Below, piece by piece: positions 1 through 64,000 of a stretch of 64,000 nt of DNA; position 1 is the first letter of the stretch, and the number at the start of each line of letters is the position of its first letter. Location of the stretch: the IMG/VR virus record IMGVR_UViG_3300008116_000013. The stretch is one strand, 5' to 3'. The translations under genes and the position numbers were made by a program. The stretch is from an uncultured virus (IMG/VR IMGVR_UViG_3300008116_000013) (Duplodnaviria; Heunggongvirae; Uroviricota; Caudoviricetes). Under the pieces are notes generated by a model. That model was not told the DNA's origin and searched no databases. It saw only the letters and a program-made list of their open reading frames with translations.

Positions 1-25
1 ACAAACAGGATTGTTGCCCATCATA

Positions 26-298
26 TTACACAGACGGTTCTTCGCCTTGCTGCTTTTGGGTCTTACGGTTACTCTTTTCATTTTCAATCTCTAGTTTGAG
101 TTTACGAATTCCAGTAATGAAGTAAGCAAAGTCACGGGTCTCTGTGATAGGTTTGGTTTCACCACACACATCACAGGTTGACGTATAAACAGAAGAACAA
201 CCTACCGAATAAACACCATAGGTTCGTCCACAATCCATACAGGTATTATAAGCAGTTTCAAGTCTCTTGAGAAGTGCTTTCTTTTCTTTGAGGTTCAT
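26..298 (-). CDS. Small hypothetical protein with two CxxC pairs (zinc-ribbon-like)
   Basis: CMDC...CDVC motifs; likely start MNLKEKK at 298 within ORF 26..406. Confidence 0.6.
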   Translation of the reverse strand: MNLKEKKALLKRLETAYNTCMDCGRTYGVYSVGCSSVYTSTCDVCGETKPITETRDFAYFITGIRKLKLEIENEKSNRKTQKQQGEEPSV

Positions 299-452
299 AA
301 GGTCCAAGTTCAACACGGGGTTTTGTGTCTGCAAGGTAATCATACAGCATCTGGGCGAACCCGTACTGGGGTTTTGTGCCAGTTTCAATACTGGATGAGG
401 TGGCAACAGTCCACATTATATCAAGTTGTAGTTTATCAGGTAAGTTCTTCAT
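258..452 (-). CDS. Hypothetical phage protein
   Basis: 64-aa ORF packed between neighbouring minus-strand genes. Confidence 0.5.
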   Translation of the reverse strand: MKNLPDKLQLDIMWTVATSSSIETGTKPQYGFAQMLYDYLADTKPRVELGPYEPQRKESTSQET

Positions 453-786
453 CTAAATCAACATCAATACCATCAGTAAGGTCTTTCAATCGGTCAAAGA
501 AATCTTCATCAAGTGGATATACCTTTTCTTCTCCTCTATCAATTCTATCACACATTTCCATCAGGTACTCAAGAAACTCTTTGGGGTAGGTTTCATCTAG
601 GTTGATACTTGTCCAAAACCACTGGTAACATTCTTCATATGGGTCATCAGTTGGAAGTAGAGCATAGTCCTTATAGTTTCCACTGATGAGGTCTCTCCAC
701 ATCTTGAAGTTATTCCACATCTCTCTCCAACCAGTTTGGAAGCAGTGACCAAAGTAATATTCAAACCAGTTTAGTTTTTTAGCCAT
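436..786 (-). CDS. Hypothetical phage protein
   Basis: 116-aa ORF overlapping its neighbours, acidic C-terminus. Confidence 0.65.
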   Translation of the reverse strand: MAKKLNWFEYYFGHCFQTGWREMWNNFKMWRDLISGNYKDYALLPTDDPYEECYQWFWTSINLDETYPKEFLEYLMEMCDRIDRGEEKVYPLDEDFFDRLKDLTDGIDVDLDEELT

Positions 787-1063
787 CTTTCAACTTCATA
801 TAATCTCTTGCACGGTAAAACAATTCATCACGCCAGTTACGACCACAAATATCAAAAGTGAAACCTAACCGACCAATAGAAAATAGAAAGGAGAATAGTC
901 TTCCATATCCCATAGAGATTTGAAGATAAGGAAATTCAATCCATTTCCCATACTCTCCATAATCAAAAGCAAGTTGAAGTAGTGAATATCGTCTTCCAGT
1001 ACAAAGAGTCATATACCATTCTTTTCCGTAGTCGTTTCTTTCGCCAAATTGAATGAGTTTCAT
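779..1063 (-). CDS. Hypothetical phage protein
   Basis: 94-aa ORF in an operon-like arrangement. Confidence 0.6.
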   Translation of the reverse strand: MKLIQFGERNDYGKEWYMTLCTGRRYSLLQLAFDYGEYGKWIEFPYLQISMGYGRLFSFLFSIGRLGFTFDICGRNWRDELFYRARDYMKLKDG

Positions 1064-1065
1064 AA

Positions 1066-1269
1066 TCAGTAAGGTAACGACTTCAGACCATCTAATACTT
1101 CTTGGAATCTTTCGGCACGACTCTTGTGGTGCTCTACATTCTCTTCCAATACACCTACAATATCGTCCAGCACAACATCCAGAGAGGCATCAGTATCAAA
1201 GTATTTCTGGATTGCTTCGGCAAGGTATCTCCTCCGACTCCATTCCATACTATAAGGACGATAATTCAT
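1066..1269 (-). CDS. Hypothetical phage protein
   Basis: 67-aa ORF directly downstream of a consensus sigma70 promoter. Confidence 0.65.
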   Translation of the reverse strand: MNYRPYSMEWSRRRYLAEAIQKYFDTDASLDVVLDDIVGVLEENVEHHKSRAERFQEVLDGLKSLPY

Positions 1270-1290
1270 AATCAGAAAGTATATGCAGGT

Positions 1291-1319
1291 ATTATAGGGT
1301 ATCTAGGGCAGTTTGTCAA
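1291..1319 (-). promoter_or_regulatory. Sigma70-type (early) promoter
   Basis: Minus strand TTGACA-N17-TATAAT. Confidence 0.8.
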
Positions 1320-1519
1320 TCTTTGTTTTTTCTATCATACTGATGCCACTTGCACCAACCATCGGCAGCAATCTTTCCTTTTACTGCGGTACAGGCATTC
1401 GGTGGTCTCCACATATTACAATTGGAGCACTTCTCATTGCCCTTCGGATGATTTTGATATTTTGCTGTTTCCTTAGAAGACTTTTCTTCTTCTGCTATAA
1501 ACTCTTGATAGGATTTCAT
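1316..1519 (-). CDS. High-potential iron-sulfur protein (HiPIP)-like, with a T4-type capsid-targeting leader
   Basis: YQ...CSNC...C..VKGKI...GWCKW four-Cys HiPIP pattern; N-terminus MKSYQEFIAE. Confidence 0.8.
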   Translation of the reverse strand: MKSYQEFIAEEEKSSKETAKYQNHPKGNEKCSNCNMWRPPNACTAVKGKIAADGWCKWHQYDRKNKD

Positions 1520-1522
1520 TGG

Positions 1523-1996
1523 TTAAGTTGTCTCTTGTAACATTTTTCTATAACAATCTCTGGCAATAATTGCTTCATCTATCGTATCATAAGTGCCAAC
1601 ATAGTAGTTAATCTTTTTATGCCACATATTGACTTGATATTTACCAGATGGGACTTTTTTTATATTTCTCAACTCACCATTGGGACATCTGCGATTTATA
1701 TTTTGTGTAGAGTTGTCTGCCCATCTTATATTGCCAGGAATATATCCAGAGTTGTTGTTTATTCTATCAATAGAATATCCTTCTGGTCTTTCACCCAAAT
1801 TTTCATCAATATATTTTAGAAACTTTATAAAACCTGGCGGAGTTTGTGTGGTGCCGTGAAACCCTCTTTCAGACCACTCTTCAAAAATTTCTATCCCACG
1901 AGCACCATACTCTGAATAGTTTATATTTTTTGGATCTTTACATCTGCGTATCATACCATTCCAAGTATGATATAGGGGGTGTTGTGATACTTTCAT
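1523..1996 (-). CDS. HNH-family homing endonuclease with C-terminal AP2-like DNA-binding domain
   Basis: YHTWNGMIRRC...YGARGI...SIDRINNNSGYIPGNIRWA..QNINRR; C-terminal YVGTYDTIDEAIIARD. Confidence 0.85.
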   Translation of the reverse strand: MKVSQHPLYHTWNGMIRRCKDPKNINYSEYGARGIEIFEEWSERGFHGTTQTPPGFIKFLKYIDENLGERPEGYSIDRINNNSGYIPGNIRWADNSTQNINRRCPNGELRNIKKVPSGKYQVNMWHKKINYYVGTYDTIDEAIIARDCYRKMLQETT

Positions 1997-2020
1997 TGTA
2001 AGTCTTGGCGTGACTGATAC

Positions 2021-2028
2021 TATTTATA
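2021..2028 (-). promoter_or_regulatory. T4-type late promoter TATAAATA
   Basis: Exact TATAAATA 24 nt upstream of the HNH start codon. Confidence 0.75.
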
Positions 2029-2090
2029 ATAACATATGTGTGGGTCTTACGCAACATAATTCCGCCAAGACTTATTGTTGCTGCCCACCA

Positions 2091-2414
2091 TCAATCACGA
2101 GTGCGCCAATCAGTGTCATCTTCATCTCTCTTAAACCAATCGTGTAAGTCATCAGGAGAATCAAAACCACGACGACCAAATCTTTCGTGACCCAATCCAC
2201 CAATATCTAATTGATTCATAAAGTCGTCTAAGTCACCTTCTACCATATCTGGATTCTCTGCTCTCCTTCTTGCCTGACGAAGGATTGTTGCAGCACTTCG
2301 GTTTGCTTTGGCGAGTTTTTCACACCAAATCATTTCACTTAATTCAACTGACTCACCTTTTACAATCTTATCACAAATTGATTCAAGTCTGAGTCTGTAT
2401 TGTGTGGAAAGCAT
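2091..2414 (-). CDS. Conserved cyanophage hypothetical protein
   Basis: MLSTQYRLRLE...WRTRD, recalled as a cyanomyovirus ORF type. Confidence 0.75.
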   Translation of the reverse strand: MLSTQYRLRLESICDKIVKGESVELSEMIWCEKLAKANRSAATILRQARRRAENPDMVEGDLDDFMNQLDIGGLGHERFGRRGFDSPDDLHDWFKRDEDDTDWRTRD

Positions 2415-2434
2415 ATTCTAACTCCAGATATGGG

Positions 2435-2668
2435 TTATTTATTTTTGTATTCATCCATTAACTCTTTTGCGAGTTTCATAGACCGACGCCACATAAGATA
2501 CTTCACAATCGGATTTGCAGGATTATGTAATATCCACCACTTTGTCTTTTCATATTGAACTCTTGCAAGTTGAGTGAGCATATAAAACCCTCTTGCGACT
2601 GATTGATCGGTGATAATCAGATATGCGATGCAAAAGAATATGATAAAGTAAATGTATGAGGTACTCAT
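2435..2668 (-). CDS. Hypothetical membrane protein
   Basis: Hydrophobic N-terminal segment. Confidence 0.6.
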   Translation of the reverse strand: MSTSYIYFIIFFCIAYLIITDQSVARGFYMLTQLARVQYEKTKWWILHNPANPIVKYLMWRRSMKLAKELMDEYKNK

Positions 2669-2838
2669 TGTCTTAGAGTTTTGAGATATTCTAACACATG
2701 CTCACGAACAATCATGAGTTCGTTGTAACATTCTTGATTATGAGCACAGTTTCTCAATTCATGATCTGGTTTCAGAACACTCTCTTCAAATAAAGTCAAA
2801 CCACGATTCCATTTATCGGATTGAGATTCATTTTGCAT
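2665..2838 (-). CDS. Small hypothetical protein (57 aa; not in ORF track)
   Basis: Manual translation MQNESQSDKWNRGLTLFEESVLKPDHELRNCAHNQECYNEL...; overlaps neighbours. Confidence 0.6.
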   Translation of the reverse strand: MQNESQSDKWNRGLTLFEESVLKPDHELRNCAHNQECYNELMIVREHVLEYLKTLRQ

Positions 2839-2998
2839 CTTTTTTAATCACCACAGGGCAGGATGGAATAGTTTCACGAATGAGATTGATAAGTTCTACT
2901 TTGATTTCATTCGATAACATTTTATGTGTTCGAATTCGATTGATAACATCATGAGCTTGACCGCAGGTGATAATCGTAGTGAGAAACAGAGCAGTCAT
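2828..2998 (-). CDS. Small hypothetical protein (56 aa; not in ORF track)
   Basis: Manual translation MTALFLTTIITCGQAHDVINRI...IPSCPVVIKKDAK. Confidence 0.55.
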   Translation of the reverse strand: MTALFLTTIITCGQAHDVINRIRTHKMLSNEIKVELINLIRETIPSCPVVIKKDAK

Positions 2999-3022
2999 AG
3001 CTCTCTCCTATTCTCAAAATAT

Positions 3023-3229
3023 TTATTGACCAAATCCCTTGCTCTTAACCTTTTGTTTATCTTTTACGATGATAACATCTAAAAAATCGGGGATCTGGCA
3101 GTTCTGGAACCAGAACCCCTGAGCATCCGTCCAATTGTCGAAAAATACCTTTTTGTCATTTTTCAGGACAACTTCATAGGTATGTCTATCATAAGGGACA
3201 TCAGATGTGACTTTAAATGTCTGAGTCAT
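3023..3229 (-). CDS. Hypothetical phage protein
   Basis: 68-aa ORF ending in a KGFG tail. Confidence 0.65.
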   Translation of the reverse strand: MTQTFKVTSDVPYDRHTYEVVLKNDKKVFFDNWTDAQGFWFQNCQIPDFLDVIIVKDKQKVKSKGFGQ

Positions 3230-3447
3230 AGAAATTTGTCCAGTGATGAGACTGATTTGCCGTTCATTGCCTTCTGAATATAAGACTTGGCAGTCTTATA
3301 GGTGCTGGCAGTGTGAACTTGCTGCCCATTGTGAATGATAACAAACTTTTTACCATAAGGAACGGCAGCCCACATGCCATCCTTAGTCACATATCCGTTG
3401 GGGTCTCCTGGTTTAGGATTCAGAATACCTTCATTTTGTATATTCAT
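3226..3447 (-). CDS. Hypothetical phage protein
   Basis: 73-aa ORF, ATGA overlap with the next gene. Confidence 0.65.
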   Translation of the reverse strand: MNIQNEGILNPKPGDPNGYVTKDGMWAAVPYGKKFVIIHNGQQVHTASTYKTAKSYIQKAMNGKSVSSLDKFL

Positions 3448-3448
3448 T

Positions 3449-4237
3449 TCAGTTAAAAAATTGATCTAAAGGATTAAAAGATCGGATTCGTTCCATTGCC
3501 ATATTAACATACTCCTCATGAATTTCAACTCCAAGATACTTCCGTTTCAAATCAATACATGAAATTGCAGTTGTCCCAGATCCCATAAAAGGATCAAGAA
3601 CTAAATCACCAATGTAACTGTAATACTTAATGATACGATCAGACAGTTCTTTTGGATAGGGCGCTAAATGATCTGAATGTGTTTCTGGATTGATCTTCCA
3701 TACGTTAGATCGTTCATAGTCTTCATTGACAAGTGATTGCTCTAATACATCACCATCATAAGATCGAACAACTTTATCAATTAAGAATGGTGCTGGTTTC
3801 TGAAATACAAAGATAGTCTCAGTTACAATGTTTGGTTTGTATGCAACTGGTTTGCGATGTTGAAAGAATCCACCATTACGATTAATTGATGCACCCTCAG
3901 GTTTTAACCAGATAATATCATCAATGTATTTCCATCCCATTTGTTCCATTAAAGTAAAAAAATGAAATGGAATTGCAAGACGTTTACTCTCATGTGCCCG
4001 TGATTGTCTTGCCTCAATCACTGGAGAAAGATTTACAACACACATTCTACCTGGTTGAGTGACTCTTAACACTTCAAGAAACACATTTCTCAAGAAGTCA
4101 AGATACTCTTGGTAAGTTGGCCAAGTTGAATATTCTCTGGCGTTATAATATGGAGGAGAGGTGCAAGTAAGATGCACACTCTCACTTTCTATTTCTTTTA
4201 AAAGTCGGGATGAATCTCCCTGTAAGATCTGATCCAT
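3449..4237 (-). CDS. Beta-class amino-methyltransferase (N4-C/N6-A DNA MTase)
   Basis: TSPPY catalytic motif IV precedes VLDPFMGSGTT motif I. Confidence 0.92.
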   Translation of the reverse strand: MDQILQGDSSRLLKEIESESVHLTCTSPPYYNAREYSTWPTYQEYLDFLRNVFLEVLRVTQPGRMCVVNLSPVIEARQSRAHESKRLAIPFHFFTLMEQMGWKYIDDIIWLKPEGASINRNGGFFQHRKPVAYKPNIVTETIFVFQKPAPFLIDKVVRSYDGDVLEQSLVNEDYERSNVWKINPETHSDHLAPYPKELSDRIIKYYSYIGDLVLDPFMGSGTTAISCIDLKRKYLGVEIHEEYVNMAMERIRSFNPLDQFFN

Positions 4238-4662
4238 TGAATTTTTCTACTCGATGCTTTGTTACTATCACAATCACCGTTAATTAGTGATTTTCGACCA
4301 TGACACAGTTTACAATAAGTTTTAACATTGTCTGGAATATTGTTATGATGATCGCCATCTAGATGGTCAAGATCCAAACTGTTTTCAAATCCAACCCATC
4401 CATCTTTAGGAACTGGACAAGTCCATCCAAGATGTCCATCATGATTTTCACAATATGATTTCTTATGAATTGTAACTCCAGGAATTACTTTACCATTCTT
4501 TCGAGCACTAGTGCAACGGGAACATTCGGATTTGAAAGACCAATACTTCCATTCTCGCACAAGAACTTTATTATTACAACCATCATTGACACATGTAGGA
4601 AGTTCATGCCCTTCGACAAAGAACTTCTCTTTCATTTGTTTGGAAAGACTCAACATAATCAA
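4198..4662 (-). CDS. HNH endonuclease with Cys-rich N-terminus
   Basis: LDLDHLDGDHHNNIPDNVKTYCKLCH; additional CxxC pairs. Confidence 0.85.
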   Translation of the reverse strand: MIMLSLSKQMKEKFFVEGHELPTCVNDGCNNKVLVREWKYWSFKSECSRCTSARKNGKVIPGVTIHKKSYCENHDGHLGWTCPVPKDGWVGFENSLDLDHLDGDHHNNIPDNVKTYCKLCHGRKSLINGDCDSNKASSRKIQWIRSYREIHPDF

Positions 4663-4799
4663 AATACAATGTTAGAGGACATTACACGGGCATTTGGATA
4701 TTGTGCAAGAGCAACTTGTATTGCTTCTTGACGATTGCGGGCATAACACTCAACATAGAATGTTTGTCCACTAACCATGCAGGTGACACGATGCTTCAT
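4659..4799 (-). CDS. Small hypothetical protein
   Basis: MKHRVTCMVSGQTFYVECYARNRQEAIQVALAQYPNARV; probable true start inside ORF 4659..4928. Confidence 0.6.
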   Translation of the reverse strand: MKHRVTCMVSGQTFYVECYARNRQEAIQVALAQYPNARVMSSNIVF

Positions 4800-4806
4800 A
4801 ATTACC

Positions 4807-6087
4807 TCAGCGTTTGATGGTGGAGATTGCAGGTTCGCCTTGAACAAAGATCGTCTCAGCGACACTCTGCAAACGTTTGGCAGTTGCGATGCCAACGTTA
4901 CTATACACGGGAACATGAATGAACCCATAGGACTTGTGATAGTCCTTCAACTGTCCAGGCACCAAAGAACCCTCTGAGAGGCGCTTAGAATCGTCTGGAT
5001 GGAGGCGAATCACACGCCCAATGGTCTGTGCCATAGCAATGTAATCCATGTTCCTCATGAGGACGCAGGAGGTCAATCCAGGACAGTTGATACCCTCAGA
5101 AAGGATGCTGTAGTGAAGAATGATGAACTTCTTCTCAGGATCCTTACCCCATGCAGTCAGAGTGTCAAAAAACAGTTCACGGGAAACCTTTTTGTTGTTG
5201 ATGAATGCACCATACTTTGCAGTCACCCACAATACATCATAACCATGTGACTGAACTTCTGTCATAAAATCAGTCTCAGCAAGCATTCGAACCAACACTT
5301 TAGTATTGGGTGCTGCTACCAAAACCTTCTGCATATTGTCCTCATTGAGAATCTTATCCAGAAGAGTCATGCAATCACGCTCTGCTGCATCATCTTTGTC
5401 ACGAATTGCATTGATCTGACTCACACAAACCTGAGGAGGAACAATGAAACCACCTTCAACCAATTCAGGTGCAGCAACATTACAAATTACTTGACCATAT
5501 ACAGATCCATCATTCATGCCAGGTTTGGAAATAGTAGCAGAATGCTTAGGAGTAGCAGTGAAGAAATAGCAGCGGTTAGCAGTAGCAGAGAAGTGTTTTG
5601 TAGCAGGGAAAAAATGACTCTTAACACTGTTGTGTGCTTCATCAAAGTAAATAGTGTCAATATGAATGTCTGCTTGCTGTAGACGCTGTAGAGAGTTGTA
5701 GGTAGTGAAGATCAGTTTGTGTTTGGGAGCATCAGGATTGAATGCACTAGTCACAATTTGATTCCAATACTGAATCTCAGAGGGTTTTGTAGTGCTAAAA
5801 TGCCTTGTTTCCCCCGAATGGATATGAATAACAGATGCATTAGTAACATACTCCAAGAATTCAGCAGACAACTGTTCACTCAAAAGAATACGAGGAGCAA
5901 CTACAACAATAGTTTGAGGATCGCTATTGGAAAACTCTTTGATCGCATCAGCAATCATGGTCAGAGTCTTTCCAGCACCAGTCGGCATGATCAATTGACC
6001 AATACGATACTTGAGCATTGCTTCAAGACCGCGTTGCTGGTGAGGACGGAGTTGAATCACAGGGATCATTGCGTATGAGACTATCAT
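4807..6087 (-). CDS. Superfamily 2 (DEAD/DEAH, ResIII-like) helicase
   Basis: LRPHQ Q-motif, PTGAGKT Walker A, DEAH, TAT, SEGIN, QTIGRVIR. Confidence 0.9.
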   Translation of the reverse strand: MIVSYAMIPVIQLRPHQQRGLEAMLKYRIGQLIMPTGAGKTLTMIADAIKEFSNSDPQTIVVVAPRILLSEQLSAEFLEYVTNASVIHIHSGETRHFSTTKPSEIQYWNQIVTSAFNPDAPKHKLIFTTYNSLQRLQQADIHIDTIYFDEAHNSVKSHFFPATKHFSATANRCYFFTATPKHSATISKPGMNDGSVYGQVICNVAAPELVEGGFIVPPQVCVSQINAIRDKDDAAERDCMTLLDKILNEDNMQKVLVAAPNTKVLVRMLAETDFMTEVQSHGYDVLWVTAKYGAFINNKKVSRELFFDTLTAWGKDPEKKFIILHYSILSEGINCPGLTSCVLMRNMDYIAMAQTIGRVIRLHPDDSKRLSEGSLVPGQLKDYHKSYGFIHVPVYSNVGIATAKRLQSVAETIFVQGEPAISTIKR

Positions 6088-6183
6088 AGCAGAAAACCGT
6101 CCCTGATGCGACTCAGTGGACGGTTTCCTAAGTGTCCTATGAAGCTTTAGATTCTCATCTTCAACCGGGACAAAGGTAGTCTA

Positions 6184-6516
6184 CTAGGATTGTTGTTTTT
6201 TGTCAATATCTTCAGCAATTTTTTGAAATTTTGAATCCCAAGTTTCTTTATCAGCATCCCATTTACTTAGTGGGCATGAGTCAAGGATAATTTTTGCCTT
6301 TGCAGGAACATAGCATCCACATTCTCTGCAACGATTTTCTAATTCATCATACTTATCACAACCTTTGCATGTTTCAATTCTTTGTTTATAAATTTCGTCA
6401 GAAACAAAGAGAATTGCATCACGATTTTGAGTTATGTATTGAACTAATTCCCAAGAAAAATTAGCAAGATTTTTGGTTTGTTCTATAAGAGAAGGATAAT
6501 TTTTATCTTCAGACAT
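6184..6516 (-). CDS. Cys-rich hypothetical protein (DUF6171-like)
   Basis: RIETCKGC...CRECGCYVPAKAK....CPLSKW. Confidence 0.7.
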   Translation of the reverse strand: MSEDKNYPSLIEQTKNLANFSWELVQYITQNRDAILFVSDEIYKQRIETCKGCDKYDELENRCRECGCYVPAKAKIILDSCPLSKWDADKETWDSKFQKIAEDIDKKQQS

Positions 6517-6542
6517 TGTTTTTATATTTCAACTAAAAATAT

Positions 6543-8084
6543 TTATTGTGGTTGATAAGATCCCTTTATAGTTGATGCATTTATTGATCCTGATATTGTA
6601 TAATTTGATCCAACAATTGCCGATCCACCATTTCCTGCACCTGTAGCTCCTGTGGTGCCAGATCCAGATGTTGCCCAATCTCCACCAGAACCACCGGATT
6701 CTCCATTTGATCCACGAGTAGCACCACAAGTTGATGGGCTATACGACAAAGTATATTGATCAACAGAGGTTATATAAATTCTTGCATTTGTATCATCTCC
6801 ACTATTGTCTCTCAACTTAACACCATTATCTCTAATTAGAACATTTCTTGGATTTCCAGAAATTTGCACCATATATGTCTTTGGAGATACATTAAAAGTA
6901 TATCTTCTAATTCCATTTTTAAAATTCCATGAGAATATTTCTGCATACGCTGCAGTATTACCATCACGAACTCTAATCGTATCGTAACATCTACCATTAG
7001 TATTTGGATTATCATTTGTATCAATTTCCATAGTAATTCGGGCAGATCCACTCCCAGTTACATTTAAGAAAGCATCATCATTATTTTCTGTCCAGTAATA
7101 TCCGATAGATGATAAGGAATATCCAGCACCTGCAGGATCCGAACCAAGACCTCCAGGAGACCCTAATAAAGTTCCATCTTGATTATTATATCCTCTACCA
7201 TATCCACCTGTTCCTCCATATCCACCTGCTCCAGCAGTGATTGTTGAATATTGAGTACATCGACGATACTGAGTATTTTTCACACATCGTTCACAACAAC
7301 CCCAGCACCAATCGCAAGTAGATTGACAACAATTCCCACCCCAAGTTCCAGCATCATTATAACCACTACCGCAACCAGGAGCTCCGCCACATCCTTGAGT
7401 CGTATATTCATTATAACAAGATCCTGCGCCTCCAGGAGCACCTTGAGATCCTCTCTCACCTCCACCGCCGCCACCATATACTTGTGCCGATGGTCTTAAT
7501 AAAACATTAACATTATTTCCACCGATGGGAGATAACGAAAAAGCGTTTCCACCATTCTCACCTCCAGGATCAGGTGCGCCATTACCAGTTCCACCTCCTC
7601 TTCCAGAAGCACCAAAAATTTGACCAAAAACATCAATTACCAAATTATGTGCAATTGTATTCAATATTGCAGATGGAGTAGAAGTATTTACAGATCCACA
7701 GATTCCATCAATAAACAAAAATTTTCTAATGTTCTTATTTAAATTATTATTCCAAGATTGATTTGAGATATCAAGATTAAGTTCAGTATCACTTTGAGTA
7801 AGATAATAATATTTTACTGAATTTCTAAATTGTGATGTTTTCCAATTATTTGATGTTGAAATATTGGCATTTTCGGTAGAATCTGGAACAACTGGGTCTG
7901 TATTTGTTGTACTTATGATTCTTTTTAGTTCTGAAACACTAATTTGACCAGTATCACTATTAAATGTCTCAGTTGTAGAAGAGGTTTGTTTTCTCTGCTG
8001 AGCACGAAAATTAGATCTTAAAGAACTAAAGGAAATAGCACCTGAAGAGTAATAAGGACCAGCTTTTGATACTGTTACTGCCAT
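6543..8084 (-). CDS. Glycine-rich virion/tail-associated protein with Cys-rich insert
   Basis: GAISFSSLR N-terminus, GGGGGG tracts, CCQSTCDWCWGCCERC segment; located in tail-fibre region. Confidence 0.65.
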   Translation of the reverse strand: MAVTVSKAGPYYSSGAISFSSLRSNFRAQQRKQTSSTTETFNSDTGQISVSELKRIISTTNTDPVVPDSTENANISTSNNWKTSQFRNSVKYYYLTQSDTELNLDISNQSWNNNLNKNIRKFLFIDGICGSVNTSTPSAILNTIAHNLVIDVFGQIFGASGRGGGTGNGAPDPGGENGGNAFSLSPIGGNNVNVLLRPSAQVYGGGGGGERGSQGAPGGAGSCYNEYTTQGCGGAPGCGSGYNDAGTWGGNCCQSTCDWCWGCCERCVKNTQYRRCTQYSTITAGAGGYGGTGGYGRGYNNQDGTLLGSPGGLGSDPAGAGYSLSSIGYYWTENNDDAFLNVTGSGSARITMEIDTNDNPNTNGRCYDTIRVRDGNTAAYAEIFSWNFKNGIRRYTFNVSPKTYMVQISGNPRNVLIRDNGVKLRDNSGDDTNARIYITSVDQYTLSYSPSTCGATRGSNGESGGSGGDWATSGSGTTGATGAGNGGSAIVGSNYTISGSINASTIKGSYQPQ

Positions 8085-8101
8085 TACACTGAGTTTTTCC
8101 T

Positions 8102-9559
8102 TTATTTATGAATGGCGTTTATAATTTCTTTATGTGATATTCTTTGATTTTCTAATTTTTTAATTTTCGTATATTCATAATGTTCTTTTGCAAATTCTAA
8201 AATCTGTTGTTTATTTCTTTTTGAATTTAAGAAATCTCGAATTGCATTTTTATCAAACATATTTAATCCGTTTGAAACTTGAATAAAATTATCAAGTGAC
8301 CAAACAAATTTGGTTGAATTATTGCCTAGATTTTTAGCATCTAAAAACTCGTACTTACATTTTTCCTCAAAATCTCTGACCCATTCAGTTTTATTTTCAG
8401 TCATGTATTTCCAAAAGTCAGAATCAAATCTATTTGTATTATAATGAAGACAAATAAAATCCACGATGACTTTATAAGCATTTAGGTTTATTTCATTAAA
8501 TTTTTTTCTATTATATTCCAAGAAGGTTAAATTTGAATTTAAAGAAATAAAATCTTTAATTTGATTTATGATAATGTGAATACCAGTAGACTCTAGCGGT
8601 TCTACAAATCCACTTGAAAGACCAATTGCTAAACAATTTCCAACCCATGCTTGATCATAATATCCAGGTTTATAGTAAATAATTTTGTCTGTTTGCAATC
8701 TAACTCCAAATTTTTCTAATAGCCAACAATTATATTTTGTTTTTGCTTCTTCATCTGAAGTAAATCTGGAAGAATAAAGATATCCAGTTCCATATCGATT
8801 TCCAATTGGTATCTGCCATATCCATCCATTATCTGTCGCTTCTGCTAACGTGTAAGATGGCACTTCTTCAAAATCATATGGAATTTGTTGTGGAATTGCT
8901 CTGTCAATTGGCAAATAATCTGTAATGTCATTCCACTTTACCTTTAAGTTTTTAATTAACATAGAGTTAAATCCAGAGGCATCAATATAAAAATCTGCTT
9001 TTACATTTCCACTATTTTTGAAATCTATACTTTCAATTTGATTATTTTCAATATTAATTTTTTCAGCAATATCATCAATAAAATCAATCTCGTTATTCAT
9101 CTTTCCAAAAATATAATTTGAAAATTCTTGTGTATCAATGTGCAGCGCATGACTATAATCAAAAGTTTTTTTTGGTAATGTAGATGTTGCTTCATTATAA
9201 AGTAGACCACCATTATAGCAATCGTTTAGAATAGAATAGATTGCACTTGATTGATCCGACTCCCCCCAAAAAGAAACTTCTTTAAATCCATGAAAATATT
9301 CTGTATTGGGAATCCAATTTTTAAAATTTATTCCTAATTTTACACTTACATTTAAGTCTCTAATTAAATCTTCAGTTTTTATTCCCAGAGAATTAAGGAA
9401 TAAATGAATAATTGGTGTAGTACTTTCACCAACACCTATATTTTTTCTTTTGGCATCAAAATATAGAGAAACTTGAACTTTATCTCCCCAATATTTTTTA
9501 ATCATTGATGCTGCAATCAATCCAGAGGTTCCTGCCCCCAAAACAATAAATTTTTTCAT
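8102..9559 (-). CDS. Flavin-dependent tryptophan halogenase family protein (PrnA-like)
   Basis: GAGTSG FAD motif, GVGESTTP, SVKLGI, WIWQIP, GFVEPLESTG. Confidence 0.9.
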   Translation of the reverse strand: MKKFIVLGAGTSGLIAASMIKKYWGDKVQVSLYFDAKRKNIGVGESTTPIIHLFLNSLGIKTEDLIRDLNVSVKLGINFKNWIPNTEYFHGFKEVSFWGESDQSSAIYSILNDCYNGGLLYNEATSTLPKKTFDYSHALHIDTQEFSNYIFGKMNNEIDFIDDIAEKINIENNQIESIDFKNSGNVKADFYIDASGFNSMLIKNLKVKWNDITDYLPIDRAIPQQIPYDFEEVPSYTLAEATDNGWIWQIPIGNRYGTGYLYSSRFTSDEEAKTKYNCWLLEKFGVRLQTDKIIYYKPGYYDQAWVGNCLAIGLSSGFVEPLESTGIHIIINQIKDFISLNSNLTFLEYNRKKFNEINLNAYKVIVDFICLHYNTNRFDSDFWKYMTENKTEWVRDFEEKCKYEFLDAKNLGNNSTKFVWSLDNFIQVSNGLNMFDKNAIRDFLNSKRNKQQILEFAKEHYEYTKIKKLENQRISHKEIINAIHK

Positions 9560-9570
9560 AAAATTATAAA

Positions 9571-11355
9571 TTAATGGAAATCAGTCCACCCAACTCCAGT
9601 ATATCCTTGAAATTTATTTGTATCCGTATTAAAAATAAATGCTCCAGCAACAGTTACTAAACCCACTCTTTGAGCAGTTGTTAGTCTTGGAGGTAACATA
9701 TATGCTCTAGATCCAACGCCTTCACCGGGCAATAAACCTGGTGAAGATTTCCCAGCATCAGAAAAATCAACTGCAGAACGAACCGCTGTTGTTCCTACAC
9801 CTACACCTCCAGATCCTCTTATATAAAGTACAGAATTATATAAGTTTGTTGTTGCATTATATTGGACAATTGATTTTCCTTCTATATACAATCCCTCACC
9901 ATTAGTGGTTGTAGTTCCAATTCCAACGTTATCACTAATAGTTTGCCCAGAAACTTTTAAAGCGACGGTAGGAATTTGTGCTGTTCCAACTCCTACATTT
10001 CCAAAAAGGGCAGTTTTTTCTCTAACATCTAGATTAGCAATTGGGATGGTTGTTCCAATACCAACACTATTAACAACACTCAAATTACTTGATATACCAA
10101 CATTAAAGAATGTGGATATTCCAGATGTATTGCTAATATTTTTATTGTTAAGGATCGTTGGTAAATCAAACGTTCCGGCTGATATTGTACCAAGTATATT
10201 TACATTTCCACTAAAAAATCCAGTTCCATTTGCATTAATTGTAACTCCAGTTCCAACTTGTAGATTTCCTTGTGGATCTGTATTCCCAATACCTAACCTT
10301 CCATCATAAGTTAGTGTCATTAATTCGACAAATGTTTGTCCATAGAACCAATTAAACCTACCAGTGCCAATTCCCATAGGACCAGCATGTAAGTACATAC
10401 TGAAATCACCAGTATCATTGTTTAAAATCTCAAGTGTCCTGTCTATATCACCAAATCTTAAAAGTGCTGTGCTTTTTCCTACTCCAACAGATTGACCAAT
10501 ACTAATTCTTGCATTTCCACTATTGGAAATAACTTCTAAGAGTGATCCAGATTCTTTTCTAATTTGCAATTCTGATGTTGGTAATGCTGTTCCAACACCA
10601 ATTCTCCCAGAATTAAGAGCAGCAAATGCAGTTCCTCCAGTTCCAACATGAGATCTTGTAAATACTGTTGATACTCCAGTTGTTGAAAATCCACTATTAA
10701 TTGAATTGACTGTAATATCTGCTGTTGTTGTAATTGAAGATGCAGTTGATGCTATTCCAGTTAAATTTCCATAAAAACCCGTTGTTGCTGTTATAATTCC
10801 AACATTAATATTTGATGGTAATCTTGCATTATCAATTGTTCCAGTTAATTGTGGAGCATTAAGACCAGTAAGACCAATACCAGAACCAGTGAAACTTGCT
10901 GCAGTTATAATTCCAGAATATGATGCATTTCCATTTGAATTAATTGTAACTCCAGTTCCAATTTGTAAATTTCCTCTTGGAATCGTAGTTCCTATACCAA
11001 CGCTGAAGGATGTAGAAATTGTAGAATTACTGCTGTTTACATACCATCCATCAACAGCAATTGCATAGATGTCAGTTAATCCAGATGCACTTCCTGAAAA
11101 TAATTCTGCTGTAACAACACCAGAAACTGATACATTTTGTGTTACACTCAAAATTCCTACTGTTGTAACACCAGAAACATTTAGATCTTTTGTTACTGTA
11201 GCACCAGTAACTCTAGTATCGCCATAAACATTTAACAAATATTCGGTAGGAACGGAAGTTCCAATTCCCACCAAACCATTTGCATTTACAACGAAATTAT
11301 CATCATCAACTTGAACACCATTTCTAAGGTTAAATGACTTTCTATAATTTGCCAT
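9571..11355 (-). CDS. Tail fibre / structural protein
   Basis: Repeated VGIGTxxP motifs typical of cyanophage fibres. Confidence 0.8.
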   Translation of the reverse strand: MANYRKSFNLRNGVQVDDDNFVVNANGLVGIGTSVPTEYLLNVYGDTRVTGATVTKDLNVSGVTTVGILSVTQNVSVSGVVTAELFSGSASGLTDIYAIAVDGWYVNSSNSTISTSFSVGIGTTIPRGNLQIGTGVTINSNGNASYSGIITAASFTGSGIGLTGLNAPQLTGTIDNARLPSNINVGIITATTGFYGNLTGIASTASSITTTADITVNSINSGFSTTGVSTVFTRSHVGTGGTAFAALNSGRIGVGTALPTSELQIRKESGSLLEVISNSGNARISIGQSVGVGKSTALLRFGDIDRTLEILNNDTGDFSMYLHAGPMGIGTGRFNWFYGQTFVELMTLTYDGRLGIGNTDPQGNLQVGTGVTINANGTGFFSGNVNILGTISAGTFDLPTILNNKNISNTSGISTFFNVGISSNLSVVNSVGIGTTIPIANLDVREKTALFGNVGVGTAQIPTVALKVSGQTISDNVGIGTTTTNGEGLYIEGKSIVQYNATTNLYNSVLYIRGSGGVGVGTTAVRSAVDFSDAGKSSPGLLPGEGVGSRAYMLPPRLTTAQRVGLVTVAGAFIFNTDTNKFQGYTGVGWTDFH

Positions 11356-11372
11356 CTTATATGGTTTTTTAG

Positions 11373-14300
11373 TTATTTATCCGTAAGTTTTTGTTCAAGG
11401 TTTTCAACCTTCGCAGAAAGTTCCTTGATTGCTTCAACAAGAAGTGGAACGACCTTATGATAATCAACTGCCAAGTAACCATTATCTCTTGTTACAACCG
11501 CCTCAGGAAGAACTTCAAGAACTTCTTGTGCGATTACTCCAACATCATTTCCTTCCTTGCCAGACTTTTCATTCCAAGTATAAGTATTACCACTAATGGA
11601 AAGAACTTTTGCAAGAGGATCATCAATTGGAGTAATATTATCTTTTAGTCTCTGGTCAGAGGTATAAAATGCAGTAATATCACCAGTTACATTTAAATCG
11701 GAATTGATTTGAGTTGTTGTATTAATTGCTACCTTTGATCCAGATACTGCACTTAATTTAAGATCTCCAGATGATGTGTCAATTGTATTATCATCAGTTT
11801 GTGCTAATTTAATATTTCCAAGTTGAACAGTAGAACAATTTAATGTGCCATTAATATAAACATTTTTACCAATTCCTACTCCACCAGAAATAATTAAATC
11901 CCCAGTTGTTGAAGAAGTAGACTCTGCTCCTTGTGTCAGTCTGACTGTATTATTAAATGTTGTTTGTGATTTTGCTCTAATTTCTTTATTAAATGTTACG
12001 GGACCATCAAACTGAGAAAGAACTTGTCCAGATGCACCACCTTCTACAAGTAATCTCTCTTTAATTGTAACTTCATCAAATACGGCACTTAAACGATTAG
12101 GATTTTCACCAGTAACTGTTGGTTTTGGAATATCATAAGAAACAACCTCTCCACTTGCTGCAGATGTTTTGGTATTTCCATTATAAAAATCTCCAGAATT
12201 GTTCATTCCAGTATATACAACAATACCACCAGAACGTTCCTGAGAGTTCGCTAAAAAGTTTTCTTGATCATTTAGTGTTTTAACCTGAACTTGTGGCAAT
12301 CCAGTCGAATAGTTACCTGGACCATATCCAAGATATTCAAAGGTGTGCCCTGACGCACGAAGAATAGAAGGTCTTCTGAACTCAATTGCAATTGGATTAA
12401 TTCTACGAATCAACGAGTTGACATCATGATTTTCTTGAACTGTTCCAAGAGATCCACGAATTACAGTTGCAGAAGTATCATTACCACTGCTGGTAATTCT
12501 CATAATTTCATTATCAATTTGAATATAACATCCAAGTGGCAATCTTTGTGCTGTTCCAATACCAGTATGACTAATATTAATTGTGCTTCCTGTTGTTAAC
12601 TCAGATGTTAAAATAAATGTTTGATTATCATAAAAAGAGACATTACGTGTTCCAAAATTTTCTCCATTTTCATCAGAAATTGCATTATTTGAAGAAAGTC
12701 CATGTTTTAAAACATATCCATTTGTTGCCGAAATTGAAGAGTTTGTAAGTGCTGTAAATGTCGTTACACTTTCTCTCTTATCGACAATGTAATCTCCTAT
12801 ATTATTATTATTAGAATCAATTACACGGAAACGATTTCCAGAAAGAAGACCATGAGCATCGTAAGTTGTAAATGTTGTAATACCTGCTGAGGAGTTGTAT
12901 GCTGTCCCGCTAATTCTAATTGATGAGTTAACGACAAAAGCGTATTGTCCAGTTTGTATTGTTGGATCTCCAACAGTTTTAGCGATTGCAATTGATGTTG
13001 AAGATCCAATAGAAGTAATTCGATAATAACCATCTGTTACTGTTCCTGCACCGGTGATTTGAACAACGTCACCAATGTTTGTAGAAATTCCTGATGTTGA
13101 GACTGTGTAAAGAGCACCACTTCCAGCACCAATTTTACTTTGATCAAAATATAGAGATCCAGCAGTATAACCAGATCCAGGTGCCATAATTTCAACAGAA
13201 GTTACAATTCCACTACTCACAATTACTTTTGAAGTTGCACCACTCCATGAACCTGTTTGAGATCCATTAAGAAGTTTAACATTATAATATGTTCCATTTG
13301 TATAAGATGTTCCACCATTTGAAATTGAACCAGTTACAATTCCTGAAAGACCATGAAATCTTGCAAAAGTTAATGTTGCAATTCCAGAACTTGATTCAAC
13401 AGAAGAAATTGTAAGAGCAACTCCAACATTTTTAAGAGAGAGATCTGTTGTTTCACGTGTAATACTTTTCTTTAGATCATTTGTCTCAACCGCACCAATT
13501 GGAGCACGTTTTGCAAATGTTTTTGCTGCTTGAGGGTTATCATTTACATTATCTCTATCTAATTGAGGATATAAATCGACAGGTAATTGTCCATACTTAA
13601 GATTTGTAAAAAGATTTGCACTAATTGCATTACTTGAGTTTAAAACATATAAGTGATAAATTCCATCTTGTTGATTGAAAATATATGGAGAAATAATTTC
13701 ATTTCTGTAAACAAATAAATTACTTTGCCAATCATTCCTTTCAAATCTTGGTAGATTTTGATCTCTAGTTGATGTTGTATCTGTAAATGTTCCAGCAGAT
13801 TGTGTTACGCCCGTAATTGTATTTGTTGTTGTATATCTAAAGGTATATGCATCAATAATATTAGATACAATGAATCTACCATTGTATCCAGAATCAAATC
13901 TTCCCGTAGAATTTGTTGAACTTTTAACATTTCTAATTGTTACTACTTCACCAACTTGAACATTATGTGGAAGTTCAGTTAATACCGTAACTACATTTGA
14001 ACTTTCTGAACAAGATGCAATCAATCTTGGATTTTTTAAATATGCATAATCAGTGCTTGCAATGCTAGTTCTTGTAAAATCAGTGTCAGTTCTAACACCT
14101 GTAGTGCTGGATTCTTGAAGAATAAATCCCGTTTCTGGATCTTTTGCGTTTGCAAATTCTTTTGGAATAACAACTCTCAACTTATAAATTTTTTCGTCTA
14201 AACTTCTTTCATCAGAAATACGCTTCACATAAGCAAGATCTGTTGTTGGACCAAAAGTTATCGTTCCACCAATACTCAATGCATTATAAATTTCATTGTT

Positions 14301-16583
14301 TTGATTAACGTGAATAAACCAGTTATTATTTTGACTATCAAATTGAATAGGTGATCCAAGTTCTCCAGATTCCCTGTCAGAAACTCTACTTAAAATGTGA
14401 AGATTTGTACCACCTACAACTTGAATTGGTTTGTTTTGAAGAGCATTTGTATACGATGCTGCAAGTTTTACTGTATTATTATCTCCAGGATTAATTGCAT
14501 AGTAAATTTGATGAGGATCAATATTTTCTGGCAAATCTCCATCATCACTTATGATTATGATCTTTTCACCCGTTAACAGATTGTTAGATCCAATTGTAAA
14601 TGATGTCGTAAATCCAGTTGGAGGTGTAGTGGTTGCATCATAAAATTTAACAGAACTTGTTGTTCCTAATGCAGTTGTAAGTCCAGAAGAACTAATTGCA
14701 TTATTACACATGTAAATATTTGCTTCACTAGTTCCAGTTCCCAAAGGAACGTATAACTTATCATTTAATTTTGCACCGATTCGATATCCTTGTGTAAGAG
14801 ATGATGGGGCAACATTAATTGAGTTAAATCCAAAAAGATAAAGGTGACTTGAGATACCAACTTGAGTTGTAAGTCCTACGTTTAAAGATAACCACTCAAT
14901 GTTATCTTCAACAGAAGAAACTGATCTTGGTGTGACTATAGAGGTAATAAAAGCTTTATTATCCTTATCAAATGCTTCTTTTTTAAATCCAGAAGAATTT
15001 AATGAAATTTGACCAAAGTTTGAGTTTGAGTTTGTAATTGATGCATCACCACCAGTTTCTGCATCAAAATGCTTATTAAATCCAATTGCAAATACAGAAA
15101 CAATTTGAATGAAAGCATCATTTGTAATTTTAATATGACTTGTTTCCCATCCTTGACGATAGATAGCGTCTGGATCTAAATGATAAACTCTATTTGTATC
15201 TGTTTGAGATGCTCCATTTGGAAGATCTCCACCAGAAACAGTAGTGTAATCAATTTTTTCATAAGATCTAGAAGATTTATTATATTTTGCAAAGGCACGA
15301 TCATCCTTTTGAAGAGATACTGCAGTAAATTGTGCAACAACGGTGCTTCTAAATCCTGATGCTTTGCTACCATCAGCATGAAGACCATTCATACCCCAGA
15401 CAGAGCGTAATGAACAGTTAAAAATGTAAGGGGATGCGCCAGATACAGTATCAGTCTCAACTGTTACTGTCGCTCCGGCAGCACTTGGACTTGGAATTGT
15501 AGGAACTGTTGAAAGAAGGTAAGTAAATGATGTTGAACTTAAAACAGATTGAACAGTTGTTGAAACATTATAAACCCCTACACCAACTCCTTTAACTTTA
15601 ATTGGAGTACCTACGTTTAAACCATGCTCTGTTGTGGTTGTAACTGTAACACGTGCGTCTGCAACACTGCCATTACCAGAAAATATTGAAGCAATTGTAA
15701 TTGGATCTGAAGCAAAAGCACCGACAATTTGAAACTCTGGATCTCTCTTTGCAAAACCAAGAGGATTCGTTGGATATTTATCTTCTGCTTTAATTTCACG
15801 ATATGCATTATAAGCATTTGAGACTTTGCTATAATACATATCAAGATCGGTGAGACCTGTTGCAGTTCCACCAGCACCACCAATAGGCAATGTAATATTA
15901 TTTACACCATCACAAAATTCAAAACAAGTTACTTTATGGTGTGAAAAATTAGGTGTTGAGCGATAGATTGATGAAAAATCATCTGGATTTGTATATACCG
16001 TGCTACTTGCATCTGCATCAAAAATAGAAAATTGCCAAAAATAACAAGCACCAGTAATTCTAAAAATTGCAGATTTAGATACAGTATCATCTGTTGGATT
16101 TGGAACATATTTTGGACGAATTTTGGTCTTTCTTAAATCAAGACCAACAATAGAAGTTCCTCTTGGAACAACAACACCACCATACCAACTATTAAACTTA
16201 TAAAGAATATTATCTTCTTGTGCAAGATCAAAGTTTGAATTTAATCCAAGTGAAAAAACATTTGTAGCAGTATCTTGACCACCAGATCGATTGACTGCTT
16301 TTGCTCCACTGTTATTATAAACTGCATATCCAGGTCTATTATCAATTAAATGCTCACCGGGAAATAGTAAAATTGTGGTTTTTTCTACTAAATCATTATT
16401 ATCTCCAGCAATATATGAGAATCTTGCCGCTTCTAATAATGCTCTTTGTATTGTTTTGAAAGGGCGAGCAAGAGAATTACCTTGATTCTCAATACTATCA
16501 GTTGAATCAAGATCATTTGGATTGACGTAAAGAATACGACCTTCTGTATTCTTGATAAAATTGTCAAGTTTATTCAGACCCAT
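11373..16583 (-). CDS. Long tail fibre protein with C-terminal peptidase S74 chaperone domain
   Basis: PFKTIQRALLEAAR N-terminus; C-terminal SDQRLKDNI...GVIAQEV...VPLLVEAIKEL. Confidence 0.85.
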   Translation of the reverse strand: MGLNKLDNFIKNTEGRILYVNPNDLDSTDSIENQGNSLARPFKTIQRALLEAARFSYIAGDNNDLVEKTTILLFPGEHLIDNRPGYAVYNNSGAKAVNRSGGQDTATNVFSLGLNSNFDLAQEDNILYKFNSWYGGVVVPRGTSIVGLDLRKTKIRPKYVPNPTDDTVSKSAIFRITGACYFWQFSIFDADASSTVYTNPDDFSSIYRSTPNFSHHKVTCFEFCDGVNNITLPIGGAGGTATGLTDLDMYYSKVSNAYNAYREIKAEDKYPTNPLGFAKRDPEFQIVGAFASDPITIASIFSGNGSVADARVTVTTTTEHGLNVGTPIKVKGVGVGVYNVSTTVQSVLSSTSFTYLLSTVPTIPSPSAAGATVTVETDTVSGASPYIFNCSLRSVWGMNGLHADGSKASGFRSTVVAQFTAVSLQKDDRAFAKYNKSSRSYEKIDYTTVSGGDLPNGASQTDTNRVYHLDPDAIYRQGWETSHIKITNDAFIQIVSVFAIGFNKHFDAETGGDASITNSNSNFGQISLNSSGFKKEAFDKDNKAFITSIVTPRSVSSVEDNIEWLSLNVGLTTQVGISSHLYLFGFNSINVAPSSLTQGYRIGAKLNDKLYVPLGTGTSEANIYMCNNAISSSGLTTALGTTSSVKFYDATTTPPTGFTTSFTIGSNNLLTGEKIIIISDDGDLPENIDPHQIYYAINPGDNNTVKLAASYTNALQNKPIQVVGGTNLHILSRVSDRESGELGSPIQFDSQNNNWFIHVNQNNEIYNALSIGGTITFGPTTDLAYVKRISDERSLDEKIYKLRVVIPKEFANAKDPETGFILQESSTTGVRTDTDFTRTSIASTDYAYLKNPRLIASCSESSNVVTVLTELPHNVQVGEVVTIRNVKSSTNSTGRFDSGYNGRFIVSNIIDAYTFRYTTTNTITGVTQSAGTFTDTTSTRDQNLPRFERNDWQSNLFVYRNEIISPYIFNQQDGIYHLYVLNSSNAISANLFTNLKYGQLPVDLYPQLDRDNVNDNPQAAKTFAKRAPIGAVETNDLKKSITRETTDLSLKNVGVALTISSVESSSGIATLTFARFHGLSGIVTGSISNGGTSYTNGTYYNVKLLNGSQTGSWSGATSKVIVSSGIVTSVEIMAPGSGYTAGSLYFDQSKIGAGSGALYTVSTSGISTNIGDVVQITGAGTVTDGYYRITSIGSSTSIAIAKTVGDPTIQTGQYAFVVNSSIRISGTAYNSSAGITTFTTYDAHGLLSGNRFRVIDSNNNNIGDYIVDKRESVTTFTALTNSSISATNGYVLKHGLSSNNAISDENGENFGTRNVSFYDNQTFILTSELTTGSTINISHTGIGTAQRLPLGCYIQIDNEIMRITSSGNDTSATVIRGSLGTVQENHDVNSLIRRINPIAIEFRRPSILRASGHTFEYLGYGPGNYSTGLPQVQVKTLNDQENFLANSQERSGGIVVYTGMNNSGDFYNGNTKTSAASGEVVSYDIPKPTVTGENPNRLSAVFDEVTIKERLLVEGGASGQVLSQFDGPVTFNKEIRAKSQTTFNNTVRLTQGAESTSSTTGDLIISGGVGIGKNVYINGTLNCSTVQLGNIKLAQTDDNTIDTSSGDLKLSAVSGSKVAINTTTQINSDLNVTGDITAFYTSDQRLKDNITPIDDPLAKVLSISGNTYTWNEKSGKEGNDVGVIAQEVLEVLPEAVVTRDNGYLAVDYHKVVPLLVEAIKELSAKVENLEQKLTDK

Positions 16584-16615
16584 TTTTATTGATTTTAACT
16601 CTTATTATCTTCTAT

Positions 16616-16922
16616 TTAGTTAGTCAAATCTTCCTCATCATACTCATATTCTATCTCTTCTGGCATATCTTCAGGATTTTCTAACTCAACTGGAAAGAGA
16701 CAGGGGTGTGCCTCCTCATCAATCAAGTAGAAAGAACTTCTATATAAATCGTCTGGTTCAAATGTGCGATTCTTATCTGCTTCTCTGCACAAATCTTGAT
16801 CGTATAAGTGTCCCTCTGGCAACTCATCGAAGGTAAATGGAACAGAGTTGATAAAATACATCTTCACAATCATACTGCCGTCATTGTACCAGCAGTATGC
16901 AGAATCTATACGATAAGACATA
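16616..16922 (-). CDS. Conserved cyanophage hypothetical protein
   Basis: Likely start MSYRIDSAYCWY; the longer ORF would overlap the tRNA. Confidence 0.7.
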
Positions 16923-16954
16923 GGGGTTTTCCCATATCTTATATTTATTTTTAG

Positions 16955-17236
16955 TAGGAGCGGCGAGACTTGAACTCGCATAGCCGAAGCCGACGGATTT
17001 TCTTACCACTACGACTTTCGCCGCCTCATAGAGTTTGTGGTCTGGACTATACCTTCACCATATCTTGTGATTTAGGTGCTCCCCGTCTAGTCTCTACACC
17101 TTCATCTTTCGATGCTTGGCTCGGTATTGCCATTTTACAGGTTTCACCGAATTTGAGGAGTTACACTCATGAGGTTTCCCAAATGAGGCTCAATTTTACA
17201 TAAGTCCGTTGTGTCTACCAATTCCACCACGCTCCC
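16955..17236 (-). tRNA. trnL: tRNA-Leu(UAA), split by a group I intron (exons 17202-17236 and 16955-17001)
   Basis: GGGAGCGTGGTGGAATTGGTAGACACAACGGACTT joined to AAAATCCGTCGGCTTCGGCTATGCGAGTTCAAGTCTCGCCGCTCCTA gives a cloverleaf with CUUAAAA anticodon loop and long variable arm. Confidence 0.92.
17002..17201 (-). ncRNA. Group I intron (trnL-UAA type, about 200 nt, no ORF)
   Basis: Inserted at U^AA, ends in G; core elements AATTGAGCC, CAAATTCGGTGAAACC, GGCAATACCGAGCCAAG, GTAGAGACTAGACGG, GAAGGTATAGTCC. Confidence 0.88.
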
Positions 17237-17249
17237 GTGATGTGAGACC

Positions 17250-17278
17250 ATTATAACTCAAAGAGTTGTAGTGGTCAA
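17250..17278 (-). promoter_or_regulatory. Sigma70-type promoter for tRNA-Leu
   Basis: Minus strand TTGACC-N17-TATAAT just upstream of the tRNA 5' end. Confidence 0.7.
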
Positions 17279-17279
17279 G

Positions 17280-17353
17280 TGCAGGTTGTGGGGATCGAAC
17301 CCACCTTAGCCGAATTATGAGTTCGGTGCTTTCAACCAGAGAGCTAAACCTGC
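17280..17353 (-). tRNA. tRNA with CAU anticodon (elongator Met or Ile2)
   Basis: GCAGGTT/AACCTGC acceptor stem, CCGAA-CTCATAA-TTCGG anticodon arm, GGTTCGATCC T-arm; lacks initiator features. Confidence 0.88.
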
Positions 17354-17357
17354 ACGA

Positions 17358-17429
17358 TGGGAACAGCGGGAGTTGAACCCGCGCTAAGCACTTATAAGGT
17401 GCCCGCTCTAACCATTAAGCTATGCTCCC
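17358..17429 (-). tRNA. tRNA-Ile(UAU)
   Basis: GGGAGCA/TGTTCCC acceptor stem, GGCAC-CTTATAA-GTGCT anticodon arm, GGTTCAACTCC T-arm. Confidence 0.88.
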
Positions 17430-17446
17430 ATAAAAAACTCAGAGTA

Positions 17447-17620
17447 TCACTGAGCTTCGTTGTTTAATTCAGTGTGTATTCGTATCAGATCGTCGTCTGC
17501 GGGCATCATTACTGCTGCCTTTCCATTCTCATCCACAATACCTAAAGTTTCTCCATTTTCAACTCGTCCCATCAGTTCATCAAACCTCTCTTGAAACTCT
17601 TCCACTGTGAAAATTTCCAT
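17447..17620 (-). CDS. Small protein resembling a Phd/YefM antitoxin N-terminal domain (57 aa; not in ORF track)
   Basis: MEIFTVEEFQERFDELMGRVENGETLGIVDENGKAAVMMPADD; TATAAATA at 17627-17634 upstream. Confidence 0.6.
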   Translation of the reverse strand: MEIFTVEEFQERFDELMGRVENGETLGIVDENGKAAVMMPADDDLIRIHTELNNEAQ

Positions 17621-17642
17621 TTCCGATATTTATATTATAGCA

Positions 17643-17843
17643 TCACTCGCCATAAACTGCAAGGTCTGCGTATTCAATTTGATCGGGTTCAAGATTAGCA
17701 GTGACAACTTCAAGGACGTTCATAAACTCTTGAACAGTATCACATTCTACCAGACGCTCGTTGCCTTGATCACTCAGGAGCAAGAAGGTACGACTGCATA
17801 CATCAATTACAATGCCCTGTACGGTCTCTTGTGCAGTGCTCAT
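17643..17843 (-). CDS. Hypothetical phage protein
   Basis: 66-aa ORF downstream of a consensus promoter. Confidence 0.7.
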   Translation of the reverse strand: MSTAQETVQGIVIDVCSRTFLLLSDQGNERLVECDTVQEFMNVLEVVTANLEPDQIEYADLAVYGE

Positions 17844-17868
17844 GGGGTGTTCCGTTGATTACCCCCAT

Positions 17869-17897
17869 ATTATAGGGGGTCTTGGTGCTGGTGTCAA
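17869..17897 (-). promoter_or_regulatory. Sigma70-type (early) promoter
   Basis: Minus strand TTGACA-N17-TATAAT. Confidence 0.8.
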
Positions 17898-17904
17898 GAG
17901 GTCT

Positions 17905-18582
17905 TTAAGAGTAATTTTTAATTACACCAATGGACCCAACGATTCTTGTGTTTTCTTCTTGAAGATCTTTAATTGTAAAATTCTGCCCATATCTCTCAAA
18001 CTCATATTCTCTTCTTTCAGTTTTAATTTGATTTGAGCTAGTAATTAAACTTGTTAGTTCACTTCTTAAAGATACAATTTGCGATTGCTTTGATGTTATA
18101 GATGATGCGTGTGAGACGCAAACTGAAGATGTACAAGGTATTCTGTAACAAGAAGACAAGTTACCATATAAACTTCCGATTCCAGACTGTGTAGAATCAT
18201 TTTGTGTGTAAACTAACCACGTACCTATACCTACATTTGATGTGACCAAAAATGTGCTAGTACTATCAAAAGGATCTTCACCGTTATAAGTTGGTGAGGA
18301 CATATTTTCACTATAAACTCTTACAACATCAGGAAAAACAGTTGAAACGCCAACAGTTGTTCCACACCCAACAGCATATGCATTTTGTGAAAGAGATACT
18401 ATTTCCGTTTGAAGAACAACTATTGATGCTGCAATAGAAACTATCTTTTTATCAATGTTTGTACAAGGGGGTGAAAATGATTCGATGCTTTCTTGCGATT
18501 CTCCTTTACTCTCATTGAGGAAAGAGATTGCATCCGTATTTGCAGATAATTTTTCACTTAATATTTCACTTAGAAATTTCAT
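17905..18582 (-). CDS. Hypothetical (probably virion-associated) protein
   Basis: 225-aa ORF in the structural operon. Confidence 0.6.
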   Translation of the reverse strand: MKFLSEILSEKLSANTDAISFLNESKGESQESIESFSPPCTNIDKKIVSIAASIVVLQTEIVSLSQNAYAVGCGTTVGVSTVFPDVVRVYSENMSSPTYNGEDPFDSTSTFLVTSNVGIGTWLVYTQNDSTQSGIGSLYGNLSSCYRIPCTSSVCVSHASSITSKQSQIVSLRSELTSLITSSNQIKTERREYEFERYGQNFTIKDLQEENTRIVGSIGVIKNYS

Positions 18583-19240
18583 TTATTTTCTCCTTCAGTT
18601 CTTCAATTTGTTTTTGTTGTTCTTTAATTGCTTCAATTAAAAGACCGACAATGTTTCCATATTGGACACCTTTGTATCCATCAGGATTTTCTCCAACAAC
18701 TTCTGGTATGATTTGTTCAACTTCTTGTGCAATAACTCCAATTTGTGGTTGTTTAGTTTCTTTAAAGTCAAAAGATACTCCACGAAGAGCAGAAACTTTA
18801 TCTAGTGCATTTTCAATTGTATGAACATTTTCTTTGAGTCGTATGTCGGAAGTTGGGAGTTTCTTACCTAATGCAAGTTCTGCTTCTAGATCCTTACCAT
18901 TAATTCTAACCTTTCCAAAAAAATTAGTTCTACCAATAACGGTTAATCTTCCAGATATGTAACTTAGTCCAAATAGATAAACTCCAGAAAAATTCAGAAT
19001 TTTTCCCCTAGTTCCTATAATATTTGGAGGTGCTTTTAAATTAAATGGATTTTTAAGCATCCATAAATTTCCACAAACAGCTTGCTCACCAAGAATTAAA
19101 GAATTACTTTGTCCTATTAACTGCCCAGTGACTTTTACATTTTGATTAAAAGTGCTATTATCGTGATAAAATTTTTCTTTACCTTTTTCAGGAAGAGTTG
19201 GAAATCCAATTAAACTGAATAAAGTATTTACTACTGACAT
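18566..19240 (-). CDS. Protein with C-terminal peptidase S74 (fibre chaperone) domain
   Basis: SDIRLKENV...GVIAQEVEQIIPEVV...GLLIEAIKEQQKQIEELK. Confidence 0.8.
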   Translation of the reverse strand: MSVVNTLFSLIGFPTLPEKGKEKFYHDNSTFNQNVKVTGQLIGQSNSLILGEQAVCGNLWMLKNPFNLKAPPNIIGTRGKILNFSGVYLFGLSYISGRLTVIGRTNFFGKVRINGKDLEAELALGKKLPTSDIRLKENVHTIENALDKVSALRGVSFDFKETKQPQIGVIAQEVEQIIPEVVGENPDGYKGVQYGNIVGLLIEAIKEQQKQIEELKEKINEISK

Positions 19241-19806
19241 TAACCTACTCCTACAATTGCTTTAATTGCGCCAATTACATTTAATCCACCAACAAACACA
19301 TCAGTAATATATTCATTTCCTACAGGTGAGAGTGAGAATGCTCTCTTTCCAAAAGAGTCAAGAATAGCATTACCAGTCAGTGCTACTTGATCTATTTTGT
19401 TTGCTTTCATAATAATGCGACCAGATCCTGATATTGCATTAATATTTCTACCCGCTTTTAAATCTAAATCTTCTACTGCCTCAATCATAATAGTTTTTCC
19501 TTTGATCTTCACTGTACCATTACTCATTGCAGTGATACAAATATCTCCACCCATTCCAGTGAGACAAATATCAACATTTCCCTCAGATCCTGTATTTCCA
19601 GCGACGATTTCAATTCCTTTATCATTTAAAATCTTATAAGACCCTGTTTCAGTAAAAGTCTGCAAATGAACATCATTATCATTTGTATAAGCATACATGT
19701 GATAAACAGATGTTCCATCCATTCCCATTAAGGGATCATTTGTAGTAATTCTAAATTTTGGTCCTACACTAATATAATCTCTTGCTTCGTAATTTCTATG
19801 AGTCAT
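19240..19806 (-). CDS. Baseplate spike-associated protein (gp5 C-terminal-like beta-helix)
   Basis: Beta-strand repeats; directly downstream of the gp5-like gene. Confidence 0.55.
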   Translation of the reverse strand: MTHRNYEARDYISVGPKFRITTNDPLMGMDGTSVYHMYAYTNDNDVHLQTFTETGSYKILNDKGIEIVAGNTGSEGNVDICLTGMGGDICITAMSNGTVKIKGKTIMIEAVEDLDLKAGRNINAISGSGRIIMKANKIDQVALTGNAILDSFGKRAFSLSPVGNEYITDVFVGGLNVIGAIKAIVGVG

Positions 19807-19807
19807 T

Positions 19808-21838
19808 TTATGTTGGACAATCTATTGATGTTTGAATACCTACTTTATCTCTAATTGTTTGTTGAGATATTGTACCAAGAATTGGTTTCAAGATAGCACC
19901 AAATCCAGTGTCTGAGTTAACTGTAATTACAGGAATATCAGAAACCTCCAAAATATTTAGAGGTGTTGCCGAAAGTATTCTACCATTATCAACTGTTAAA
20001 CTATAAGTATTTCCAAGATTATCGGTTGCAGTATCATTGTTAGAGTATTCTAATCCAGCAGTTTGTACTATAACATCAGTAACACCATAAGCATCTTGAT
20101 TTTGCACTAATGGATATCCTTCACCAGAAGATAGCATATAAATTGCAGTTACTTCTCCAGCATCATTGATTACTGCTCTACCTTTTGCACCATATCCTAA
20201 TCCACAACTATCACTAAATTCAACAAAGGGTGGAAACCGATATCCAGAACCAGGATTTGTAACTACAGATCCAATAATACTTGCAGTCTGTGTTACATTA
20301 TTGATTGCATTTATGAGTGGATTTCTAGCACCAAGAATGGCAATTGCTGTTGCTCCAGATCCTCCTCCACCAAAAATGTTAATTGTAGGAGAACCACAAG
20401 TCGCTGGGAATGTTGGAATACACTCACCCAATCCGTTGACAGCATCCTGTAAGATATCGTTTGAGAATACATCTGCAATTCCTGCAACACCTTCAACTGC
20501 AGAAGTTACATCTCCAACAACACTACCAATAGTGTTTGCAATATCAAAAATACTATTAAATGATTCTAGAGGATCTATACTACTCTTTGGACCAACTCCA
20601 ACTACCCATTCTTTAGTTCCATCACACTTATTATTGCTTTGATTACAGTCAAAGAGACCACCAGATCCACTAAATAAATCTTTTGCACTTTTAATAAAAT
20701 CAACAACACTAAAAACACCACCCAATAAAGCAGAAATACCATCTAAAGCAGAAGATAATCCATCAGCAATCGCATCGGTAATTGTATTAATAAGAGATCC
20801 GATGAATTGCTCTGCTATACAAGTTACAAATCTTTCAACATTTTCGAGAAGTGATTCAAGTAACTGAATAATCAAATCTTTAAGACCCTCAACAATTGCA
20901 TTTGCGACACAAGAAAGTGCTTCTTCTAGAACTTTAATCGGAATTACAAAAACTTCATTAGACTTATATCCTGCAGTATGTGCTGCTGCTGGACTACCAG
21001 TTGCAGCAAGAACTGACCCATAAACACTAATATACAGTGCTTGTAATGCTTTTGGAATAATTCCTGGATTTTTCTCATCACCAACTAGATACTCATAAAT
21101 TATATTAAAAATTTCACCAACTAACCAGTTGACTGCACCTTTAATTACCTCAGCAGTATTTTGAATTGCCTGTTTAAAATCAGAAATTTTTCCTTGGGCA
21201 TCTTGTATATCTTTAAGTAAATTATCAACTTCGGATTTTACTGTTTTAATTGTTGTATCTTCACAAGTATCGGCAAATACAACTTTTTTTCCAATACCAC
21301 TATAAGCAGATATTTCTTTTAATCTTGCTGCTACTTCTGGAGGAACTGCTCTTGGACTTTTTTGAGATTGCTCTGTTGCTTCATTTGATTCATCAGATTC
21401 TATTCTACCAGTTCCTTTTGGACTTTTTACTCTAGATGTGTGTCCAGTAAAAGGAGTAAAAGGATTTTTATATTCGGCAGTTGACCAATCACTTGTATGA
21501 CCAAGTGTTCCCATAATAACTGGGATTTGTGCATTATCACCATCCATGAAAAATCCAATGACCATATCGCCAGGTCTTATTTTTGGATTTACTGCATACT
21601 TTGCTGCACCACTTCCAGTAGTAGTTGGGAACATAACCTGCGCCCATGGAAGATCATCATTTGATAATTCAGAAACGTCTAAAGGATGGTATCCTATAAT
21701 TCTAACTTTGTATCTGTATCCCCATCCACCACCATTTGCTTGCTCTTCCCACGATTCTACCGGTGCAATTTGACCTAACCACCAACGAAAACCGTCTCTA
21801 CCAATAAAATGACTTTGAAGTAATGATTGATCTAACAT
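19808..21838 (-). CDS. gp5: Baseplate hub subunit gp5 (N-terminal OB-fold)
   Basis: GRDGFRWWLGQ...RYKVRIIGYHP...DDLPWAQV...VIGFFMDGDNAQIPVIMG. Confidence 0.85.
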   Translation of the reverse strand: MLDQSLLQSHFIGRDGFRWWLGQIAPVESWEEQANGGGWGYRYKVRIIGYHPLDVSELSNDDLPWAQVMFPTTTGSGAAKYAVNPKIRPGDMVIGFFMDGDNAQIPVIMGTLGHTSDWSTAEYKNPFTPFTGHTSRVKSPKGTGRIESDESNEATEQSQKSPRAVPPEVAARLKEISAYSGIGKKVVFADTCEDTTIKTVKSEVDNLLKDIQDAQGKISDFKQAIQNTAEVIKGAVNWLVGEIFNIIYEYLVGDEKNPGIIPKALQALYISVYGSVLAATGSPAAAHTAGYKSNEVFVIPIKVLEEALSCVANAIVEGLKDLIIQLLESLLENVERFVTCIAEQFIGSLINTITDAIADGLSSALDGISALLGGVFSVVDFIKSAKDLFSGSGGLFDCNQSNNKCDGTKEWVVGVGPKSSIDPLESFNSIFDIANTIGSVVGDVTSAVEGVAGIADVFSNDILQDAVNGLGECIPTFPATCGSPTINIFGGGGSGATAIAILGARNPLINAINNVTQTASIIGSVVTNPGSGYRFPPFVEFSDSCGLGYGAKGRAVINDAGEVTAIYMLSSGEGYPLVQNQDAYGVTDVIVQTAGLEYSNNDTATDNLGNTYSLTVDNGRILSATPLNILEVSDIPVITVNSDTGFGAILKPILGTISQQTIRDKVGIQTSIDCPT

Positions 21839-23185
21839 TTACGTTTTTCTTGCCTCTACATTGACTCCAAATGTATCACGAATGAGTTTCATAGATGTAT
21901 ATGAATTCTCAACATCAAAATGATGACATAGTTCTTTAATCATATATAGACCACTTGTTTCAGGGTCAAATTCTTTTGCATTTGATTGAGTGATTTTTGG
22001 AAAGTTGCATTCAATGATATCACCAGCTTTTAGATTTGTATTTGACGGTACAACAATATTAACAACCTGAGTAAACAATGTGTTATATCTCATGAGTGAT
22101 TGTGATTGATAATCTATTGGATCTGCATTTAGATTTTTAGATACATCTTTTTCCATTGTTCCAACATCTAAAATTCCAGTGATAATTCTAGTTGGAATAT
22201 CTCCAAGAGTTTGACTTGAATTATTATCTAATCTTGGAAGATTAAATGATTTTCTTCCAAGATTACTTGTTTTTCGATCATAATTACTTTGTTTGAATAC
22301 TTCTTTACCTGGAGATGTGATTGTTCCATTTAATGGATTAAAGAAAATTCTATAATTTGCATAAGTTCCTAAACGAAGTTTTTCAAGTAAATTTTGATTT
22401 TTATCAACATAGTAATTCAAAATTTTAAAATCATTATTTACTTTTTTATCATTCTCATCATAAGATGTTTGAGATTCTGTATAAGTATAAGTTGCTTTTG
22501 GACTTTGTTTCATTAGTTCATCAAGAGATCTAAATTGAAACCCATCTTGAGTTTGATAGAAGACAAAACCAGCAGTAGCACTTCCAGAACTTTCAGGAAC
22601 TGCTTTTGATGCTAACCAAACTAAAACTGTAAATGGTTTTCTTAGATTGCCAATGAAACCATATTTGTTAGATGAAGGATTTATTGTTCCTAATTTATTT
22701 GTTTTTAATGTATCCCTTAAAATTGCCGATACAGAATCACTAATTCTTAAAGAAGTTGGAAATTTTTTAGAAACTCTTACTGTTTCATTCGTGATTGCTT
22801 CTCTTGATACTAAATGCAAAGTAAATGTTTCTCTGTTTGTTTCAGATATTACATCAGTGATGCTTGAAACATAAAAATAGTCATCTGCTTTCTTAGAAAA
22901 ATTTAATCCTGGATTTGTTGCTGAGTTGCCAGCGATATTTAAAGAAACCCTTTCTCCCCCACGAAGAGGAAGACCATTATAAATTGACTGCTTATCCCCA
23001 CTTTTACCATCTGCTGGTGTGATAACATTTCCATTATCAATGACTTTAAGTTTTGCAGTGATTGTTGGTGAAAAAATATCTTCATAATACTCAAATAAAA
23101 TAGCACCAGTTATTAGATCAATCGTTCTTGATCCGTCATTTGATTCTAAAATAAGTTCATTGTATAAGGACTTTTTAATTGACAT
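21839..23185 (-). CDS. Baseplate hub protein (gp27-like)
   Basis: YYEDIFSPTITA...FYQTQDGFQFRS...LKAGDII...SGLYMIKELCH; upstream of gp5. Confidence 0.65.
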   Translation of the reverse strand: MSIKKSLYNELILESNDGSRTIDLITGAILFEYYEDIFSPTITAKLKVIDNGNVITPADGKSGDKQSIYNGLPLRGGERVSLNIAGNSATNPGLNFSKKADDYFYVSSITDVISETNRETFTLHLVSREAITNETVRVSKKFPTSLRISDSVSAILRDTLKTNKLGTINPSSNKYGFIGNLRKPFTVLVWLASKAVPESSGSATAGFVFYQTQDGFQFRSLDELMKQSPKATYTYTESQTSYDENDKKVNNDFKILNYYVDKNQNLLEKLRLGTYANYRIFFNPLNGTITSPGKEVFKQSNYDRKTSNLGRKSFNLPRLDNNSSQTLGDIPTRIITGILDVGTMEKDVSKNLNADPIDYQSQSLMRYNTLFTQVVNIVVPSNTNLKAGDIIECNFPKITQSNAKEFDPETSGLYMIKELCHHFDVENSYTSMKLIRDTFGVNVEARKT

Positions 23186-25113
23186 TATAGATACGCCAGA
23201 TCGAGCAAGAGTTTGTTCTTAATAAAATTATTTAACAGTTTAAATTCGGTGATTGTTGGAGTAACTGTAGGTTGTTGAGATGGGTATGATACTTGTGGTG
23301 CTTGTGCCTGTGGTTGTGTATCATCAATGAATATTATTTGTGATCCTTTTCTTTCGGGAGTCATTGCCGCTGGTTGTCCCATTCGTGAAGATGGGAAAGA
23401 AATTTGTGCGGGTGGAGTACTAGGTTGTGATGTTATTGCTCCAGGTTTAGCATATTTTAAAGGGTGTCTTTTTAACCAGGATCCTGGATCTTCAAAAGAA
23501 GTAAACTGCCCATTACTTTGTGGAGGATTATTTGAGATTTCCCAGTGTAAATGTGGTCCAGTTGATTCACCTGTGCTTCCAACATAACCCATCAAAGTTC
23601 CCTGATTAATAACTTGTCCAACACTTACAGAAGGACGATTTCTCATATGACCAAAGAAATGATATGCACCATACATATCATCTTGCCAAACAACCCAGTT
23701 TCCGTAACCAGCAGAAGATGCAGTTCCATCTATACCAATATGAGTTACTTTTCCAGGAAAATATGCATATAAAGGAGTTCCACTAGCAGCAGCAATATCA
23801 TATCCTTTATGTTGTTTTCCCCATCTCATTCCTTTTCCTGAGGTTATTGTTGCTCCAGAACCAGGTTTAAATGGACTATATGGAACACTTAAAGGTTTAT
23901 TACCCATTGATGCACCACTTGTTCCAGTTACAGGTGTAAAACTTGTTGCTAAAGGAGTTTGTGGAGTAACCGATGGTTTTTGTGGTTGTCCTGATGAAGG
24001 TTTAAAGTTTTTAATAAATTGATTGTGTTTTCTTCTCCGTTCAGCATAAACTCCTTTAGATGGATTCTCCCATTGTATCATCCAGTCATCTGCCGCCTCT
24101 TCTGGAGTATTAAACTGTTTTCTTAAATATAATGGAGTATTTGGATCATTCTTTATTGCAAAATCAACTTGTCCTTTCCAATTAGTTTTATAATCAGGAA
24201 CTGCTTTTAAAAATGCGTTTTTTCTTGACGGAAAAGAATATTGAAATAATCCAACACCAGATTTTGTCCCACCTTTTTCAGTAACTCCAATTTGAAATCC
24301 ACTTTCTCCTTGTATATTTGCCAAAATACCAAGTGCATGAATATGGGGCACTCCCAACTGTCTTAAATATGAATAAACTGCCTGAGGACTTACTGTTCCA
24401 CTACTAGCAGTATCTTCTTCAGGAAACATAGTATCAGGTCTTTCTTCATCAAGAGCAGGTGCTTGTTCTCCGGTTTCTACAGATTCATTAAGTGGTGTGG
24501 TAAAAAGTCTGAATGTTTCTGTAATTTCATCACCTAAACCTTGAACTGCAAGATTAAGTTCATCAAAAGATTGTGCAACACTTCCCTCACTAAACGAATT
24601 AAAATCAAGTGTAATAATTGCATTGAATGAATTCTCTAAAACAGATCCAAATGATTTGATAATATTTTGCATATTACCGACCATATTATACATCGTTCTA
24701 CCAAATATCTGAATTCTAGTTACAAACTCTTGACCCATAAAAATCCAAGTCGGTAGATTTTCTACAATCCATCCAGCAGTTATAAATCCTAAAAATCCAA
24801 CCAATCTCCCTAAAGGTCCCTTATCACTTCTCCCTGCAAAGGCAAGTCCTCTTGAAGGAGATGTTGATACTCTAGAAGATTCTAACTGATCCTCAATTTC
24901 TTGTCTTTTTGCTGCTTCTCTTCTTCTAGATTCAATAAGTTGAGTATTTGCAAATAATTCTCTTTTAACTCTAGTATTTGTCGCAATAATTTTAGAGATA
25001 TTACTAACAGAATCATTAACAGAAGAAACACTTCTCTTTGTTTCAAACAAAGATTTAGAAATATTGGTAATATTAATTGATGATGTTCTAAGTGAATCTG
25101 ATATTGATGCCAT
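23185..25113 (-). CDS. Tail-associated protein with phage-lysozyme-like and M23 peptidase domains
   Basis: GILANIQGESG...GLFQY (tail lysozyme); HKGYD...GYGN...STGPHLHWE (M23 HxxxD/HxH). Confidence 0.85.
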   Translation of the reverse strand: MASISDSLRTSSINITNISKSLFETKRSVSSVNDSVSNISKIIATNTRVKRELFANTQLIESRRREAAKRQEIEDQLESSRVSTSPSRGLAFAGRSDKGPLGRLVGFLGFITAGWIVENLPTWIFMGQEFVTRIQIFGRTMYNMVGNMQNIIKSFGSVLENSFNAIITLDFNSFSEGSVAQSFDELNLAVQGLGDEITETFRLFTTPLNESVETGEQAPALDEERPDTMFPEEDTASSGTVSPQAVYSYLRQLGVPHIHALGILANIQGESGFQIGVTEKGGTKSGVGLFQYSFPSRKNAFLKAVPDYKTNWKGQVDFAIKNDPNTPLYLRKQFNTPEEAADDWMIQWENPSKGVYAERRRKHNQFIKNFKPSSGQPQKPSVTPQTPLATSFTPVTGTSGASMGNKPLSVPYSPFKPGSGATITSGKGMRWGKQHKGYDIAAASGTPLYAYFPGKVTHIGIDGTASSAGYGNWVVWQDDMYGAYHFFGHMRNRPSVSVGQVINQGTLMGYVGSTGESTGPHLHWEISNNPPQSNGQFTSFEDPGSWLKRHPLKYAKPGAITSQPSTPPAQISFPSSRMGQPAAMTPERKGSQIIFIDDTQPQAQAPQVSYPSQQPTVTPTITEFKLLNNFIKNKLLLDLAYL

Positions 25114-25114
25114 C

Positions 25115-26731
25115 TTATGTTACCACATTATAATTTAACTGAGAATATAAAACATAAAAATTATCAGGATTTGCAGAGTTAATCAAAGGAACATCAGATA
25201 ATGCTCCACTTGTCAATGGAACATTTGCTTGTTGATTAGCATTATTTGATGATTTAATCATTGTTATTGATGGTTGTGGTTCTGGCAACTGACCAACCTG
25301 TGTTGGTGGTTTTGCAGGTGGTGTAACTTCTGCTGGAGATGCTACAACAGCATCTGGCAATCTCATTTCGGACCAATTGTATCCTTTAGATGCTGCCCAA
25401 GATTTTGCTTGTTGCTTTTCTTCTGGAGTCATTTTACTCCATGCATCTTCAATTCTCCCTCTTGCAAAGGGATTATTTCTATATTGCCATGCCTGTTCAA
25501 ATTTTGAAACCATTTCTGGACTTGGAGCAGATGGCATCATGGTAGTTTGTGGTTGCACTGCAGCAGGAGCAGGTGCTGGTGCGGCCGCAGGTGCAGGTTC
25601 TGCTGCTGGTTTTGGAGATTCTTTTGGTTTTTCTTCTGCTGCTGGTTTTAGAGATTCTTTAGGTTTTTCTTCTGTTAAAATTCTAGTATTTGTTTCAGTT
25701 TTTCCAAAAAACTTATCATAAATTTCTTTTCCAAACTTTTGACCTGGACCATATGCAAGAGCACCAGAAATAAGTCCTGTTCCTGGAATAGGTATTAAAG
25801 ATCCTAAACCAAAAGCGGCAGCAGAAGTAATCATACCGCTCGTGGCACCTGCAACTGCTCTGGCAGGATTTTCTCCTCCAGCAATGTCAAGTCCTGTCAT
25901 CAATGCACCAATTGCAATATTACTTCTTACATTAAGACCACTACCAGGTTTTGGTCCAGCAGGTTTTGGTCCAGCAGGCTTTGGACCGCCAATACGAGGG
26001 AGTAATGCTGCTGCAATTGCTAAAGGTTTTGCAATTAATAATCTTGTTAATCCAAAAGCAATTCTACCAATTGTATTTTTAACAATCGAAAATCCTGCAC
26101 GAATTGCTAGTAAACCACCACCAATGATTGCAAGATTTTTAATAATATTAAATTTAATATTATTAAAGAGACTTGTATTCTTATCTTCAGATGCTTGTAT
26201 TGCTTGGACAACTTGATTTGTTAACCAACCACCAAATAAAATTCCAAGTGCAGCACCAATTCTACCAAAGACATCATCTACCTTTGGAGTTAATTTCTGA
26301 ACTGGAGTAACAAGAGCATTTTGTATCTTTTGCTCTAATTCATTCTCTTTACCAATTCTAACTTGTTGTTCTGCTAATCTTCTTTCTTTCTCTTGTTCTG
26401 CTCTTGTTCTAGATATTTCTTCAGCATTATCTTGTTGGAGAAGTGTTGCAATGCTTGCAAGACCTGTTCCTAACTTACCAATATCAGATCTTAATGCTTG
26501 AATATTAGAATTAAATCCTAAGAGTGCTTGCTCTTGAGACTGAATCACTCTAACATTCTGGTTATCAATTTCTCTTTTTCTATTTTCAGATTCTATTAAT
26601 TGATTTCTGAAAACAGATTGATCAATTATTGATTTCTTTAAAAGTGCATTTCTAACTTCTTGAGACAGAGGAGATCCCGTGCCTGGATCTATTCCAGATC
26701 TACCAACTTTTTCGGGATCTAACTCAGCCAT
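25115..26731 (-). CDS. Baseplate/tail structural protein (coiled-coil and Pro/Ala-rich)
   Basis: Position downstream of gp26/gp51; PKPAG and EEKPKES mini-repeats. Confidence 0.6.
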   Translation of the reverse strand: MAELDPEKVGRSGIDPGTGSPLSQEVRNALLKKSIIDQSVFRNQLIESENRKREIDNQNVRVIQSQEQALLGFNSNIQALRSDIGKLGTGLASIATLLQQDNAEEISRTRAEQEKERRLAEQQVRIGKENELEQKIQNALVTPVQKLTPKVDDVFGRIGAALGILFGGWLTNQVVQAIQASEDKNTSLFNNIKFNIIKNLAIIGGGLLAIRAGFSIVKNTIGRIAFGLTRLLIAKPLAIAAALLPRIGGPKPAGPKPAGPKPGSGLNVRSNIAIGALMTGLDIAGGENPARAVAGATSGMITSAAAFGLGSLIPIPGTGLISGALAYGPGQKFGKEIYDKFFGKTETNTRILTEEKPKESLKPAAEEKPKESPKPAAEPAPAAAPAPAPAAVQPQTTMMPSAPSPEMVSKFEQAWQYRNNPFARGRIEDAWSKMTPEEKQQAKSWAASKGYNWSEMRLPDAVVASPAEVTPPAKPPTQVGQLPEPQPSITMIKSSNNANQQANVPLTSGALSDVPLINSANPDNFYVLYSQLNYNVVT

Positions 26732-26897
26732 TTGTGTTGTTCTTTAAGTTTTCTTCTTCAATATATTGTTTGAGAAGAGCAATATAAACTTCCCTTTCCC
26801 AAGGTATAAGATTTTCTATTTCTGTCAATGAATATTTATGGTGTTGAACAAGAGAAAAGTTAGTTTTATAATATGACTCAAGATTTTCATGAGCCAT
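26724..26897 (-). CDS. gp51: Baseplate hub assembly catalyst gp51 (57 aa; not in ORF track)
   Basis: MAHENLESYYKTNFSLVQHHKYSLTEIENLIPWEREVYIALL; follows gp26. Confidence 0.85.
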   Translation of the reverse strand: MAHENLESYYKTNFSLVQHHKYSLTEIENLIPWEREVYIALLKQYIEEENLKNNTNG

Positions 26898-26899
26898 TC

Positions 26900-27625
26900 C
26901 TAAGCGAAAAAACTTGATAACCCTTCCAGTAATACTTCACTCTCAACTCCAGTATTTGGATTCTTGACTTTAAGTGTATGAGAAAGTTTAGGCATCGTTG
27001 CAAAAAACTTTTCAACTTCTTTGAATTGCTTTGAACTTAACTGATCAATAAATTCAGAAAGTTCTTTTGCTGTGCAATCAGATGCTGACCAAGATTCTTC
27101 TTCATTATAAACTTGTTCCACACAAGACATAATCAAATCAAAAGTATCATCAACACTCATGTTAAAGTCATTTCCAAAGTTTGTTTTGATAAACTCTTTC
27201 ATTGATGGATACTTCATTCTAAGAGTTAGATTAGAATCTAATTTAATATCTCTAGAATGTTCTTCATTTACACTAATTTTAATATCATCAAGATTAATGC
27301 TGATTGGAACTTGTGTTTGACCATCATCAGGACAAGTAATTAAAACATCAACATTTTCACCAACAGACTTTCCACGAATATTAAGAAACAAATATTCAAT
27401 ATCAAAGGTTGCAAGTTGATCAACCTTAATTCCTTTTGTTAAAATACAATTGCTAATGACATTTTTAACAGCATCAGCAATTTGTTTTGAGTCTTCACTC
27501 TCCATTGCAATAATCAAGATCTTTTCTTCTTTTACAAGAAAAGGGCGATATTTGATTTCTTTTTTAAGAGATGGAATTTCTAAACTATAAGACGGAGTTA
27601 CAACAGTGGGTAATGGCATATTCAC
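26900..27625 (-). CDS. gp26: Baseplate hub subunit gp26
   Basis: MPLP...YRPFLVKEEKIL...FDIEYLFLNIRGKSVGE. Confidence 0.9.
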   Translation of the reverse strand: MNMPLPTVVTPSYSLEIPSLKKEIKYRPFLVKEEKILIIAMESEDSKQIADAVKNVISNCILTKGIKVDQLATFDIEYLFLNIRGKSVGENVDVLITCPDDGQTQVPISINLDDIKISVNEEHSRDIKLDSNLTLRMKYPSMKEFIKTNFGNDFNMSVDDTFDLIMSCVEQVYNEEESWSASDCTAKELSEFIDQLSSKQFKEVEKFFATMPKLSHTLKVKNPNTGVESEVLLEGLSSFFA

Positions 27626-27646
27626 CTACAAATCAGATAAAATTAT

Positions 27647-28465
27647 TTATCTATACTTTTGCAGATCCGTCCCGTAAAGAGACTCATATAAAGTTTGACC
27701 AGCAGGTAACAATTCTACACCATTTGAAGGAATAGATCCAGGAGATCTTGGAACTAATCTTGGTTTTGGATCTCTTTGTGGTTGTTGTGGAGGTTGCCCG
27801 ACTTCGTTATTATTATCAATATTCTCAAAAATATCTTTACTATAAGATTTACCAACTACATAACGCTCAATTTTAAATGTTGCTTGCATAGACATCACGT
27901 TTGATTGTGAGTATGAAACTGGAATTGATGCAATATTATAAGGATACAAACCGATAAAAGTATATTCCAATTCTCTCTTATAATCACGATCAAATTTAAT
28001 AATACGAGTGCGATTTGATTTGTAATATTCCGGATACTGCATTCTAGTAAAATATCCTTGATCAACATTATTATTGATTGGATTTAATTGACTATCAATT
28101 GGATTAGTAGATCCACTTGCGATGAATTCCATCCAATGTTCAAGAAACTTCAAGGTTTTATAATTTTTATCGACATAAAATTCTAGACTAATATCTTGAT
28201 AGACTCTACGATGAGCAAAATTTTCTGTGATTCCAATATAGTTTCCAGAAACTTCTGCTACTGAAAGTTGTGTTGTTGGAAGAGCAGCATTATTACATAA
28301 AAGTCCAACATCTTCTGCAATGAATCGACGATCAATTCCTTTTCTACTTAGATAAGATAATAATTGTGGAGGAAGACCACCAAACTTTACTTCATAATGA
28401 GAAGTTTGAGCAAGGTTAGTGAATAATGGTTTTATATCCGATATTCTACGGGGTCTAACTGCCAC
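27647..28465 (-). CDS. Tail tube initiator / gp19-gp54 family protein
   Basis: LLCNNAALP...HRRVYQDISLEFYVD...FLEHWMEFI...YP. Confidence 0.7.
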   Translation of the reverse strand: MAVRPRRISDIKPLFTNLAQTSHYEVKFGGLPPQLLSYLSRKGIDRRFIAEDVGLLCNNAALPTTQLSVAEVSGNYIGITENFAHRRVYQDISLEFYVDKNYKTLKFLEHWMEFIASGSTNPIDSQLNPINNNVDQGYFTRMQYPEYYKSNRTRIIKFDRDYKRELEYTFIGLYPYNIASIPVSYSQSNVMSMQATFKIERYVVGKSYSKDIFENIDNNNEVGQPPQQPQRDPKPRLVPRSPGSIPSNGVELLPAGQTLYESLYGTDLQKYR

Positions 28466-28505
28466 TCTAAATACCTTATATGAGTCTTATAGTATAAGTA
28501 TTTAG

Positions 28506-28943
28506 ATGTCATACAAAGGAAAATATAAACCATCATTTCCAGATAAGTATCGTGGAGATGTTACAAATATCATATATCGTTCTTTATGGGAAAGAAAATT
28601 TTGCACTTATTGCGATCTAAATGAAAATATAATTGAATGGCAATCTGAAGAAAAAGCGATTCCCTACCGTTCTCCAGTGGACGGGAAGATACATCGTTAC
28701 TTTCCAGATTTTCTTATTAAAGTCAAAGAATCGAATGGGTCAATCAAAAAATATATGATTGAGATTAAACCATCAAAGCAAACGGTTCCTCCTATCAAAC
28801 CTCAAAGACAAACGAAGAGATATATCAGTGAGGTTTATGAGTATGCTAAAAATCAATCAAAGTGGGAAGCAGCAAAAGAATGGTGTGCTGATCGTGGATA
28901 TGAGTTCAAAATCATCACAGAACACGAACTAGGTATCAAGTAA
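28506..28943 (+). CDS. gp4: Head completion nuclease gp4
   Basis: YKGKYKP...IIYRSLWERKF...HRYFPDF...IEIKP...NQSKWEAA. Confidence 0.92.
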   Translation: MSYKGKYKPSFPDKYRGDVTNIIYRSLWERKFCTYCDLNENIIEWQSEEKAIPYRSPVDGKIHRYFPDFLIKVKESNGSIKKYMIEIKPSKQTVPPIKPQRQTKRYISEVYEYAKNQSKWEAAKEWCADRGYEFKIITEHELGIK

Positions 28944-29539
28944 TGGCACTCACAGGATACGAAAAACCATTAGATCAATATAACCAAAAAGAATTAGTAG
29001 AAATTGCTAAAGAATATAATCCTTATTATCAGACAGCAAGTGGAAAGGGAAAACTTGCAGGATATGAAAGATTAACTAAGCAACAACTGATTAATATTAT
29101 TAAAGTTGATATTGATTATATTGAAGCAAATCCAAAACTTCCTAGAAGAGTTAAAGGTCCCACTTATAGTAAAAGTAAATCAAAAAGTCTTACTGAGTTA
29201 AAAGAATCTTTATTAGGAGTAGAAACCCCCGATGAGCTCATGAATGAAATATTATCCAGACTTAGTGGAAGTGAAACACCTCTTCCACCTGCTCCTGGAA
29301 GATATTATACTTATGTTTATTATGCTAAAACTCCAAGAATTCTTTATGATCGATACCCATTAATTATTGTTGATAGTTTATTACCAAAAGGATTTAGAGG
29401 TTTTAATTTTCATCTTGGAAAATATAGACAATACAATACTCAAGATGGAGATCGATTAGTTAGCGGATTATATGAATTGAGCAGAGATGAATTTTCAATT
29501 TTACTAAGAATTCCCTACGGAAAAATAATTCAAAACTAA
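28943..29539 (+). CDS. gp2: DNA end protector gp2-like protein
   Basis: PGRYYTYVYYAKT...YDRYPLI...GFNFH; synteny after gp4. Confidence 0.65.
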   Translation: MALTGYEKPLDQYNQKELVEIAKEYNPYYQTASGKGKLAGYERLTKQQLINIIKVDIDYIEANPKLPRRVKGPTYSKSKSKSLTELKESLLGVETPDELMNEILSRLSGSETPLPPAPGRYYTYVYYAKTPRILYDRYPLIIVDSLLPKGFRGFNFHLGKYRQYNTQDGDRLVSGLYELSRDEFSILLRIPYGKIIQN

Positions 29540-29562
29540 CAATAAATAGTTAGAAAAAATAA

Positions 29563-30456
29563 ATGGCAGATTACTTCCGATATCCGATTAAAAATATTGG
29601 AAATCAAGACGACTATTTTAAGATTCAGGTGATTGAATATAAAGCACCTGGTCTTAATTTAACGGGTGGTTTTGCATTAAGAACAACAGAAGAAGCATTA
29701 AATCAATCTGGAAATATCAAAAATTCTCTGGCAACAATTATACTTCCAATGCCAGCAAATATTCAAGACAATAATGCTGCAGATTGGACATCTGGAACTA
29801 TGAATCCAGTTCAAGCAACTCTTGCTGCAGGTGGAAATAGTGCTATATTAAGTTCCAATCTTGTAGGATCGGTTGGGGAATCAATTACAAAAGCATTTGG
29901 AAATATTACTGAAGCCATAAAATCTGGAGAAGGTCAAAAAGCAACTGCAGCAGGTGCAGCAGGTGCAGCAATGGCGGCAGCATTAGGTCAAGGAGATATT
30001 AATTCAATTATTTCCAGAGCAACTGGACAAATTTTTAATCAAAACGTTGAACTACTATTTAATGGTGTAACTCTTCGCCCAGCATATCAATTTTCTTTTG
30101 ATATGGTCCCAAGATCTCAAAAAGAGTCTGAAATGATTAAAAATATTATTAGAATATTCAAAAAGAATATGACTCCTCGAAAAGGGACACCAGACCAAAA
30201 TGGTGGTGGTTTATTTGTTAAAGCACCAAATGTATTTAAGTTAGAATATATGAGTGGTGGAAAGCAGCATCCATTCTTACATCGTTTTAAACCATGTGCT
30301 TTAACACAAATAAGTATTAATTATAATGGTTCTTCACAATATGCAACATATGCTGATGCAACTCCTGTTCATATGCAAATGACGTTACAATTCCAAGAAC
30401 TGTCTCCAATTTACAATGAAGATTACAAAGAAACCGATATTGGAGTTGGTTACTAA
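29563..30456 (+). CDS. gp48: Baseplate tail tube cap gp48
   Basis: IILPMP...NQNVELLFNGVTLR..FSF...PNVF...KPCALT...MTLQFQEL. Confidence 0.85.
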   Translation: MADYFRYPIKNIGNQDDYFKIQVIEYKAPGLNLTGGFALRTTEEALNQSGNIKNSLATIILPMPANIQDNNAADWTSGTMNPVQATLAAGGNSAILSSNLVGSVGESITKAFGNITEAIKSGEGQKATAAGAAGAAMAAALGQGDINSIISRATGQIFNQNVELLFNGVTLRPAYQFSFDMVPRSQKESEMIKNIIRIFKKNMTPRKGTPDQNGGGLFVKAPNVFKLEYMSGGKQHPFLHRFKPCALTQISINYNGSSQYATYADATPVHMQMTLQFQELSPIYNEDYKETDIGVGY

Positions 30457-31106
30457 TGTCTTATTTTAGAACACTACCAAACTTAGAATATCAATCATTC
30501 TTATCAGATAAGACTTCTGTTGATGAGTATTTAACTGTAAAAAACTTATTCCGTAGAGTCAAACTTCGTGATGACTTACAAAATGTTTTTACAGTTTTTG
30601 ACAAATATCAAATCATTGATGGTGCTCGACCAGATACTATTGCGGAAGAACTTTATGGTAGTTCGCAATATGATTGGGTTATTTTAATTACTGCAGGAAT
30701 TACTAGAGTTAGAGATCAATGGCCGCTGTCTGATGCACAAGTTTATGATTATGCAGAGTCAATTTATGGTGCAGATTTAAATTCAATTCATCATTATGAA
30801 ACAACGGAAGTCAAAGATTCTGAAGATCGTTTAATTCTTCCAGCAGGTAAAGTTGTTGATGTTGACTTTACAATTCCAAAACCAGGAGATCCAACTGCAT
30901 CTTTAAATCCAGTTGTTGGTATTTCAAACTATGAGTATGAAGTTCTAAAAAACAATGACAAAAGAACCATTTATGTTCTCAAACCAGTTTATTTGCAACA
31001 AGTTTTAAATGATGTAAGAAAGGAGATGACTTATGATCAATCATCTCAGTATGTTAATGATAAAGTAATTAGAACTGAGAACACAAGAGCGTCAAGTCCA
31101 CAATAA
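30456..31106 (+). CDS. gp53: Baseplate wedge subunit gp53
   Basis: MSYFRTLPNLEY...KNLFRR...RPDTIAEELYGS..YDWVIL...WPL...HHYET. Confidence 0.9.
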   Translation: MSYFRTLPNLEYQSFLSDKTSVDEYLTVKNLFRRVKLRDDLQNVFTVFDKYQIIDGARPDTIAEELYGSSQYDWVILITAGITRVRDQWPLSDAQVYDYAESIYGADLNSIHHYETTEVKDSEDRLILPAGKVVDVDFTIPKPGDPTASLNPVVGISNYEYEVLKNNDKRTIYVLKPVYLQQVLNDVRKEMTYDQSSQYVNDKVIRTENTRASSPQ

Positions 31107-31682
31107 TTTTAATTTCTTATCAAAAACCATCACATATCGGTGTTTGCGGGAGCGTTCTTTCCATTCTCCTGCAGCACCTTTAACTTTGCCTCTAGAGTGT
31201 TTAGTTCCGTCTGCATAATAGAAATCTTTCTTTGGATCTGAAAGTCCGCAATATTTAAAATTACAAGCGCGATAGATTGTACCATTGTGGAAATCACTAT
31301 CAGCGTAAGAGATGATTGCTTTAACTTCAGTATCCTTCCGTAACTGTCTAATCGATCTTGAAACAAACCAAGAAGTGATATTATGCTCGGTTCCTTGTGT
31401 TTCGGGGTGTATGCAAAGACGGGAAAGTTCAAAGAGTCCTTCTTGTTCATTCCGTTCTAATCCAAATGCTCCTTTTGCAATTTCAGGTACAGGAAGTCCA
31501 GTAAAGATACAGACTCCCTGAATACCACCAATATTCAACGGGCAAAAGTCATTGCCCTTATAAAGACCGTAGTTGTAACCTGACTTAAAGGATTTGGAAA
31601 AGTCCTTAAGATAATGAAACCGCAGAAGTAACTCTGCGGCTTCGGATTTACTTACACGGTCAATGTAGTAATCTGTTTTCAA
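31092..31682 (-). CDS. Mom-like GNAT-fold DNA-modifying protein
   Basis: HYL...ELSRLC...ISYAD...GTIYRACNF..G...KHRYV pattern of the Mu Mom family. Confidence 0.75.
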   Translation of the reverse strand: MKTDYYIDRVSKSEAAELLLRFHYLKDFSKSFKSGYNYGLYKGNDFCPLNIGGIQGVCIFTGLPVPEIAKGAFGLERNEQEGLFELSRLCIHPETQGTEHNITSWFVSRSIRQLRKDTEVKAIISYADSDFHNGTIYRACNFKYCGLSDPKKDFYYADGTKHSRGKVKGAAGEWKERSRKHRYVMVFDKKLKLLWT

Positions 31683-32602
31683 TCTTCGGCAAGACGGGCG
31701 AAATACGACAACGCATCATCATCGTCATCCTCCACAGGTGCCGCAGCACGGCGAGTAGGTTGAAGATTGTTGAGTTCACTGCGAAGATCTTCATCAAGGT
31801 CTTTCACAGGACCACGAGTATTATCCTCATCAAACTCTTCAGGGTCCTGATAGCGAGGAGTGCCTTTGGTGCCAAGCACATAGTCCAGACGCTTCTTCAA
31901 ATCATCATAAGACTTGAACTGATCGGCAGCAACGAGTTCAGCAAGCGAATACTGCTTTTTCCAGATTGCTTCCATTGCGTCATCGTCGTCCAGAAGAGGG
32001 GCAGATGCAGCAAACTCAGAGGAGTCATAGTTACGATAACCAGCAACGTTCTTTGCCTTCAGTTTGAAGTTGGCACCTTGCCAGAAGTCAAATGGATCAA
32101 TTGCTTCCTCATCTTCAAACTCAGGTTGCATTGCAGCGGTAAGTTTATCAAAGATCTTCTTACCATACTTGAACAGGAAGACCTTACCTTCGTTGGCGGG
32201 GTTCGCAGGGTCCTTCACCACGTAGATGTTGGAGATATAAGTCAGTTTACGCTTTTGCTTACGTGCCAGTTCTTTACCAGCATCAGTGCCGTTGTTCCAC
32301 AGTTCGGAGTTCAGTTCGGACACAGGTTCCTTCTGATTCAAAGTGGTGAGACTGTTTTCAATATACCAACCACCAGAACCCTGAAATGCGTGACTGTAGA
32401 GTTTCACGAACGGCAGGTCTTCACCGTTAGGAGCAGGGAGGAAACGGATCACGGCATAACCATTATTTGCTTTGTCGCATTCTAATTTCCAGAAGCGTTC
32501 ATCACTAGAACCGCTACTAGTATTCATTTTTTCTACTTCTTTGACCAATTTGGCAGTAAGATTGCCCAGCTTGGACTGTTTTTTAAGGTCGGAAAACGAC
32601 AT
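31679..32602 (-). CDS. gp32: Single-stranded DNA-binding protein gp32
   Basis: MSFSDLKK...DERFWK...GYAVIRFLP...WYIENSLTT...NYDSSEF; acidic tail. Confidence 0.95.
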   Translation of the reverse strand: MSFSDLKKQSKLGNLTAKLVKEVEKMNTSSGSSDERFWKLECDKANNGYAVIRFLPAPNGEDLPFVKLYSHAFQGSGGWYIENSLTTLNQKEPVSELNSELWNNGTDAGKELARKQKRKLTYISNIYVVKDPANPANEGKVFLFKYGKKIFDKLTAAMQPEFEDEEAIDPFDFWQGANFKLKAKNVAGYRNYDSSEFAASAPLLDDDDAMEAIWKKQYSLAELVAADQFKSYDDLKKRLDYVLGTKGTPRYQDPEEFDEDNTRGPVKDLDEDLRSELNNLQPTRRAAAPVEDDDDDALSYFARLAED

Positions 32603-32646
32603 TTGGATTACCTCGGATAGTTTGGATTCGGGGGATTTACTTAGAT

Positions 32647-32675
32647 AGTATAGCGAAGATTGAATCACCTGTCAA
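32647..32675 (-). promoter_or_regulatory. Sigma70-type promoter of gp32
   Basis: Minus strand TTGACA-N17-TATACT. Confidence 0.7.
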
Positions 32676-32997
32676 TATATTGCTTGAGTGATTCAATGGT
32701 CTTGTTCATACTACTGAATAAAACTTGCATATCAGTCTCTGGTGGGAAACCCATCAAGGCAACTGACTTGCGTAGGTTCTCTTTCATTTCAACCGCTTGA
32801 GGGTCGTCTGAAAGGGACAACCTAGTATACATCACTCTCTGCTTTTCTAGCAAGAGCTCAAGTTTCTCAATGTGCTCCAATTTGGTCTCACGGGACATTC
32901 CACCGAAAGTTAAAATACTTCCGTAGATTTCTTCTTGTAACTTGTTAATTTCTTTCAGTTCTTCCTGAATAATATCAGAATCGAAAAAGCTACTCAT
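32665..32997 (-). CDS. DUF1825-like conserved cyanophage protein
   Basis: FFDSDIIQEEL...LLEKQRVMYTRLSLSDDPQA. Confidence 0.75.
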   Translation of the reverse strand: MSSFFDSDIIQEELKEINKLQEEIYGSILTFGGMSRETKLEHIEKLELLLEKQRVMYTRLSLSDDPQAVEMKENLRKSVALMGFPPETDMQVLFSSMNKTIESLKQYIDR

Positions 32998-33586
32998 CTA
33001 TAATGTCCCTTAAAATTTTCTTGTAATTGAACACGTCAATATTTAGAAATGGTTTATACTTTGAAATTTTCAAACTGACGGTTTCCCACACTGGGTCCAG
33101 GAGTTGCTTATCAAAGGTCTTCCCGAACAGGAATATTCTATCCCATATAGTAAAGGTTTCTATACTAATCTTCCCGCTCAGGAACTTTTTTAGAATGACT
33201 GGATGTTGCTTTGAAGCATCAAGAACCTGCTTTAAGTTGCTTTCAGACAACATATCTTCCGATTCTTGCTTGAAGATATAAGACAAACTTTGCTGGCGTC
33301 TCATCCAGTCAGCATAAGTTCTCTCACCCGAATTGATGATCTCACCGATCCAGAGATTACCAGGCGTGTCTGATGCTACAAAGTTTGATACTAGAAAATC
33401 TACAATTTCCTTGTCCGAAAATTTGCGACTCGTGCGTTCGAAGAAATACTTATCTTTGCGTCGATTAAAGGACGTTATACTCGCACGAGTCTTCGCACCG
33501 TACTTAAAGAAGTCGTATTTTGGATTTGTAAAATGATTTTTGAGTGACAGATAATGTTGATAAGTTTCAAAGGGTGTCACGGTCAT
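32990..33586 (-). CDS. gp59: Helicase loader gp59
   Basis: YLSLKNHFT..KYDFFKY...SFNRRKDKYFF; synteny gp33-gp59-gp32. Confidence 0.88.
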   Translation of the reverse strand: MTVTPFETYQHYLSLKNHFTNPKYDFFKYGAKTRASITSFNRRKDKYFFERTSRKFSDKEIVDFLVSNFVASDTPGNLWIGEIINSGERTYADWMRRQQSLSYIFKQESEDMLSESNLKQVLDASKQHPVILKKFLSGKISIETFTIWDRIFLFGKTFDKQLLDPVWETVSLKISKYKPFLNIDVFNYKKILRDIIDE

Positions 33587-33843
33587 AGAGGCAGTTTTGC
33601 TTTCGAAGTTCGCTTCATAAAGTTCAAACGGGTTGCATCCCATTTGAGTCGCTCTTTCAGAGGTTTTGAAATGAGTTTTGTTACTGATTCTACTTCAAGA
33701 CTATTGATTTCACAATAGTGAACGATTGCGTCAATATAGTTGAAGTTTTCTTCTGCAACAATCTTTTCAATCTCAAGAGCAAACTTAGAAGGAGTTAAAA
33801 ACTTATTTTCGATTGCCTGTTCCAGTTCTTTATTTGGTTCCAT
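33583..33843 (-). CDS. gp33: Late promoter transcription co-activator gp33
   Basis: FALEIEKIV...NYIDAIVHYCE...KLISKPLKERLKWDATRLNF; start MEPNKEL. Confidence 0.88.
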   Translation of the reverse strand: MEPNKELEQAIENKFLTPSKFALEIEKIVAEENFNYIDAIVHYCEINSLEVESVTKLISKPLKERLKWDATRLNFMKRTSKAKLPL

Positions 33844-34335
33844 AGAGTTCCAGTTTATCTCTAACAAACTTTCTAATGTATTCTGTGAGAAGTTTGATGT
33901 ACTTTGATTTGTTTCTTTCTTCATAAACGACGCATTCTCCATTTTCACAAGCCATAATGATTACAAGTTTTTTGACTGAAATACCAGTCAGTTCGTATAG
34001 CATACATCCGTAAGCCATACATTGAACAAAGTAGTGTTCGATCCACTCTCGTGGTTTTGGTTTTTTAGAAGTTTTAAAGTCAATTATTGCTAACTCGCCG
34101 TCATATTCAGCGATACAATCAACTGTCCCAGCAATACCTAATTGCTTACTATATAGGGACCCTTCTAGGGCGTAAATATTATTTATGCGATTGAGTTCTG
34201 TTTTAAATGACTGGTCACCGAAGTAATGGAGACCAGTCGGAGAAGTTCTTCTTCATCAGGAATTGAGTAGTATCTTACACCATCAATTGTCTCACGCTCC
34301 AACTTAGGGAGTTCAATATCAATATGTTTGAACAT
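33830..34335 (-). pseudogene. Cas4/PD-(D/E)XK exonuclease gene, frameshifted with apparent internal deletion
   Basis: 5' part MFKHIDIELPKL...SITSVTSH; 3' part KTELNRINNIYALEGSLYS...AGTVDCIAEYDGELAIIDFKTS in another frame; span 506 nt is not a multiple of 3. Confidence 0.8.
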
Positions 34336-35093
34336 TAAAAACCAGCATCCAATTTAGCAATAATGTACTCTTTAACAAGTCCAGAACGAACAATGTCTTC
34401 TACACCAAATTCAATTATATCAAAAGATGGCATTTTACGCAAGACAGTCATAAAATCAACAATACCATTTCGTTCGTTAGTCTTCTGTAAGTCTGATTGA
34501 GAAGCATCACCACAGAAACAAATCTTGGTATTCTCACCAACACGAGTGATAATAGAATCCAATTCGTGAAAGTTTAGGTTTTGGAACTCATCCACAATAA
34601 TGATAGCGTTATCAAGGGTCGTTCCACGCAAGAATGAGGTGCTCCAAAACTTAATGGTTTCTTGAGACTTTAAGTTACCATAAAGCATCTCAAAGTCAGC
34701 ATCAGAAGGCATCTGGAACATATACTTCACCATATTCTTATAAGGAATCTGGTAAATATCTGCCTTATCATCGTGAGTTCCAGGCAGAAATCCAATCTCT
34801 CTGGTTGCAACAAGTGAACGAACAAGATAAATTCTTTCGTATGGTGTTCTTTCATCGAGAACATCTGCAAGGGCATTATAGAGTGTGATAAAGGTTTTAC
34901 CTGTCCCAGCACATCCATAGGCAACAATATGTTTACCATCATTATAAGACTCAAACAAACGTTTTTGATTGTCTGTAAGGGGATCAATGTCAACTAAGTA
35001 ATCAGCACTTAGAGGTTTTCTCCTCTTCATCTGCTTTGCAGTCAAACCAACTCCGATAGGTTGATCAACGTTGCCTCTTTTTCTTCTTGCCAT
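34335..35093 (-). CDS. phoH: PhoH-family ATPase
   Basis: GCAGTGKT, IGFLPG, FLRGTTL, IIVDEFQN, CGDASQSDL, DIVRSGLV. Confidence 0.95.
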   Translation of the reverse strand: MARRKRGNVDQPIGVGLTAKQMKRRKPLSADYLVDIDPLTDNQKRLFESYNDGKHIVAYGCAGTGKTFITLYNALADVLDERTPYERIYLVRSLVATREIGFLPGTHDDKADIYQIPYKNMVKYMFQMPSDADFEMLYGNLKSQETIKFWSTSFLRGTTLDNAIIIVDEFQNLNFHELDSIITRVGENTKICFCGDASQSDLQKTNERNGIVDFMTVLRKMPSFDIIEFGVEDIVRSGLVKEYIIAKLDAGF

Positions 35094-35111
35094 TAGATTT
35101 TATTCAGATGT

Positions 35112-35360
35112 TTAAATTTTCTTTACTCTTGAGCCCGGAGCCTTGCTGGCTTTCGCAAGCACATCGTTCCATCCGGGGTTCCTTGCAACCAGTTTGTCCC
35201 GCCATTCCCCAATTTCACAGGCACTTGGTGCGGTTGATGGATCACTCCAGTCCCTAATCCAGTCAACATTATCCTTTGACCATTGATCCCAGTCGTGAAT
35301 ACTCATAACAACTTCTTTTTGTTCCCCAGTTTTTTTATTAATGATTGGGTATGTTGGCAT
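35112..35360 (-). CDS. Conserved cyanophage hypothetical protein
   Basis: MPTYPIINKKTGEQKEV...PGWNDVL; upstream of phoH. Confidence 0.75.
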   Translation of the reverse strand: MPTYPIINKKTGEQKEVVMSIHDWDQWSKDNVDWIRDWSDPSTAPSACEIGEWRDKLVARNPGWNDVLAKASKAPGSRVKKI

Positions 35361-35392
35361 TTTTTTTACTCTCAAAACTTGTATATAAAAAA

Positions 35393-36040
35393 TTATTTAT
35401 TGGTATTTCTTGTAAAGGTTCTTCCTCTCCTCCAACCTTGAGGTATTTCATTTTCCTTAAAAACATATCTACTTTCATTGCCATCAGTAATCCACATCAT
35501 AACACTTTTCCCACTATTCCAAGATTTTTTACCATACCTATGATTTTTTTCACCAATTTGTCTCTCACTCAATTTTCTTTTAGTTTCTTCACTCCTTTTT
35601 GATCCATAGGATGGATGATCTTTACCAAACTTACCATACATATGATTTTTTTCACCTTTTTGGCGGTCACTAAACATTTGTAAAACATCTTTACTATGTC
35701 TATATCCGTAGGCAGGATGTTTCTCTCCTATTTTACCATACATTGGGTTATTTTTTCCATTCAAACAATAGTAGAATTTAGTTGAAGTCTGTTTTGCTCT
35801 ATTCGCAAAATGAGGATTTTTATCTACTTCATAAAAATTGTGAAGAATTATTTCTGCTTCAAGTGCTTCTTCTACACTATCAAAAGTTTCTAAAATAATC
35901 TTTTGAGATGGATTAAAGTTCTTATCGTGAAAACTTCCAAAGTAATTTACATCTTTTTCTGGAAGACAATCACATTCTCTTTTTCCAATATAACCCCTCC
36001 CATATTCCTCATAGGAATAATACACATAAAAATGTTTCAT
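35393..36040 (-). CDS. Free-standing GIY-YIG (Seg-like) homing endonuclease with NUMOD3 repeats
   Basis: YVY...GYIGKR...YFGS...EALEAE..LH...FAN; repeated GxxHxxYG and HSxETKRKLSE. Confidence 0.85.
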   Translation of the reverse strand: MKHFYVYYSYEEYGRGYIGKRECDCLPEKDVNYFGSFHDKNFNPSQKIILETFDSVEEALEAEIILHNFYEVDKNPHFANRAKQTSTKFYYCLNGKNNPMYGKIGEKHPAYGYRHSKDVLQMFSDRQKGEKNHMYGKFGKDHPSYGSKRSEETKRKLSERQIGEKNHRYGKKSWNSGKSVMMWITDGNESRYVFKENEIPQGWRRGRTFTRNTNK

Positions 36041-36065
36041 ACTACTCTTAACTTGGTGACATAAG

Positions 36066-36073
36066 TATTTATA
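36066..36073 (-). promoter_or_regulatory. T4-type late promoter TATAAATA
   Basis: Exact match 25 nt upstream of the endonuclease start codon. Confidence 0.75.
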
Positions 36074-36139
36074 ATAGAAAGGGGCATTTCTGCCCCCTTA
36101 TTCTGCCTTAAATGTGTCACCAAGTTAAGGCACATTTAT

Positions 36140-36892
36140 TTATGGACTCAGACGAGCACGATGCAGTCTTTTCTCTTCATAATACTTCCAAACATTTGGT
36201 GACCATTTTTGAAGAAGAGGGACAAATTGCTCACACAATGCTTGAATCTCTAATTGTGCATCCATTTTTGCTCGCAGATCCATAATATGAAGAACAGAAC
36301 GTAAGTTAAAAGAAACCACAAAGTTCTGACGAATTGCTTGTGCAAGATAGTCCCTAATGTGCTCTTCGCACATTCCTTTTTCGTATTTTGTCGCATAACG
36401 CTTGCAACCTTCTACAATCCAGTTTAGTTCGTCTTGATAATCTTCTGCTGTCCAATCATACTTCTTACCATACCGATTAGTATAAAATCCAGGAGGACGC
36501 ACAAAAAATACATCTTCTGGTTTAAGTTCACCGCTTGCAACTTTGATTACTCGCTTACCAGTGTAACGTTGAGATTGAACATCGAAAGTTACACCCACTC
36601 TATGAGTTCGTGCCTGCATCGCAACATTATGAACATACCCAGACACTGAAAAAGTAATAGAAGGGTGTTCTAGGGGGCCCCAGTGCCCTTTCTCATTGCT
36701 TAGTAGACGCTCTACAACCCATTCACCACATTCATTTGGACTAGGAATAGTTTGGTTGTGAATTGGAGTTTCAGAATAATCACATTTACCTGCCTGATAA
36801 ATGACTTGTTCTGGAAGTGCATAGCATTGAAGAACTACTACTTCAAGATTTTTATCAAGTTCAAGAAGATCTTTTGCTTTAATAGGTTTCAT
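36140..36892 (-). CDS. thyX: Flavin-dependent thymidylate synthase
   Basis: GHWGPLEH, QARTHRVGVTFDVQSQRY, NLRS..H..DLR....AQLEI. Confidence 0.93.
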   Translation of the reverse strand: MKPIKAKDLLELDKNLEVVVLQCYALPEQVIYQAGKCDYSETPIHNQTIPSPNECGEWVVERLLSNEKGHWGPLEHPSITFSVSGYVHNVAMQARTHRVGVTFDVQSQRYTGKRVIKVASGELKPEDVFFVRPPGFYTNRYGKKYDWTAEDYQDELNWIVEGCKRYATKYEKGMCEEHIRDYLAQAIRQNFVVSFNLRSVLHIMDLRAKMDAQLEIQALCEQFVPLLQKWSPNVWKYYEEKRLHRARLSP

Positions 36893-37056
36893 TTCTTTCC
36901 AAATCCTTTTGATGTTTTTGCTTCCAGTTCTGCGAGTTCTTCTTTCAATGCTCGCAGTTGTTGTTTCATTTCTATAATTTTTTCAGCAGTGTAAAGATGC
37001 TCTTGTTTTGTAAGTTTCTCAAGCAACTTTACCAGTTCTTTTGCTCTATTAGTCAT
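36889..37056 (-). CDS. Small coiled-coil hypothetical protein (55 aa)
   Basis: MTNRAKELVKLLEKL...SKGFGKK; ATGA overlap with thyX. Confidence 0.65.
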   Translation of the reverse strand: MTNRAKELVKLLEKLTKQEHLYTAEKIIEMKQQLRALKEELAELEAKTSKGFGKK

Positions 37057-37222
37057 CTAAATCAGAGTCCTCAAAAATTTCGTCGTAATCTAAAATTGGT
37101 CGTTTTCTTACTTCTGGTTCTGTGTACTTATATGCAGATGTATCAGAATAAATTTCTGCCTTAAGAGAATCAACCAAGAGTTCAAGATTACGAACAATCA
37201 GTTTTAGTTTGTCTTTGTCCAT
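37049..37222 (-). CDS. Small conserved cyanophage protein (57 aa)
   Basis: MDKDKLKLIVRNLELLVDSLKAEIYSD...DYDEIFEDSD. Confidence 0.7.
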   Translation of the reverse strand: MDKDKLKLIVRNLELLVDSLKAEIYSDTSAYKYTEPEVRKRPILDYDEIFEDSDLDD

Positions 37223-37253
37223 AAGATATCATTCTCTCTCAAGATTTTAGCAT

Positions 37254-37280
37254 AAAAAAAGGAGGGGATCAACCCTCCTT
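37254..37280 (-). terminator. Rho-independent terminator
   Basis: AAGGAGGG-TTGATC-CCCTCCTTTTTTT on the minus strand. Confidence 0.8.
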
Positions 37281-37284
37281 AATG

Positions 37285-37377
37285 TCATCGCATTGCCATT
37301 GCAAGTTGTGCTTTGTATTTACGATCTTCTTTTTTCTTTTGATCTTTAATAAGTTGAAGTACATTAATTTTCTTCAT
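37285..37377 (-). CDS. 30-aa basic peptide coupled to the DUF4278-like gene
   Basis: MKKINVLQLIKDQKKKEDRKYKAQLAMAMR; TGATG stop/start overlap. Confidence 0.55.
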   Translation of the reverse strand: MKKINVLQLIKDQKKKEDRKYKAQLAMAMR

Positions 37378-37514
37378 CACTTATGCCCCTCCTTTACAAA
37401 CTTAACACCACGATAGGTTTCGTTGTATTGTTGGGGTTGCTGCATCATCTGTTGTTGATACTCAAGACGCTTTTGAGTATCATATTCAATGCCGCGATAT
37501 ACGACTTTAGACAT
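37377..37514 (-). CDS. DUF4278-like small protein (45 aa)
   Basis: MSKVVYRGIEYDT...NETYRGVKFVK with duplicated YRG motif; strong AAGGAG RBS. Confidence 0.8.
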   Translation of the reverse strand: MSKVVYRGIEYDTQKRLEYQQQMMQQPQQYNETYRGVKFVKEGHK

Positions 37515-37545
37515 TAGGTTTCTCCTTAGTTTTTTAGGTTAAAGA

Positions 37546-37598
37546 GCGTTCCTTCAGTCGGCGTTTGCGTTCGGTATTTGCGAATACCGAATGAACGA
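37546..37598 (-). ncRNA. Glutamine riboswitch (glnA-motif) aptamer 2
   Basis: CGTTCA-TTCGGTATT CGCA AATACCGAA-CGCAAACGCCGACTGAAGGAACGC: P1 CGUUC/GAACG plus P2 hairpin. Confidence 0.75.
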
Positions 37599-38144
37599 CC
37601 TACTCTTTTTCCACCTACGAATAGAAGTATGACTAGTCCCATACATTTCACCAAGTTCTCTAATAGGTATATCTAAGATAGAAGGATTTTTATCTACGTC
37701 TTCCAAGAAAACTTTATATCCACCACCCCTTCTTCTATCATTTAGATATTTTTCAGGAGTGTTGATATAAGTAGATAAATCTCTCAGTCTACCTTTAACC
37801 CAACCATTAGGTATTTGGTTTTTATGGACTAGTTTTTCTTCTATTCCATTATTCACACGAACCATACCATAGGAGCATAGACCAACTTTTGTTGACTTCA
37901 CCTTATTAGCGAAGTGTTGATTCTCATCAACAGAGAAGAACTCATGGAGTTTTATTTCTGCTAAGTGTGCATCTTCTCTAGTCTCGTGGATGGATAGGAT
38001 AATTTTTTCAGTTGGACTGAAAGTTTCATCCGTATAACTCCCCATATAAAAATCCATAGAAGGTTCTACAGAAGAACCCCTAGAACCAATATATCCACGA
38101 CCATAAGGTTCGTATGAGTAGTAGGTATAGAAAAACATAGGCAT
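37554..38144 (-). CDS. GIY-YIG (Seg-like) homing endonuclease with C-terminal HTH
   Basis: FYTYYSYE..GRGYIGSR...YMGS...AHLAEIKLH...FANK; IRELGEMYGTSHTSIRRW; N-terminus resembles 35393..36040. Confidence 0.8.
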   Translation of the reverse strand: MPMFFYTYYSYEPYGRGYIGSRGSSVEPSMDFYMGSYTDETFSPTEKIILSIHETREDAHLAEIKLHEFFSVDENQHFANKVKSTKVGLCSYGMVRVNNGIEEKLVHKNQIPNGWVKGRLRDLSTYINTPEKYLNDRRRGGGYKVFLEDVDKNPSILDIPIRELGEMYGTSHTSIRRWKKSRSFIRYSQIPNANAD

Positions 38145-38146
38145 CC

Positions 38147-38187
38147 CGTTCCGCGTCGGCTTACTTCCGTCTGTTTCCAGATGAACG
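38147..38187 (-). ncRNA. Glutamine riboswitch (glnA-motif) aptamer 1
   Basis: CGTTCA-TCTG GAAA CAGA-CGGAAGTAAGCCGACGCGGAACG. Confidence 0.75.
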
Positions 38188-38232
38188 TAAGGTCATTATA
38201 GACCTTTTCAGATTATATAGCAATATTACTGT

Positions 38233-38246
38233 GTATAAAATGTTAC
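38233..38246. promoter_or_regulatory. Putative NtcA binding site
   Basis: tGTA-TAAAATGT-TACa matches GTA-N8-TAC; TATAAT 15 nt downstream on the minus strand. Confidence 0.6.
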
Positions 38247-38307
38247 ACTTTTACAAATCTTAAGGGGGCAAAAAAATTGCCGGGATTTTTTCCCAGCATT
38301 TTGTAAA

Positions 38308-38661
38308 TCACTTTCGCTTTTTCTTTTCGGGGGATTTGTAACCCCAGAGTTTTGGATTGACTCGTCCGTATCCAAAGTCAATACTCTTCAGATTGCCACG
38401 AAACTTATCCCAGTACATATCAAACAATTTAATTCTACTTCCTCTTGTAAGATCAAAACAGATCTTTTCATCTACAAAATACTTTATGATATAAGCATCA
38501 TTTGGAGCTTCTTTAGTACAAACGTCAGTATATGAACCATTTTCAATCAGAATATCACAACCATAACGTGACTTACAAGTTTCTTTTTCTGCTGATGTCC
38601 AATGGTCCATATTATTTTCCGTATTTTGCTTTACTCCAATTACATCATGAACTTGACTCAC
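38308..38661 (-). CDS. Conserved cyanophage hypothetical protein
   Basis: DLTRG...LFDMYWDKF...IDFGYGRVNPKLWGY. Confidence 0.7.
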   Translation of the reverse strand: MSQVHDVIGVKQNTENNMDHWTSAEKETCKSRYGCDILIENGSYTDVCTKEAPNDAYIIKYFVDEKICFDLTRGSRIKLFDMYWDKFRGNLKSIDFGYGRVNPKLWGYKSPEKKKRK

Positions 38662-39263
38662 GAACGACCTCCCCAGTGAATATCAGGATATGCCTCAGAG
38701 ACAATTTCCTTTGTGAGTTTATATTTTTCTCCAAGTTTTTTATCCTTACATAAAATTAGGATTTCTGCTTCAAGAGGATGAAGTCCTTGAAGAATATTAA
38801 TAAACATTGTTTCTCTACGAAGAGAACTCAGACTATCATTCCCACCTTTAATAAAATTATAAAATTTATCATATTCTTTACGAATTGAAGAAAATCCTTG
38901 ATCTTGTGATCCAAGAGAATTACTTCCTACCTCTTGCATTTTAGTAACAGCATCTCCAATTTTTTCACTCATGGTGCCGCTAAATGAATTTTGTTCCCCA
39001 ACACTTGCATAAGGAACGTCTCCAGGTGGAAGAATTGAAATAACACTTTCATCAAAATTCCAAATAAAAATCGCTTTCAATGAAAGATGTTCATATTTTT
39101 TTAGAACTTCAACTTTTTTTACATTTGATCTTTGTTTCGAAACAAGTTGAAGAACTTCAAATGCAAAAGGATTGGTTGGCAATTCTTTAATTTGGTCGTC
39201 TGTTGTTTTAACAGAAATAACTTTTGCTTTAGTCGATGCTTTTTTTTGTGTTGTCGTAGTCAT
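38658..39263 (-). CDS. Conserved T4-like phage hypothetical protein
   Basis: LPPGDVPY...RRETMFINILQGLHPLEAEIL. Confidence 0.75.
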   Translation of the reverse strand: MTTTTQKKASTKAKVISVKTTDDQIKELPTNPFAFEVLQLVSKQRSNVKKVEVLKKYEHLSLKAIFIWNFDESVISILPPGDVPYASVGEQNSFSGTMSEKIGDAVTKMQEVGSNSLGSQDQGFSSIRKEYDKFYNFIKGGNDSLSSLRRETMFINILQGLHPLEAEILILCKDKKLGEKYKLTKEIVSEAYPDIHWGGRS

Positions 39264-39299
39264 AAAAATCCAGAATCTAAAATCATTTACAATATTTAG

Positions 39300-39533
39300 T
39301 TAATCTTCATCATCCTCATCTAAATCCTCATCAAGGAAATAATCAGGATTAAAACTTACTGCTAAAACTTCATCTGCAATTACATTTCCTTTGTCATCAA
39401 AAAATTCTGGATGAAGTTTAGGTGTATCTTGATAATTCATCATATATTCTCTTGCTACCCAACCAGTTATAAGTCCCACTATAAGAAACAGTATGGTTAG
39501 AAAGGAACCAAAGACTAAACTAACTGCTAACAT
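39300..39533 (-). CDS. Small membrane protein
   Basis: N-terminal TM helix, HPEFFD..GN, acidic tail. Confidence 0.7.
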   Translation of the reverse strand: MLAVSLVFGSFLTILFLIVGLITGWVAREYMMNYQDTPKLHPEFFDDKGNVIADEVLAVSFNPDYFLDEDLDEDDED

Positions 39534-39735
39534 TTTTCTTTCTCCGGGAAATTACTTTTCTTTTCCTTGCCTTAAAGGAAAACTCAAAATAGATAGTAAC
39601 TTCCCGATTCAGAAAGCAAACTATCTTCTCAAAAATGATATGGAATGGTTGAGTTTGCTTTCGTTTGCCTCCATTAAGAATGAGTTCAACACCACGATTT
39701 CTGTGGTCAGAGTTATTTATGTTTTTATCAGACAA
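39520..39735 (-). CDS. Hypothetical protein
   Basis: 71-aa ORF overlapping both neighbours. Confidence 0.55.
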   Translation of the reverse strand: MSDKNINNSDHRNRGVELILNGGKRKQTQPFHIIFEKIVCFLNREVTIYFEFSFKARKRKVISRRKKNVSS

Positions 39736-39964
39736 TTTGTTTCTCTTTCAAAAACTTAACTGTATCAGTACATCCTCCTAGTTTTTTATCATCACAAATG
39801 ACTTGAGGAAATGTGGAACTTTCTCCAAATTCTGCGTAAAATTCGTCTTTGGTAAAATGTTCTCCTAAATTATACACTACAAAGTTACTTCCTGTCAATT
39901 CTAATACTTGTTTAACTTTATAGCAATATGGGCAATTTTCTTTTGAGTATACAGTAAAATTCAT
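39728..39964 (-). CDS. nrdC: Glutaredoxin
   Basis: CPYC active site, TFPQV, LGGCTD. Confidence 0.92.
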   Translation of the reverse strand: MNFTVYSKENCPYCYKVKQVLELTGSNFVVYNLGEHFTKDEFYAEFGESSTFPQVICDDKKLGGCTDTVKFLKEKQIV

Positions 39965-39997
39965 AAGTAGCAAAAGATTTATAGTAATTTATAATAG

Positions 39998-40023
39998 AAA
40001 AAAAGGAGGGTAATACCCTCCTT
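39998..40023 (-). terminator. Rho-independent terminator
   Basis: AAGGAGGG-TATTA-CCCTCCTTTTTTT on the minus strand. Confidence 0.8.
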
Positions 40024-40097
40024 ATGAACCACCAACTCACCTCTCCCACCACAGAGAAGTGGTCTTCATTCCCAAAGTTACAAGGATTGTGAAGACT
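39998..40097 (-). ncRNA. Candidate ~100-nt small RNA
   Basis: Bounded by a consensus promoter and a terminator; internal hairpin; no ORF longer than 10 codons. Confidence 0.5.
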
Positions 40098-40102
40098 TGA
40101 AT

Positions 40103-40131
40103 ATTATAAAGGATTTTGAATCAGGTGTCAA
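40103..40131 (-). promoter_or_regulatory. Sigma70-type promoter
   Basis: Minus strand TTGACA-N17-TATAAT. Confidence 0.8.
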
Positions 40132-40132
40132 G

Positions 40133-40528
40133 TTAAAGAGCATGAAGAGCAGCAGATGCTTCAGAAAGTTTTTCTGTGGCCGCGGTCTGTTTTTCCAATG
40201 CAGTTTCTTCATCACCAGAACTTCTTGCTGTTTCAGATTCTAAAAGAAGTGATATAGACTTCAAGTAAAAATTTGCAACTGAGTTATATTCTTCTTCAGT
40301 CAAAACTTGAACACTATTTTTTCCACAAGGACTTACAATCGTCGTTACTGCAGTTGAGTCTGGAACTTCAGAAAGACAAACATCTACACCTTCGGAATCT
40401 TTTAACCAAACTTTCACGTCCAGTCCAGCATATTCTTTATAAGGATGTCTCTTATAATTTGGTTCTGAAAGTTCACAACAAAAAGAATTATTGTTATCAT
40501 CAACATAATAATGTTTGATATATTGCAT
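40133..40528 (-). CDS. Hypothetical protein
   Basis: 131-aa ORF at the end of the accessory island. Confidence 0.65.
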   Translation of the reverse strand: MQYIKHYYVDDNNNSFCCELSEPNYKRHPYKEYAGLDVKVWLKDSEGVDVCLSEVPDSTAVTTIVSPCGKNSVQVLTEEEYNSVANFYLKSISLLLESETARSSGDEETALEKQTAATEKLSEASAALHAL

Positions 40529-40545
40529 TGTAATTTGAAAAATCT

Positions 40546-41211
40546 TTAATTATTTATGGCAATCCCATACTTTTGAGAGAGTTCCTTGTTTTGATCATCC
40601 ATTGTAGGAAACCCTTTGACCTTTGCCCAGCAAACAATCGAATATCTTTTTCCTTTTGTGACTGGTTCGACTCCATGCTTATAATGATGATTAGATGGGA
40701 AGCAAACCATCATTCCTGGTTCTGGTCTCACACGAATCTTGAGATCTGGAAATATAAAATCGCCACCTTCAAAGTCATCGTTCAGATAAAAGACCATTGA
40801 TAGATCTCGTTCGGTTGATTTCTTCCAAATCAGTTCACCATCAGGAGTCTGCCAAAGAGATTCACCATCAATATGTGGGCAGTAGTGACCTCCAATTCCA
40901 TAGGACAAAATCTGAGGAACTTCACTTTCGCAGATTTCTACACCATAAAAAGGATTGACAACTTCTTTGACGACATTGTGCATCAACTCAATGATCTTTG
41001 GTTGAATCGGGCCCATCTCAATATGTTGTGTGTCACGAATGGTCTTATCGACTCTCCATTCCTTACCACCAGTCTCATTTGACTTATGTGGATCAAAGAC
41101 TGCTAGATCAGTTGCTGTTGAAGACTTGATATGTTGAACTATTTCTTGAACACCATGTTCATTGATCACATTTGGTTTGATCAAAACATAAGATAAAGGA
41201 TTTTCAATCAT
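40546..41211 (-). CDS. 2OG-Fe(II) oxygenase (prolyl-4-hydroxylase-like)
   Basis: HYCPHID (HxD), YLNDDFEGG, HGVEPV, KRYSIVCW. Confidence 0.9.
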   Translation of the reverse strand: MIENPLSYVLIKPNVINEHGVQEIVQHIKSSTATDLAVFDPHKSNETGGKEWRVDKTIRDTQHIEMGPIQPKIIELMHNVVKEVVNPFYGVEICESEVPQILSYGIGGHYCPHIDGESLWQTPDGELIWKKSTERDLSMVFYLNDDFEGGDFIFPDLKIRVRPEPGMMVCFPSNHHYKHGVEPVTKGKRYSIVCWAKVKGFPTMDDQNKELSQKYGIAINN

Positions 41212-41236
41212 AAGTTTTTGAATATTATAACACTAA

Positions 41237-44200
41237 TTATACGTTAAATGATGCAGGGTATGTCGGTTGTGGCAATGCGTTTGCTCTTGCGCTTGATGCT
41301 GCAAGAGACCTACGAGCAACACTTAATGCTGCACCAGGAACTGCTGCTGTTGTATCTGATGAATAAGTGACCTTATCCATTGTTGAGAATGTACCAGGAC
41401 CACCACCACCAAAATAACCAGCAGTTGAGTTTCCTGATGCTGCCAGACGATAACGTGTTCCACTTAATGCGGCACCAGGAACTGCTGCTGTGGTGTCTGA
41501 TGAATAAGTGACCTTATCCATTGTCGATGGTGCAGGAGAACCACCACCAAAGTATCCAGAAGATTGATTACCTGTTGCAGCAAGTTGAGAACGAGCAACA
41601 CTTAATGCTGCACCAGGAACTGCTGCTGTTGTGTCTGATGAATAAGTGACCTTATCCATTAATGATGATGTAGGAAGACCACCACCAAAGTATCCAGCAG
41701 TTGAGTTTCCTGTTGCGGCAAGATAACGACGAGCAGCACTTAATGCGGCACCAGGAACTGCTGCTGTGGTGTCAGATGCATAAGTAACCTTATCCATTGT
41801 TGAGTAATTGGGTATAGGGAATGCTGATCCCACTCCACCACCGAAGTATCCTGCAGTTGAAGATCCTGTTGCAGCAAAACTAAAACGACCAACACTTAAT
41901 GCTGCACCAGGAACTGCTGCTGTTGTATCAGTGGAATAAGTAACCTTATCCATTGTTGACTGGGGACCAGGAAAACCACCACCAAAGTATCCTGCGGTTA
42001 AGGATCCTGTTGCAGCAAGTCCATAACGTGCTGCACTTAATGCAGCACCAGTAACTGTTGCTGTTGTATCTGTTGAATAAGTAACTTTATCCATTGTTGA
42101 TCTTGTACCACCAGGATTAAAACCACCACCAAAGTATCCAGTGTTCGGAGTCGGTGCGAATGATGGGGTCTCAAAGGTTGGTTGTGGCAATGCATTTGCT
42201 CTGGCACTTGATGCAGCAAGATCACTACGAGCAACACTTAATGATGCACTAGGAACTGCTGCTGTTGTATCATTAGAATAAGTGACCTTATCTATTCTTG
42301 AAAAAAGAGGAAGACCATAAGACGCTCCACCACCAAAATATCCTGCATTTGAGTTTCCTGTTGCAGCAACTTTACAACGATTGGTGCTCAAAAATGCACC
42401 AGGAACTGCTGCTGTAGTATCAGTCGCATAAGTGACCTTATCCATTGTTGATCGATCAACACCAGTCAATCCCGGACTGGGTGGAGTGCCACCACCAAAG
42501 TAACCTGCGGTTGAGTTTCCTGTTGCTGCCAGATGATAACGTGCTGCACTTAATGAGGCACCAGGAACTTGTGCTGTAGTATCAGTAGAATAAGTTAACT
42601 TATCCATTGTCGATCTTAGTTCTGTACTAGTACCATAACCACCACCAAAGTATCCTGCGGTTGAGTTTCCTGTTGCAGATCCGTAAGTGCGACCTACACT
42701 CAAAAATCCAGCAGTAGGAAGTGCTGCTGTGGTATCAGATGAATAAGTTACCTTATCCATTGTTGATATTTGTGAGGGAAATCCATATCCACCACCAAAG
42801 TATCCTGCTGTTGAAGATCCTGTTGCACTTGATATTTCACGAGCACTAGATAGTTTAGCCAATGGAACTGCTGCTGTGGTGTCTGATGAATAAGTGACCT
42901 TATCCATTGTTGAATAATTTCCGACACCAGGAACCTGACCACCACCAAAGTATCCTGCGGTTGAGTTTCCTGTTGCTGCCAGACGATAACGAGCAGCACT
43001 TAATGCTGCTCCAGGAGCTGCTACTGTTGTATCAGTTGAATAAGTGACCTTATCCATTGTTGATCTTACACCAGGAGCAGAACCACCACCAAAGTACCCA
43101 GTGTTTGGTGCTGTTACATTAACTGTTCCTGGTGTTGCAGTGAGTGCTGGTGGTTGTGGTAGTGCATTTGCTCTTGCGCTTGATGCAGCAAGACCAAATC
43201 GGGGATAACTTAAGTTTGCACCAGGAACTGCTGCTGTGGTATCTGATGAATAAGTGACCTTATCCATTTCTAAGAATCCAGGACCACCACCAAAGTATCC
43301 TGCTGTTGAATTACCTGTTGCACCAAGATAACCACGTGCTGCACTTAATGCGGCACCAGGAACTGCTGCAGTGGTGTCTGATGAATAAGTGACCTTATCC
43401 ATTGTTGAGAATGTTTGACCACCACCAAAGTATCCTGCTGTTGAGTTTCCTGTTGCGGCAAGACCATAACGAGCAGGAACACTTAATGCGGCACCAGGAA
43501 CTGCTGCAGTGGTGTCTGATGAATAAGTGACCTTATCCATTGTTGATCTTGGACCAGGATTACCACCACCAAAGTATCCTGATGTTGAGTTTCCTGTTGC
43601 GGCAAGATAGTAACGAGCAACACTTAAGGATGCTCCAGGAACTGCTGCTGTTGTGTCGGTTGAATAAGTGACCTTATCCATCAATGTAAGTCCTAAACCA
43701 CCACCAAAGTATCCTGCTGTTGAGTTTCCTGTTGCGGCAAGATAAGAACGACCAACACTTAATGCGGCACCAGGAACTGCTACTGTAGTATCAGATGCAT
43801 AAGTAACCTTATCCATTATGTCTGTAAAATAACCACCACCAAAATATCCTGCTGTTGAGTTACCTGTTGCTGCCAAACCATAACGTGCAGCACTTAATGA
43901 TGCACCAGGAACTGCTGCTGTAGTATCAGACGCATAAGTAACCTTATCCATTGTTGTATGAAATCCACCACCAGATCCACCACCAAAGTATCCAGTGTCT
44001 GGTGCTGGTGTTGCATCAGTAAATCTTGTTGGTGGGTCTGATGGAGCAAAGAAAAATGCACTTGATGCTGCAAGATTAACCCGAGCAACACTTAATGAGG
44101 CACCAGCAACTGTTGTTCGTGTGTCAGTAGAATATGATACCTTATCCATCGTCGATCTTACTGGTATGGGAAATCCTGGAGAACTATTTCCACCACCAAA

Positions 44201-45073
44201 GTATCCTGCTGTTGAATTTCCTGTTGCGGCAAGATTATAACGATCAGCACTTAAAAATGTGCCAGGAATTACTGCTGTGGTATCAGACGCATAAGTAACC
44301 TTATCGATTATTGATCTTGCACCACCAGAAGATGTTCCACCACCAAAATATCCTGCGGTTGAAGATCCCGTTGCAGCAAGACTAAAACGAGCATCACTTA
44401 AAAATGCACCAGGAACTGCTGCTGCTGTATCAGATGAATAAGTCAACTTATCCATTATCGAATATATTGGTTGAGGAACTACATTTTGAGTACCACCACC
44501 AAAGTATCCAGCGGATGAAGATCCTGTTGCAGCAAGATAATAACGAGCAGCACTTAATGCGGCACCAGGAACTGTTGATCTAGTATCAGTTGAATAAGTG
44601 ATCTTATCCATTGTTGTCACATATGCTGGTTCAGATCCACCACCAAAGTATCCTGCGGTTGAGTTTCCTGTTGCTCCAGATCCATAACGAGGAGAACTTA
44701 ATGAAGCACCAGGAATTGTTGATCTTGTATCAGTCGAATAAGTGACCTTATCAGTTGTTGAGTGAATTGGTCCGGAGGAATTTCCACCCGCAAAATATCC
44801 AGCAGTAGAAGATCCCGTTGCTCCTAAACTATTACGAGCAACACTTAAGTTTGCACCAGGAACTGCTGCTGTTGTATCAGATGCATAAGTAACCTTATCC
44901 ATCGTTGATCTTGGAGCAGGAGAAAGAAAACCACCACCAAAGTATCCTGCAAGTGGCAGTGCTAATGGAGAAGGAGATATCCAAACATCAGATAATGAAA
45001 TCCATCCATTAGTAAAAGGTATTTTTTCTTCTCTAATATATGTTAATGTAAATACTCCTCTGGTGTTTGGCAT
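41237..45073 (-). CDS. Repeat protein A: 24 kelch-like repeats (4 x 6), probable beta-propeller virion protein
   Basis: Repeat GYFGGG-var-STMDKVTYSSDTTAAVPGAALSxAR-xx-LAATGNST; Pro-rich linker after every 6th repeat. Confidence 0.8.
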   Translation of the reverse strand: MPNTRGVFTLTYIREEKIPFTNGWISLSDVWISPSPLALPLAGYFGGGFLSPAPRSTMDKVTYASDTTAAVPGANLSVARNSLGATGSSTAGYFAGGNSSGPIHSTTDKVTYSTDTRSTIPGASLSSPRYGSGATGNSTAGYFGGGSEPAYVTTMDKITYSTDTRSTVPGAALSAARYYLAATGSSSAGYFGGGTQNVVPQPIYSIMDKLTYSSDTAAAVPGAFLSDARFSLAATGSSTAGYFGGGTSSGGARSIIDKVTYASDTTAVIPGTFLSADRYNLAATGNSTAGYFGGGNSSPGFPIPVRSTMDKVSYSTDTRTTVAGASLSVARVNLAASSAFFFAPSDPPTRFTDATPAPDTGYFGGGSGGGFHTTMDKVTYASDTTAAVPGASLSAARYGLAATGNSTAGYFGGGYFTDIMDKVTYASDTTVAVPGAALSVGRSYLAATGNSTAGYFGGGLGLTLMDKVTYSTDTTAAVPGASLSVARYYLAATGNSTSGYFGGGNPGPRSTMDKVTYSSDTTAAVPGAALSVPARYGLAATGNSTAGYFGGGQTFSTMDKVTYSSDTTAAVPGAALSAARGYLGATGNSTAGYFGGGPGFLEMDKVTYSSDTTAAVPGANLSYPRFGLAASSARANALPQPPALTATPGTVNVTAPNTGYFGGGSAPGVRSTMDKVTYSTDTTVAAPGAALSAARYRLAATGNSTAGYFGGGQVPGVGNYSTMDKVTYSSDTTAAVPLAKLSSAREISSATGSSTAGYFGGGYGFPSQISTMDKVTYSSDTTAALPTAGFLSVGRTYGSATGNSTAGYFGGGYGTSTELRSTMDKLTYSTDTTAQVPGASLSAARYHLAATGNSTAGYFGGGTPPSPGLTGVDRSTMDKVTYATDTTAAVPGAFLSTNRCKVAATGNSNAGYFGGGASYGLPLFSRIDKVTYSNDTTAAVPSASLSVARSDLAASSARANALPQPTFETPSFAPTPNTGYFGGGFNPGGTRSTMDKVTYSTDTTATVTGAALSAARYGLAATGSLTAGYFGGGFPGPQSTMDKVTYSTDTTAAVPGAALSVGRFSFAATGSSTAGYFGGGVGSAFPIPNYSTMDKVTYASDTTAAVPGAALSAARRYLAATGNSTAGYFGGGLPTSSLMDKVTYSSDTTAAVPGAALSVARSQLAATGNQSSGYFGGGSPAPSTMDKVTYSSDTTAAVPGAALSGTRYRLAASGNSTAGYFGGGGPGTFSTMDKVTYSSDTTAAVPGAALSVARRSLAASSARANALPQPTYPASFNV

Positions 45074-45075
45074 TA

Positions 45076-45894
45076 TTAATAATACTTATGATTAGAATAC
45101 TTCCAGTATTCCAAGTTACTATACCTATTTAGAATCTCATCACTCAAAATACTTTCTGGTTTTGAGGACACTTTTTCCAATTTACCACGAACATGATGCA
45201 TGTCTTTGAGATACCACTGATCATCAATCTCACGATGTGTATTCTCAATGTGATCAAAGTTATGAGTATAAGAATCTACTCCCAGAAACTCATAGATTCG
45301 ATTCATGGTTTCATTGGGTTTTTCAATCAAATCATCATACTCAACCATTAACAGATGCTTTTGATCACCACGAATGAATGCCTGTGATTGTGCCCAGAGT
45401 GCCTGTTCCACAATACCTTCTTTACTCATCAGATAGTGACACCGATTGTCATCCGTGATTGGATATCCTTTTTCAATCAGGTGCTGATCAATAAAAGAAA
45501 CCTGATCTGAATTGCGTCGGATCATGGTAATAAAGGAAGTCAGAATCTCTGTGATGTTTCGAACAGGACAGATAATCTTTGGTTCTGGTGTGATATAAGT
45601 TTTGATGCGTTCAATATTATTACTCCATGCCCTACAGTGATCGATGATGATAGGTTTCTCCACATCAAAGTAGTAGTCTTCAATGATCGTGGAAACAATC
45701 CGATGTGCCGATTTTGGTTTTGGATACCCAAGATACTGCTCACTATCAGAAAAGTAATGATCGTTCCAATACATCAGTTCCATGACAGGACTCACTGGTT
45801 CTGTATGAAGTTCTGGATTCTGATTCAAAATACTTTTCAATAGAGTGCTGCCAGATCGTGGAAGACCTGCCATAAAATAATAAGTTTTATTCAT
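45076..45894 (-). CDS. Sulfotransferase
   Basis: GLPRSGSTLL 5'-PSB loop, CPVRNITEILTS, VEYDDL...IYEFLG. Confidence 0.88.
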   Translation of the reverse strand: MNKTYYFMAGLPRSGSTLLKSILNQNPELHTEPVSPVMELMYWNDHYFSDSEQYLGYPKPKSAHRIVSTIIEDYYFDVEKPIIIDHCRAWSNNIERIKTYITPEPKIICPVRNITEILTSFITMIRRNSDQVSFIDQHLIEKGYPITDDNRCHYLMSKEGIVEQALWAQSQAFIRGDQKHLLMVEYDDLIEKPNETMNRIYEFLGVDSYTHNFDHIENTHREIDDQWYLKDMHHVRGKLEKVSSKPESILSDEILNRYSNLEYWKYSNHKYY

Positions 45895-45895
45895 A

Positions 45896-46510
45896 TCACC
45901 ATTCAGTAGGATTAAAGAAAAATAATTGAACTAGACGACCATTTTGTAGATTGGTTCCGAAGTTATAATTATGAGAGTGCCACAGATTTGTTTTGAATAT
46001 GACTATTCTATTATACTTCATGGGTGAAAGCAAGTATCGAGTCCATTTAGAACGATCTAAACCTTCACCATAAACTGTTGTCCACCATGCTTCTTTTGCC
46101 GATGAGTATCCATGATACTTTGCTTCATCATCTGTGCGTGGACAGGTTTCTGTATGAGTTTTATTATGGACCCAGAATGATGTGCCACCCTCATTAATGA
46201 CTTGTTCTGGTGGATTGAGATAACAGACGGCACCAAACTCCCAGACAGGATCGACATGAACATCCTGACGGTAGGTATCCGTCTCTAATGACAAACGAAA
46301 ATATCCGTTTGGTTGTGCAGGAGTCAGTTTACGATTCAGAACTGACTCAAACTTTTGATGTAGTGATTCTGGGTAGTAACCGTCTCTTGAGTTCTTTCCA
46401 GGATAAGTGTACCCATCCGTTGGTTCTGGATATGATTCATTCAGAGCAAACTGTCGAATCTCATCAGGGTTTGAATAGAAATCATCAATGACAATAATAT
46501 TACGTCTCAT
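45896..46510 (-). CDS. DUF6445-like 2OG-Fe(II) oxygenase
   Basis: IIVIDDFYSNPD..R, VHVD, YLNP..GGTSF, YNRIVIF...WHS, RLVQLFF. Confidence 0.75.
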   Translation of the reverse strand: MRRNIIVIDDFYSNPDEIRQFALNESYPEPTDGYTYPGKNSRDGYYPESLHQKFESVLNRKLTPAQPNGYFRLSLETDTYRQDVHVDPVWEFGAVCYLNPPEQVINEGGTSFWVHNKTHTETCPRTDDEAKYHGYSSAKEAWWTTVYGEGLDRSKWTRYLLSPMKYNRIVIFKTNLWHSHNYNFGTNLQNGRLVQLFFFNPTEW

Positions 46511-46535
46511 AGTTTTTTGAATATTATAACACTAA

Positions 46536-49500
46536 TTATACGTTAAATGATATTTGTGAATTACCTGGTAATGCATTACTAGTTGCACTTGATGCTGCAA
46601 AATTATTACGAGCAACACTTAAAAATGCACCAGGAACTGCTGCTGTTGTATCAATGGAATAAGTGACCTTATCCATCGTTGATCTTGAACCACCACCACC
46701 AAAGTATCCTGCCACTAAAGATGATGTTGCAACAACACTATCACGAGCAGCACTTAATGAGGCACCAGGAATTGTTGATCTTGTATCAGTGGAGTAAGTT
46801 AATTTATCCATTGTTGAATATGCATTGGGATTAACAAAACCACCACCAAAGTAACCTGCTGTTGAGTTTCCTGTTGCGGCAACATTACTACCAACACTTA
46901 AAAATCCTGCAGTGGGAAGTGCTGATATAAAATCATTTGAATAAGTGATCTTATCTACTGTTGTTCTTGCACCTGGAAGTGGAGTAAAGTTATTTCCACC
47001 ACCAAAGTATCCTGCAGTTGAGTTTCCTGTTGCACTAGCACCATAACGAGGAGAACTTAAGGAAGGAATTTGCGAAATAATTTCAGTAGAATATGTAAGT
47101 TTACTTGCATTTGAATATGGTCCAGGTGCAGCGGGAAAACCACCGCCACCAAAGTATCCTGCTGCTGGAGAACTTACTGCAGCAATATTTCTACGATCTC
47201 TGGTTATACTGGATCCAGATATAATTGTTTTTGTATCTGTTATATAATAAATTTTATCCATTAAAGAATAATCCGAACTAGACCCTGGCTGGGGACCTCC
47301 AGAAAAATATGCTGTTGTTGAATTTCCGGTTGCACAATGATTATAACGAGCACCATTTAATGCTGCACCAGGAACTGCTGCTGTTGTATCTGATGCATAA
47401 GTAACCTTATCCATTGTTGAATATACGAAAGAAGCAATACCACCACCAAAATATCCAAAATTTGAAAATATTGTTCCTGTCTGAAAAGTCGGTTGAGGTA
47501 GTGCATTTGCTCTGGCACTCGCTGCTCCAAGATAAGTGCGAGCAGCACTTAATGCGGCACCAGGAACTGCTGCTGTGGTATCTGATGCATAAGTAACCTT
47601 ATCCATTGTTGCCACTATGGCACCACTAAAACCACAACCAAAGTATCCAGCGGATGAAGATCCTGTTGCAGAAAGAGAATAACGTGTTGCACTTAATGCG
47701 GCACCAGGAACTGTTGATCTAGTATCAGTTGAATAAGTCACCTTATCCATTGTCGATGATGCAGGAACACCACCACCAAAGTATCCTGCTGTTGAAGAAC
47801 CTGTTGCGGCAAGAGAATAGCGAGCAATACTTAATGCTGCACCAGGAACTGCTGATGTAGTATCGGTCGAATAAGTGACCTTTTCCATTGTTGTTAATGG
47901 ACCAGGAAAACCACCACCAAAGTATCCTGATGTTGAGTTACCTGTTGCAGCAAGACCACTACGAGCACTTAATGAGGCACCTGGCAGCGCAGCAGTGGTA
48001 TCTGATGAATAAGTCAATTTATCCATTGTCGATGCCACAGGATTACCACCACCAAAGTATCCTGCGGATGAAGATCCAGTTGCGGCAAGGTATTTACGAG
48101 CAGCACTTAAAGCAGCGCCAGGAACTACTGCTGTTGTATCTGATGCATAAGTCACTTTATCCATTGTTGAATATAAATTAGGAGATACAATACCACCACC
48201 AAAGTATCCTGATATTGAATTTCCAGTTGCAGCAGAACCTCGACGTGCCACACTTAATGAAGCACCAGGAACTGCTACGGTAGTATCTGATGAATAAGTA
48301 ACCTTATCCATTGTTGATGATGATGTTGAAGGACTAGGACCTCCCCCACCAAAGTATCCAGTGTTTGGTACAGATGCATTGAAAATTGTAGGTGTTACTG
48401 TCGTTGCTGGTGGTTGAAACAATGCATTGGCTCTGGCACTTGATGCGGCAAGATCATAACGAGCAACACTTAATGCGGCACCAGGAACTGCTGCTGTGGT
48501 ATCTGATGAATAAGTGACCTTATCCATTGTTGAGCTTACAGGACCAGAAGTACCACCACCACCAAAGTATCCTGCTGTTGAAGATCCTGTTGCGGCAAGA
48601 CCATAACGAACAGCACTTAATGCAGCACCAGGAACTGCTGCAGTAGTATCAGTAGAATAAGTGACCTTATCCATTGTTGAATGATAATTAAATGCAGATC
48701 CCGTAAAATAATAACCACCACCAAAGTATCCTACTGTTGAGTTACCTGTTGCAGCAAGAGCGGCTCGAGCCGCACTTAATGAAGCACCAGGAACTGCTGC
48801 AGTAGTATCAGTCGAATAAGTGACCTTATCCATTCTTGATATATTATTAAATCCACCACCAAAATACCCTGCCGTTGAGTTTCCTGTTGCGGCAAGTTTA
48901 CTGCGACTAATACTTAATGCTGCTCCAGGAAGATCAGACATAGTATTTGAATTATAACTTAATTTAGACATTCTAGTGCCAGGACTACCACCACCAAAGT
49001 ATCCTGCTGTTGAGTTTCCTGTTGCGGAAAGACCATAGTTGATTGAACTAAAAAATGCTGTGGTTGGTGCTACTGCATTTGTATCTGCCGCATAAGTTAT
49101 TATCTGTACCGATGAAACAAAATTTGATATACTATAATCAAATCCACCTCCAAAGTATCCTGCTGTTGTGTTACCTGTTGCACCTTGTTGAGCTCTTGCA
49201 ACCGCAAAAAAAGCACTAGGAATTGCTGCAGTTAAATCTGTTGAATAGTTTAATTTATCAACTGTGGCGCTGGAAGCACCACCTGCAAAATATCCTGTTT
49301 GTGGAGATAAAGTTCCATCAATAAATTTTGATGATGCAGATGATGGTAAAGTACTTACTACTCCCGGCAGTGCATTTGCTCTTGAACTCAGTGCAGCAAG
49401 AGTATTGCGAGGAATACTTAAAGCTGCTGTAGCAACTGCTGAAGTATTTTCTGTTGCAAAAGTCAACTTATCCATCGTCGAACTTACGCCAGGTGAATTT

Positions 49501-50265
49501 CCTCCACCAAAGTATCCTGCTGTTGAGTTTCCTGTTGCAGCAAGACTACTACGTACAGTGCTTAAATTTGCGCTAGTTGGTGCTAAAGCAGTTGTATCTG
49601 ATGAATATGTAAGTTTATCCATCGTAGATACGTTAGAAGGAGATAATCCACCTCCAAAGTATCCTGCTGTTGAAGAACCTGTTGCGGCAAGAGAATAGCG
49701 AGCAACAGTTAAGTTTGCACCAGGAATGAGACTACATGTGTCATAAACATATGTAACCTTATCCATTGTCGATCTTGGAGATCCCTCAAAACCACCACCA
49801 AAGTATCCTGCTGTTGTGGATCCTGTCGCACCAAAACCAAAACGAGCAACATTTAATGCGGCACCAGGAACTGCTGCTGTAGTATCAGTTGAATAAGTCA
49901 ACTTATCCATTGTTGAATATGTACCAGGAACACCAGGAAATAGACCACCACCAAAGTATCCTGCCGTTGAGTTTCCTGTTGCAGCGAGAGCACGACGAGC
50001 AACACTTAAGAATGCACCAGGAACTACCGCAGTAATATCAGTAGAATAATTAAGTTTATCTACTGTCGAATAAGCACCAGGAGCAAAACCACCACCAAAG
50101 TATCCTGCTGTTGAGTTTCCTGTTGCAGCAAGTTGATAACGAGCAGCACTTAATGCAGCACCAGGAACTACCGCAGTAATATCAGTAGAATAATTAAGTT
50201 TATCTACTGTCGAATAAGCACCAGGAGCAAAACCACGACCAAAGTATCCAGTGTGTATCAGGCAT
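46536..50265 (-). pseudogene. Repeat protein B: 24 repeats (4 x 6); 5' end frameshifted with leader deleted
   Basis: ATG CCT GAT ACA C at 50265 is out of frame with TGYFG at 50252; the frame is open from 50252 to 46536. Confidence 0.75.
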
Positions 50266-50764
50266 TTCTTATTATTATCTTCTGATAAAGCATAGAGTTA
50301 TTTAGTTTACTCTCATAAGAATGCCAACGATTTCCGCGGAACAAAACCATTCGATTATACCTTGCAGGAATGTTACCGTACTCTTTCCACAAACTCAGAT
50401 CAGAAGAGAAGACTTGACTCAGTTGACTCTCATCAATCTGATATTGAATCATCTCTTCCTTTGTTGGAAATGTTTCTAATCCCGTTGCAAGGTGAGAGTA
50501 AAACTTGACTCCAAACTCACCAAATGACTCAAGAGGTAGAGTCAAATAAATCAGAGCGATCCAATCACACTCAAGGTGTGCAACTACACCAGGAAGACTT
50601 CCAGTTTGATTGGATGCTGATATAATTTCAATCGGATTCCCAATGATCTGTGAGATTTTTCCTACAGTCTCATCAGTAATCACACACTGGTTTTCAAAAA
50701 AACCTTTATGATACTGGTGTGCAATATCATAAAGGTCATCAACGATAATGATCTGTTCGGTCAT
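50258..50764 (-). CDS. DUF6445-like protein (degenerate oxygenase motif)
   Basis: IIIVDDLY, IYLT, YNRMVLFRG..WHS; similar to 45896..46510. Confidence 0.65.
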   Translation of the reverse strand: MTEQIIIVDDLYDIAHQYHKGFFENQCVITDETVGKISQIIGNPIEIISASNQTGSLPGVVAHLECDWIALIYLTLPLESFGEFGVKFYSHLATGLETFPTKEEMIQYQIDESQLSQVFSSDLSLWKEYGNIPARYNRMVLFRGNRWHSYESKLNNSMLYQKIIIRNA

Positions 50765-51636
50765 TCTTCGGTATAGGTTCCAGAAATCTTTTTCTGTTCT
50801 TCTGCAGGTTTGATTGCGGCACCATAACCAAGATCAGCACCAGTGATCTTCTCATAACCTCTCATCACTTTACCCTGAAGATCATTGATAAACTCCATTC
50901 TTCCCTGATGATCAAGAAGTTTATTCATTGGCAGATAACCTTCCTTGAAATTGTTTCTTGGATCAACCATTGCAGGAGCAGATGCACGACGCATTGCCTG
51001 TAGGTTTGCACCAGAGATACCAGTCTGTGCTGCCATCAGATCGTCCAGTGCCTGTTCTGCAAGACGAGTATCCCAATACTCTTGGTTCTCTTCCAGGAAC
51101 TGCTCTCTGGTAGGAGGAGTACCACCGTTCTGTTCGACCAGTTTTGCAAGCATCTTATCCAGGTGCTGCATCTGGTGTAGACGATCACGAATTTCCATCT
51201 CACTACCTTTCAGATAATGAGTTAGTTCAAGTTCTTCAAGATCATACCAGCAGAGTTTCTTACCACCACCAGGACCACCAGTTTCCCACATGATGGGTTG
51301 AGTCTTATCCTTATCGTTCCACTTGTACTCAAACTCACGAACTCTCTCTTTCATTTCGATGAGTTTGAACATGTATCCCGATGCCATGATACGACGTTCT
51401 TTTAGAATGTGCTCGAAAGATACAGAGATATTATGAGTATTCAGACCAATGAACTTTTCAATTTGGAAGTTGGTTCTTCCCTGTGCCATTTCCTTATCAC
51501 TTTCTTCCCAGGCAAAAACATTCTGAGATGCCTGTGCCAGGTAATCATCATTCAGAACTGCTTCTTGTGCGTTGATTGGTGTATAAGTCAATGCAAAATT
51601 TTCTTTAGTCATAACTTCTGTCAAATGTATAGACAT
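50761..51636 (-). CDS. Hypothetical helical protein
   Basis: 291-aa ORF, no recognisable motif. Confidence 0.7.
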   Translation of the reverse strand: MSIHLTEVMTKENFALTYTPINAQEAVLNDDYLAQASQNVFAWEESDKEMAQGRTNFQIEKFIGLNTHNISVSFEHILKERRIMASGYMFKLIEMKERVREFEYKWNDKDKTQPIMWETGGPGGGKKLCWYDLEELELTHYLKGSEMEIRDRLHQMQHLDKMLAKLVEQNGGTPPTREQFLEENQEYWDTRLAEQALDDLMAAQTGISGANLQAMRRASAPAMVDPRNNFKEGYLPMNKLLDHQGRMEFINDLQGKVMRGYEKITGADLGYGAAIKPAEEQKKISGTYTEE

Positions 51637-51660
51637 TTTATCATATTATATAGGGTAATT

Positions 51661-53364
51661 TCAAGAGACGCAACTTTGAGCAAGAACTTGATTAGCAATT
51701 TCTTTTCCCCACTTCTGTTCAAAATAATTTCGATAATTTTTTTCTCGCTCTAAGGTTACTTCTTTTGATTCAGATCCTCTCCAAGTTGATTTACCACAAA
51801 AATGAAGTAGATAAGATTCGCAGTTAATATCAACATCAAATCCAAGTTGTTGTGCTCTTAATCGATAGTCCGTATCTTCAGCACCGTTCTTAAAGTTTTC
51901 ATCTAGAAATCCAACTTTTAATAGAACTTCACAAGGAATATAAAAACAATAAAATCCAATAATTGTTTTATTAAGATTTAATGTTTTTGAATCGATCAAC
52001 TTAGAAAATGTATTTAACTCCTGTTCTTTATTATCATAATCTTCAATATCCATCACTGATTTAATTTTCAAACTCCCATATTCTCCAGGTAATTTTTGGT
52101 TACACAATGGAACTAAAATTTTGTTTCTAGCAGTGAAGTTTTGATTCCAGTCTTCAGTAAAAACTATATCATTACTTAAACCAAAAAAGTCAACTCGATC
52201 AACAGCAGCAAGTTTCATGATAAAGTTCATATTCTCCGCAAAAGTTTTTGGAGTATTATTTGAAATTACAGTGATTTTATTTTGATAATTTGAAAGTTGA
52301 TATTGATTGTCATTATCAATTAAGAAAAATTTATCATGTTCATTTAAATCAGTATTTTTGAAGAAAGAATCAATTGCCAAGTTAGTGTATTGCTCTGTAT
52401 CATGAGTGCTTACCATACAATAATACACTGGTCTTTTCTCTACACTTTTATTTTGTATCGTATCAATCAGATTTTTCCATTGCTCTGCAATCTTTTTCCA
52501 GTCATATTTTTCGGTCACATAATCCGAAATGATCTTAGAAACTTCTTGATAGAACTTCGGTTCCTTTTCATAATAATCCAATGCCAGGCAACAGGCATTA
52601 GCAAAGTTAACCAGGAAATTCTCAGTGACCTTCCAACCTTTGGATGTATTCTCACCTTCAATTGGAACCACAGTTGCATTCTTCTCTCCAGCAACCTCTG
52701 CGAGTGCTCCAATATTTGTGATGATTGGATAAGCACCACAACGCATTGCCTCACACATTGATTGGCAAAATGTTTCTTCCCAAATATTCGGATGAATAAA
52801 AAATGCAGACTCTTGATAATGTTTTACTAATTCTTCCTGAGTAACTGCGCGGGAGTATTCTACATTTGGTAATGTTTTAATATGTTCATAAAGTTCAATA
52901 AAAGGATCATTTGAAATTCCATACAAAGACATCGAAGAAAAAATCTTAAACTTTGTATCTGGATGAAATTGTTGGATCAATGGGATCACTTTTGATAATA
53001 CTTCAAGACCCTTATAAGGAATTGAAGTAAAGATCATTGTTTTTGTTTTTTGAATTGAATGTGAAAAAATATCATAGATTCCAACTGGAATTACTGTAAT
53101 TTTGTGTTCAGGAACATTTAAGTATTTTACAAACTGATCCTTATTCCATTGAGAAGGAGATACAATATGATCTACAATTGTATGATCAAAATTTAAAAAT
53201 ATTGGTTGATCATAAGCATGATGTGCCCAAAGAATTTTATATTGATGATTCGATTTTTTAATTTCTTCTGGTAAGTGTGATACAAAAACATTTTCAGGTA
53301 ACTGATAATGTTCTGCCAATCGAATATAACATTTTTCAGTTCCACCTGTAATTTGAGTTGCCAT
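51661..53364 (-). CDS. Bifunctional glycosyltransferase (GT-B/GT4-like + GT-A/GT2-like)
   Basis: KGL...HPNIWEETFCQSMCEAMRCG..PI..NIGALAE; C-terminal LIDN...SNDIVF...GFLDENF..GAEDTDY...H. Confidence 0.88.
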   Translation of the reverse strand: MATQITGGTEKCYIRLAEHYQLPENVFVSHLPEEIKKSNHQYKILWAHHAYDQPIFLNFDHTIVDHIVSPSQWNKDQFVKYLNVPEHKITVIPVGIYDIFSHSIQKTKTMIFTSIPYKGLEVLSKVIPLIQQFHPDTKFKIFSSMSLYGISNDPFIELYEHIKTLPNVEYSRAVTQEELVKHYQESAFFIHPNIWEETFCQSMCEAMRCGAYPIITNIGALAEVAGEKNATVVPIEGENTSKGWKVTENFLVNFANACCLALDYYEKEPKFYQEVSKIISDYVTEKYDWKKIAEQWKNLIDTIQNKSVEKRPVYYCMVSTHDTEQYTNLAIDSFFKNTDLNEHDKFFLIDNDNQYQLSNYQNKITVISNNTPKTFAENMNFIMKLAAVDRVDFFGLSNDIVFTEDWNQNFTARNKILVPLCNQKLPGEYGSLKIKSVMDIEDYDNKEQELNTFSKLIDSKTLNLNKTIIGFYCFYIPCEVLLKVGFLDENFKNGAEDTDYRLRAQQLGFDVDINCESYLLHFCGKSTWRGSESKEVTLEREKNYRNYFEQKWGKEIANQVLAQSCVS

Positions 53365-53368
53365 AATA

Positions 53369-54022
53369 CTATCCTTGATAAATGTGATAACCAGTATGAT
53401 TCAGTTTGATTGTTGTGTCTAACCAGATACTATAACCGACTGATTGTGCTCTGTGGAAAAAACTCTTATCCTCTGACATAAATCCATTCTGACTCTGATG
53501 CTCCGCAAAGTAATGATAAGAATTATTCATCTCTGCTGGAGTATGTGGAGTATCAGAATGATAGTCTGATGGAATGTATTTAAGATTTGGATATTGTTTT
53601 GCGATGTCTAGAAACACCTGTCGATGAATCAGAACAAATCCCATTCCATTTCCATTGATCTTGACTAGATCTCCGTGTCGTTCTTCTGGTTGAACGATAT
53701 CTACACAGTATCGTTCTGGGATGATCTTCATTGGATAGGCACCAGAAACAATTGGAACTTGATGTGCCATTAATTTTAGCACATCTTCTGGATTAAATCC
53801 AATGTCACTATCCAGGAAAAAGAGATACTCGTGTTCTGTATTGTTAATGAAAAAGTTGGCAACCTTAGATCTTGCCTGAGTAATCAGAGAAGAGTTTGTC
53901 AGGGTCAGGAGTCCGTGATGAACATTGTTACGGACTAGTGCTTTCCCTAGATTGAAAAGTCCAAGAGTTGTTTTTTCACTCACAATTCCTCCCATGCAGG
54001 GAAGACCAATCATTAAAGTCAT
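53369..54022 (-). CDS. GT-A fold glycosyltransferase-like protein
   Basis: IGLPC...SSLITQARS...LFFLDSDIGF (DxD)...GMGFVLIHR...SEDKSF...H.G. Confidence 0.75.
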   Translation of the reverse strand: MTLMIGLPCMGGIVSEKTTLGLFNLGKALVRNNVHHGLLTLTNSSLITQARSKVANFFINNTEHEYLFFLDSDIGFNPEDVLKLMAHQVPIVSGAYPMKIIPERYCVDIVQPEERHGDLVKINGNGMGFVLIHRQVFLDIAKQYPNLKYIPSDYHSDTPHTPAEMNNSYHYFAEHQSQNGFMSEDKSFFHRAQSVGYSIWLDTTIKLNHTGYHIYQG

Positions 54023-54050
54023 ATAGTCTTTTTGATTATTATACCACTAA

Positions 54051-57000
54051 TTATACAACAAATGGTCCAGGTGCTGTTTCTGGAAGTGCATTTGCTCTGG
54101 CACTTGATGCTGCAAGACCATTACGAGCAACACTTAATGCTGCACCAGGAACTGCTGCTGTGGTATCTGATGCATAAGTAACCTTATCCATTGTTGATCT
54201 TATGCTACCACTAAAACCACCACCAAAGTATCCTGCTGTTGAGTTACCTGTTGCGGCAAAAGCAAAACGTGCAACACTTAATGCGGCACCTGGAACTGCG
54301 GCGGTGGTGTCTGATGCATAAGTGACCTTATCCATTATTGATGATGTAGGTGAACCACCACCAAAGTATCCTGCGGTTGAGTTTCCTGTTGCAGCAAGAA
54401 GATAACGAGCAACAGTTAAGTTTGCACCAGGAACTGCTGCTGTGGTGTCTGATGCATAAGTAACCTTATCCATTGTTGATACTAAACTAGGGGAAGCACC
54501 ACCACCAAAGTATCCTGCTGTTGAGTTTCCTGTTGCAGCAACACCATGTCGTGCTGCACTTAATGCGGCACCAGGGACTGCTGCTGTGGTATCTGATGAA
54601 TAAGTGACCTTATCCATTGTTGAATAAAAACTAGGAGGTACAGTGCCACCACCAAAGTATCCTGCTGTTGAGGATCCTGTTGCAGCAAGACCATTACGAG
54701 CAACACTTAATCTGGCACCAGGGACTGCTGCTGTGGTATCTGATGAATAAGTGACCTTATCCATTGTTGATACTGGACCAGGTTCGCCACCACCAAAGTA
54801 TCCTGCTGTTGAGTTTCCTGTTGCAGCAACATATCTACGAGCAACACTTAATGCGGCACCAGGAACTGCTGCTGTTGTATCTGATGCATAGGTCACCTTA
54901 TCCATTGTCGATGCCACAGGACTACCACCACCAAAGTAACCAGTGTTCGGAGTAGGTGCGAATGATGGAGTCTCAAAGGTTTGTGGTAATGCATTTGCTC
55001 TTGCGCTTGATGCAGAAAGAGTATTACGAGCAACACTTAATGCAGCACCAGGGACTGCAGCAGTAGTATCAGATGCATAAGTGACCTTATCCATTGTTGA
55101 TCTTGGACCAGGATTACCACCACCAAAGTATCCTGCACTTGAGTTCCCGGTTGCAGCAAGAAAATATCGAACAGCACTTAATACAGCACCAGGAACTGTT
55201 GATCTTGTATCAGTAGAATAAGTGACCTTATTCATTGTTGATAATGGACCAGGAGCACCACCACCAAAATATCCATCAGTTGCATTTCCAGTAGATCCAG
55301 TTCCACCAATAGTAGTGCTAAATGATGCACTAGGAATAGCACTATTAGTATCCGTTGAATATGTCAACTTATTCATTGTTGATAAAGTACCACCAGGAGA
55401 AGTACCACCACCAAAGTATCCTGCATCTGAATTTCCTGTTGCAGAAAATTCACCACGAGCAGGATTAAATGCGGCACCAGGAACTGCTGCTGTGGTATCA
55501 GTCGAATAAGTAACCTTATCCATTATTGAATAATTATTTGGTGAGACACGACCACCACCATAATATCCTGCTATTGAGTTACCTGTTGCTGCTAAATAAG
55601 CACGAGCAACACTTAATGCGGCACCAGGAACTGCTGCTGTTGTGTCTGATGAATAAGTGACCTTATCCATTGTTGAATATATTGCAGGAAAAGCAAGTCC
55701 ACCACCAAAGTATCCAGCGGTTGAGTTTCCTGTTGCAGCAACACCATAACGAGCAGCACTTAATGATGCACCAGGAACTTGTGCTGTTGTATCTGATGAA
55801 TAAGTGACCTTATCCATTGTTGATACTGGACCAGGAGAACCACCACCAAAGTATCCAGTGTTTGGTGATGATGCGAATACAGTTGCTGGTGTGGGTGTTG
55901 CTGCTGGTGGTTGAGGTAGTGCGTTTGCTCTGGCGCTTGATGCGGCAAGACCATAACGAGCAACACTTAATGATGCACCAGGAACTGCTGCTGTGATGTC
56001 TGATGCATAAGTGACCTTATCCATTGTTGATAATGGACCAGGAGCACCACCACCAAAGTATCCTGCTGTTGAGGATCCTGTTGCAGCAAGAGTATCTCTA
56101 GCAACACTTAATGCAGCACCAGGAACTGCTGCTGTGGTGTCTGATGAATAAGTGACCTTATCCATTGTTGAGTATAATACTGGTCCAGGAGTATTGCCAC
56201 CACCAAAGTATCCGGCAGTTGAGGATCCTGTTGCAGCAAGAGCATAACGTGCTGCACTTAATGCGGCACCAGGAACTGCTGCTGTGGTGTCTGATGCATA
56301 AGTGACCTTATCCATTGTTGATCTGGGACCACTACCACCACCAAAGTATCCTGCTGTTGAGTTTCCTGTTGCAGAAAGTCCATATCGTGCCGCACTTAAT
56401 GCGGCACCAGGAACTGCTGCTGTGGTATCAGATGAATAAGTGACCTTATCCATTGTTGATCTTGAACCACCACCACCACCACCACCAAAGTATCCTGATG
56501 TTGAGTTACCTGTTGCAGCAAGACCACTACGAGCAACACTTAATGCTGCTCCAGGAACTGCTGCTGTGGTGTCTGTTGAATAAGTGACCTTATCCATTGT
56601 TGATCTTATAGGAAACCCACCACCACCAAAGTACCCTGCGGTTGAAGATCCTGTTGCGGCAAGAAGATAACGAGCAATACTTAATGCTGCTCCAGGAACT
56701 GCTGCAGTGGTGTCTGATGAATAAGTAACCTTATCCATTGTTGATCTTGCAGGAAACCCACCACCACCAAAGTATCCAGTGTTTGGTGATGGAGTTGCAT
56801 CAGAAAATCTTAGTGAAGGTCCTGACTGGAGAGGTAATTCTGGAAGTGAATTTGCTCTGGCACTTGATGCAGCAAGTCCATAACGAGCAGCACTTAATGC
56901 GGCACCAGAAACTGCAGCGGTAGTTTCTGATGAATAAATTAATTTATCCATTGTTGATCTTGGAGAAGCGCCGCCACCACCAAAGTATCCTGCTGTTGAG

Positions 57001-57842
57001 TTTCCTGTTGCACTTAAATAATTACGAGCAGCACTTAATGATCCAGTAGAAGGAAGAGTAGTTCTAGTATCATTTGAATAAGAAATCTTATCCATTGTCG
57101 TTAAATCTACATTAGTAGGTTGCCTACCACCACCAAAATACCCTGCAGTTGAGTTTCCTGTAGATGCTGCACCACGTCTACCACCACTTAAAGCAGCGCC
57201 AGGAACTGCTGCTGTGGTATCTGATGAATAAGTGACCTTATCCATTGTTGAAATTGAAGAAAATCCACCACCAAAGTATCCTGCAGTTGAGTTTCCTGTT
57301 GCAGTAAGTCCTTGACGAGGGATACTTAATGCAGCACCAGGAACAGCAGCAGTAGTATCAGTTGAATAAGTAACCTTATCCATTGTTGAATAAGTTGCTG
57401 GTGCAGGAGTACTACCACCACCAAAGTATCCTGCTGTTGAGTTTCCTGTTGCAGCAAGAGCACTACGAGCAACACTTAAAAGTCCTGAACCAGGAAGTGC
57501 TATGGTTGTATCTGTTGAATAAGTTACCTTATCGAGTGTTGAGTAATTTGGGCCGACGGAACTTCCACCTCCAAAATATCCTGATGTTGAGTTTCCTGTA
57601 GCAGCAAGAGTATAACGAGCAACACTTAATCTGGCACCAGGGACTGCTGCTGTGGTATCTGATGAATAAGTGACCTTATCCATTGCTGATTGTACTGCTG
57701 GACCAGGAACAACACCACCACCAAAGTATCCAGTGTTTGGTATTGGTGCCAATAACCAAACATCATTTAGTGGAACCCATTCATCAAGACGTTTTATCTT
57801 ATATGCAAGTTTTAAACTAAAAACACCACGAGTATCTGCCAT
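54051..57842 (-). CDS. Repeat protein C: 24 kelch-like repeats (4 x 6), probable beta-propeller virion protein
   Basis: Same repeat as A and B; leader MADTRGVFSL...W. Confidence 0.8.
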   Translation of the reverse strand: MADTRGVFSLKLAYKIKRLDEWVPLNDVWLLAPIPNTGYFGGGVVPGPAVQSAMDKVTYSSDTTAAVPGARLSVARYTLAATGNSTSGYFGGGSSVGPNYSTLDKVTYSTDTTIALPGSGLLSVARSALAATGNSTAGYFGGGSTPAPATYSTMDKVTYSTDTTAAVPGAALSIPRQGLTATGNSTAGYFGGGFSSISTMDKVTYSSDTTAAVPGAALSGGRRGAASTGNSTAGYFGGGRQPTNVDLTTMDKISYSNDTRTTLPSTGSLSAARNYLSATGNSTAGYFGGGGASPRSTMDKLIYSSETTAAVSGAALSAARYGLAASSARANSLPELPLQSGPSLRFSDATPSPNTGYFGGGGFPARSTMDKVTYSSDTTAAVPGAALSIARYLLAATGSSTAGYFGGGGFPIRSTMDKVTYSTDTTAAVPGAALSVARSGLAATGNSTSGYFGGGGGGGSRSTMDKVTYSSDTTAAVPGAALSAARYGLSATGNSTAGYFGGGSGPRSTMDKVTYASDTTAAVPGAALSAARYALAATGSSTAGYFGGGNTPGPVLYSTMDKVTYSSDTTAAVPGAALSVARDTLAATGSSTAGYFGGGAPGPLSTMDKVTYASDITAAVPGASLSVARYGLAASSARANALPQPPAATPTPATVFASSPNTGYFGGGSPGPVSTMDKVTYSSDTTAQVPGASLSAARYGVAATGNSTAGYFGGGLAFPAIYSTMDKVTYSSDTTAAVPGAALSVARAYLAATGNSIAGYYGGGRVSPNNYSIMDKVTYSTDTTAAVPGAAFNPARGEFSATGNSDAGYFGGGTSPGGTLSTMNKLTYSTDTNSAIPSASFSTTIGGTGSTGNATDGYFGGGAPGPLSTMNKVTYSTDTRSTVPGAVLSAVRYFLAATGNSSAGYFGGGNPGPRSTMDKVTYASDTTAAVPGAALSVARNTLSASSARANALPQTFETPSFAPTPNTGYFGGGSPVASTMDKVTYASDTTAAVPGAALSVARRYVAATGNSTAGYFGGGEPGPVSTMDKVTYSSDTTAAVPGARLSVARNGLAATGSSTAGYFGGGTVPPSFYSTMDKVTYSSDTTAAVPGAALSAARHGVAATGNSTAGYFGGGASPSLVSTMDKVTYASDTTAAVPGANLTVARYLLAATGNSTAGYFGGGSPTSSIMDKVTYASDTTAAVPGAALSVARFAFAATGNSTAGYFGGGFSGSIRSTMDKVTYASDTTAAVPGAALSVARNGLAASSARANALPETAPGPFVV

Positions 57843-57846
57843 AAAA

Positions 57847-59013
57847 TTATAAAGTTATTTTTTTACCTGATACTTGAACGTCGATTGTAGAAGTTTGGTC
57901 AACTTGAACTTTAATTATATCATTTGGATTTAATCTTTTCTGTGTATCTAAAATTTCTACACTTGCATATTTTGGAATAATTAAATTATCAACTAAATTA
58001 ATTGTTGTAAGTCCACTTGTTATTGAAACTGAAATTGGATAACCACCAGAGTCTGTTCTATTTGCTAATCGAATAGATTGTACAACACTTGGAAAAGTTG
58101 TTGATGTATATAATGTAGAAAGATCCGTTGTTCCAATTCCAACAGTTCCCAGTCCAACACCAAAATAATTTGTATCTATTCTTTCCTGATAGGTAACATA
58201 AACTTGAGCAATACTGTCAATTCCAACTCTATTGTAATCAGTGGATCTCATTACAATGCTATCAGATGGATTCAAAACTTGAGGTTGTTTTAAAAGTTCT
58301 ACGGATGTTCCTGTTGGGACGGGAATATTGTAAGCAAAATAACTTCTTTCCCCACCACTAAAATCAAAGGCACCAATAACATTAATTTCTGTGTTTCCAG
58401 CAGCAACATTTGCAACGTTAATTGAATAAATTAAATATCGCCTTTCAGTAGTTGATGGTAAACTAAGAATGTTTGCACCAAGACCAGTCAGTGTTGTTGA
58501 AAAAGCACTTGTAACTCCAACATTAAAATTTGTCCCATCAACGGCACGAGTTGCATCACCATAATATGTTATAATTCCAGTGGTTGCACTAGCAATTCCA
58601 GAACTAATTTTCAGAGTTCCTAATGTCGATACACCTGATACAAATAATTGAGATGTTGATGTTCCACTACCAGTTACTGTAAGAGTATTCGTTGCATTTG
58701 TTGTTCCAATACCCAGATTTCCTGTTGATGGAACGAAAACAAGTGGAGTTGATGTTGAAGAAATTCCAAGTACAGATGTTGATGAACTTGCTACTAGTGT
58801 TACATAATTAAAAGATGAAGATGTTGTGGTTGAAATATTTAAATTAGCAGTAGGACTAACAATGTTTGTTAATTTAGATCCATCTCCATAGTATGTAACA
58901 ACACCAGCAGTTGCAGTAACAATACCTGATCCAATTTGTATTGTTCCTACAGTAGCACTGGTATCAATAGTCGCTGTTCCGTAAATCCTTGTACCAGATT
59001 TGAGTTTTGCCAT
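57847..59013 (-). CDS. Virion structural / fibre-like protein
   Basis: MAKLKSGTRIYG, YYGDGSKLT, LGIGTT motifs; two related C-terminal domains. Confidence 0.65.
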   Translation of the reverse strand: MAKLKSGTRIYGTATIDTSATVGTIQIGSGIVTATAGVVTYYGDGSKLTNIVSPTANLNISTTTSSSFNYVTLVASSSTSVLGISSTSTPLVFVPSTGNLGIGTTNATNTLTVTGSGTSTSQLFVSGVSTLGTLKISSGIASATTGIITYYGDATRAVDGTNFNVGVTSAFSTTLTGLGANILSLPSTTERRYLIYSINVANVAAGNTEINVIGAFDFSGGERSYFAYNIPVPTGTSVELLKQPQVLNPSDSIVMRSTDYNRVGIDSIAQVYVTYQERIDTNYFGVGLGTVGIGTTDLSTLYTSTTFPSVVQSIRLANRTDSGGYPISVSITSGLTTINLVDNLIIPKYASVEILDTQKRLNPNDIIKVQVDQTSTIDVQVSGKKITL

Positions 59014-59016
59014 TTC

Positions 59017-62000
59017 TTATGCCTGTGCCTCCGTCCAAGAAAGTCTACCTAAAACATCTGCAGATCCAGAAGCTGCTAAGTTAGTAACAACAAACGTAAG
59101 AACATCAGGACCATCTGGATAAATTTGTTCTCTAGATGTTACTCCTCCACCACCAAGAATTGAATTACCAAGATCTCTAAGTCCTGTAAGATCGAGTCTA
59201 TCAGTGCTACTTACATAGAAACCAGCAATCGTCTCACCTCCAGAAACTGTTGTTGTTCCTCCTGCATAGTTTGCAATTTGAGCAAGAGAAGAGTTTACAG
59301 CACCAGTAACGTTACCAACAGCATTTGTCCAGTTCGTTGTTGACGATGGAGTTCCGTTTAGAATTGCAGTAATCAGCAAGTTACCAGTACCACCACGAAT
59401 TGAAATACCAATACTGTCCAGAGTCAATTGAAGTCTATTAACAAGTTCTCTTGCCCCAAATGCTGCTGCAATTCCATTATCAACCGATGGTGCAACACGA
59501 ATCGAAAACAGTGCTCTCGATGCACCAGCAGCAACGGCAGTTACTGTTTGTTGTCCGAACGTAAAGATCAAAGATTTATCATCGTCAAATCTTCCATCCA
59601 TAATCACCGATGTACCCCAGTGTGAAATAGAGGGACCAAATGTTGGGAATGCAAGTTCAACAGCAACAGGATCAGCAGGTGAATAAGTAAATGAAGATCC
59701 TGCAATACCAGTTCCCATTGGTGCAGCGATTACAGTTGGATTTTGAGATGTTGCTCCTTGACTTAAAACAATAGTTCCAACTCCAACAGAACTAATAAAT
59801 GTACCTTCTGGGAATCCTCCAATAACTCTTTGACCGACTTGAAGGTTTGTTGTAGTTGCTGTTGCTACATTTTGACCTGTAATAATACCTGTTAATGATA
59901 ATGATGCATTTCCAGATCGGGCCCGAGTAACATTTGTAAATGATGTTGTTCCAATACCAGCATAATTTACATACTCATAAGTGGATGCATTTCGAATCAA
60001 TATAGTTCCTGAGGGAGGGAATCCTGCAGTACTTGCAACACCAACATAGTTATCAGATTCTGCAACATTGCTAGAAATTTTTGTTGTTGGAGGTCTGCTT
60101 TCAGATTCATAACGTCCAGGTAAGTTTCCTGAACGCATATATGCTTCTGCATTGACATTATTATTAATCAGTTTATGACAATAAATGACATCGCCAGTTG
60201 ATCCTCTAAGTCCCCAACGAATAAATCCAGCACCATACCAAGAGTAGTCAATGTAGAACATCTGCATCTTGGTGAGATCTATATTATATCCAGAAGGACC
60301 AGTGCCGTCACACTTATCAATATTCCATTGAGATTGTGGAATTCTTGTTTCTGTTGTTTTGGACATAATCACATAGTCTGAGCTTGCTCCTCTGTATGAA
60401 GGAGAAATAGTCATCGATGTATCACTTGCAATATCAACAACACGATAAGATTGACCACGAATGACAACAAAGTCTCCAATATCTAATTGTTTTGAGAAAT
60501 ATGTTGGAAATGATGCATTTGTTTGAGAAATTGTATTAATACCACTAGTGGCAGTAACCTTTCCAGAAAGTTGGAATGTTGAACTTCTACGAACTGCATA
60601 AAGTTGTTGGCCATCAAACTCAAAGAAAAGACCATTTTGAGAGTCAAAGATTCCAAGTCTATTTACACACCCATACCAAGAAGATACTGATGCATTATAA
60701 GATCCTGATGCTGGAGTTGCAGTTGGAACAGTTGATGCAGTATATTGAAATGTGTTATATCCAGTAATGTTATTAATAGTAAATGTTCCATTATATCCAG
60801 ATTCATTTGCTCCAGAAACAGTAATGACAGTTCCTGGTTGAATATTATGCTGCTCTTTTGTCTGAACCGTTACTGTTGTACCAATAGATGTTAAAGAGTC
60901 TAATTGTAGGTTTGGTTTTAAAATTGTACCAGAACTGACCTGAATACCTTTACCAGACTGATAACGGAAATATCTTCTTGTTTGACGAATCGCAGTCTCA
61001 AAGTTAGCATTCGCATTACTTGAAAAAATAACTCCACCATCAAATGGTCTATGTAAAAATTGTCCTTGAGGTCTTACAAAAATTCTTCCACCTGTTGGGT
61101 TTGCTGCTGGTGCTGTTGTTGAATAATAAGTGAACTGGGTATTGCTATTGATTCTTGCAACAACATATGATCCATTTGCATTTACTTGAGATGATCCAAC
61201 AATTGCAACCTCATTTCCAATAGCAAGACCATGAGGAACTGTTGTCGTTACTGGGATTGCTGTTCCAGAAGTCCATCCAAATGTTGGAGTTCCACCAATT
61301 GCAGCATTTGTATAAGTGCTTCCACTAAAAATACCAGTTTTATTGGAATCAAGTAATTGATTAATTGATGTTGTATTTGATGCTCTTGAAGTATATGTAA
61401 ATATTGTGTTTCCCGAACCAGTTACAGTCTCCACAATAAAATTACCATTTGCAATGGAAAGATATGTGTCCTGAACTGTAATTGCTGTTCCAACTCCAGG
61501 AGCAGCTGCCTGCAATCCTACACTCACTGTTCTAGAATTTGTAGGTAATGAAATATAATTAATTGTTGCAATACCTACAGGAGATGAAAATACAAATGGA
61601 CGATTATTAATCATTGCCAAGTTTTCCCACTTGGTGATCTGAGTACCATATTCAAAGTCGGTATCAATCAGTGCCTGTGGTTCTGATACTCTGAACTTAT
61701 TAACAGGATCAGTGACAATCTCAGCTGGTAAGAACTTCTCCTCATATTCATCTACAATGATTTGAAGTTTATCAGTGCTGCTCATTGAAGCAGTACTATA
61801 ATTTAAAACGAGTGTCGTAGTTGTAACTCCAGCACTTGAAGTTGCGATTGTATAAGAAGTTGCTCTTAAGTTATTATCAGAAAAATTATAAATTACTGTA
61901 TTTGTCGTTACGTTTGTAATTAAAATTAATCTTTCTCTAGGTATTGCACGAGGAATGACTACAGTATTTGTAGAAGGAGTAAATGTATATCCAGTTTCCA

Positions 62001-62019
62001 GTATTGCTTTTCTAGCCAT
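59017..62019 (-). CDS. Large virion structural protein (baseplate/fibre-associated)
   Basis: LILITNVT..VIYNF, RVSEPQALIDTDFEYG, RQTRRYFRYQSGKG, HGL..G repeats. Confidence 0.7.
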   Translation of the reverse strand: MARKAILETGYTFTPSTNTVVIPRAIPRERLILITNVTTNTVIYNFSDNNLRATSYTIATSSAGVTTTTLVLNYSTASMSSTDKLQIIVDEYEEKFLPAEIVTDPVNKFRVSEPQALIDTDFEYGTQITKWENLAMINNRPFVFSSPVGIATINYISLPTNSRTVSVGLQAAAPGVGTAITVQDTYLSIANGNFIVETVTGSGNTIFTYTSRASNTTSINQLLDSNKTGIFSGSTYTNAAIGGTPTFGWTSGTAIPVTTTVPHGLAIGNEVAIVGSSQVNANGSYVVARINSNTQFTYYSTTAPAANPTGGRIFVRPQGQFLHRPFDGGVIFSSNANANFETAIRQTRRYFRYQSGKGIQVSSGTILKPNLQLDSLTSIGTTVTVQTKEQHNIQPGTVITVSGANESGYNGTFTINNITGYNTFQYTASTVPTATPASGSYNASVSSWYGCVNRLGIFDSQNGLFFEFDGQQLYAVRRSSTFQLSGKVTATSGINTISQTNASFPTYFSKQLDIGDFVVIRGQSYRVVDIASDTSMTISPSYRGASSDYVIMSKTTETRIPQSQWNIDKCDGTGPSGYNIDLTKMQMFYIDYSWYGAGFIRWGLRGSTGDVIYCHKLINNNVNAEAYMRSGNLPGRYESESRPPTTKISSNVAESDNYVGVASTAGFPPSGTILIRNASTYEYVNYAGIGTTSFTNVTRARSGNASLSLTGIITGQNVATATTTNLQVGQRVIGGFPEGTFISSVGVGTIVLSQGATSQNPTVIAAPMGTGIAGSSFTYSPADPVAVELAFPTFGPSISHWGTSVIMDGRFDDDKSLIFTFGQQTVTAVAAGASRALFSIRVAPSVDNGIAAAFGARELVNRLQLTLDSIGISIRGGTGNLLITAILNGTPSSTTNWTNAVGNVTGAVNSSLAQIANYAGGTTTVSGGETIAGFYVSSTDRLDLTGLRDLGNSILGGGGVTSREQIYPDGPDVLTFVVTNLAASGSADVLGRLSWTEAQA

Positions 62020-62056
62020 AACTATTGGTACTTTTTATTTTATTTATGTTCATGTC

Positions 62057-63622
62057 TTAATAATCAGTTCCAGAAACATAATAACCAGTATAAATTGTCC
62101 AAGACGTTCCAGTGCTATTTCCTTCAAAAACATAACTTTGATTTGCTGCTTGTGTATAAGTTGCATATGCTGTAGATGTATTTGCAACGTTTGCTACCCC
62201 ACCCGTTCGATTATGATTTCCAACTAATAATTCAAGAACATTTTTATTGCCAAATAAAGATGGATTAAATAAAGTAATTTCAAGAGTGATTCCAGGAGAT
62301 CCTACCGTTCCACTTGTCGAACCATTTCCTTCATAACGAATGCGAACATAATTTGTTCCAGAAGCAAAACTTGAAACTCTTTGAAAAGAATTATCAGAAG
62401 CACCAAACATAAATTTATTTAATGCTGGGTTGGATGCAGACAAACCATTAAAAGCTGACGATCCAGAACCAAATGTAAGATATGTATTTGATCCCATATA
62501 CGTTGTTGTATATCCAGTTGAATTGAATGTAAATGTAAATGGAATGTTAATTGTTACAAAACTATCATCAGCAGAAGCATTTTGAAGTCCTGTCCAACTT
62601 CCTGTTGGGGGATAAGTACCTCCACCTGCACCATAAACAGGTGCTTTTGTTCCCAATGCAATTGAATAAAGAGATGCTGGTGGTTCAGTAATCTCAATTA
62701 CATCACTTCTTCCAATAATTGTTCCTGTGATACTATCTGTTCTCACCTCTAATAAAAATTTATCTCCAGGATCTGTAGAATCACTTGCTACACTTAATGT
62801 TACACTTCCTGATCCTGAAGTAATTGTAAATGATCCTGACAATGCTGCTGGAGAAAAGTCTGCTGCTACAATTGTACCTGCAGCAGTGTATATGGTCCAG
62901 TATAAAGTTCCAGAAGAAAAATTATTAGTATAAATGCTAAAAGTTACAGAAGATCCTTCAGCAACAGATCTAGTGCTTGCAAAAACTCCTGCTGATGGAG
63001 GAGTAGATGTATCTTGGATGGTAACAACAGAACTTGTTCCAACTACATTTCCAGTGAACGTATCTTTTCTAAGTAAAAGTTGAAAACTTTCTGTCCCTTC
63101 TAGAGTTGTATCGTTTGCCAATGTTAAAGAAACACTTCCACTACTCGAAGTAATTGTAACCGTTCCTTGTATTGCTCCACCAGAAAAATCAGATCCTGTT
63201 AATGTTCCACTCAGAGAATTGAGTGTCCAATATAAAGTTCCAGACGTAAAATTTGTTGTTGCAATTGTAAATGTAACTGAAGATCCCTCATTTAATGTAG
63301 AAACTGATGGTGTTACGGTAGCACTAATTGGATCAAATTGTGTAATCTCATCAATCTCAGTATAGATAATTGCACTCTTATCTGTATTATGTCTCATATA
63401 TCTACCCCGTCCTGGACCATAAACTGCTCCAGCAAAGTCATCATACACAATATCATATGGTGCAAAAATATTTGCAGTGATTGTTGTAACACCAACATTC
63501 TCAGAAAATTCAGAAGAATAGAATGTACTTAAACCAGTTACACCAATATTATTAGCGGTCGTTTCATCAAATTCAGTCGCTACTAACGCTGCATATTGAT
63601 CTAGTCGTCCTACAACTGGCAT
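62057..63622 (-). CDS. Virion protein with two Calx-beta/Ig-like repeats
   Basis: Duplicated EGSSVTFTI.T......LYWT...DF...G...I..G.G.V.L..A.D...EG.E.F. Confidence 0.7.
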   Translation of the reverse strand: MPVVGRLDQYAALVATEFDETTANNIGVTGLSTFYSSEFSENVGVTTITANIFAPYDIVYDDFAGAVYGPGRGRYMRHNTDKSAIIYTEIDEITQFDPISATVTPSVSTLNEGSSVTFTIATTNFTSGTLYWTLNSLSGTLTGSDFSGGAIQGTVTITSSSGSVSLTLANDTTLEGTESFQLLLRKDTFTGNVVGTSSVVTIQDTSTPPSAGVFASTRSVAEGSSVTFSIYTNNFSSGTLYWTIYTAAGTIVAADFSPAALSGSFTITSGSGSVTLSVASDSTDPGDKFLLEVRTDSITGTIIGRSDVIEITEPPASLYSIALGTKAPVYGAGGGTYPPTGSWTGLQNASADDSFVTINIPFTFTFNSTGYTTTYMGSNTYLTFGSGSSAFNGLSASNPALNKFMFGASDNSFQRVSSFASGTNYVRIRYEGNGSTSGTVGSPGITLEITLFNPSLFGNKNVLELLVGNHNRTGGVANVANTSTAYATYTQAANQSYVFEGNSTGTSWTIYTGYYVSGTDY

Positions 63623-63626
63623 AATC

Positions 63627-64000
63627 TTATCCTGCTACAAAGTCTAAACTATTATTTGTTGAATTATATTGTATATAAAAATTTGTTGTACCAGTAGTTC
63701 CACCGAATCTTAAAGTATTTGTAGATCTAATTCTTAAGTCTCCCGTAACATCTGCAGTAAATGCTGGATTTGTATTTCCAATTCCAAGTCTTGTTGTTGA
63801 TGGATTAAATACAAGACTTGATGTAGTAACTCCTAATCCAGTTGTTGTTCCTGTAGAAACTGCATATGTTAAAAATTGTGCCTGGTTTGTAGTATTAGTT
63901 GAAATTGATACGCCACTACTACCGCCACTACCAGAAATACTAATATCAACAATTTTAGTTGTGGAATTGTAACTAAAGGTATTTCCTGCTCCAATAAAGT
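63627..64000 (-). CDS. C-terminal part of a fibre-like protein (truncated by window edge)
   Basis: Open frame ...FNPSTTRLGIGNTNP...YNSTNNSLDFVAG*. Confidence 0.6.
   Translation of the reverse strand, partial: FIGAGNTFSYNSTTKIVDISISGSGGSSGVSISTNTTNQAQFLTYAVSTGTTTGLGVTTSSLVFNPSTTRLGIGNTNPAFTADVTGDLRIRSTNTLRFGGTTGTTNFYIQYNSTNNSLDFVAG

What the first reader, a model, noticed from the sequence alone, without database searches (positions are those of the whole stretch)
40133..57842. Island of three 24-repeat propeller-like proteins interleaved with hydroxylases, glycosyltransferases and a sulfotransferase
Seen: in transcription order the island reads repeat C, GT-A, GT4/GT2, hypothetical, DUF6445-like, repeat B, DUF6445-like, sulfotransferase, repeat A, P4H-like, hypothetical. 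Every repeat gene is immediately followed by a modifying enzyme. The repeat proteins are very Ser/Thr-rich, with Pro-rich loops (SPG, PGP, PAP) and linkers. Known: hydroxyproline formation followed by glycosylation is an established protein-modification route (plant extensins, Dictyostelium Skp1). Inference: this is a dedicated phage system that hydroxylates, glycosylates and sulfates its own surface propeller proteins, possibly for shielding or host-surface binding.
Basis: partly seen in the sequence, partly recalled or inferred. Interest (0 to 1): 0.85.

Follow-up and report, generated by a model that had tools for sequence, protein, structure and literature searches.

The report
Cyanophage Kelch propellers with tailoring enzymes
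A T4-like virus of cyanobacteria encodes three giant proteins, each a string of four Kelch-type propellers, interleaved with hydroxylase-like, sugar-adding and sulfate-adding enzymes that probably decorate the virus's own fibre proteins, though no chemistry has shown this.

Summary
Window 40133-57842 (minus strand) is one gene string. It has three ~1260-aa proteins of 24 repeats each (4 x 6), and a modelled unit folds as a six-bladed Kelch propeller (pLDDT 91; TM 0.8-0.9 to KLHL17/Keap1). Between them lie a P4H-type 2OG oxygenase, two DUF6445 (Syn9-gp52-type) proteins, a sulfotransferase, a GT-A-like protein, a GT4+GT2-like fusion and two unknowns.

Repeat B lacks 110 nt here, which frameshifts its start. 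A sibling contig and public contigs carry the intact form.

The island recurs as shuffled cassettes in S-SKS1, AG-345-L05 and many uncultured phages. S-SRM01 and AG-345-E08 have analogous islands built on RCC1 propellers. In Syn1 neither repeats nor these enzymes follow the upstream structural gene.

Linkage is not exclusive. 37 of 80 sulfotransferase-seeded loci show no Kelch gene within 6 kb. Ser/Thr richness is shared with neighbouring fibre proteins.

Best reading (about 0.5): late-expressed enzymes tailor these fibre-like propellers. Main rival: host-glycan modification, the published reading of such islands.

This scan reported the same kind of island four times on other DNA, there with double propellers. 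No modification has been shown.

The parts
54051..57842 (-). Repeat C: 1263 aa, a 43-aa head (MADTRGVF...) plus 24 Kelch-type blades arranged as four six-bladed propellers
   Evidence: ORF; repeat parsing; phrog_19111, 1.2e-191
55923..56855 (-). Modelled unit of repeat C (linker plus second propeller)
   Evidence: AF2 pLDDT 91.0, pTM 0.88. Foldseek PDB top hits are Kelch domains (KLHL17 6hrl_A TMq 0.80/TMt 0.86; Keap1) and designed SAKe propellers. BFVD top hits are phage proteins including S-SKS1 and BcepSaruman 'Kelch-motif'
53369..54022 (-). 217-aa GT-A-like putative glycosyltransferase (DSD at residues 71-73)
   Evidence: phrog_1574, 3.9e-29, and phrog_34859 glycosyltransferase, 1.4e-07; PDB 2c0n_A STIV A197, E 9.5e-4; no Pfam hit
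51661..53364 (-). 567-aa fusion: N-terminal GT4 glycosyltransferase (EX7E at 197-205) plus a C-terminal GT2-like half
   Evidence: Glycos_transf_1, 3.1e-13; TIGR01556 rhamnosyltransferase, 7.4e-05, below cut-off, residues 449-548; motifs
50761..51636 (-). 291-aa helical protein of no known family, a GT4-associated accessory protein
   Evidence: No Pfam, PHROG or NCBIfam hit. AF2 pLDDT 88.4, long helical hairpin capped by a beta-hairpin. Fused behind a GT4 domain in 5 of 15 relatives scanned and in AG-345-L05. In 97 loci it is followed by a repeat gene 21 times, DUF6445 10 times and a contig end once
50258..50764 (-). 168-aa DUF6445-like protein (HLE...H), a putative 2OG oxygenase
   Evidence: DUF6445, 1.6e-07, 31.9 bits against cut-off 24; alignment A2
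46536..50264 (-). Repeat B: native ATG at 50264 overlaps the stop of the preceding gene (ATGCCTGA). The open frame holds 24 repeats. Here the head is lost and the frame shifted by a 110-nt gap at 50252/50253. The ATG ORF is 46536-49910 (1124 aa)
45896..46510 (-). 204-aa DUF6445 protein (H85-V-D87 ... H178), Syn9-gp52-type putative 2OG oxygenase
   Evidence: DUF6445, 1.5e-16. tblastn hits Syn9 gp52 at 27%. Iyer et al. 2010 class Syn9-gp52 as a classical 2OGFeDO
45076..45894 (-). 272-aa PAPS-type sulfotransferase (GLPRSGST at residues 10-17)
   Evidence: Sulfotransfer_3, 1.8e-17, and Sulfotransfer_1, 6.4e-13. Weak PDB hits to TPST2/TPST1 and the CurM sulfotransferase, E about 3e-3
41237..45073 (-). 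Repeat A: 1278 aa, head plus 24 blades (4 x 6)
   Evidence: phrog_19111, 3.4e-180
40546..41211 (-). 221-aa P4H-type 2OG-Fe(II) oxygenase (H113-I-D115, H179, R189-Y-S191)
   Evidence: 2OG-FeII_Oxy_3, 1.6e-17. PDB: prolyl 3-hydroxylase 1, 1.1e-08, and B. anthracis P4H, 3.6e-07. Motifs
40133..40528 (-). 131-aa unknown protein that follows the P4H-like gene in relatives
   Evidence: No family hit. Found directly after the P4H-like gene in 20 of the 21 related loci with a P4H-like hit, which is all 20 where DNA downstream of it is held
40003..40023 (-). Terminator-like hairpin (9-bp stem plus T run) that closes the gene string
57847..62019 (-). Upstream structural genes on the same strand: a 388-aa fibre-like protein and a 1000-aa virion structural protein
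   Evidence: phrog_19601 baseplate wedge, 1.8e-10, and phrog_5838 virion structural protein, E 0. Full-length homologues are annotated 'virion structural protein' in Syn1, S-RIM44 and S-RIM32 and 'structral protein' (sic) in S-RSM4

Best explanation
The island is a modular late-gene cassette set of a clade of T4-like cyanophages.

It encodes three giant fibre-like proteins. Each has a short N-terminal head and four six-bladed Kelch-type propellers joined by Pro-rich linkers. The variable Pro/Ser/Thr-rich loops that follow each GYFGGG strand lie, by analogy with Keap1, on the ligand-binding face.

The interleaved soluble enzymes most likely act in the infected cell, late, on these proteins or on the phage's fibre proteins more generally. 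Three 2OG-oxygenase-type enzymes would hydroxylate side chains. The GT-A-like enzyme and the GT4+GT2 enzyme, with its 291-aa helical partner, would add sugars. The sulfotransferase would sulfate either a hydroxylated residue or the glycan.

Shown: the gene anatomy, the fold, the enzyme families and the linkage.

Inferred: virion location, late expression, the substrate and the order of reactions.
For: **Position and strand.** All eleven genes lie on one strand directly behind genes of structural type. They are closed by a terminator-like hairpin.

**Fold.** AF2 pLDDT 91. Kelch domains are the top PDB matches at TM 0.8-0.9. Kelch-like structural matches in jumbo phages are annotated as virion structural proteins. 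An RCC1-like protein of phage GAP32 was found in virions by mass spectrometry (PMC5259590, passages).

**Linkage.** In 97 distinct related loci with 131 repeat genes, 119 have a visible downstream gene. Of those, 94 are followed directly by an enzyme gene (P4H-like 39, sulfotransferase 19, GT4 17, DUF6445 14, GT-A-like 5) and 17 by another repeat gene. These loci were seeded on the repeat protein or on the sulfotransferase and some overlap, so the count is not unbiased.

**Cassette shuffling.**
- AG-345-L05 has the order rep, DUF6445, sulfotransferase, rep, GT-A, GT4-291aa fusion, DUF6445, rep, P4H.
- L010 has all the enzymes together before a single repeat region.
- S-SKS1 has short repeat genes interleaved with a sulfotransferase, 2OG oxygenases and the 291-aa homologue, next to tail-fibre and baseplate genes.

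**Second propeller type.** S-SRM01 and AG-345-E08 interleave Pfam-RCC1 propellers with 2OG-FeII_Oxy_3/_5, DUF6445, Sulfotransfer_3, GT2 or GT25, TPR and epimerase genes.

**Specific orthologues in the phage collection.**
- P4H-like hits at 33% identity or more occur only in AG-345-O18, AG-345-L05, S-SKS1 and AG-345-E08.
- The 291-aa protein occurs only in L05 and S-SKS1, 3 of 3 records.
- Sulfotransferase hits lie in 6 phages. In 4 of them I read propeller genes beside the gene (S-SKS1, AG-345-L05, S-SRM01, AG-345-E08). In AG-345-O18 the repeat match lies in the same stretch by coordinates only. S-SCSM1 has none.

**Absence together.** In Syn1 the homologue of the 1000-aa structural gene ends its operon, with neither repeat genes nor these enzymes behind it.

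**Precedent in print.** Iyer et al. 2010 predicted bacterial operons in which 2OG dioxygenases plus sulfotransferases hydroxylate and then sulfate co-encoded tail-collar or collagen-like proteins (PMC2938197, passages).
Against: - There is no direct evidence of any modification, of virion location or of timing.
- The enzyme families are not exclusive to Kelch islands. 37 of 80 sulfotransferase-seeded loci show no Kelch-like gene within 6 kb and 1 has RCC1. There the sulfotransferase sits with a carbamoyltransferase, or with GT2/GT11, epimerase and APS-kinase-like genes. That looks like glycan chemistry.
- S-SCSM1's sulfotransferase and BcepSaruman's Kelch protein each stand without the partner.
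- Ser/Thr richness is not special to the repeats.
- The NxS/T excess is a single repeated motif.
- Loop prolines are not conserved and do not track the P4H gene.
- All linked loci with Kelch repeats may share one ancestry, so their counts are not independent.
- DUF6445 could not be tied to the P4H family by profile comparison (probability 0.7%) or to any PDB sequence.
Confidence: 0.5

Rival explanations
1. Host-surface remodelling. The glycosyltransferases, sulfotransferase and oxygenases alter the host's lipopolysaccharide or another envelope glycan, for example to block superinfection. The propellers are ordinary receptor-binding proteins that merely share the hypervariable region.
For: This is the published reading of glycosyltransferases in the 'host recognition cluster' of pelagi- and cyanomyophages (PMC7029224, passages) and of cyanophage 'cell wall synthesis and modification' genes (PMC12801897, passages). 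Related sulfotransferases sit beside a carbamoyltransferase, GT11, sugar epimerase, mannose-1-P-type and APS-kinase-like genes without Kelch genes. The only NCBIfam hit of the sulfotransferase is NoeE, a sugar sulfotransferase, and it covers only the PAPS loop.
Against: The enzymes are interleaved gene by gene with the repeat genes on the strand of the structural genes, and they move with them as cassettes. The 291-aa GT4 partner and the close P4H orthologues were found only beside propellers. P4H-type oxygenases are not usual parts of O-antigen pathways (from general knowledge).
Confidence: 0.25
2. Secondary-metabolite or peptide tailoring. The oxygenases and sulfotransferase, perhaps with the phage's tryptophan halogenase, build or modify a small molecule or short peptide.
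For: Iyer et al. 2010 proposed this for cyanophage arrays of dioxygenases and halogenases, and linked Syn9-gp52-like genes with halogenases and sulfotransferases in bacteria. The window holds a tryptophan halogenase at 8102-9559 (phrog_2928, 1.1e-96).
Against: No peptide synthetase, precursor peptide or transporter was seen in the island. The halogenase lies more than 30 kb away among tail genes.
Confidence: 0.07
3. DNA hypermodification. The oxygenases and glycosyltransferases hydroxylate and glycosylate phage DNA bases.
For: Phage glycosyltransferases that hypermodify DNA are known (bioRxiv 10.1101/2023.12.21.572611, abstract in the listing). The P4H-like protein has a sub-threshold Tet_JBP hit (0.0037, 16.9 bits against cut-off 34.9). 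The window also has Mom-like and DNA methyltransferase genes.
Against: The best solved relatives of the oxygenase are prolyl hydroxylases, not TET/JBP. The island sits in the structural region and not with the DNA-metabolism genes. A sulfotransferase has no known role in DNA modification (general knowledge).
Confidence: 0.05
4. The propellers are not virion parts. They are intracellular or released proteins, for example adaptors that bind host proteins or lectins, and the enzymes serve them or act independently.
For: Kelch domains are classic protein-binding adaptors (Keap1 and KLHL matches). BcepSaruman's Kelch protein lies among non-structural genes. No proteome was found for any carrier.
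Against: They lie behind structural genes on the same strand. Distant single-propeller relatives form arrays in the same kind of region, and their N-termini look to me like tail fibres. That motif is recalled and Pfam found nothing.
Confidence: 0.1

Closest known systems
Host recognition cluster (HRC) of pelagimyophages and cyanomyophages (Zaragoza-Solas et al. 2020, PMC7029224; passages read)
   Same: A large hypervariable island in the structural region of T4-like marine phages that mixes tail-fibre genes with glycosyltransferases.
   Different: That paper reads the glycosyltransferases as host O-chain modifiers. The passages found for the terms searched mention no sulfotransferase (0 occurrences), and the term 'kelch' was not searched there. 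Whether this island lies between VrlC and gp14 was not tested here.
Predicted bacterial 'hydroxylate then sulfate' operons (Iyer, Abhiman, de Souza, Aravind 2010, PMC2938197; passages read)
   Same: 2OG dioxygenases plus sulfotransferases co-encoded with a non-enzymatic structural protein proposed as their substrate. The Syn9-gp52 dioxygenase family is the one found here as DUF6445.
   Different: Their substrates were tail-collar or collagen-like proteins in bacteria. For cyanophages they proposed secondary metabolism. Here the partners are Kelch (or RCC1) propellers, and glycosyltransferases are added.
Virus-encoded glycosylation of the virus's own structural proteins: mycobacteriophage virions (Freeman et al. 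2023, seen only as a reference entry); STIV A197 (PDB 2c0n); chlorovirus capsid and Mimivirus collagen hydroxylase/glycosyltransferase (recalled)
   Same: Viral glycosyltransferases, and in Mimivirus a hydroxylase, placed near structural genes and acting on virion proteins.
   Different: None of these involves propeller proteins or a sulfotransferase. No modification has been shown here.
Serine-rich-repeat adhesin glycosylation by GtfA/GtfB and follow-on glycosyltransferases (recalled, not tested)
   Same: A GT4 enzyme with a non-catalytic partner, plus GT-A/GT2 enzymes, dedicated to a Ser/Thr-rich repetitive surface protein encoded beside them.
   Different: No accessory Sec system. The partner here (291 aa, helical) is unlike GtfB. 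The substrate is a folded propeller rather than a disordered repeat. This is an analogy only.
Kelch-repeat beta-propellers (Keap1, KLHL family) and phage Kelch/RCC1 virion proteins
   Same: Six four-stranded blades, a GG doublet, and a conserved Tyr and Arg in each blade.
   Different: Four propellers in one chain with near-identical blades. No BTB or other adaptor domain. No Pfam Kelch hit at E 0.01.

Membership tests
Kelch-type six-bladed beta-propeller | Six four-stranded antiparallel blades closing a ring | tested here: met
   AF2 model pLDDT 91.0, pTM 0.88. Foldseek PDB: KLHL17, Keap1 and KLHL12 Kelch domains, E about 1e-18 to 1e-19, TMq 0.79-0.80
Kelch-type six-bladed beta-propeller | Repeat signature: GG doublet, conserved Tyr, and Arg before the first strand (motif recalled) | tested here: met
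   Of 60 aligned repeats: G-Y-F-G-G-G 58-60, Y19 60, R38 57, P28 58
Kelch-type six-bladed beta-propeller | Match to a curated Kelch sequence model | tested here: not met
   No Pfam family at E up to 0.01 for any of the three proteins. A few metagenome relatives carry a precomputed PF24681 hit; my recollection that PF24681 is a Kelch family was not checked
2OG-Fe(II) oxygenase, prolyl-hydroxylase-like (PF13640) | Score above the curated cut-off | tested here: met
   64.7 bits against cut-off 27
2OG-Fe(II) oxygenase, prolyl-hydroxylase-like (PF13640) | HxD...H iron triad and RxS 2OG site (motif recalled) | tested here: met
   H113-I-D115, H179, R189-Y-S191. H113, H179 and R189 are invariant in 9 sequences
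2OG-Fe(II) oxygenase, prolyl-hydroxylase-like (PF13640) | Acts on peptidyl proline | not testable with these tools
   Nearest solved sequences are P3H1 and bacterial P4H. That is similarity only
DUF6445 (Syn9-gp52-type dioxygenase) | Score above the curated cut-off | tested here: met
   61.5 and 31.9 bits against cut-off 24
DUF6445 (Syn9-gp52-type dioxygenase) | Is a 2OG-dependent dioxygenase | tested here: inconclusive
   H85, H115, H178 and R168 are invariant. The third triad position is D, E or G. hhalign against the P4H family gives probability 0.7%. No PDB sequence match. Classed as 2OGFeDO by Iyer et al.
PAPS-dependent sulfotransferase (PF13469/PF00685) | Score above cut-off and the 5'-phosphosulfate loop | tested here: met
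   64.8 bits against 27 and 49.1 against 22. GLPR is invariant in 8 sequences
Protein-tyrosine sulfotransferase | Specific similarity beyond the PAPS loop | tested here: inconclusive
   TPST1/2 hits at E 0.003-0.03 cover residues 6-32 only. One chain (8w5z_A) covers 6-207 at E 0.009
GT4 glycosyltransferase (PF00534) | Score above cut-off, EX7E motif (recalled) | tested here: met
   50.1 bits against 26.4. ETFCQSMCE at residues 197-205
GT-A fold glycosyltransferase (217-aa protein) | DxD motif and similarity to a solved GT-A enzyme | tested here: inconclusive
   DSD at 71-73. STIV A197 at E 9.5e-4 over residues 28-188. No Pfam or NCBIfam hit. Not folded
Host recognition cluster (HRC) | Lies between VrlC and neck protein gp14 | not tested
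   Neither gene was looked for in the window. Some related sulfotransferase loci do end at neck protein, gp15 and terminase

The most novel reading that the evidence does not exclude
Cyanophages hydroxylate, glycosylate and sulfate the binding-face loops of their own propeller fibre proteins with a dedicated enzyme set. That set has been re-used with two unrelated propeller families (Kelch and RCC1). The result would be chemically decorated, and to my knowledge the first sulfated, phage virion proteins, whose decoration tunes host binding or shields the fibres.
Probability: 0.35. Interest if true: 0.8.

Novelty: new variant of a known kind. Interest (0 to 1): 0.62.

Why it matters
If the enzymes do tailor the propellers, host recognition by abundant marine and freshwater cyanophages would depend on protein chemistry that cannot be read from the fibre sequence alone. 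That chemistry would include hydroxylation, glycans and sulfate. It would change how host range is predicted from genomes.

It would also re-assign a large class of cyanophage 'auxiliary metabolic' or 'LPS' genes to virion maturation. And it would supply a natural enzyme kit for decorating a very regular, designable propeller scaffold.

The 291-aa GT4 partner is abundant, with 429 clusters found and the top 120 at 82% identity or more. It has no known fold relative, so it is a target in its own right.

Tried and rejected
- **Complex prediction**, propeller unit plus 291-aa protein: no answer, score 0.00. This is no evidence either way.
- **Fold of the 291-aa protein.** Foldseek PDB gave no match at E up to 0.001. 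VIA wide gave a best Z of 7.5 to prefoldin beta over residues 69-173, tied with many generic helical hairpins, so no assignment was made. The protein atlas gave no usable hit.
- **DUF6445.** hhalign of DUF6445 against the P4H family was uninformative. PDB sequence searches for DUF6445 found nothing relevant.
- **GT4 fusion.** No PDB sequence hit.
- **N-glycosylation sequon idea.** The NxS/T excess in the repeats comes from one repeated GNST motif, and the RCC1 proteins are not consistently enriched. Dropped.
- **Pro-loop/P4H pairing.** Loop Pro is 15.6% in 15 repeat proteins followed by the P4H. It is 17.2% in 6 followed by DUF6445 and 19.2% in 3 followed by the GT-A-like gene. Only 29 close relatives could be parsed. 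No support.
- **T4 late promoter TATAAATA.** 3 matches in the window and none in the island, against 5.06 expected by chance. Sigma-70-like and terminator-like sites in the island are no more frequent than in shuffles.
- **Prokaryote genomes.** The scan with the propeller unit found 50 pattern matches and no relative. It is a narrow search for close relatives only. The alignment query was not accepted.
- **RNA runs.** No RNA holder was listed.
- **Literature.** Searches that found no paper on this gene set. Supplements of the papers cited were not opened.
- **Single-propeller arrays.** Pfam found no domain in 14 of the 16 proteins scanned from the loci with these arrays. That leaves my recollection of a tail-fibre N-terminal motif untested.

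Full report
**What the window is.** The window is part of a T4-like cyanomyovirus. PHROG hits along it include gp32-type ssDNA-binding protein, helicase loader, baseplate hub and wedge, tail tube, tail fibre, PhoH and thymidylate synthase. The nearest held record is an 85,395-nt virus contig, G001, which holds exactly these three repeat genes. Relatives in the phage collection are Synechococcus phage S-SKS1 and the uncultured 'Marine virus' AG-345-L05 and AG-345-O18.

**The observation.** On the minus strand, in transcription order, the island reads:
- repeat C (54051-57842, 1263 aa)
- a 217-aa protein
- a 567-aa protein
- a 291-aa protein
- a 168-aa protein
- repeat B
- a 204-aa protein
- a 272-aa protein
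- repeat A (41237-45073, 1278 aa)
- a 221-aa protein
- a 131-aa protein

Pfam gives 2OG-FeII_Oxy_3 for the 221-aa protein and Sulfotransfer_3/_1 for the 272-aa protein. It gives DUF6445 for the 204- and 168-aa proteins, and Glycos_transf_1 for the N-terminal half of the 567-aa protein. All are above the curated cut-offs. The repeat proteins and the 217-, 291- and 131-aa proteins have no hit.

The 217-aa protein has a DSD motif. It has a weak match to the GT-A enzyme A197 of STIV (E 9.5e-4) and to a PHROG glycosyltransferase family. The C-terminal half of the 567-aa protein has only a sub-threshold rhamnosyltransferase (GT2) hit.

The catalytic signatures, as I recall them, are present:
- P4H-like protein: H113xD115, H179, R189xS.
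- Sulfotransferase: GLPRSGST.
- GT4 domain: EX7E.

**Anatomy of the repeat proteins.** A and C consist of a head of 43-48 residues (MxxTRGVF...DVW...) followed by 24 repeats of 45-54 residues. The repeats fall into four groups of six, and each group ends in a longer linker of the AASSARANALPQP... type. TRF sees the arrays at the DNA level.

Sixty aligned repeats are nearly identical at most positions. Variation is concentrated in the 5-12 residues after GYFGGG and in three positions after the conserved Arg.

A 311-residue unit of repeat C folds with pLDDT 91.0 and pTM 0.88. Its best PDB matches are the Kelch domains of KLHL17, Keap1, KLHL3 and KLHL12 and the designed SAKe six-bladed propellers (E about 1e-18 to 6e-20, TMq about 0.8, TMt up to 0.91).

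Mapping the secondary structure on the sequence shows the blade as LAATGNS / AGYFGGG / MDKVTY / TTAAV, followed by PGAALSVAR. As I recall the Kelch consensus ('mP..R'), the invariant Pro of VPG is that consensus Pro and so needs no special explanation. By analogy with Keap1, the variable Pro/Gly/Ser-rich loop after GYFGGG lies on the ligand-binding face. That placement is inferred and was not measured on the model.

**Repeat B.** The ORF from the first ATG (46536-49910) begins inside the third repeat. The frame is open for two and a half more repeats without any start codon. An ATG at 50264 overlaps the stop of the preceding gene and reads MPDT, like the MPNT and MADT of A and C, but it is one base out of frame.

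A contig from another sample, L009, is identical over 12,974 aligned bases apart from one mismatch and 110 extra bases at this point. Those bases encode an intact head.

Contigs of all four public runs laid on the region diverge from the window exactly at 50252/50253. One loose end reads the L009 form, one contig has extra letters there, and no listed contig bridges the junction. The gap is therefore most likely an assembly error or a rare variant. The natural gene has a head and 24 repeats like its paralogues.

**Linkage across relatives, seeded on the repeat protein.** Twenty-three viral loci were found with the repeat protein. They show the same genes in varying arrangements.
- In all 20 of the 21 loci with a P4H-like hit that extend past it, the repeat gene is followed by the P4H-like gene and then the 131-aa gene.
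- L010 has DUF6445, sulfotransferase, GT-A-like, GT4, 291-aa and DUF6445 genes in one run before a single repeat region.
- L026 and L028 have one repeat gene.

**Linkage in named phages.**
- AG-345-L05 (repeat proteins about 33% identical to ours) has the cassettes in another order. The 291-aa protein is fused behind the GT4 domain, and there is a second sulfotransferase.
- S-SKS1 has short one- or two-propeller genes interleaved with a sulfotransferase, 2OG oxygenases and the 291-aa homologue. The island is continuous with tail-fibre and baseplate-wedge genes.

**Adjacency counts.** Pooling these loci with 80 loci seeded on the sulfotransferase gives 97 distinct loci holding 131 repeat genes. 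The next gene is:
- P4H-like: 39
- sulfotransferase: 19
- GT4: 17
- another repeat gene: 17
- DUF6445: 14
- contig end: 12
- unknown: 7
- GT-A-like: 5
- the 388-aa fibre-like gene: 1

So 94 of the 119 repeat genes with a visible neighbour are followed directly by an enzyme gene. These loci were chosen by the very genes being counted. Several overlap, and most probably share ancestry, so the figure describes the family and is not an independent test.

**Two observations that go beyond shared ancestry.**

First, the freshwater phage S-SRM01 and the uncultured AG-345-E08 have islands built on a different propeller family. Three propeller proteins that match Pfam RCC1 are interleaved with 2OG-FeII_Oxy_3 and _5 oxygenases, DUF6445 (E08 only), a sulfotransferase (36% and 22% identical to ours), GT2 or GT25, a TPR protein and a sugar epimerase. 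In S-SRM01 the island sits directly behind a long-tail-fibre gene.

Second, in Syn1 the full-length homologue of the 1000-aa structural gene that precedes our island is the last gene of its operon. Neither repeat genes nor these enzymes follow it.

**Distribution in the phage collection.**
- P4H-like hits at 33% identity or more are confined to four propeller-island phages. The roughly 200 other records hit at under 28% and lie elsewhere, for example beside uvsW and uvsY.
- The 291-aa protein occurs only in L05 and S-SKS1.

**Results against exclusivity.**
- Of 80 viral loci seeded on the sulfotransferase, 42 have a Kelch-like gene within 6 kb, 1 has RCC1 and 37 have neither. These 80 are the best of 578 confirmed relatives.
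- In those 37, the sulfotransferase lies in one of two settings. In one it is in front of a ~300-aa unknown and a carbamoyltransferase, behind large unknown proteins. In the other it sits in a sugar-nucleotide, GT2, GT11 and APS-kinase-like cluster next to neck protein, gp15 and terminase. Tail-fibre domains occur nearby (93 ORFs from 20 of the loci were scanned).
- S-SCSM1's distant sulfotransferase lies among DNA-metabolism genes.
- BcepSaruman's Kelch protein stands alone.
- GT-A-like homologues occur in Sinorhizobium, Caulobacter and other phages.
- DUF6445 homologues at 24-30% identity occur in Syn9 (gp52), S-WAM2 and others.

**The composition argument is weak.** The repeats are 26% Ser+Thr. 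The 388-, 521- and 1000-aa neighbours and the 1736-aa tail fibre are 21-28%. Loop prolines (about 16% of loop residues) are not conserved, and they are no more frequent in repeat genes followed by the P4H gene.

**The 291-aa protein.** It is the most specific companion of the Kelch repeats.
- It is followed by a repeat gene (21) or by DUF6445 and then a repeat gene (10) in 31 of 32 cases. It is preceded by the GT4 gene in 26.
- It is abundant and strongly conserved. 429 clusters were found, and the best 120 are all 82% identical or more.
- It is fused behind a GT4 domain in 5 of 15 diverse relatives scanned.
- Its model (pLDDT 88.4) is helical, with a long hairpin capped by a beta-hairpin. The resemblance to prefoldin beta (Z 7.5) does not stand out from generic helical hairpins.

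I read it as a non-catalytic partner of the GT4 enzyme. That is an inference from the fusions.

**What is in print.**
- Zaragoza-Solas et al. 2020 named the hypervariable structural island of pelagi- and cyanomyophages the host recognition cluster. They read its glycosyltransferases as host O-chain modifiers (passages).
- Sullivan et al. 2010 tied cyanophage 2OG oxygenases to nitrogen stress and DNA repair. They noted a Kelch-repeat protein in P-HM2 (passages).
- Iyer et al. 2010 classed Syn9-gp52 as a 2OG dioxygenase. They predicted that bacterial dioxygenase plus sulfotransferase operons hydroxylate and then sulfate co-encoded tail-collar or collagen-like proteins. For cyanophage dioxygenase arrays they proposed secondary metabolism (passages).
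- A 2025 cyanophage paper found a 2OG oxygenase (named 'prolyl 3,4-dihydroxylase ofd1' there) and a TolB propeller in a virion proteome. It read the phage's 13 glycosyltransferases as cell-wall or DNA modifiers (section 7 and passages).
- RCC1-like and Kelch-like proteins are virion components in some jumbo phages (and annotations).

I found no paper that describes these multi-propeller proteins or links them to the enzymes. The library lacks most subscription journals, and I did not open supplements.

**Earlier findings of this scan.** The scan reported the same kind of island four times on other genomes, there with double propellers, and reached the same reading. One of those notes led me to the HRC paper. 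Another reported no support for a 'hydroxylate loop prolines, then sulfate' route, which agrees with my.

**Verdict.**
- The anatomy is solid.
- The coupling of propellers and enzymes is well supported by context.
- Substrate, virion location and chemistry are unproven.
- I put about 0.5 on tailoring of the propellers or fibres, 0.25 on host-glycan remodelling, and the rest on the other rivals.
- It is a new variant of a known kind, namely viruses that modify their own structural proteins. The quadruple-propeller form is new relative to the double-propeller forms noted before.

Noticed in passing
window 50252-50253 (repeat B start region, 50230-50270): The window lacks 110 nt that are present in the otherwise identical contig L009. 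The gap deletes the N-terminal head of repeat B and shifts the frame. Contigs of four public runs diverge exactly here, so an assembly error is likely.
   Followed up: yes
window 40003-40131, minus strand: A perfect TTGACA-17-TATAAT promoter-like site (40131-40103) lies just after the island's last stop codon. A strong terminator-like hairpin follows about 80 nt later (40023-40003). This is a candidate ~90-nt small RNA or leader. No Rfam family matched at gathering score.
   Followed up: partly
window 17025-17429, minus strand: Rfam finds a group I intron (58.5 bits, 17025-17211) next to two tRNA genes (17280-17353 and 17358-17429), beside a 121-aa ORF (16616-16981).
   Followed up: no
window 8102-9559, minus strand: A tryptophan-halogenase-like gene (phrog_2928, 1.1e-96) sits between a head-like gene and tail genes. 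Iyer et al. 2010 linked such halogenases with Syn9-gp52-type dioxygenases.
   Followed up: no
L037 25311-29185; also L094, L098-L106, L108, L111, L113, L114: A paralogous sulfotransferase (about 45% identical) is followed by a ~300-aa unknown and a 560-aa carbamoyltransferase (Carbam_trans_N/C), just upstream of the homologues of window genes 38658-39263 and 38308-38661. It is often found without Kelch genes nearby.
   Followed up: partly
L092 4075-9505; L118 3302-8816; L112 5380-9795: Arrays of five or six tandem single-propeller genes (330-390 aa) lie directly after a sulfotransferase. Their N-termini carry a motif (...G.IRFNTD...LEYY.G..W) that I recall from tail-fibre repeats. Pfam found no domain in them.
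   Followed up: partly
L037 19464-21359; proteins P0241, P0246, P0250, P0255, P0273: The 291-aa unknown protein occurs fused behind a GT4 glycosyltransferase domain in several relatives. In the window, a GT2-like half sits between the two.
   Followed up: yes
window 39728-39973, minus strand: A small glutaredoxin-like ORF (CPYC motif) follows the island, with a second perfect sigma-70-like promoter inside its annotated start region (39898-39869). The real start is probably further downstream.
   Followed up: no
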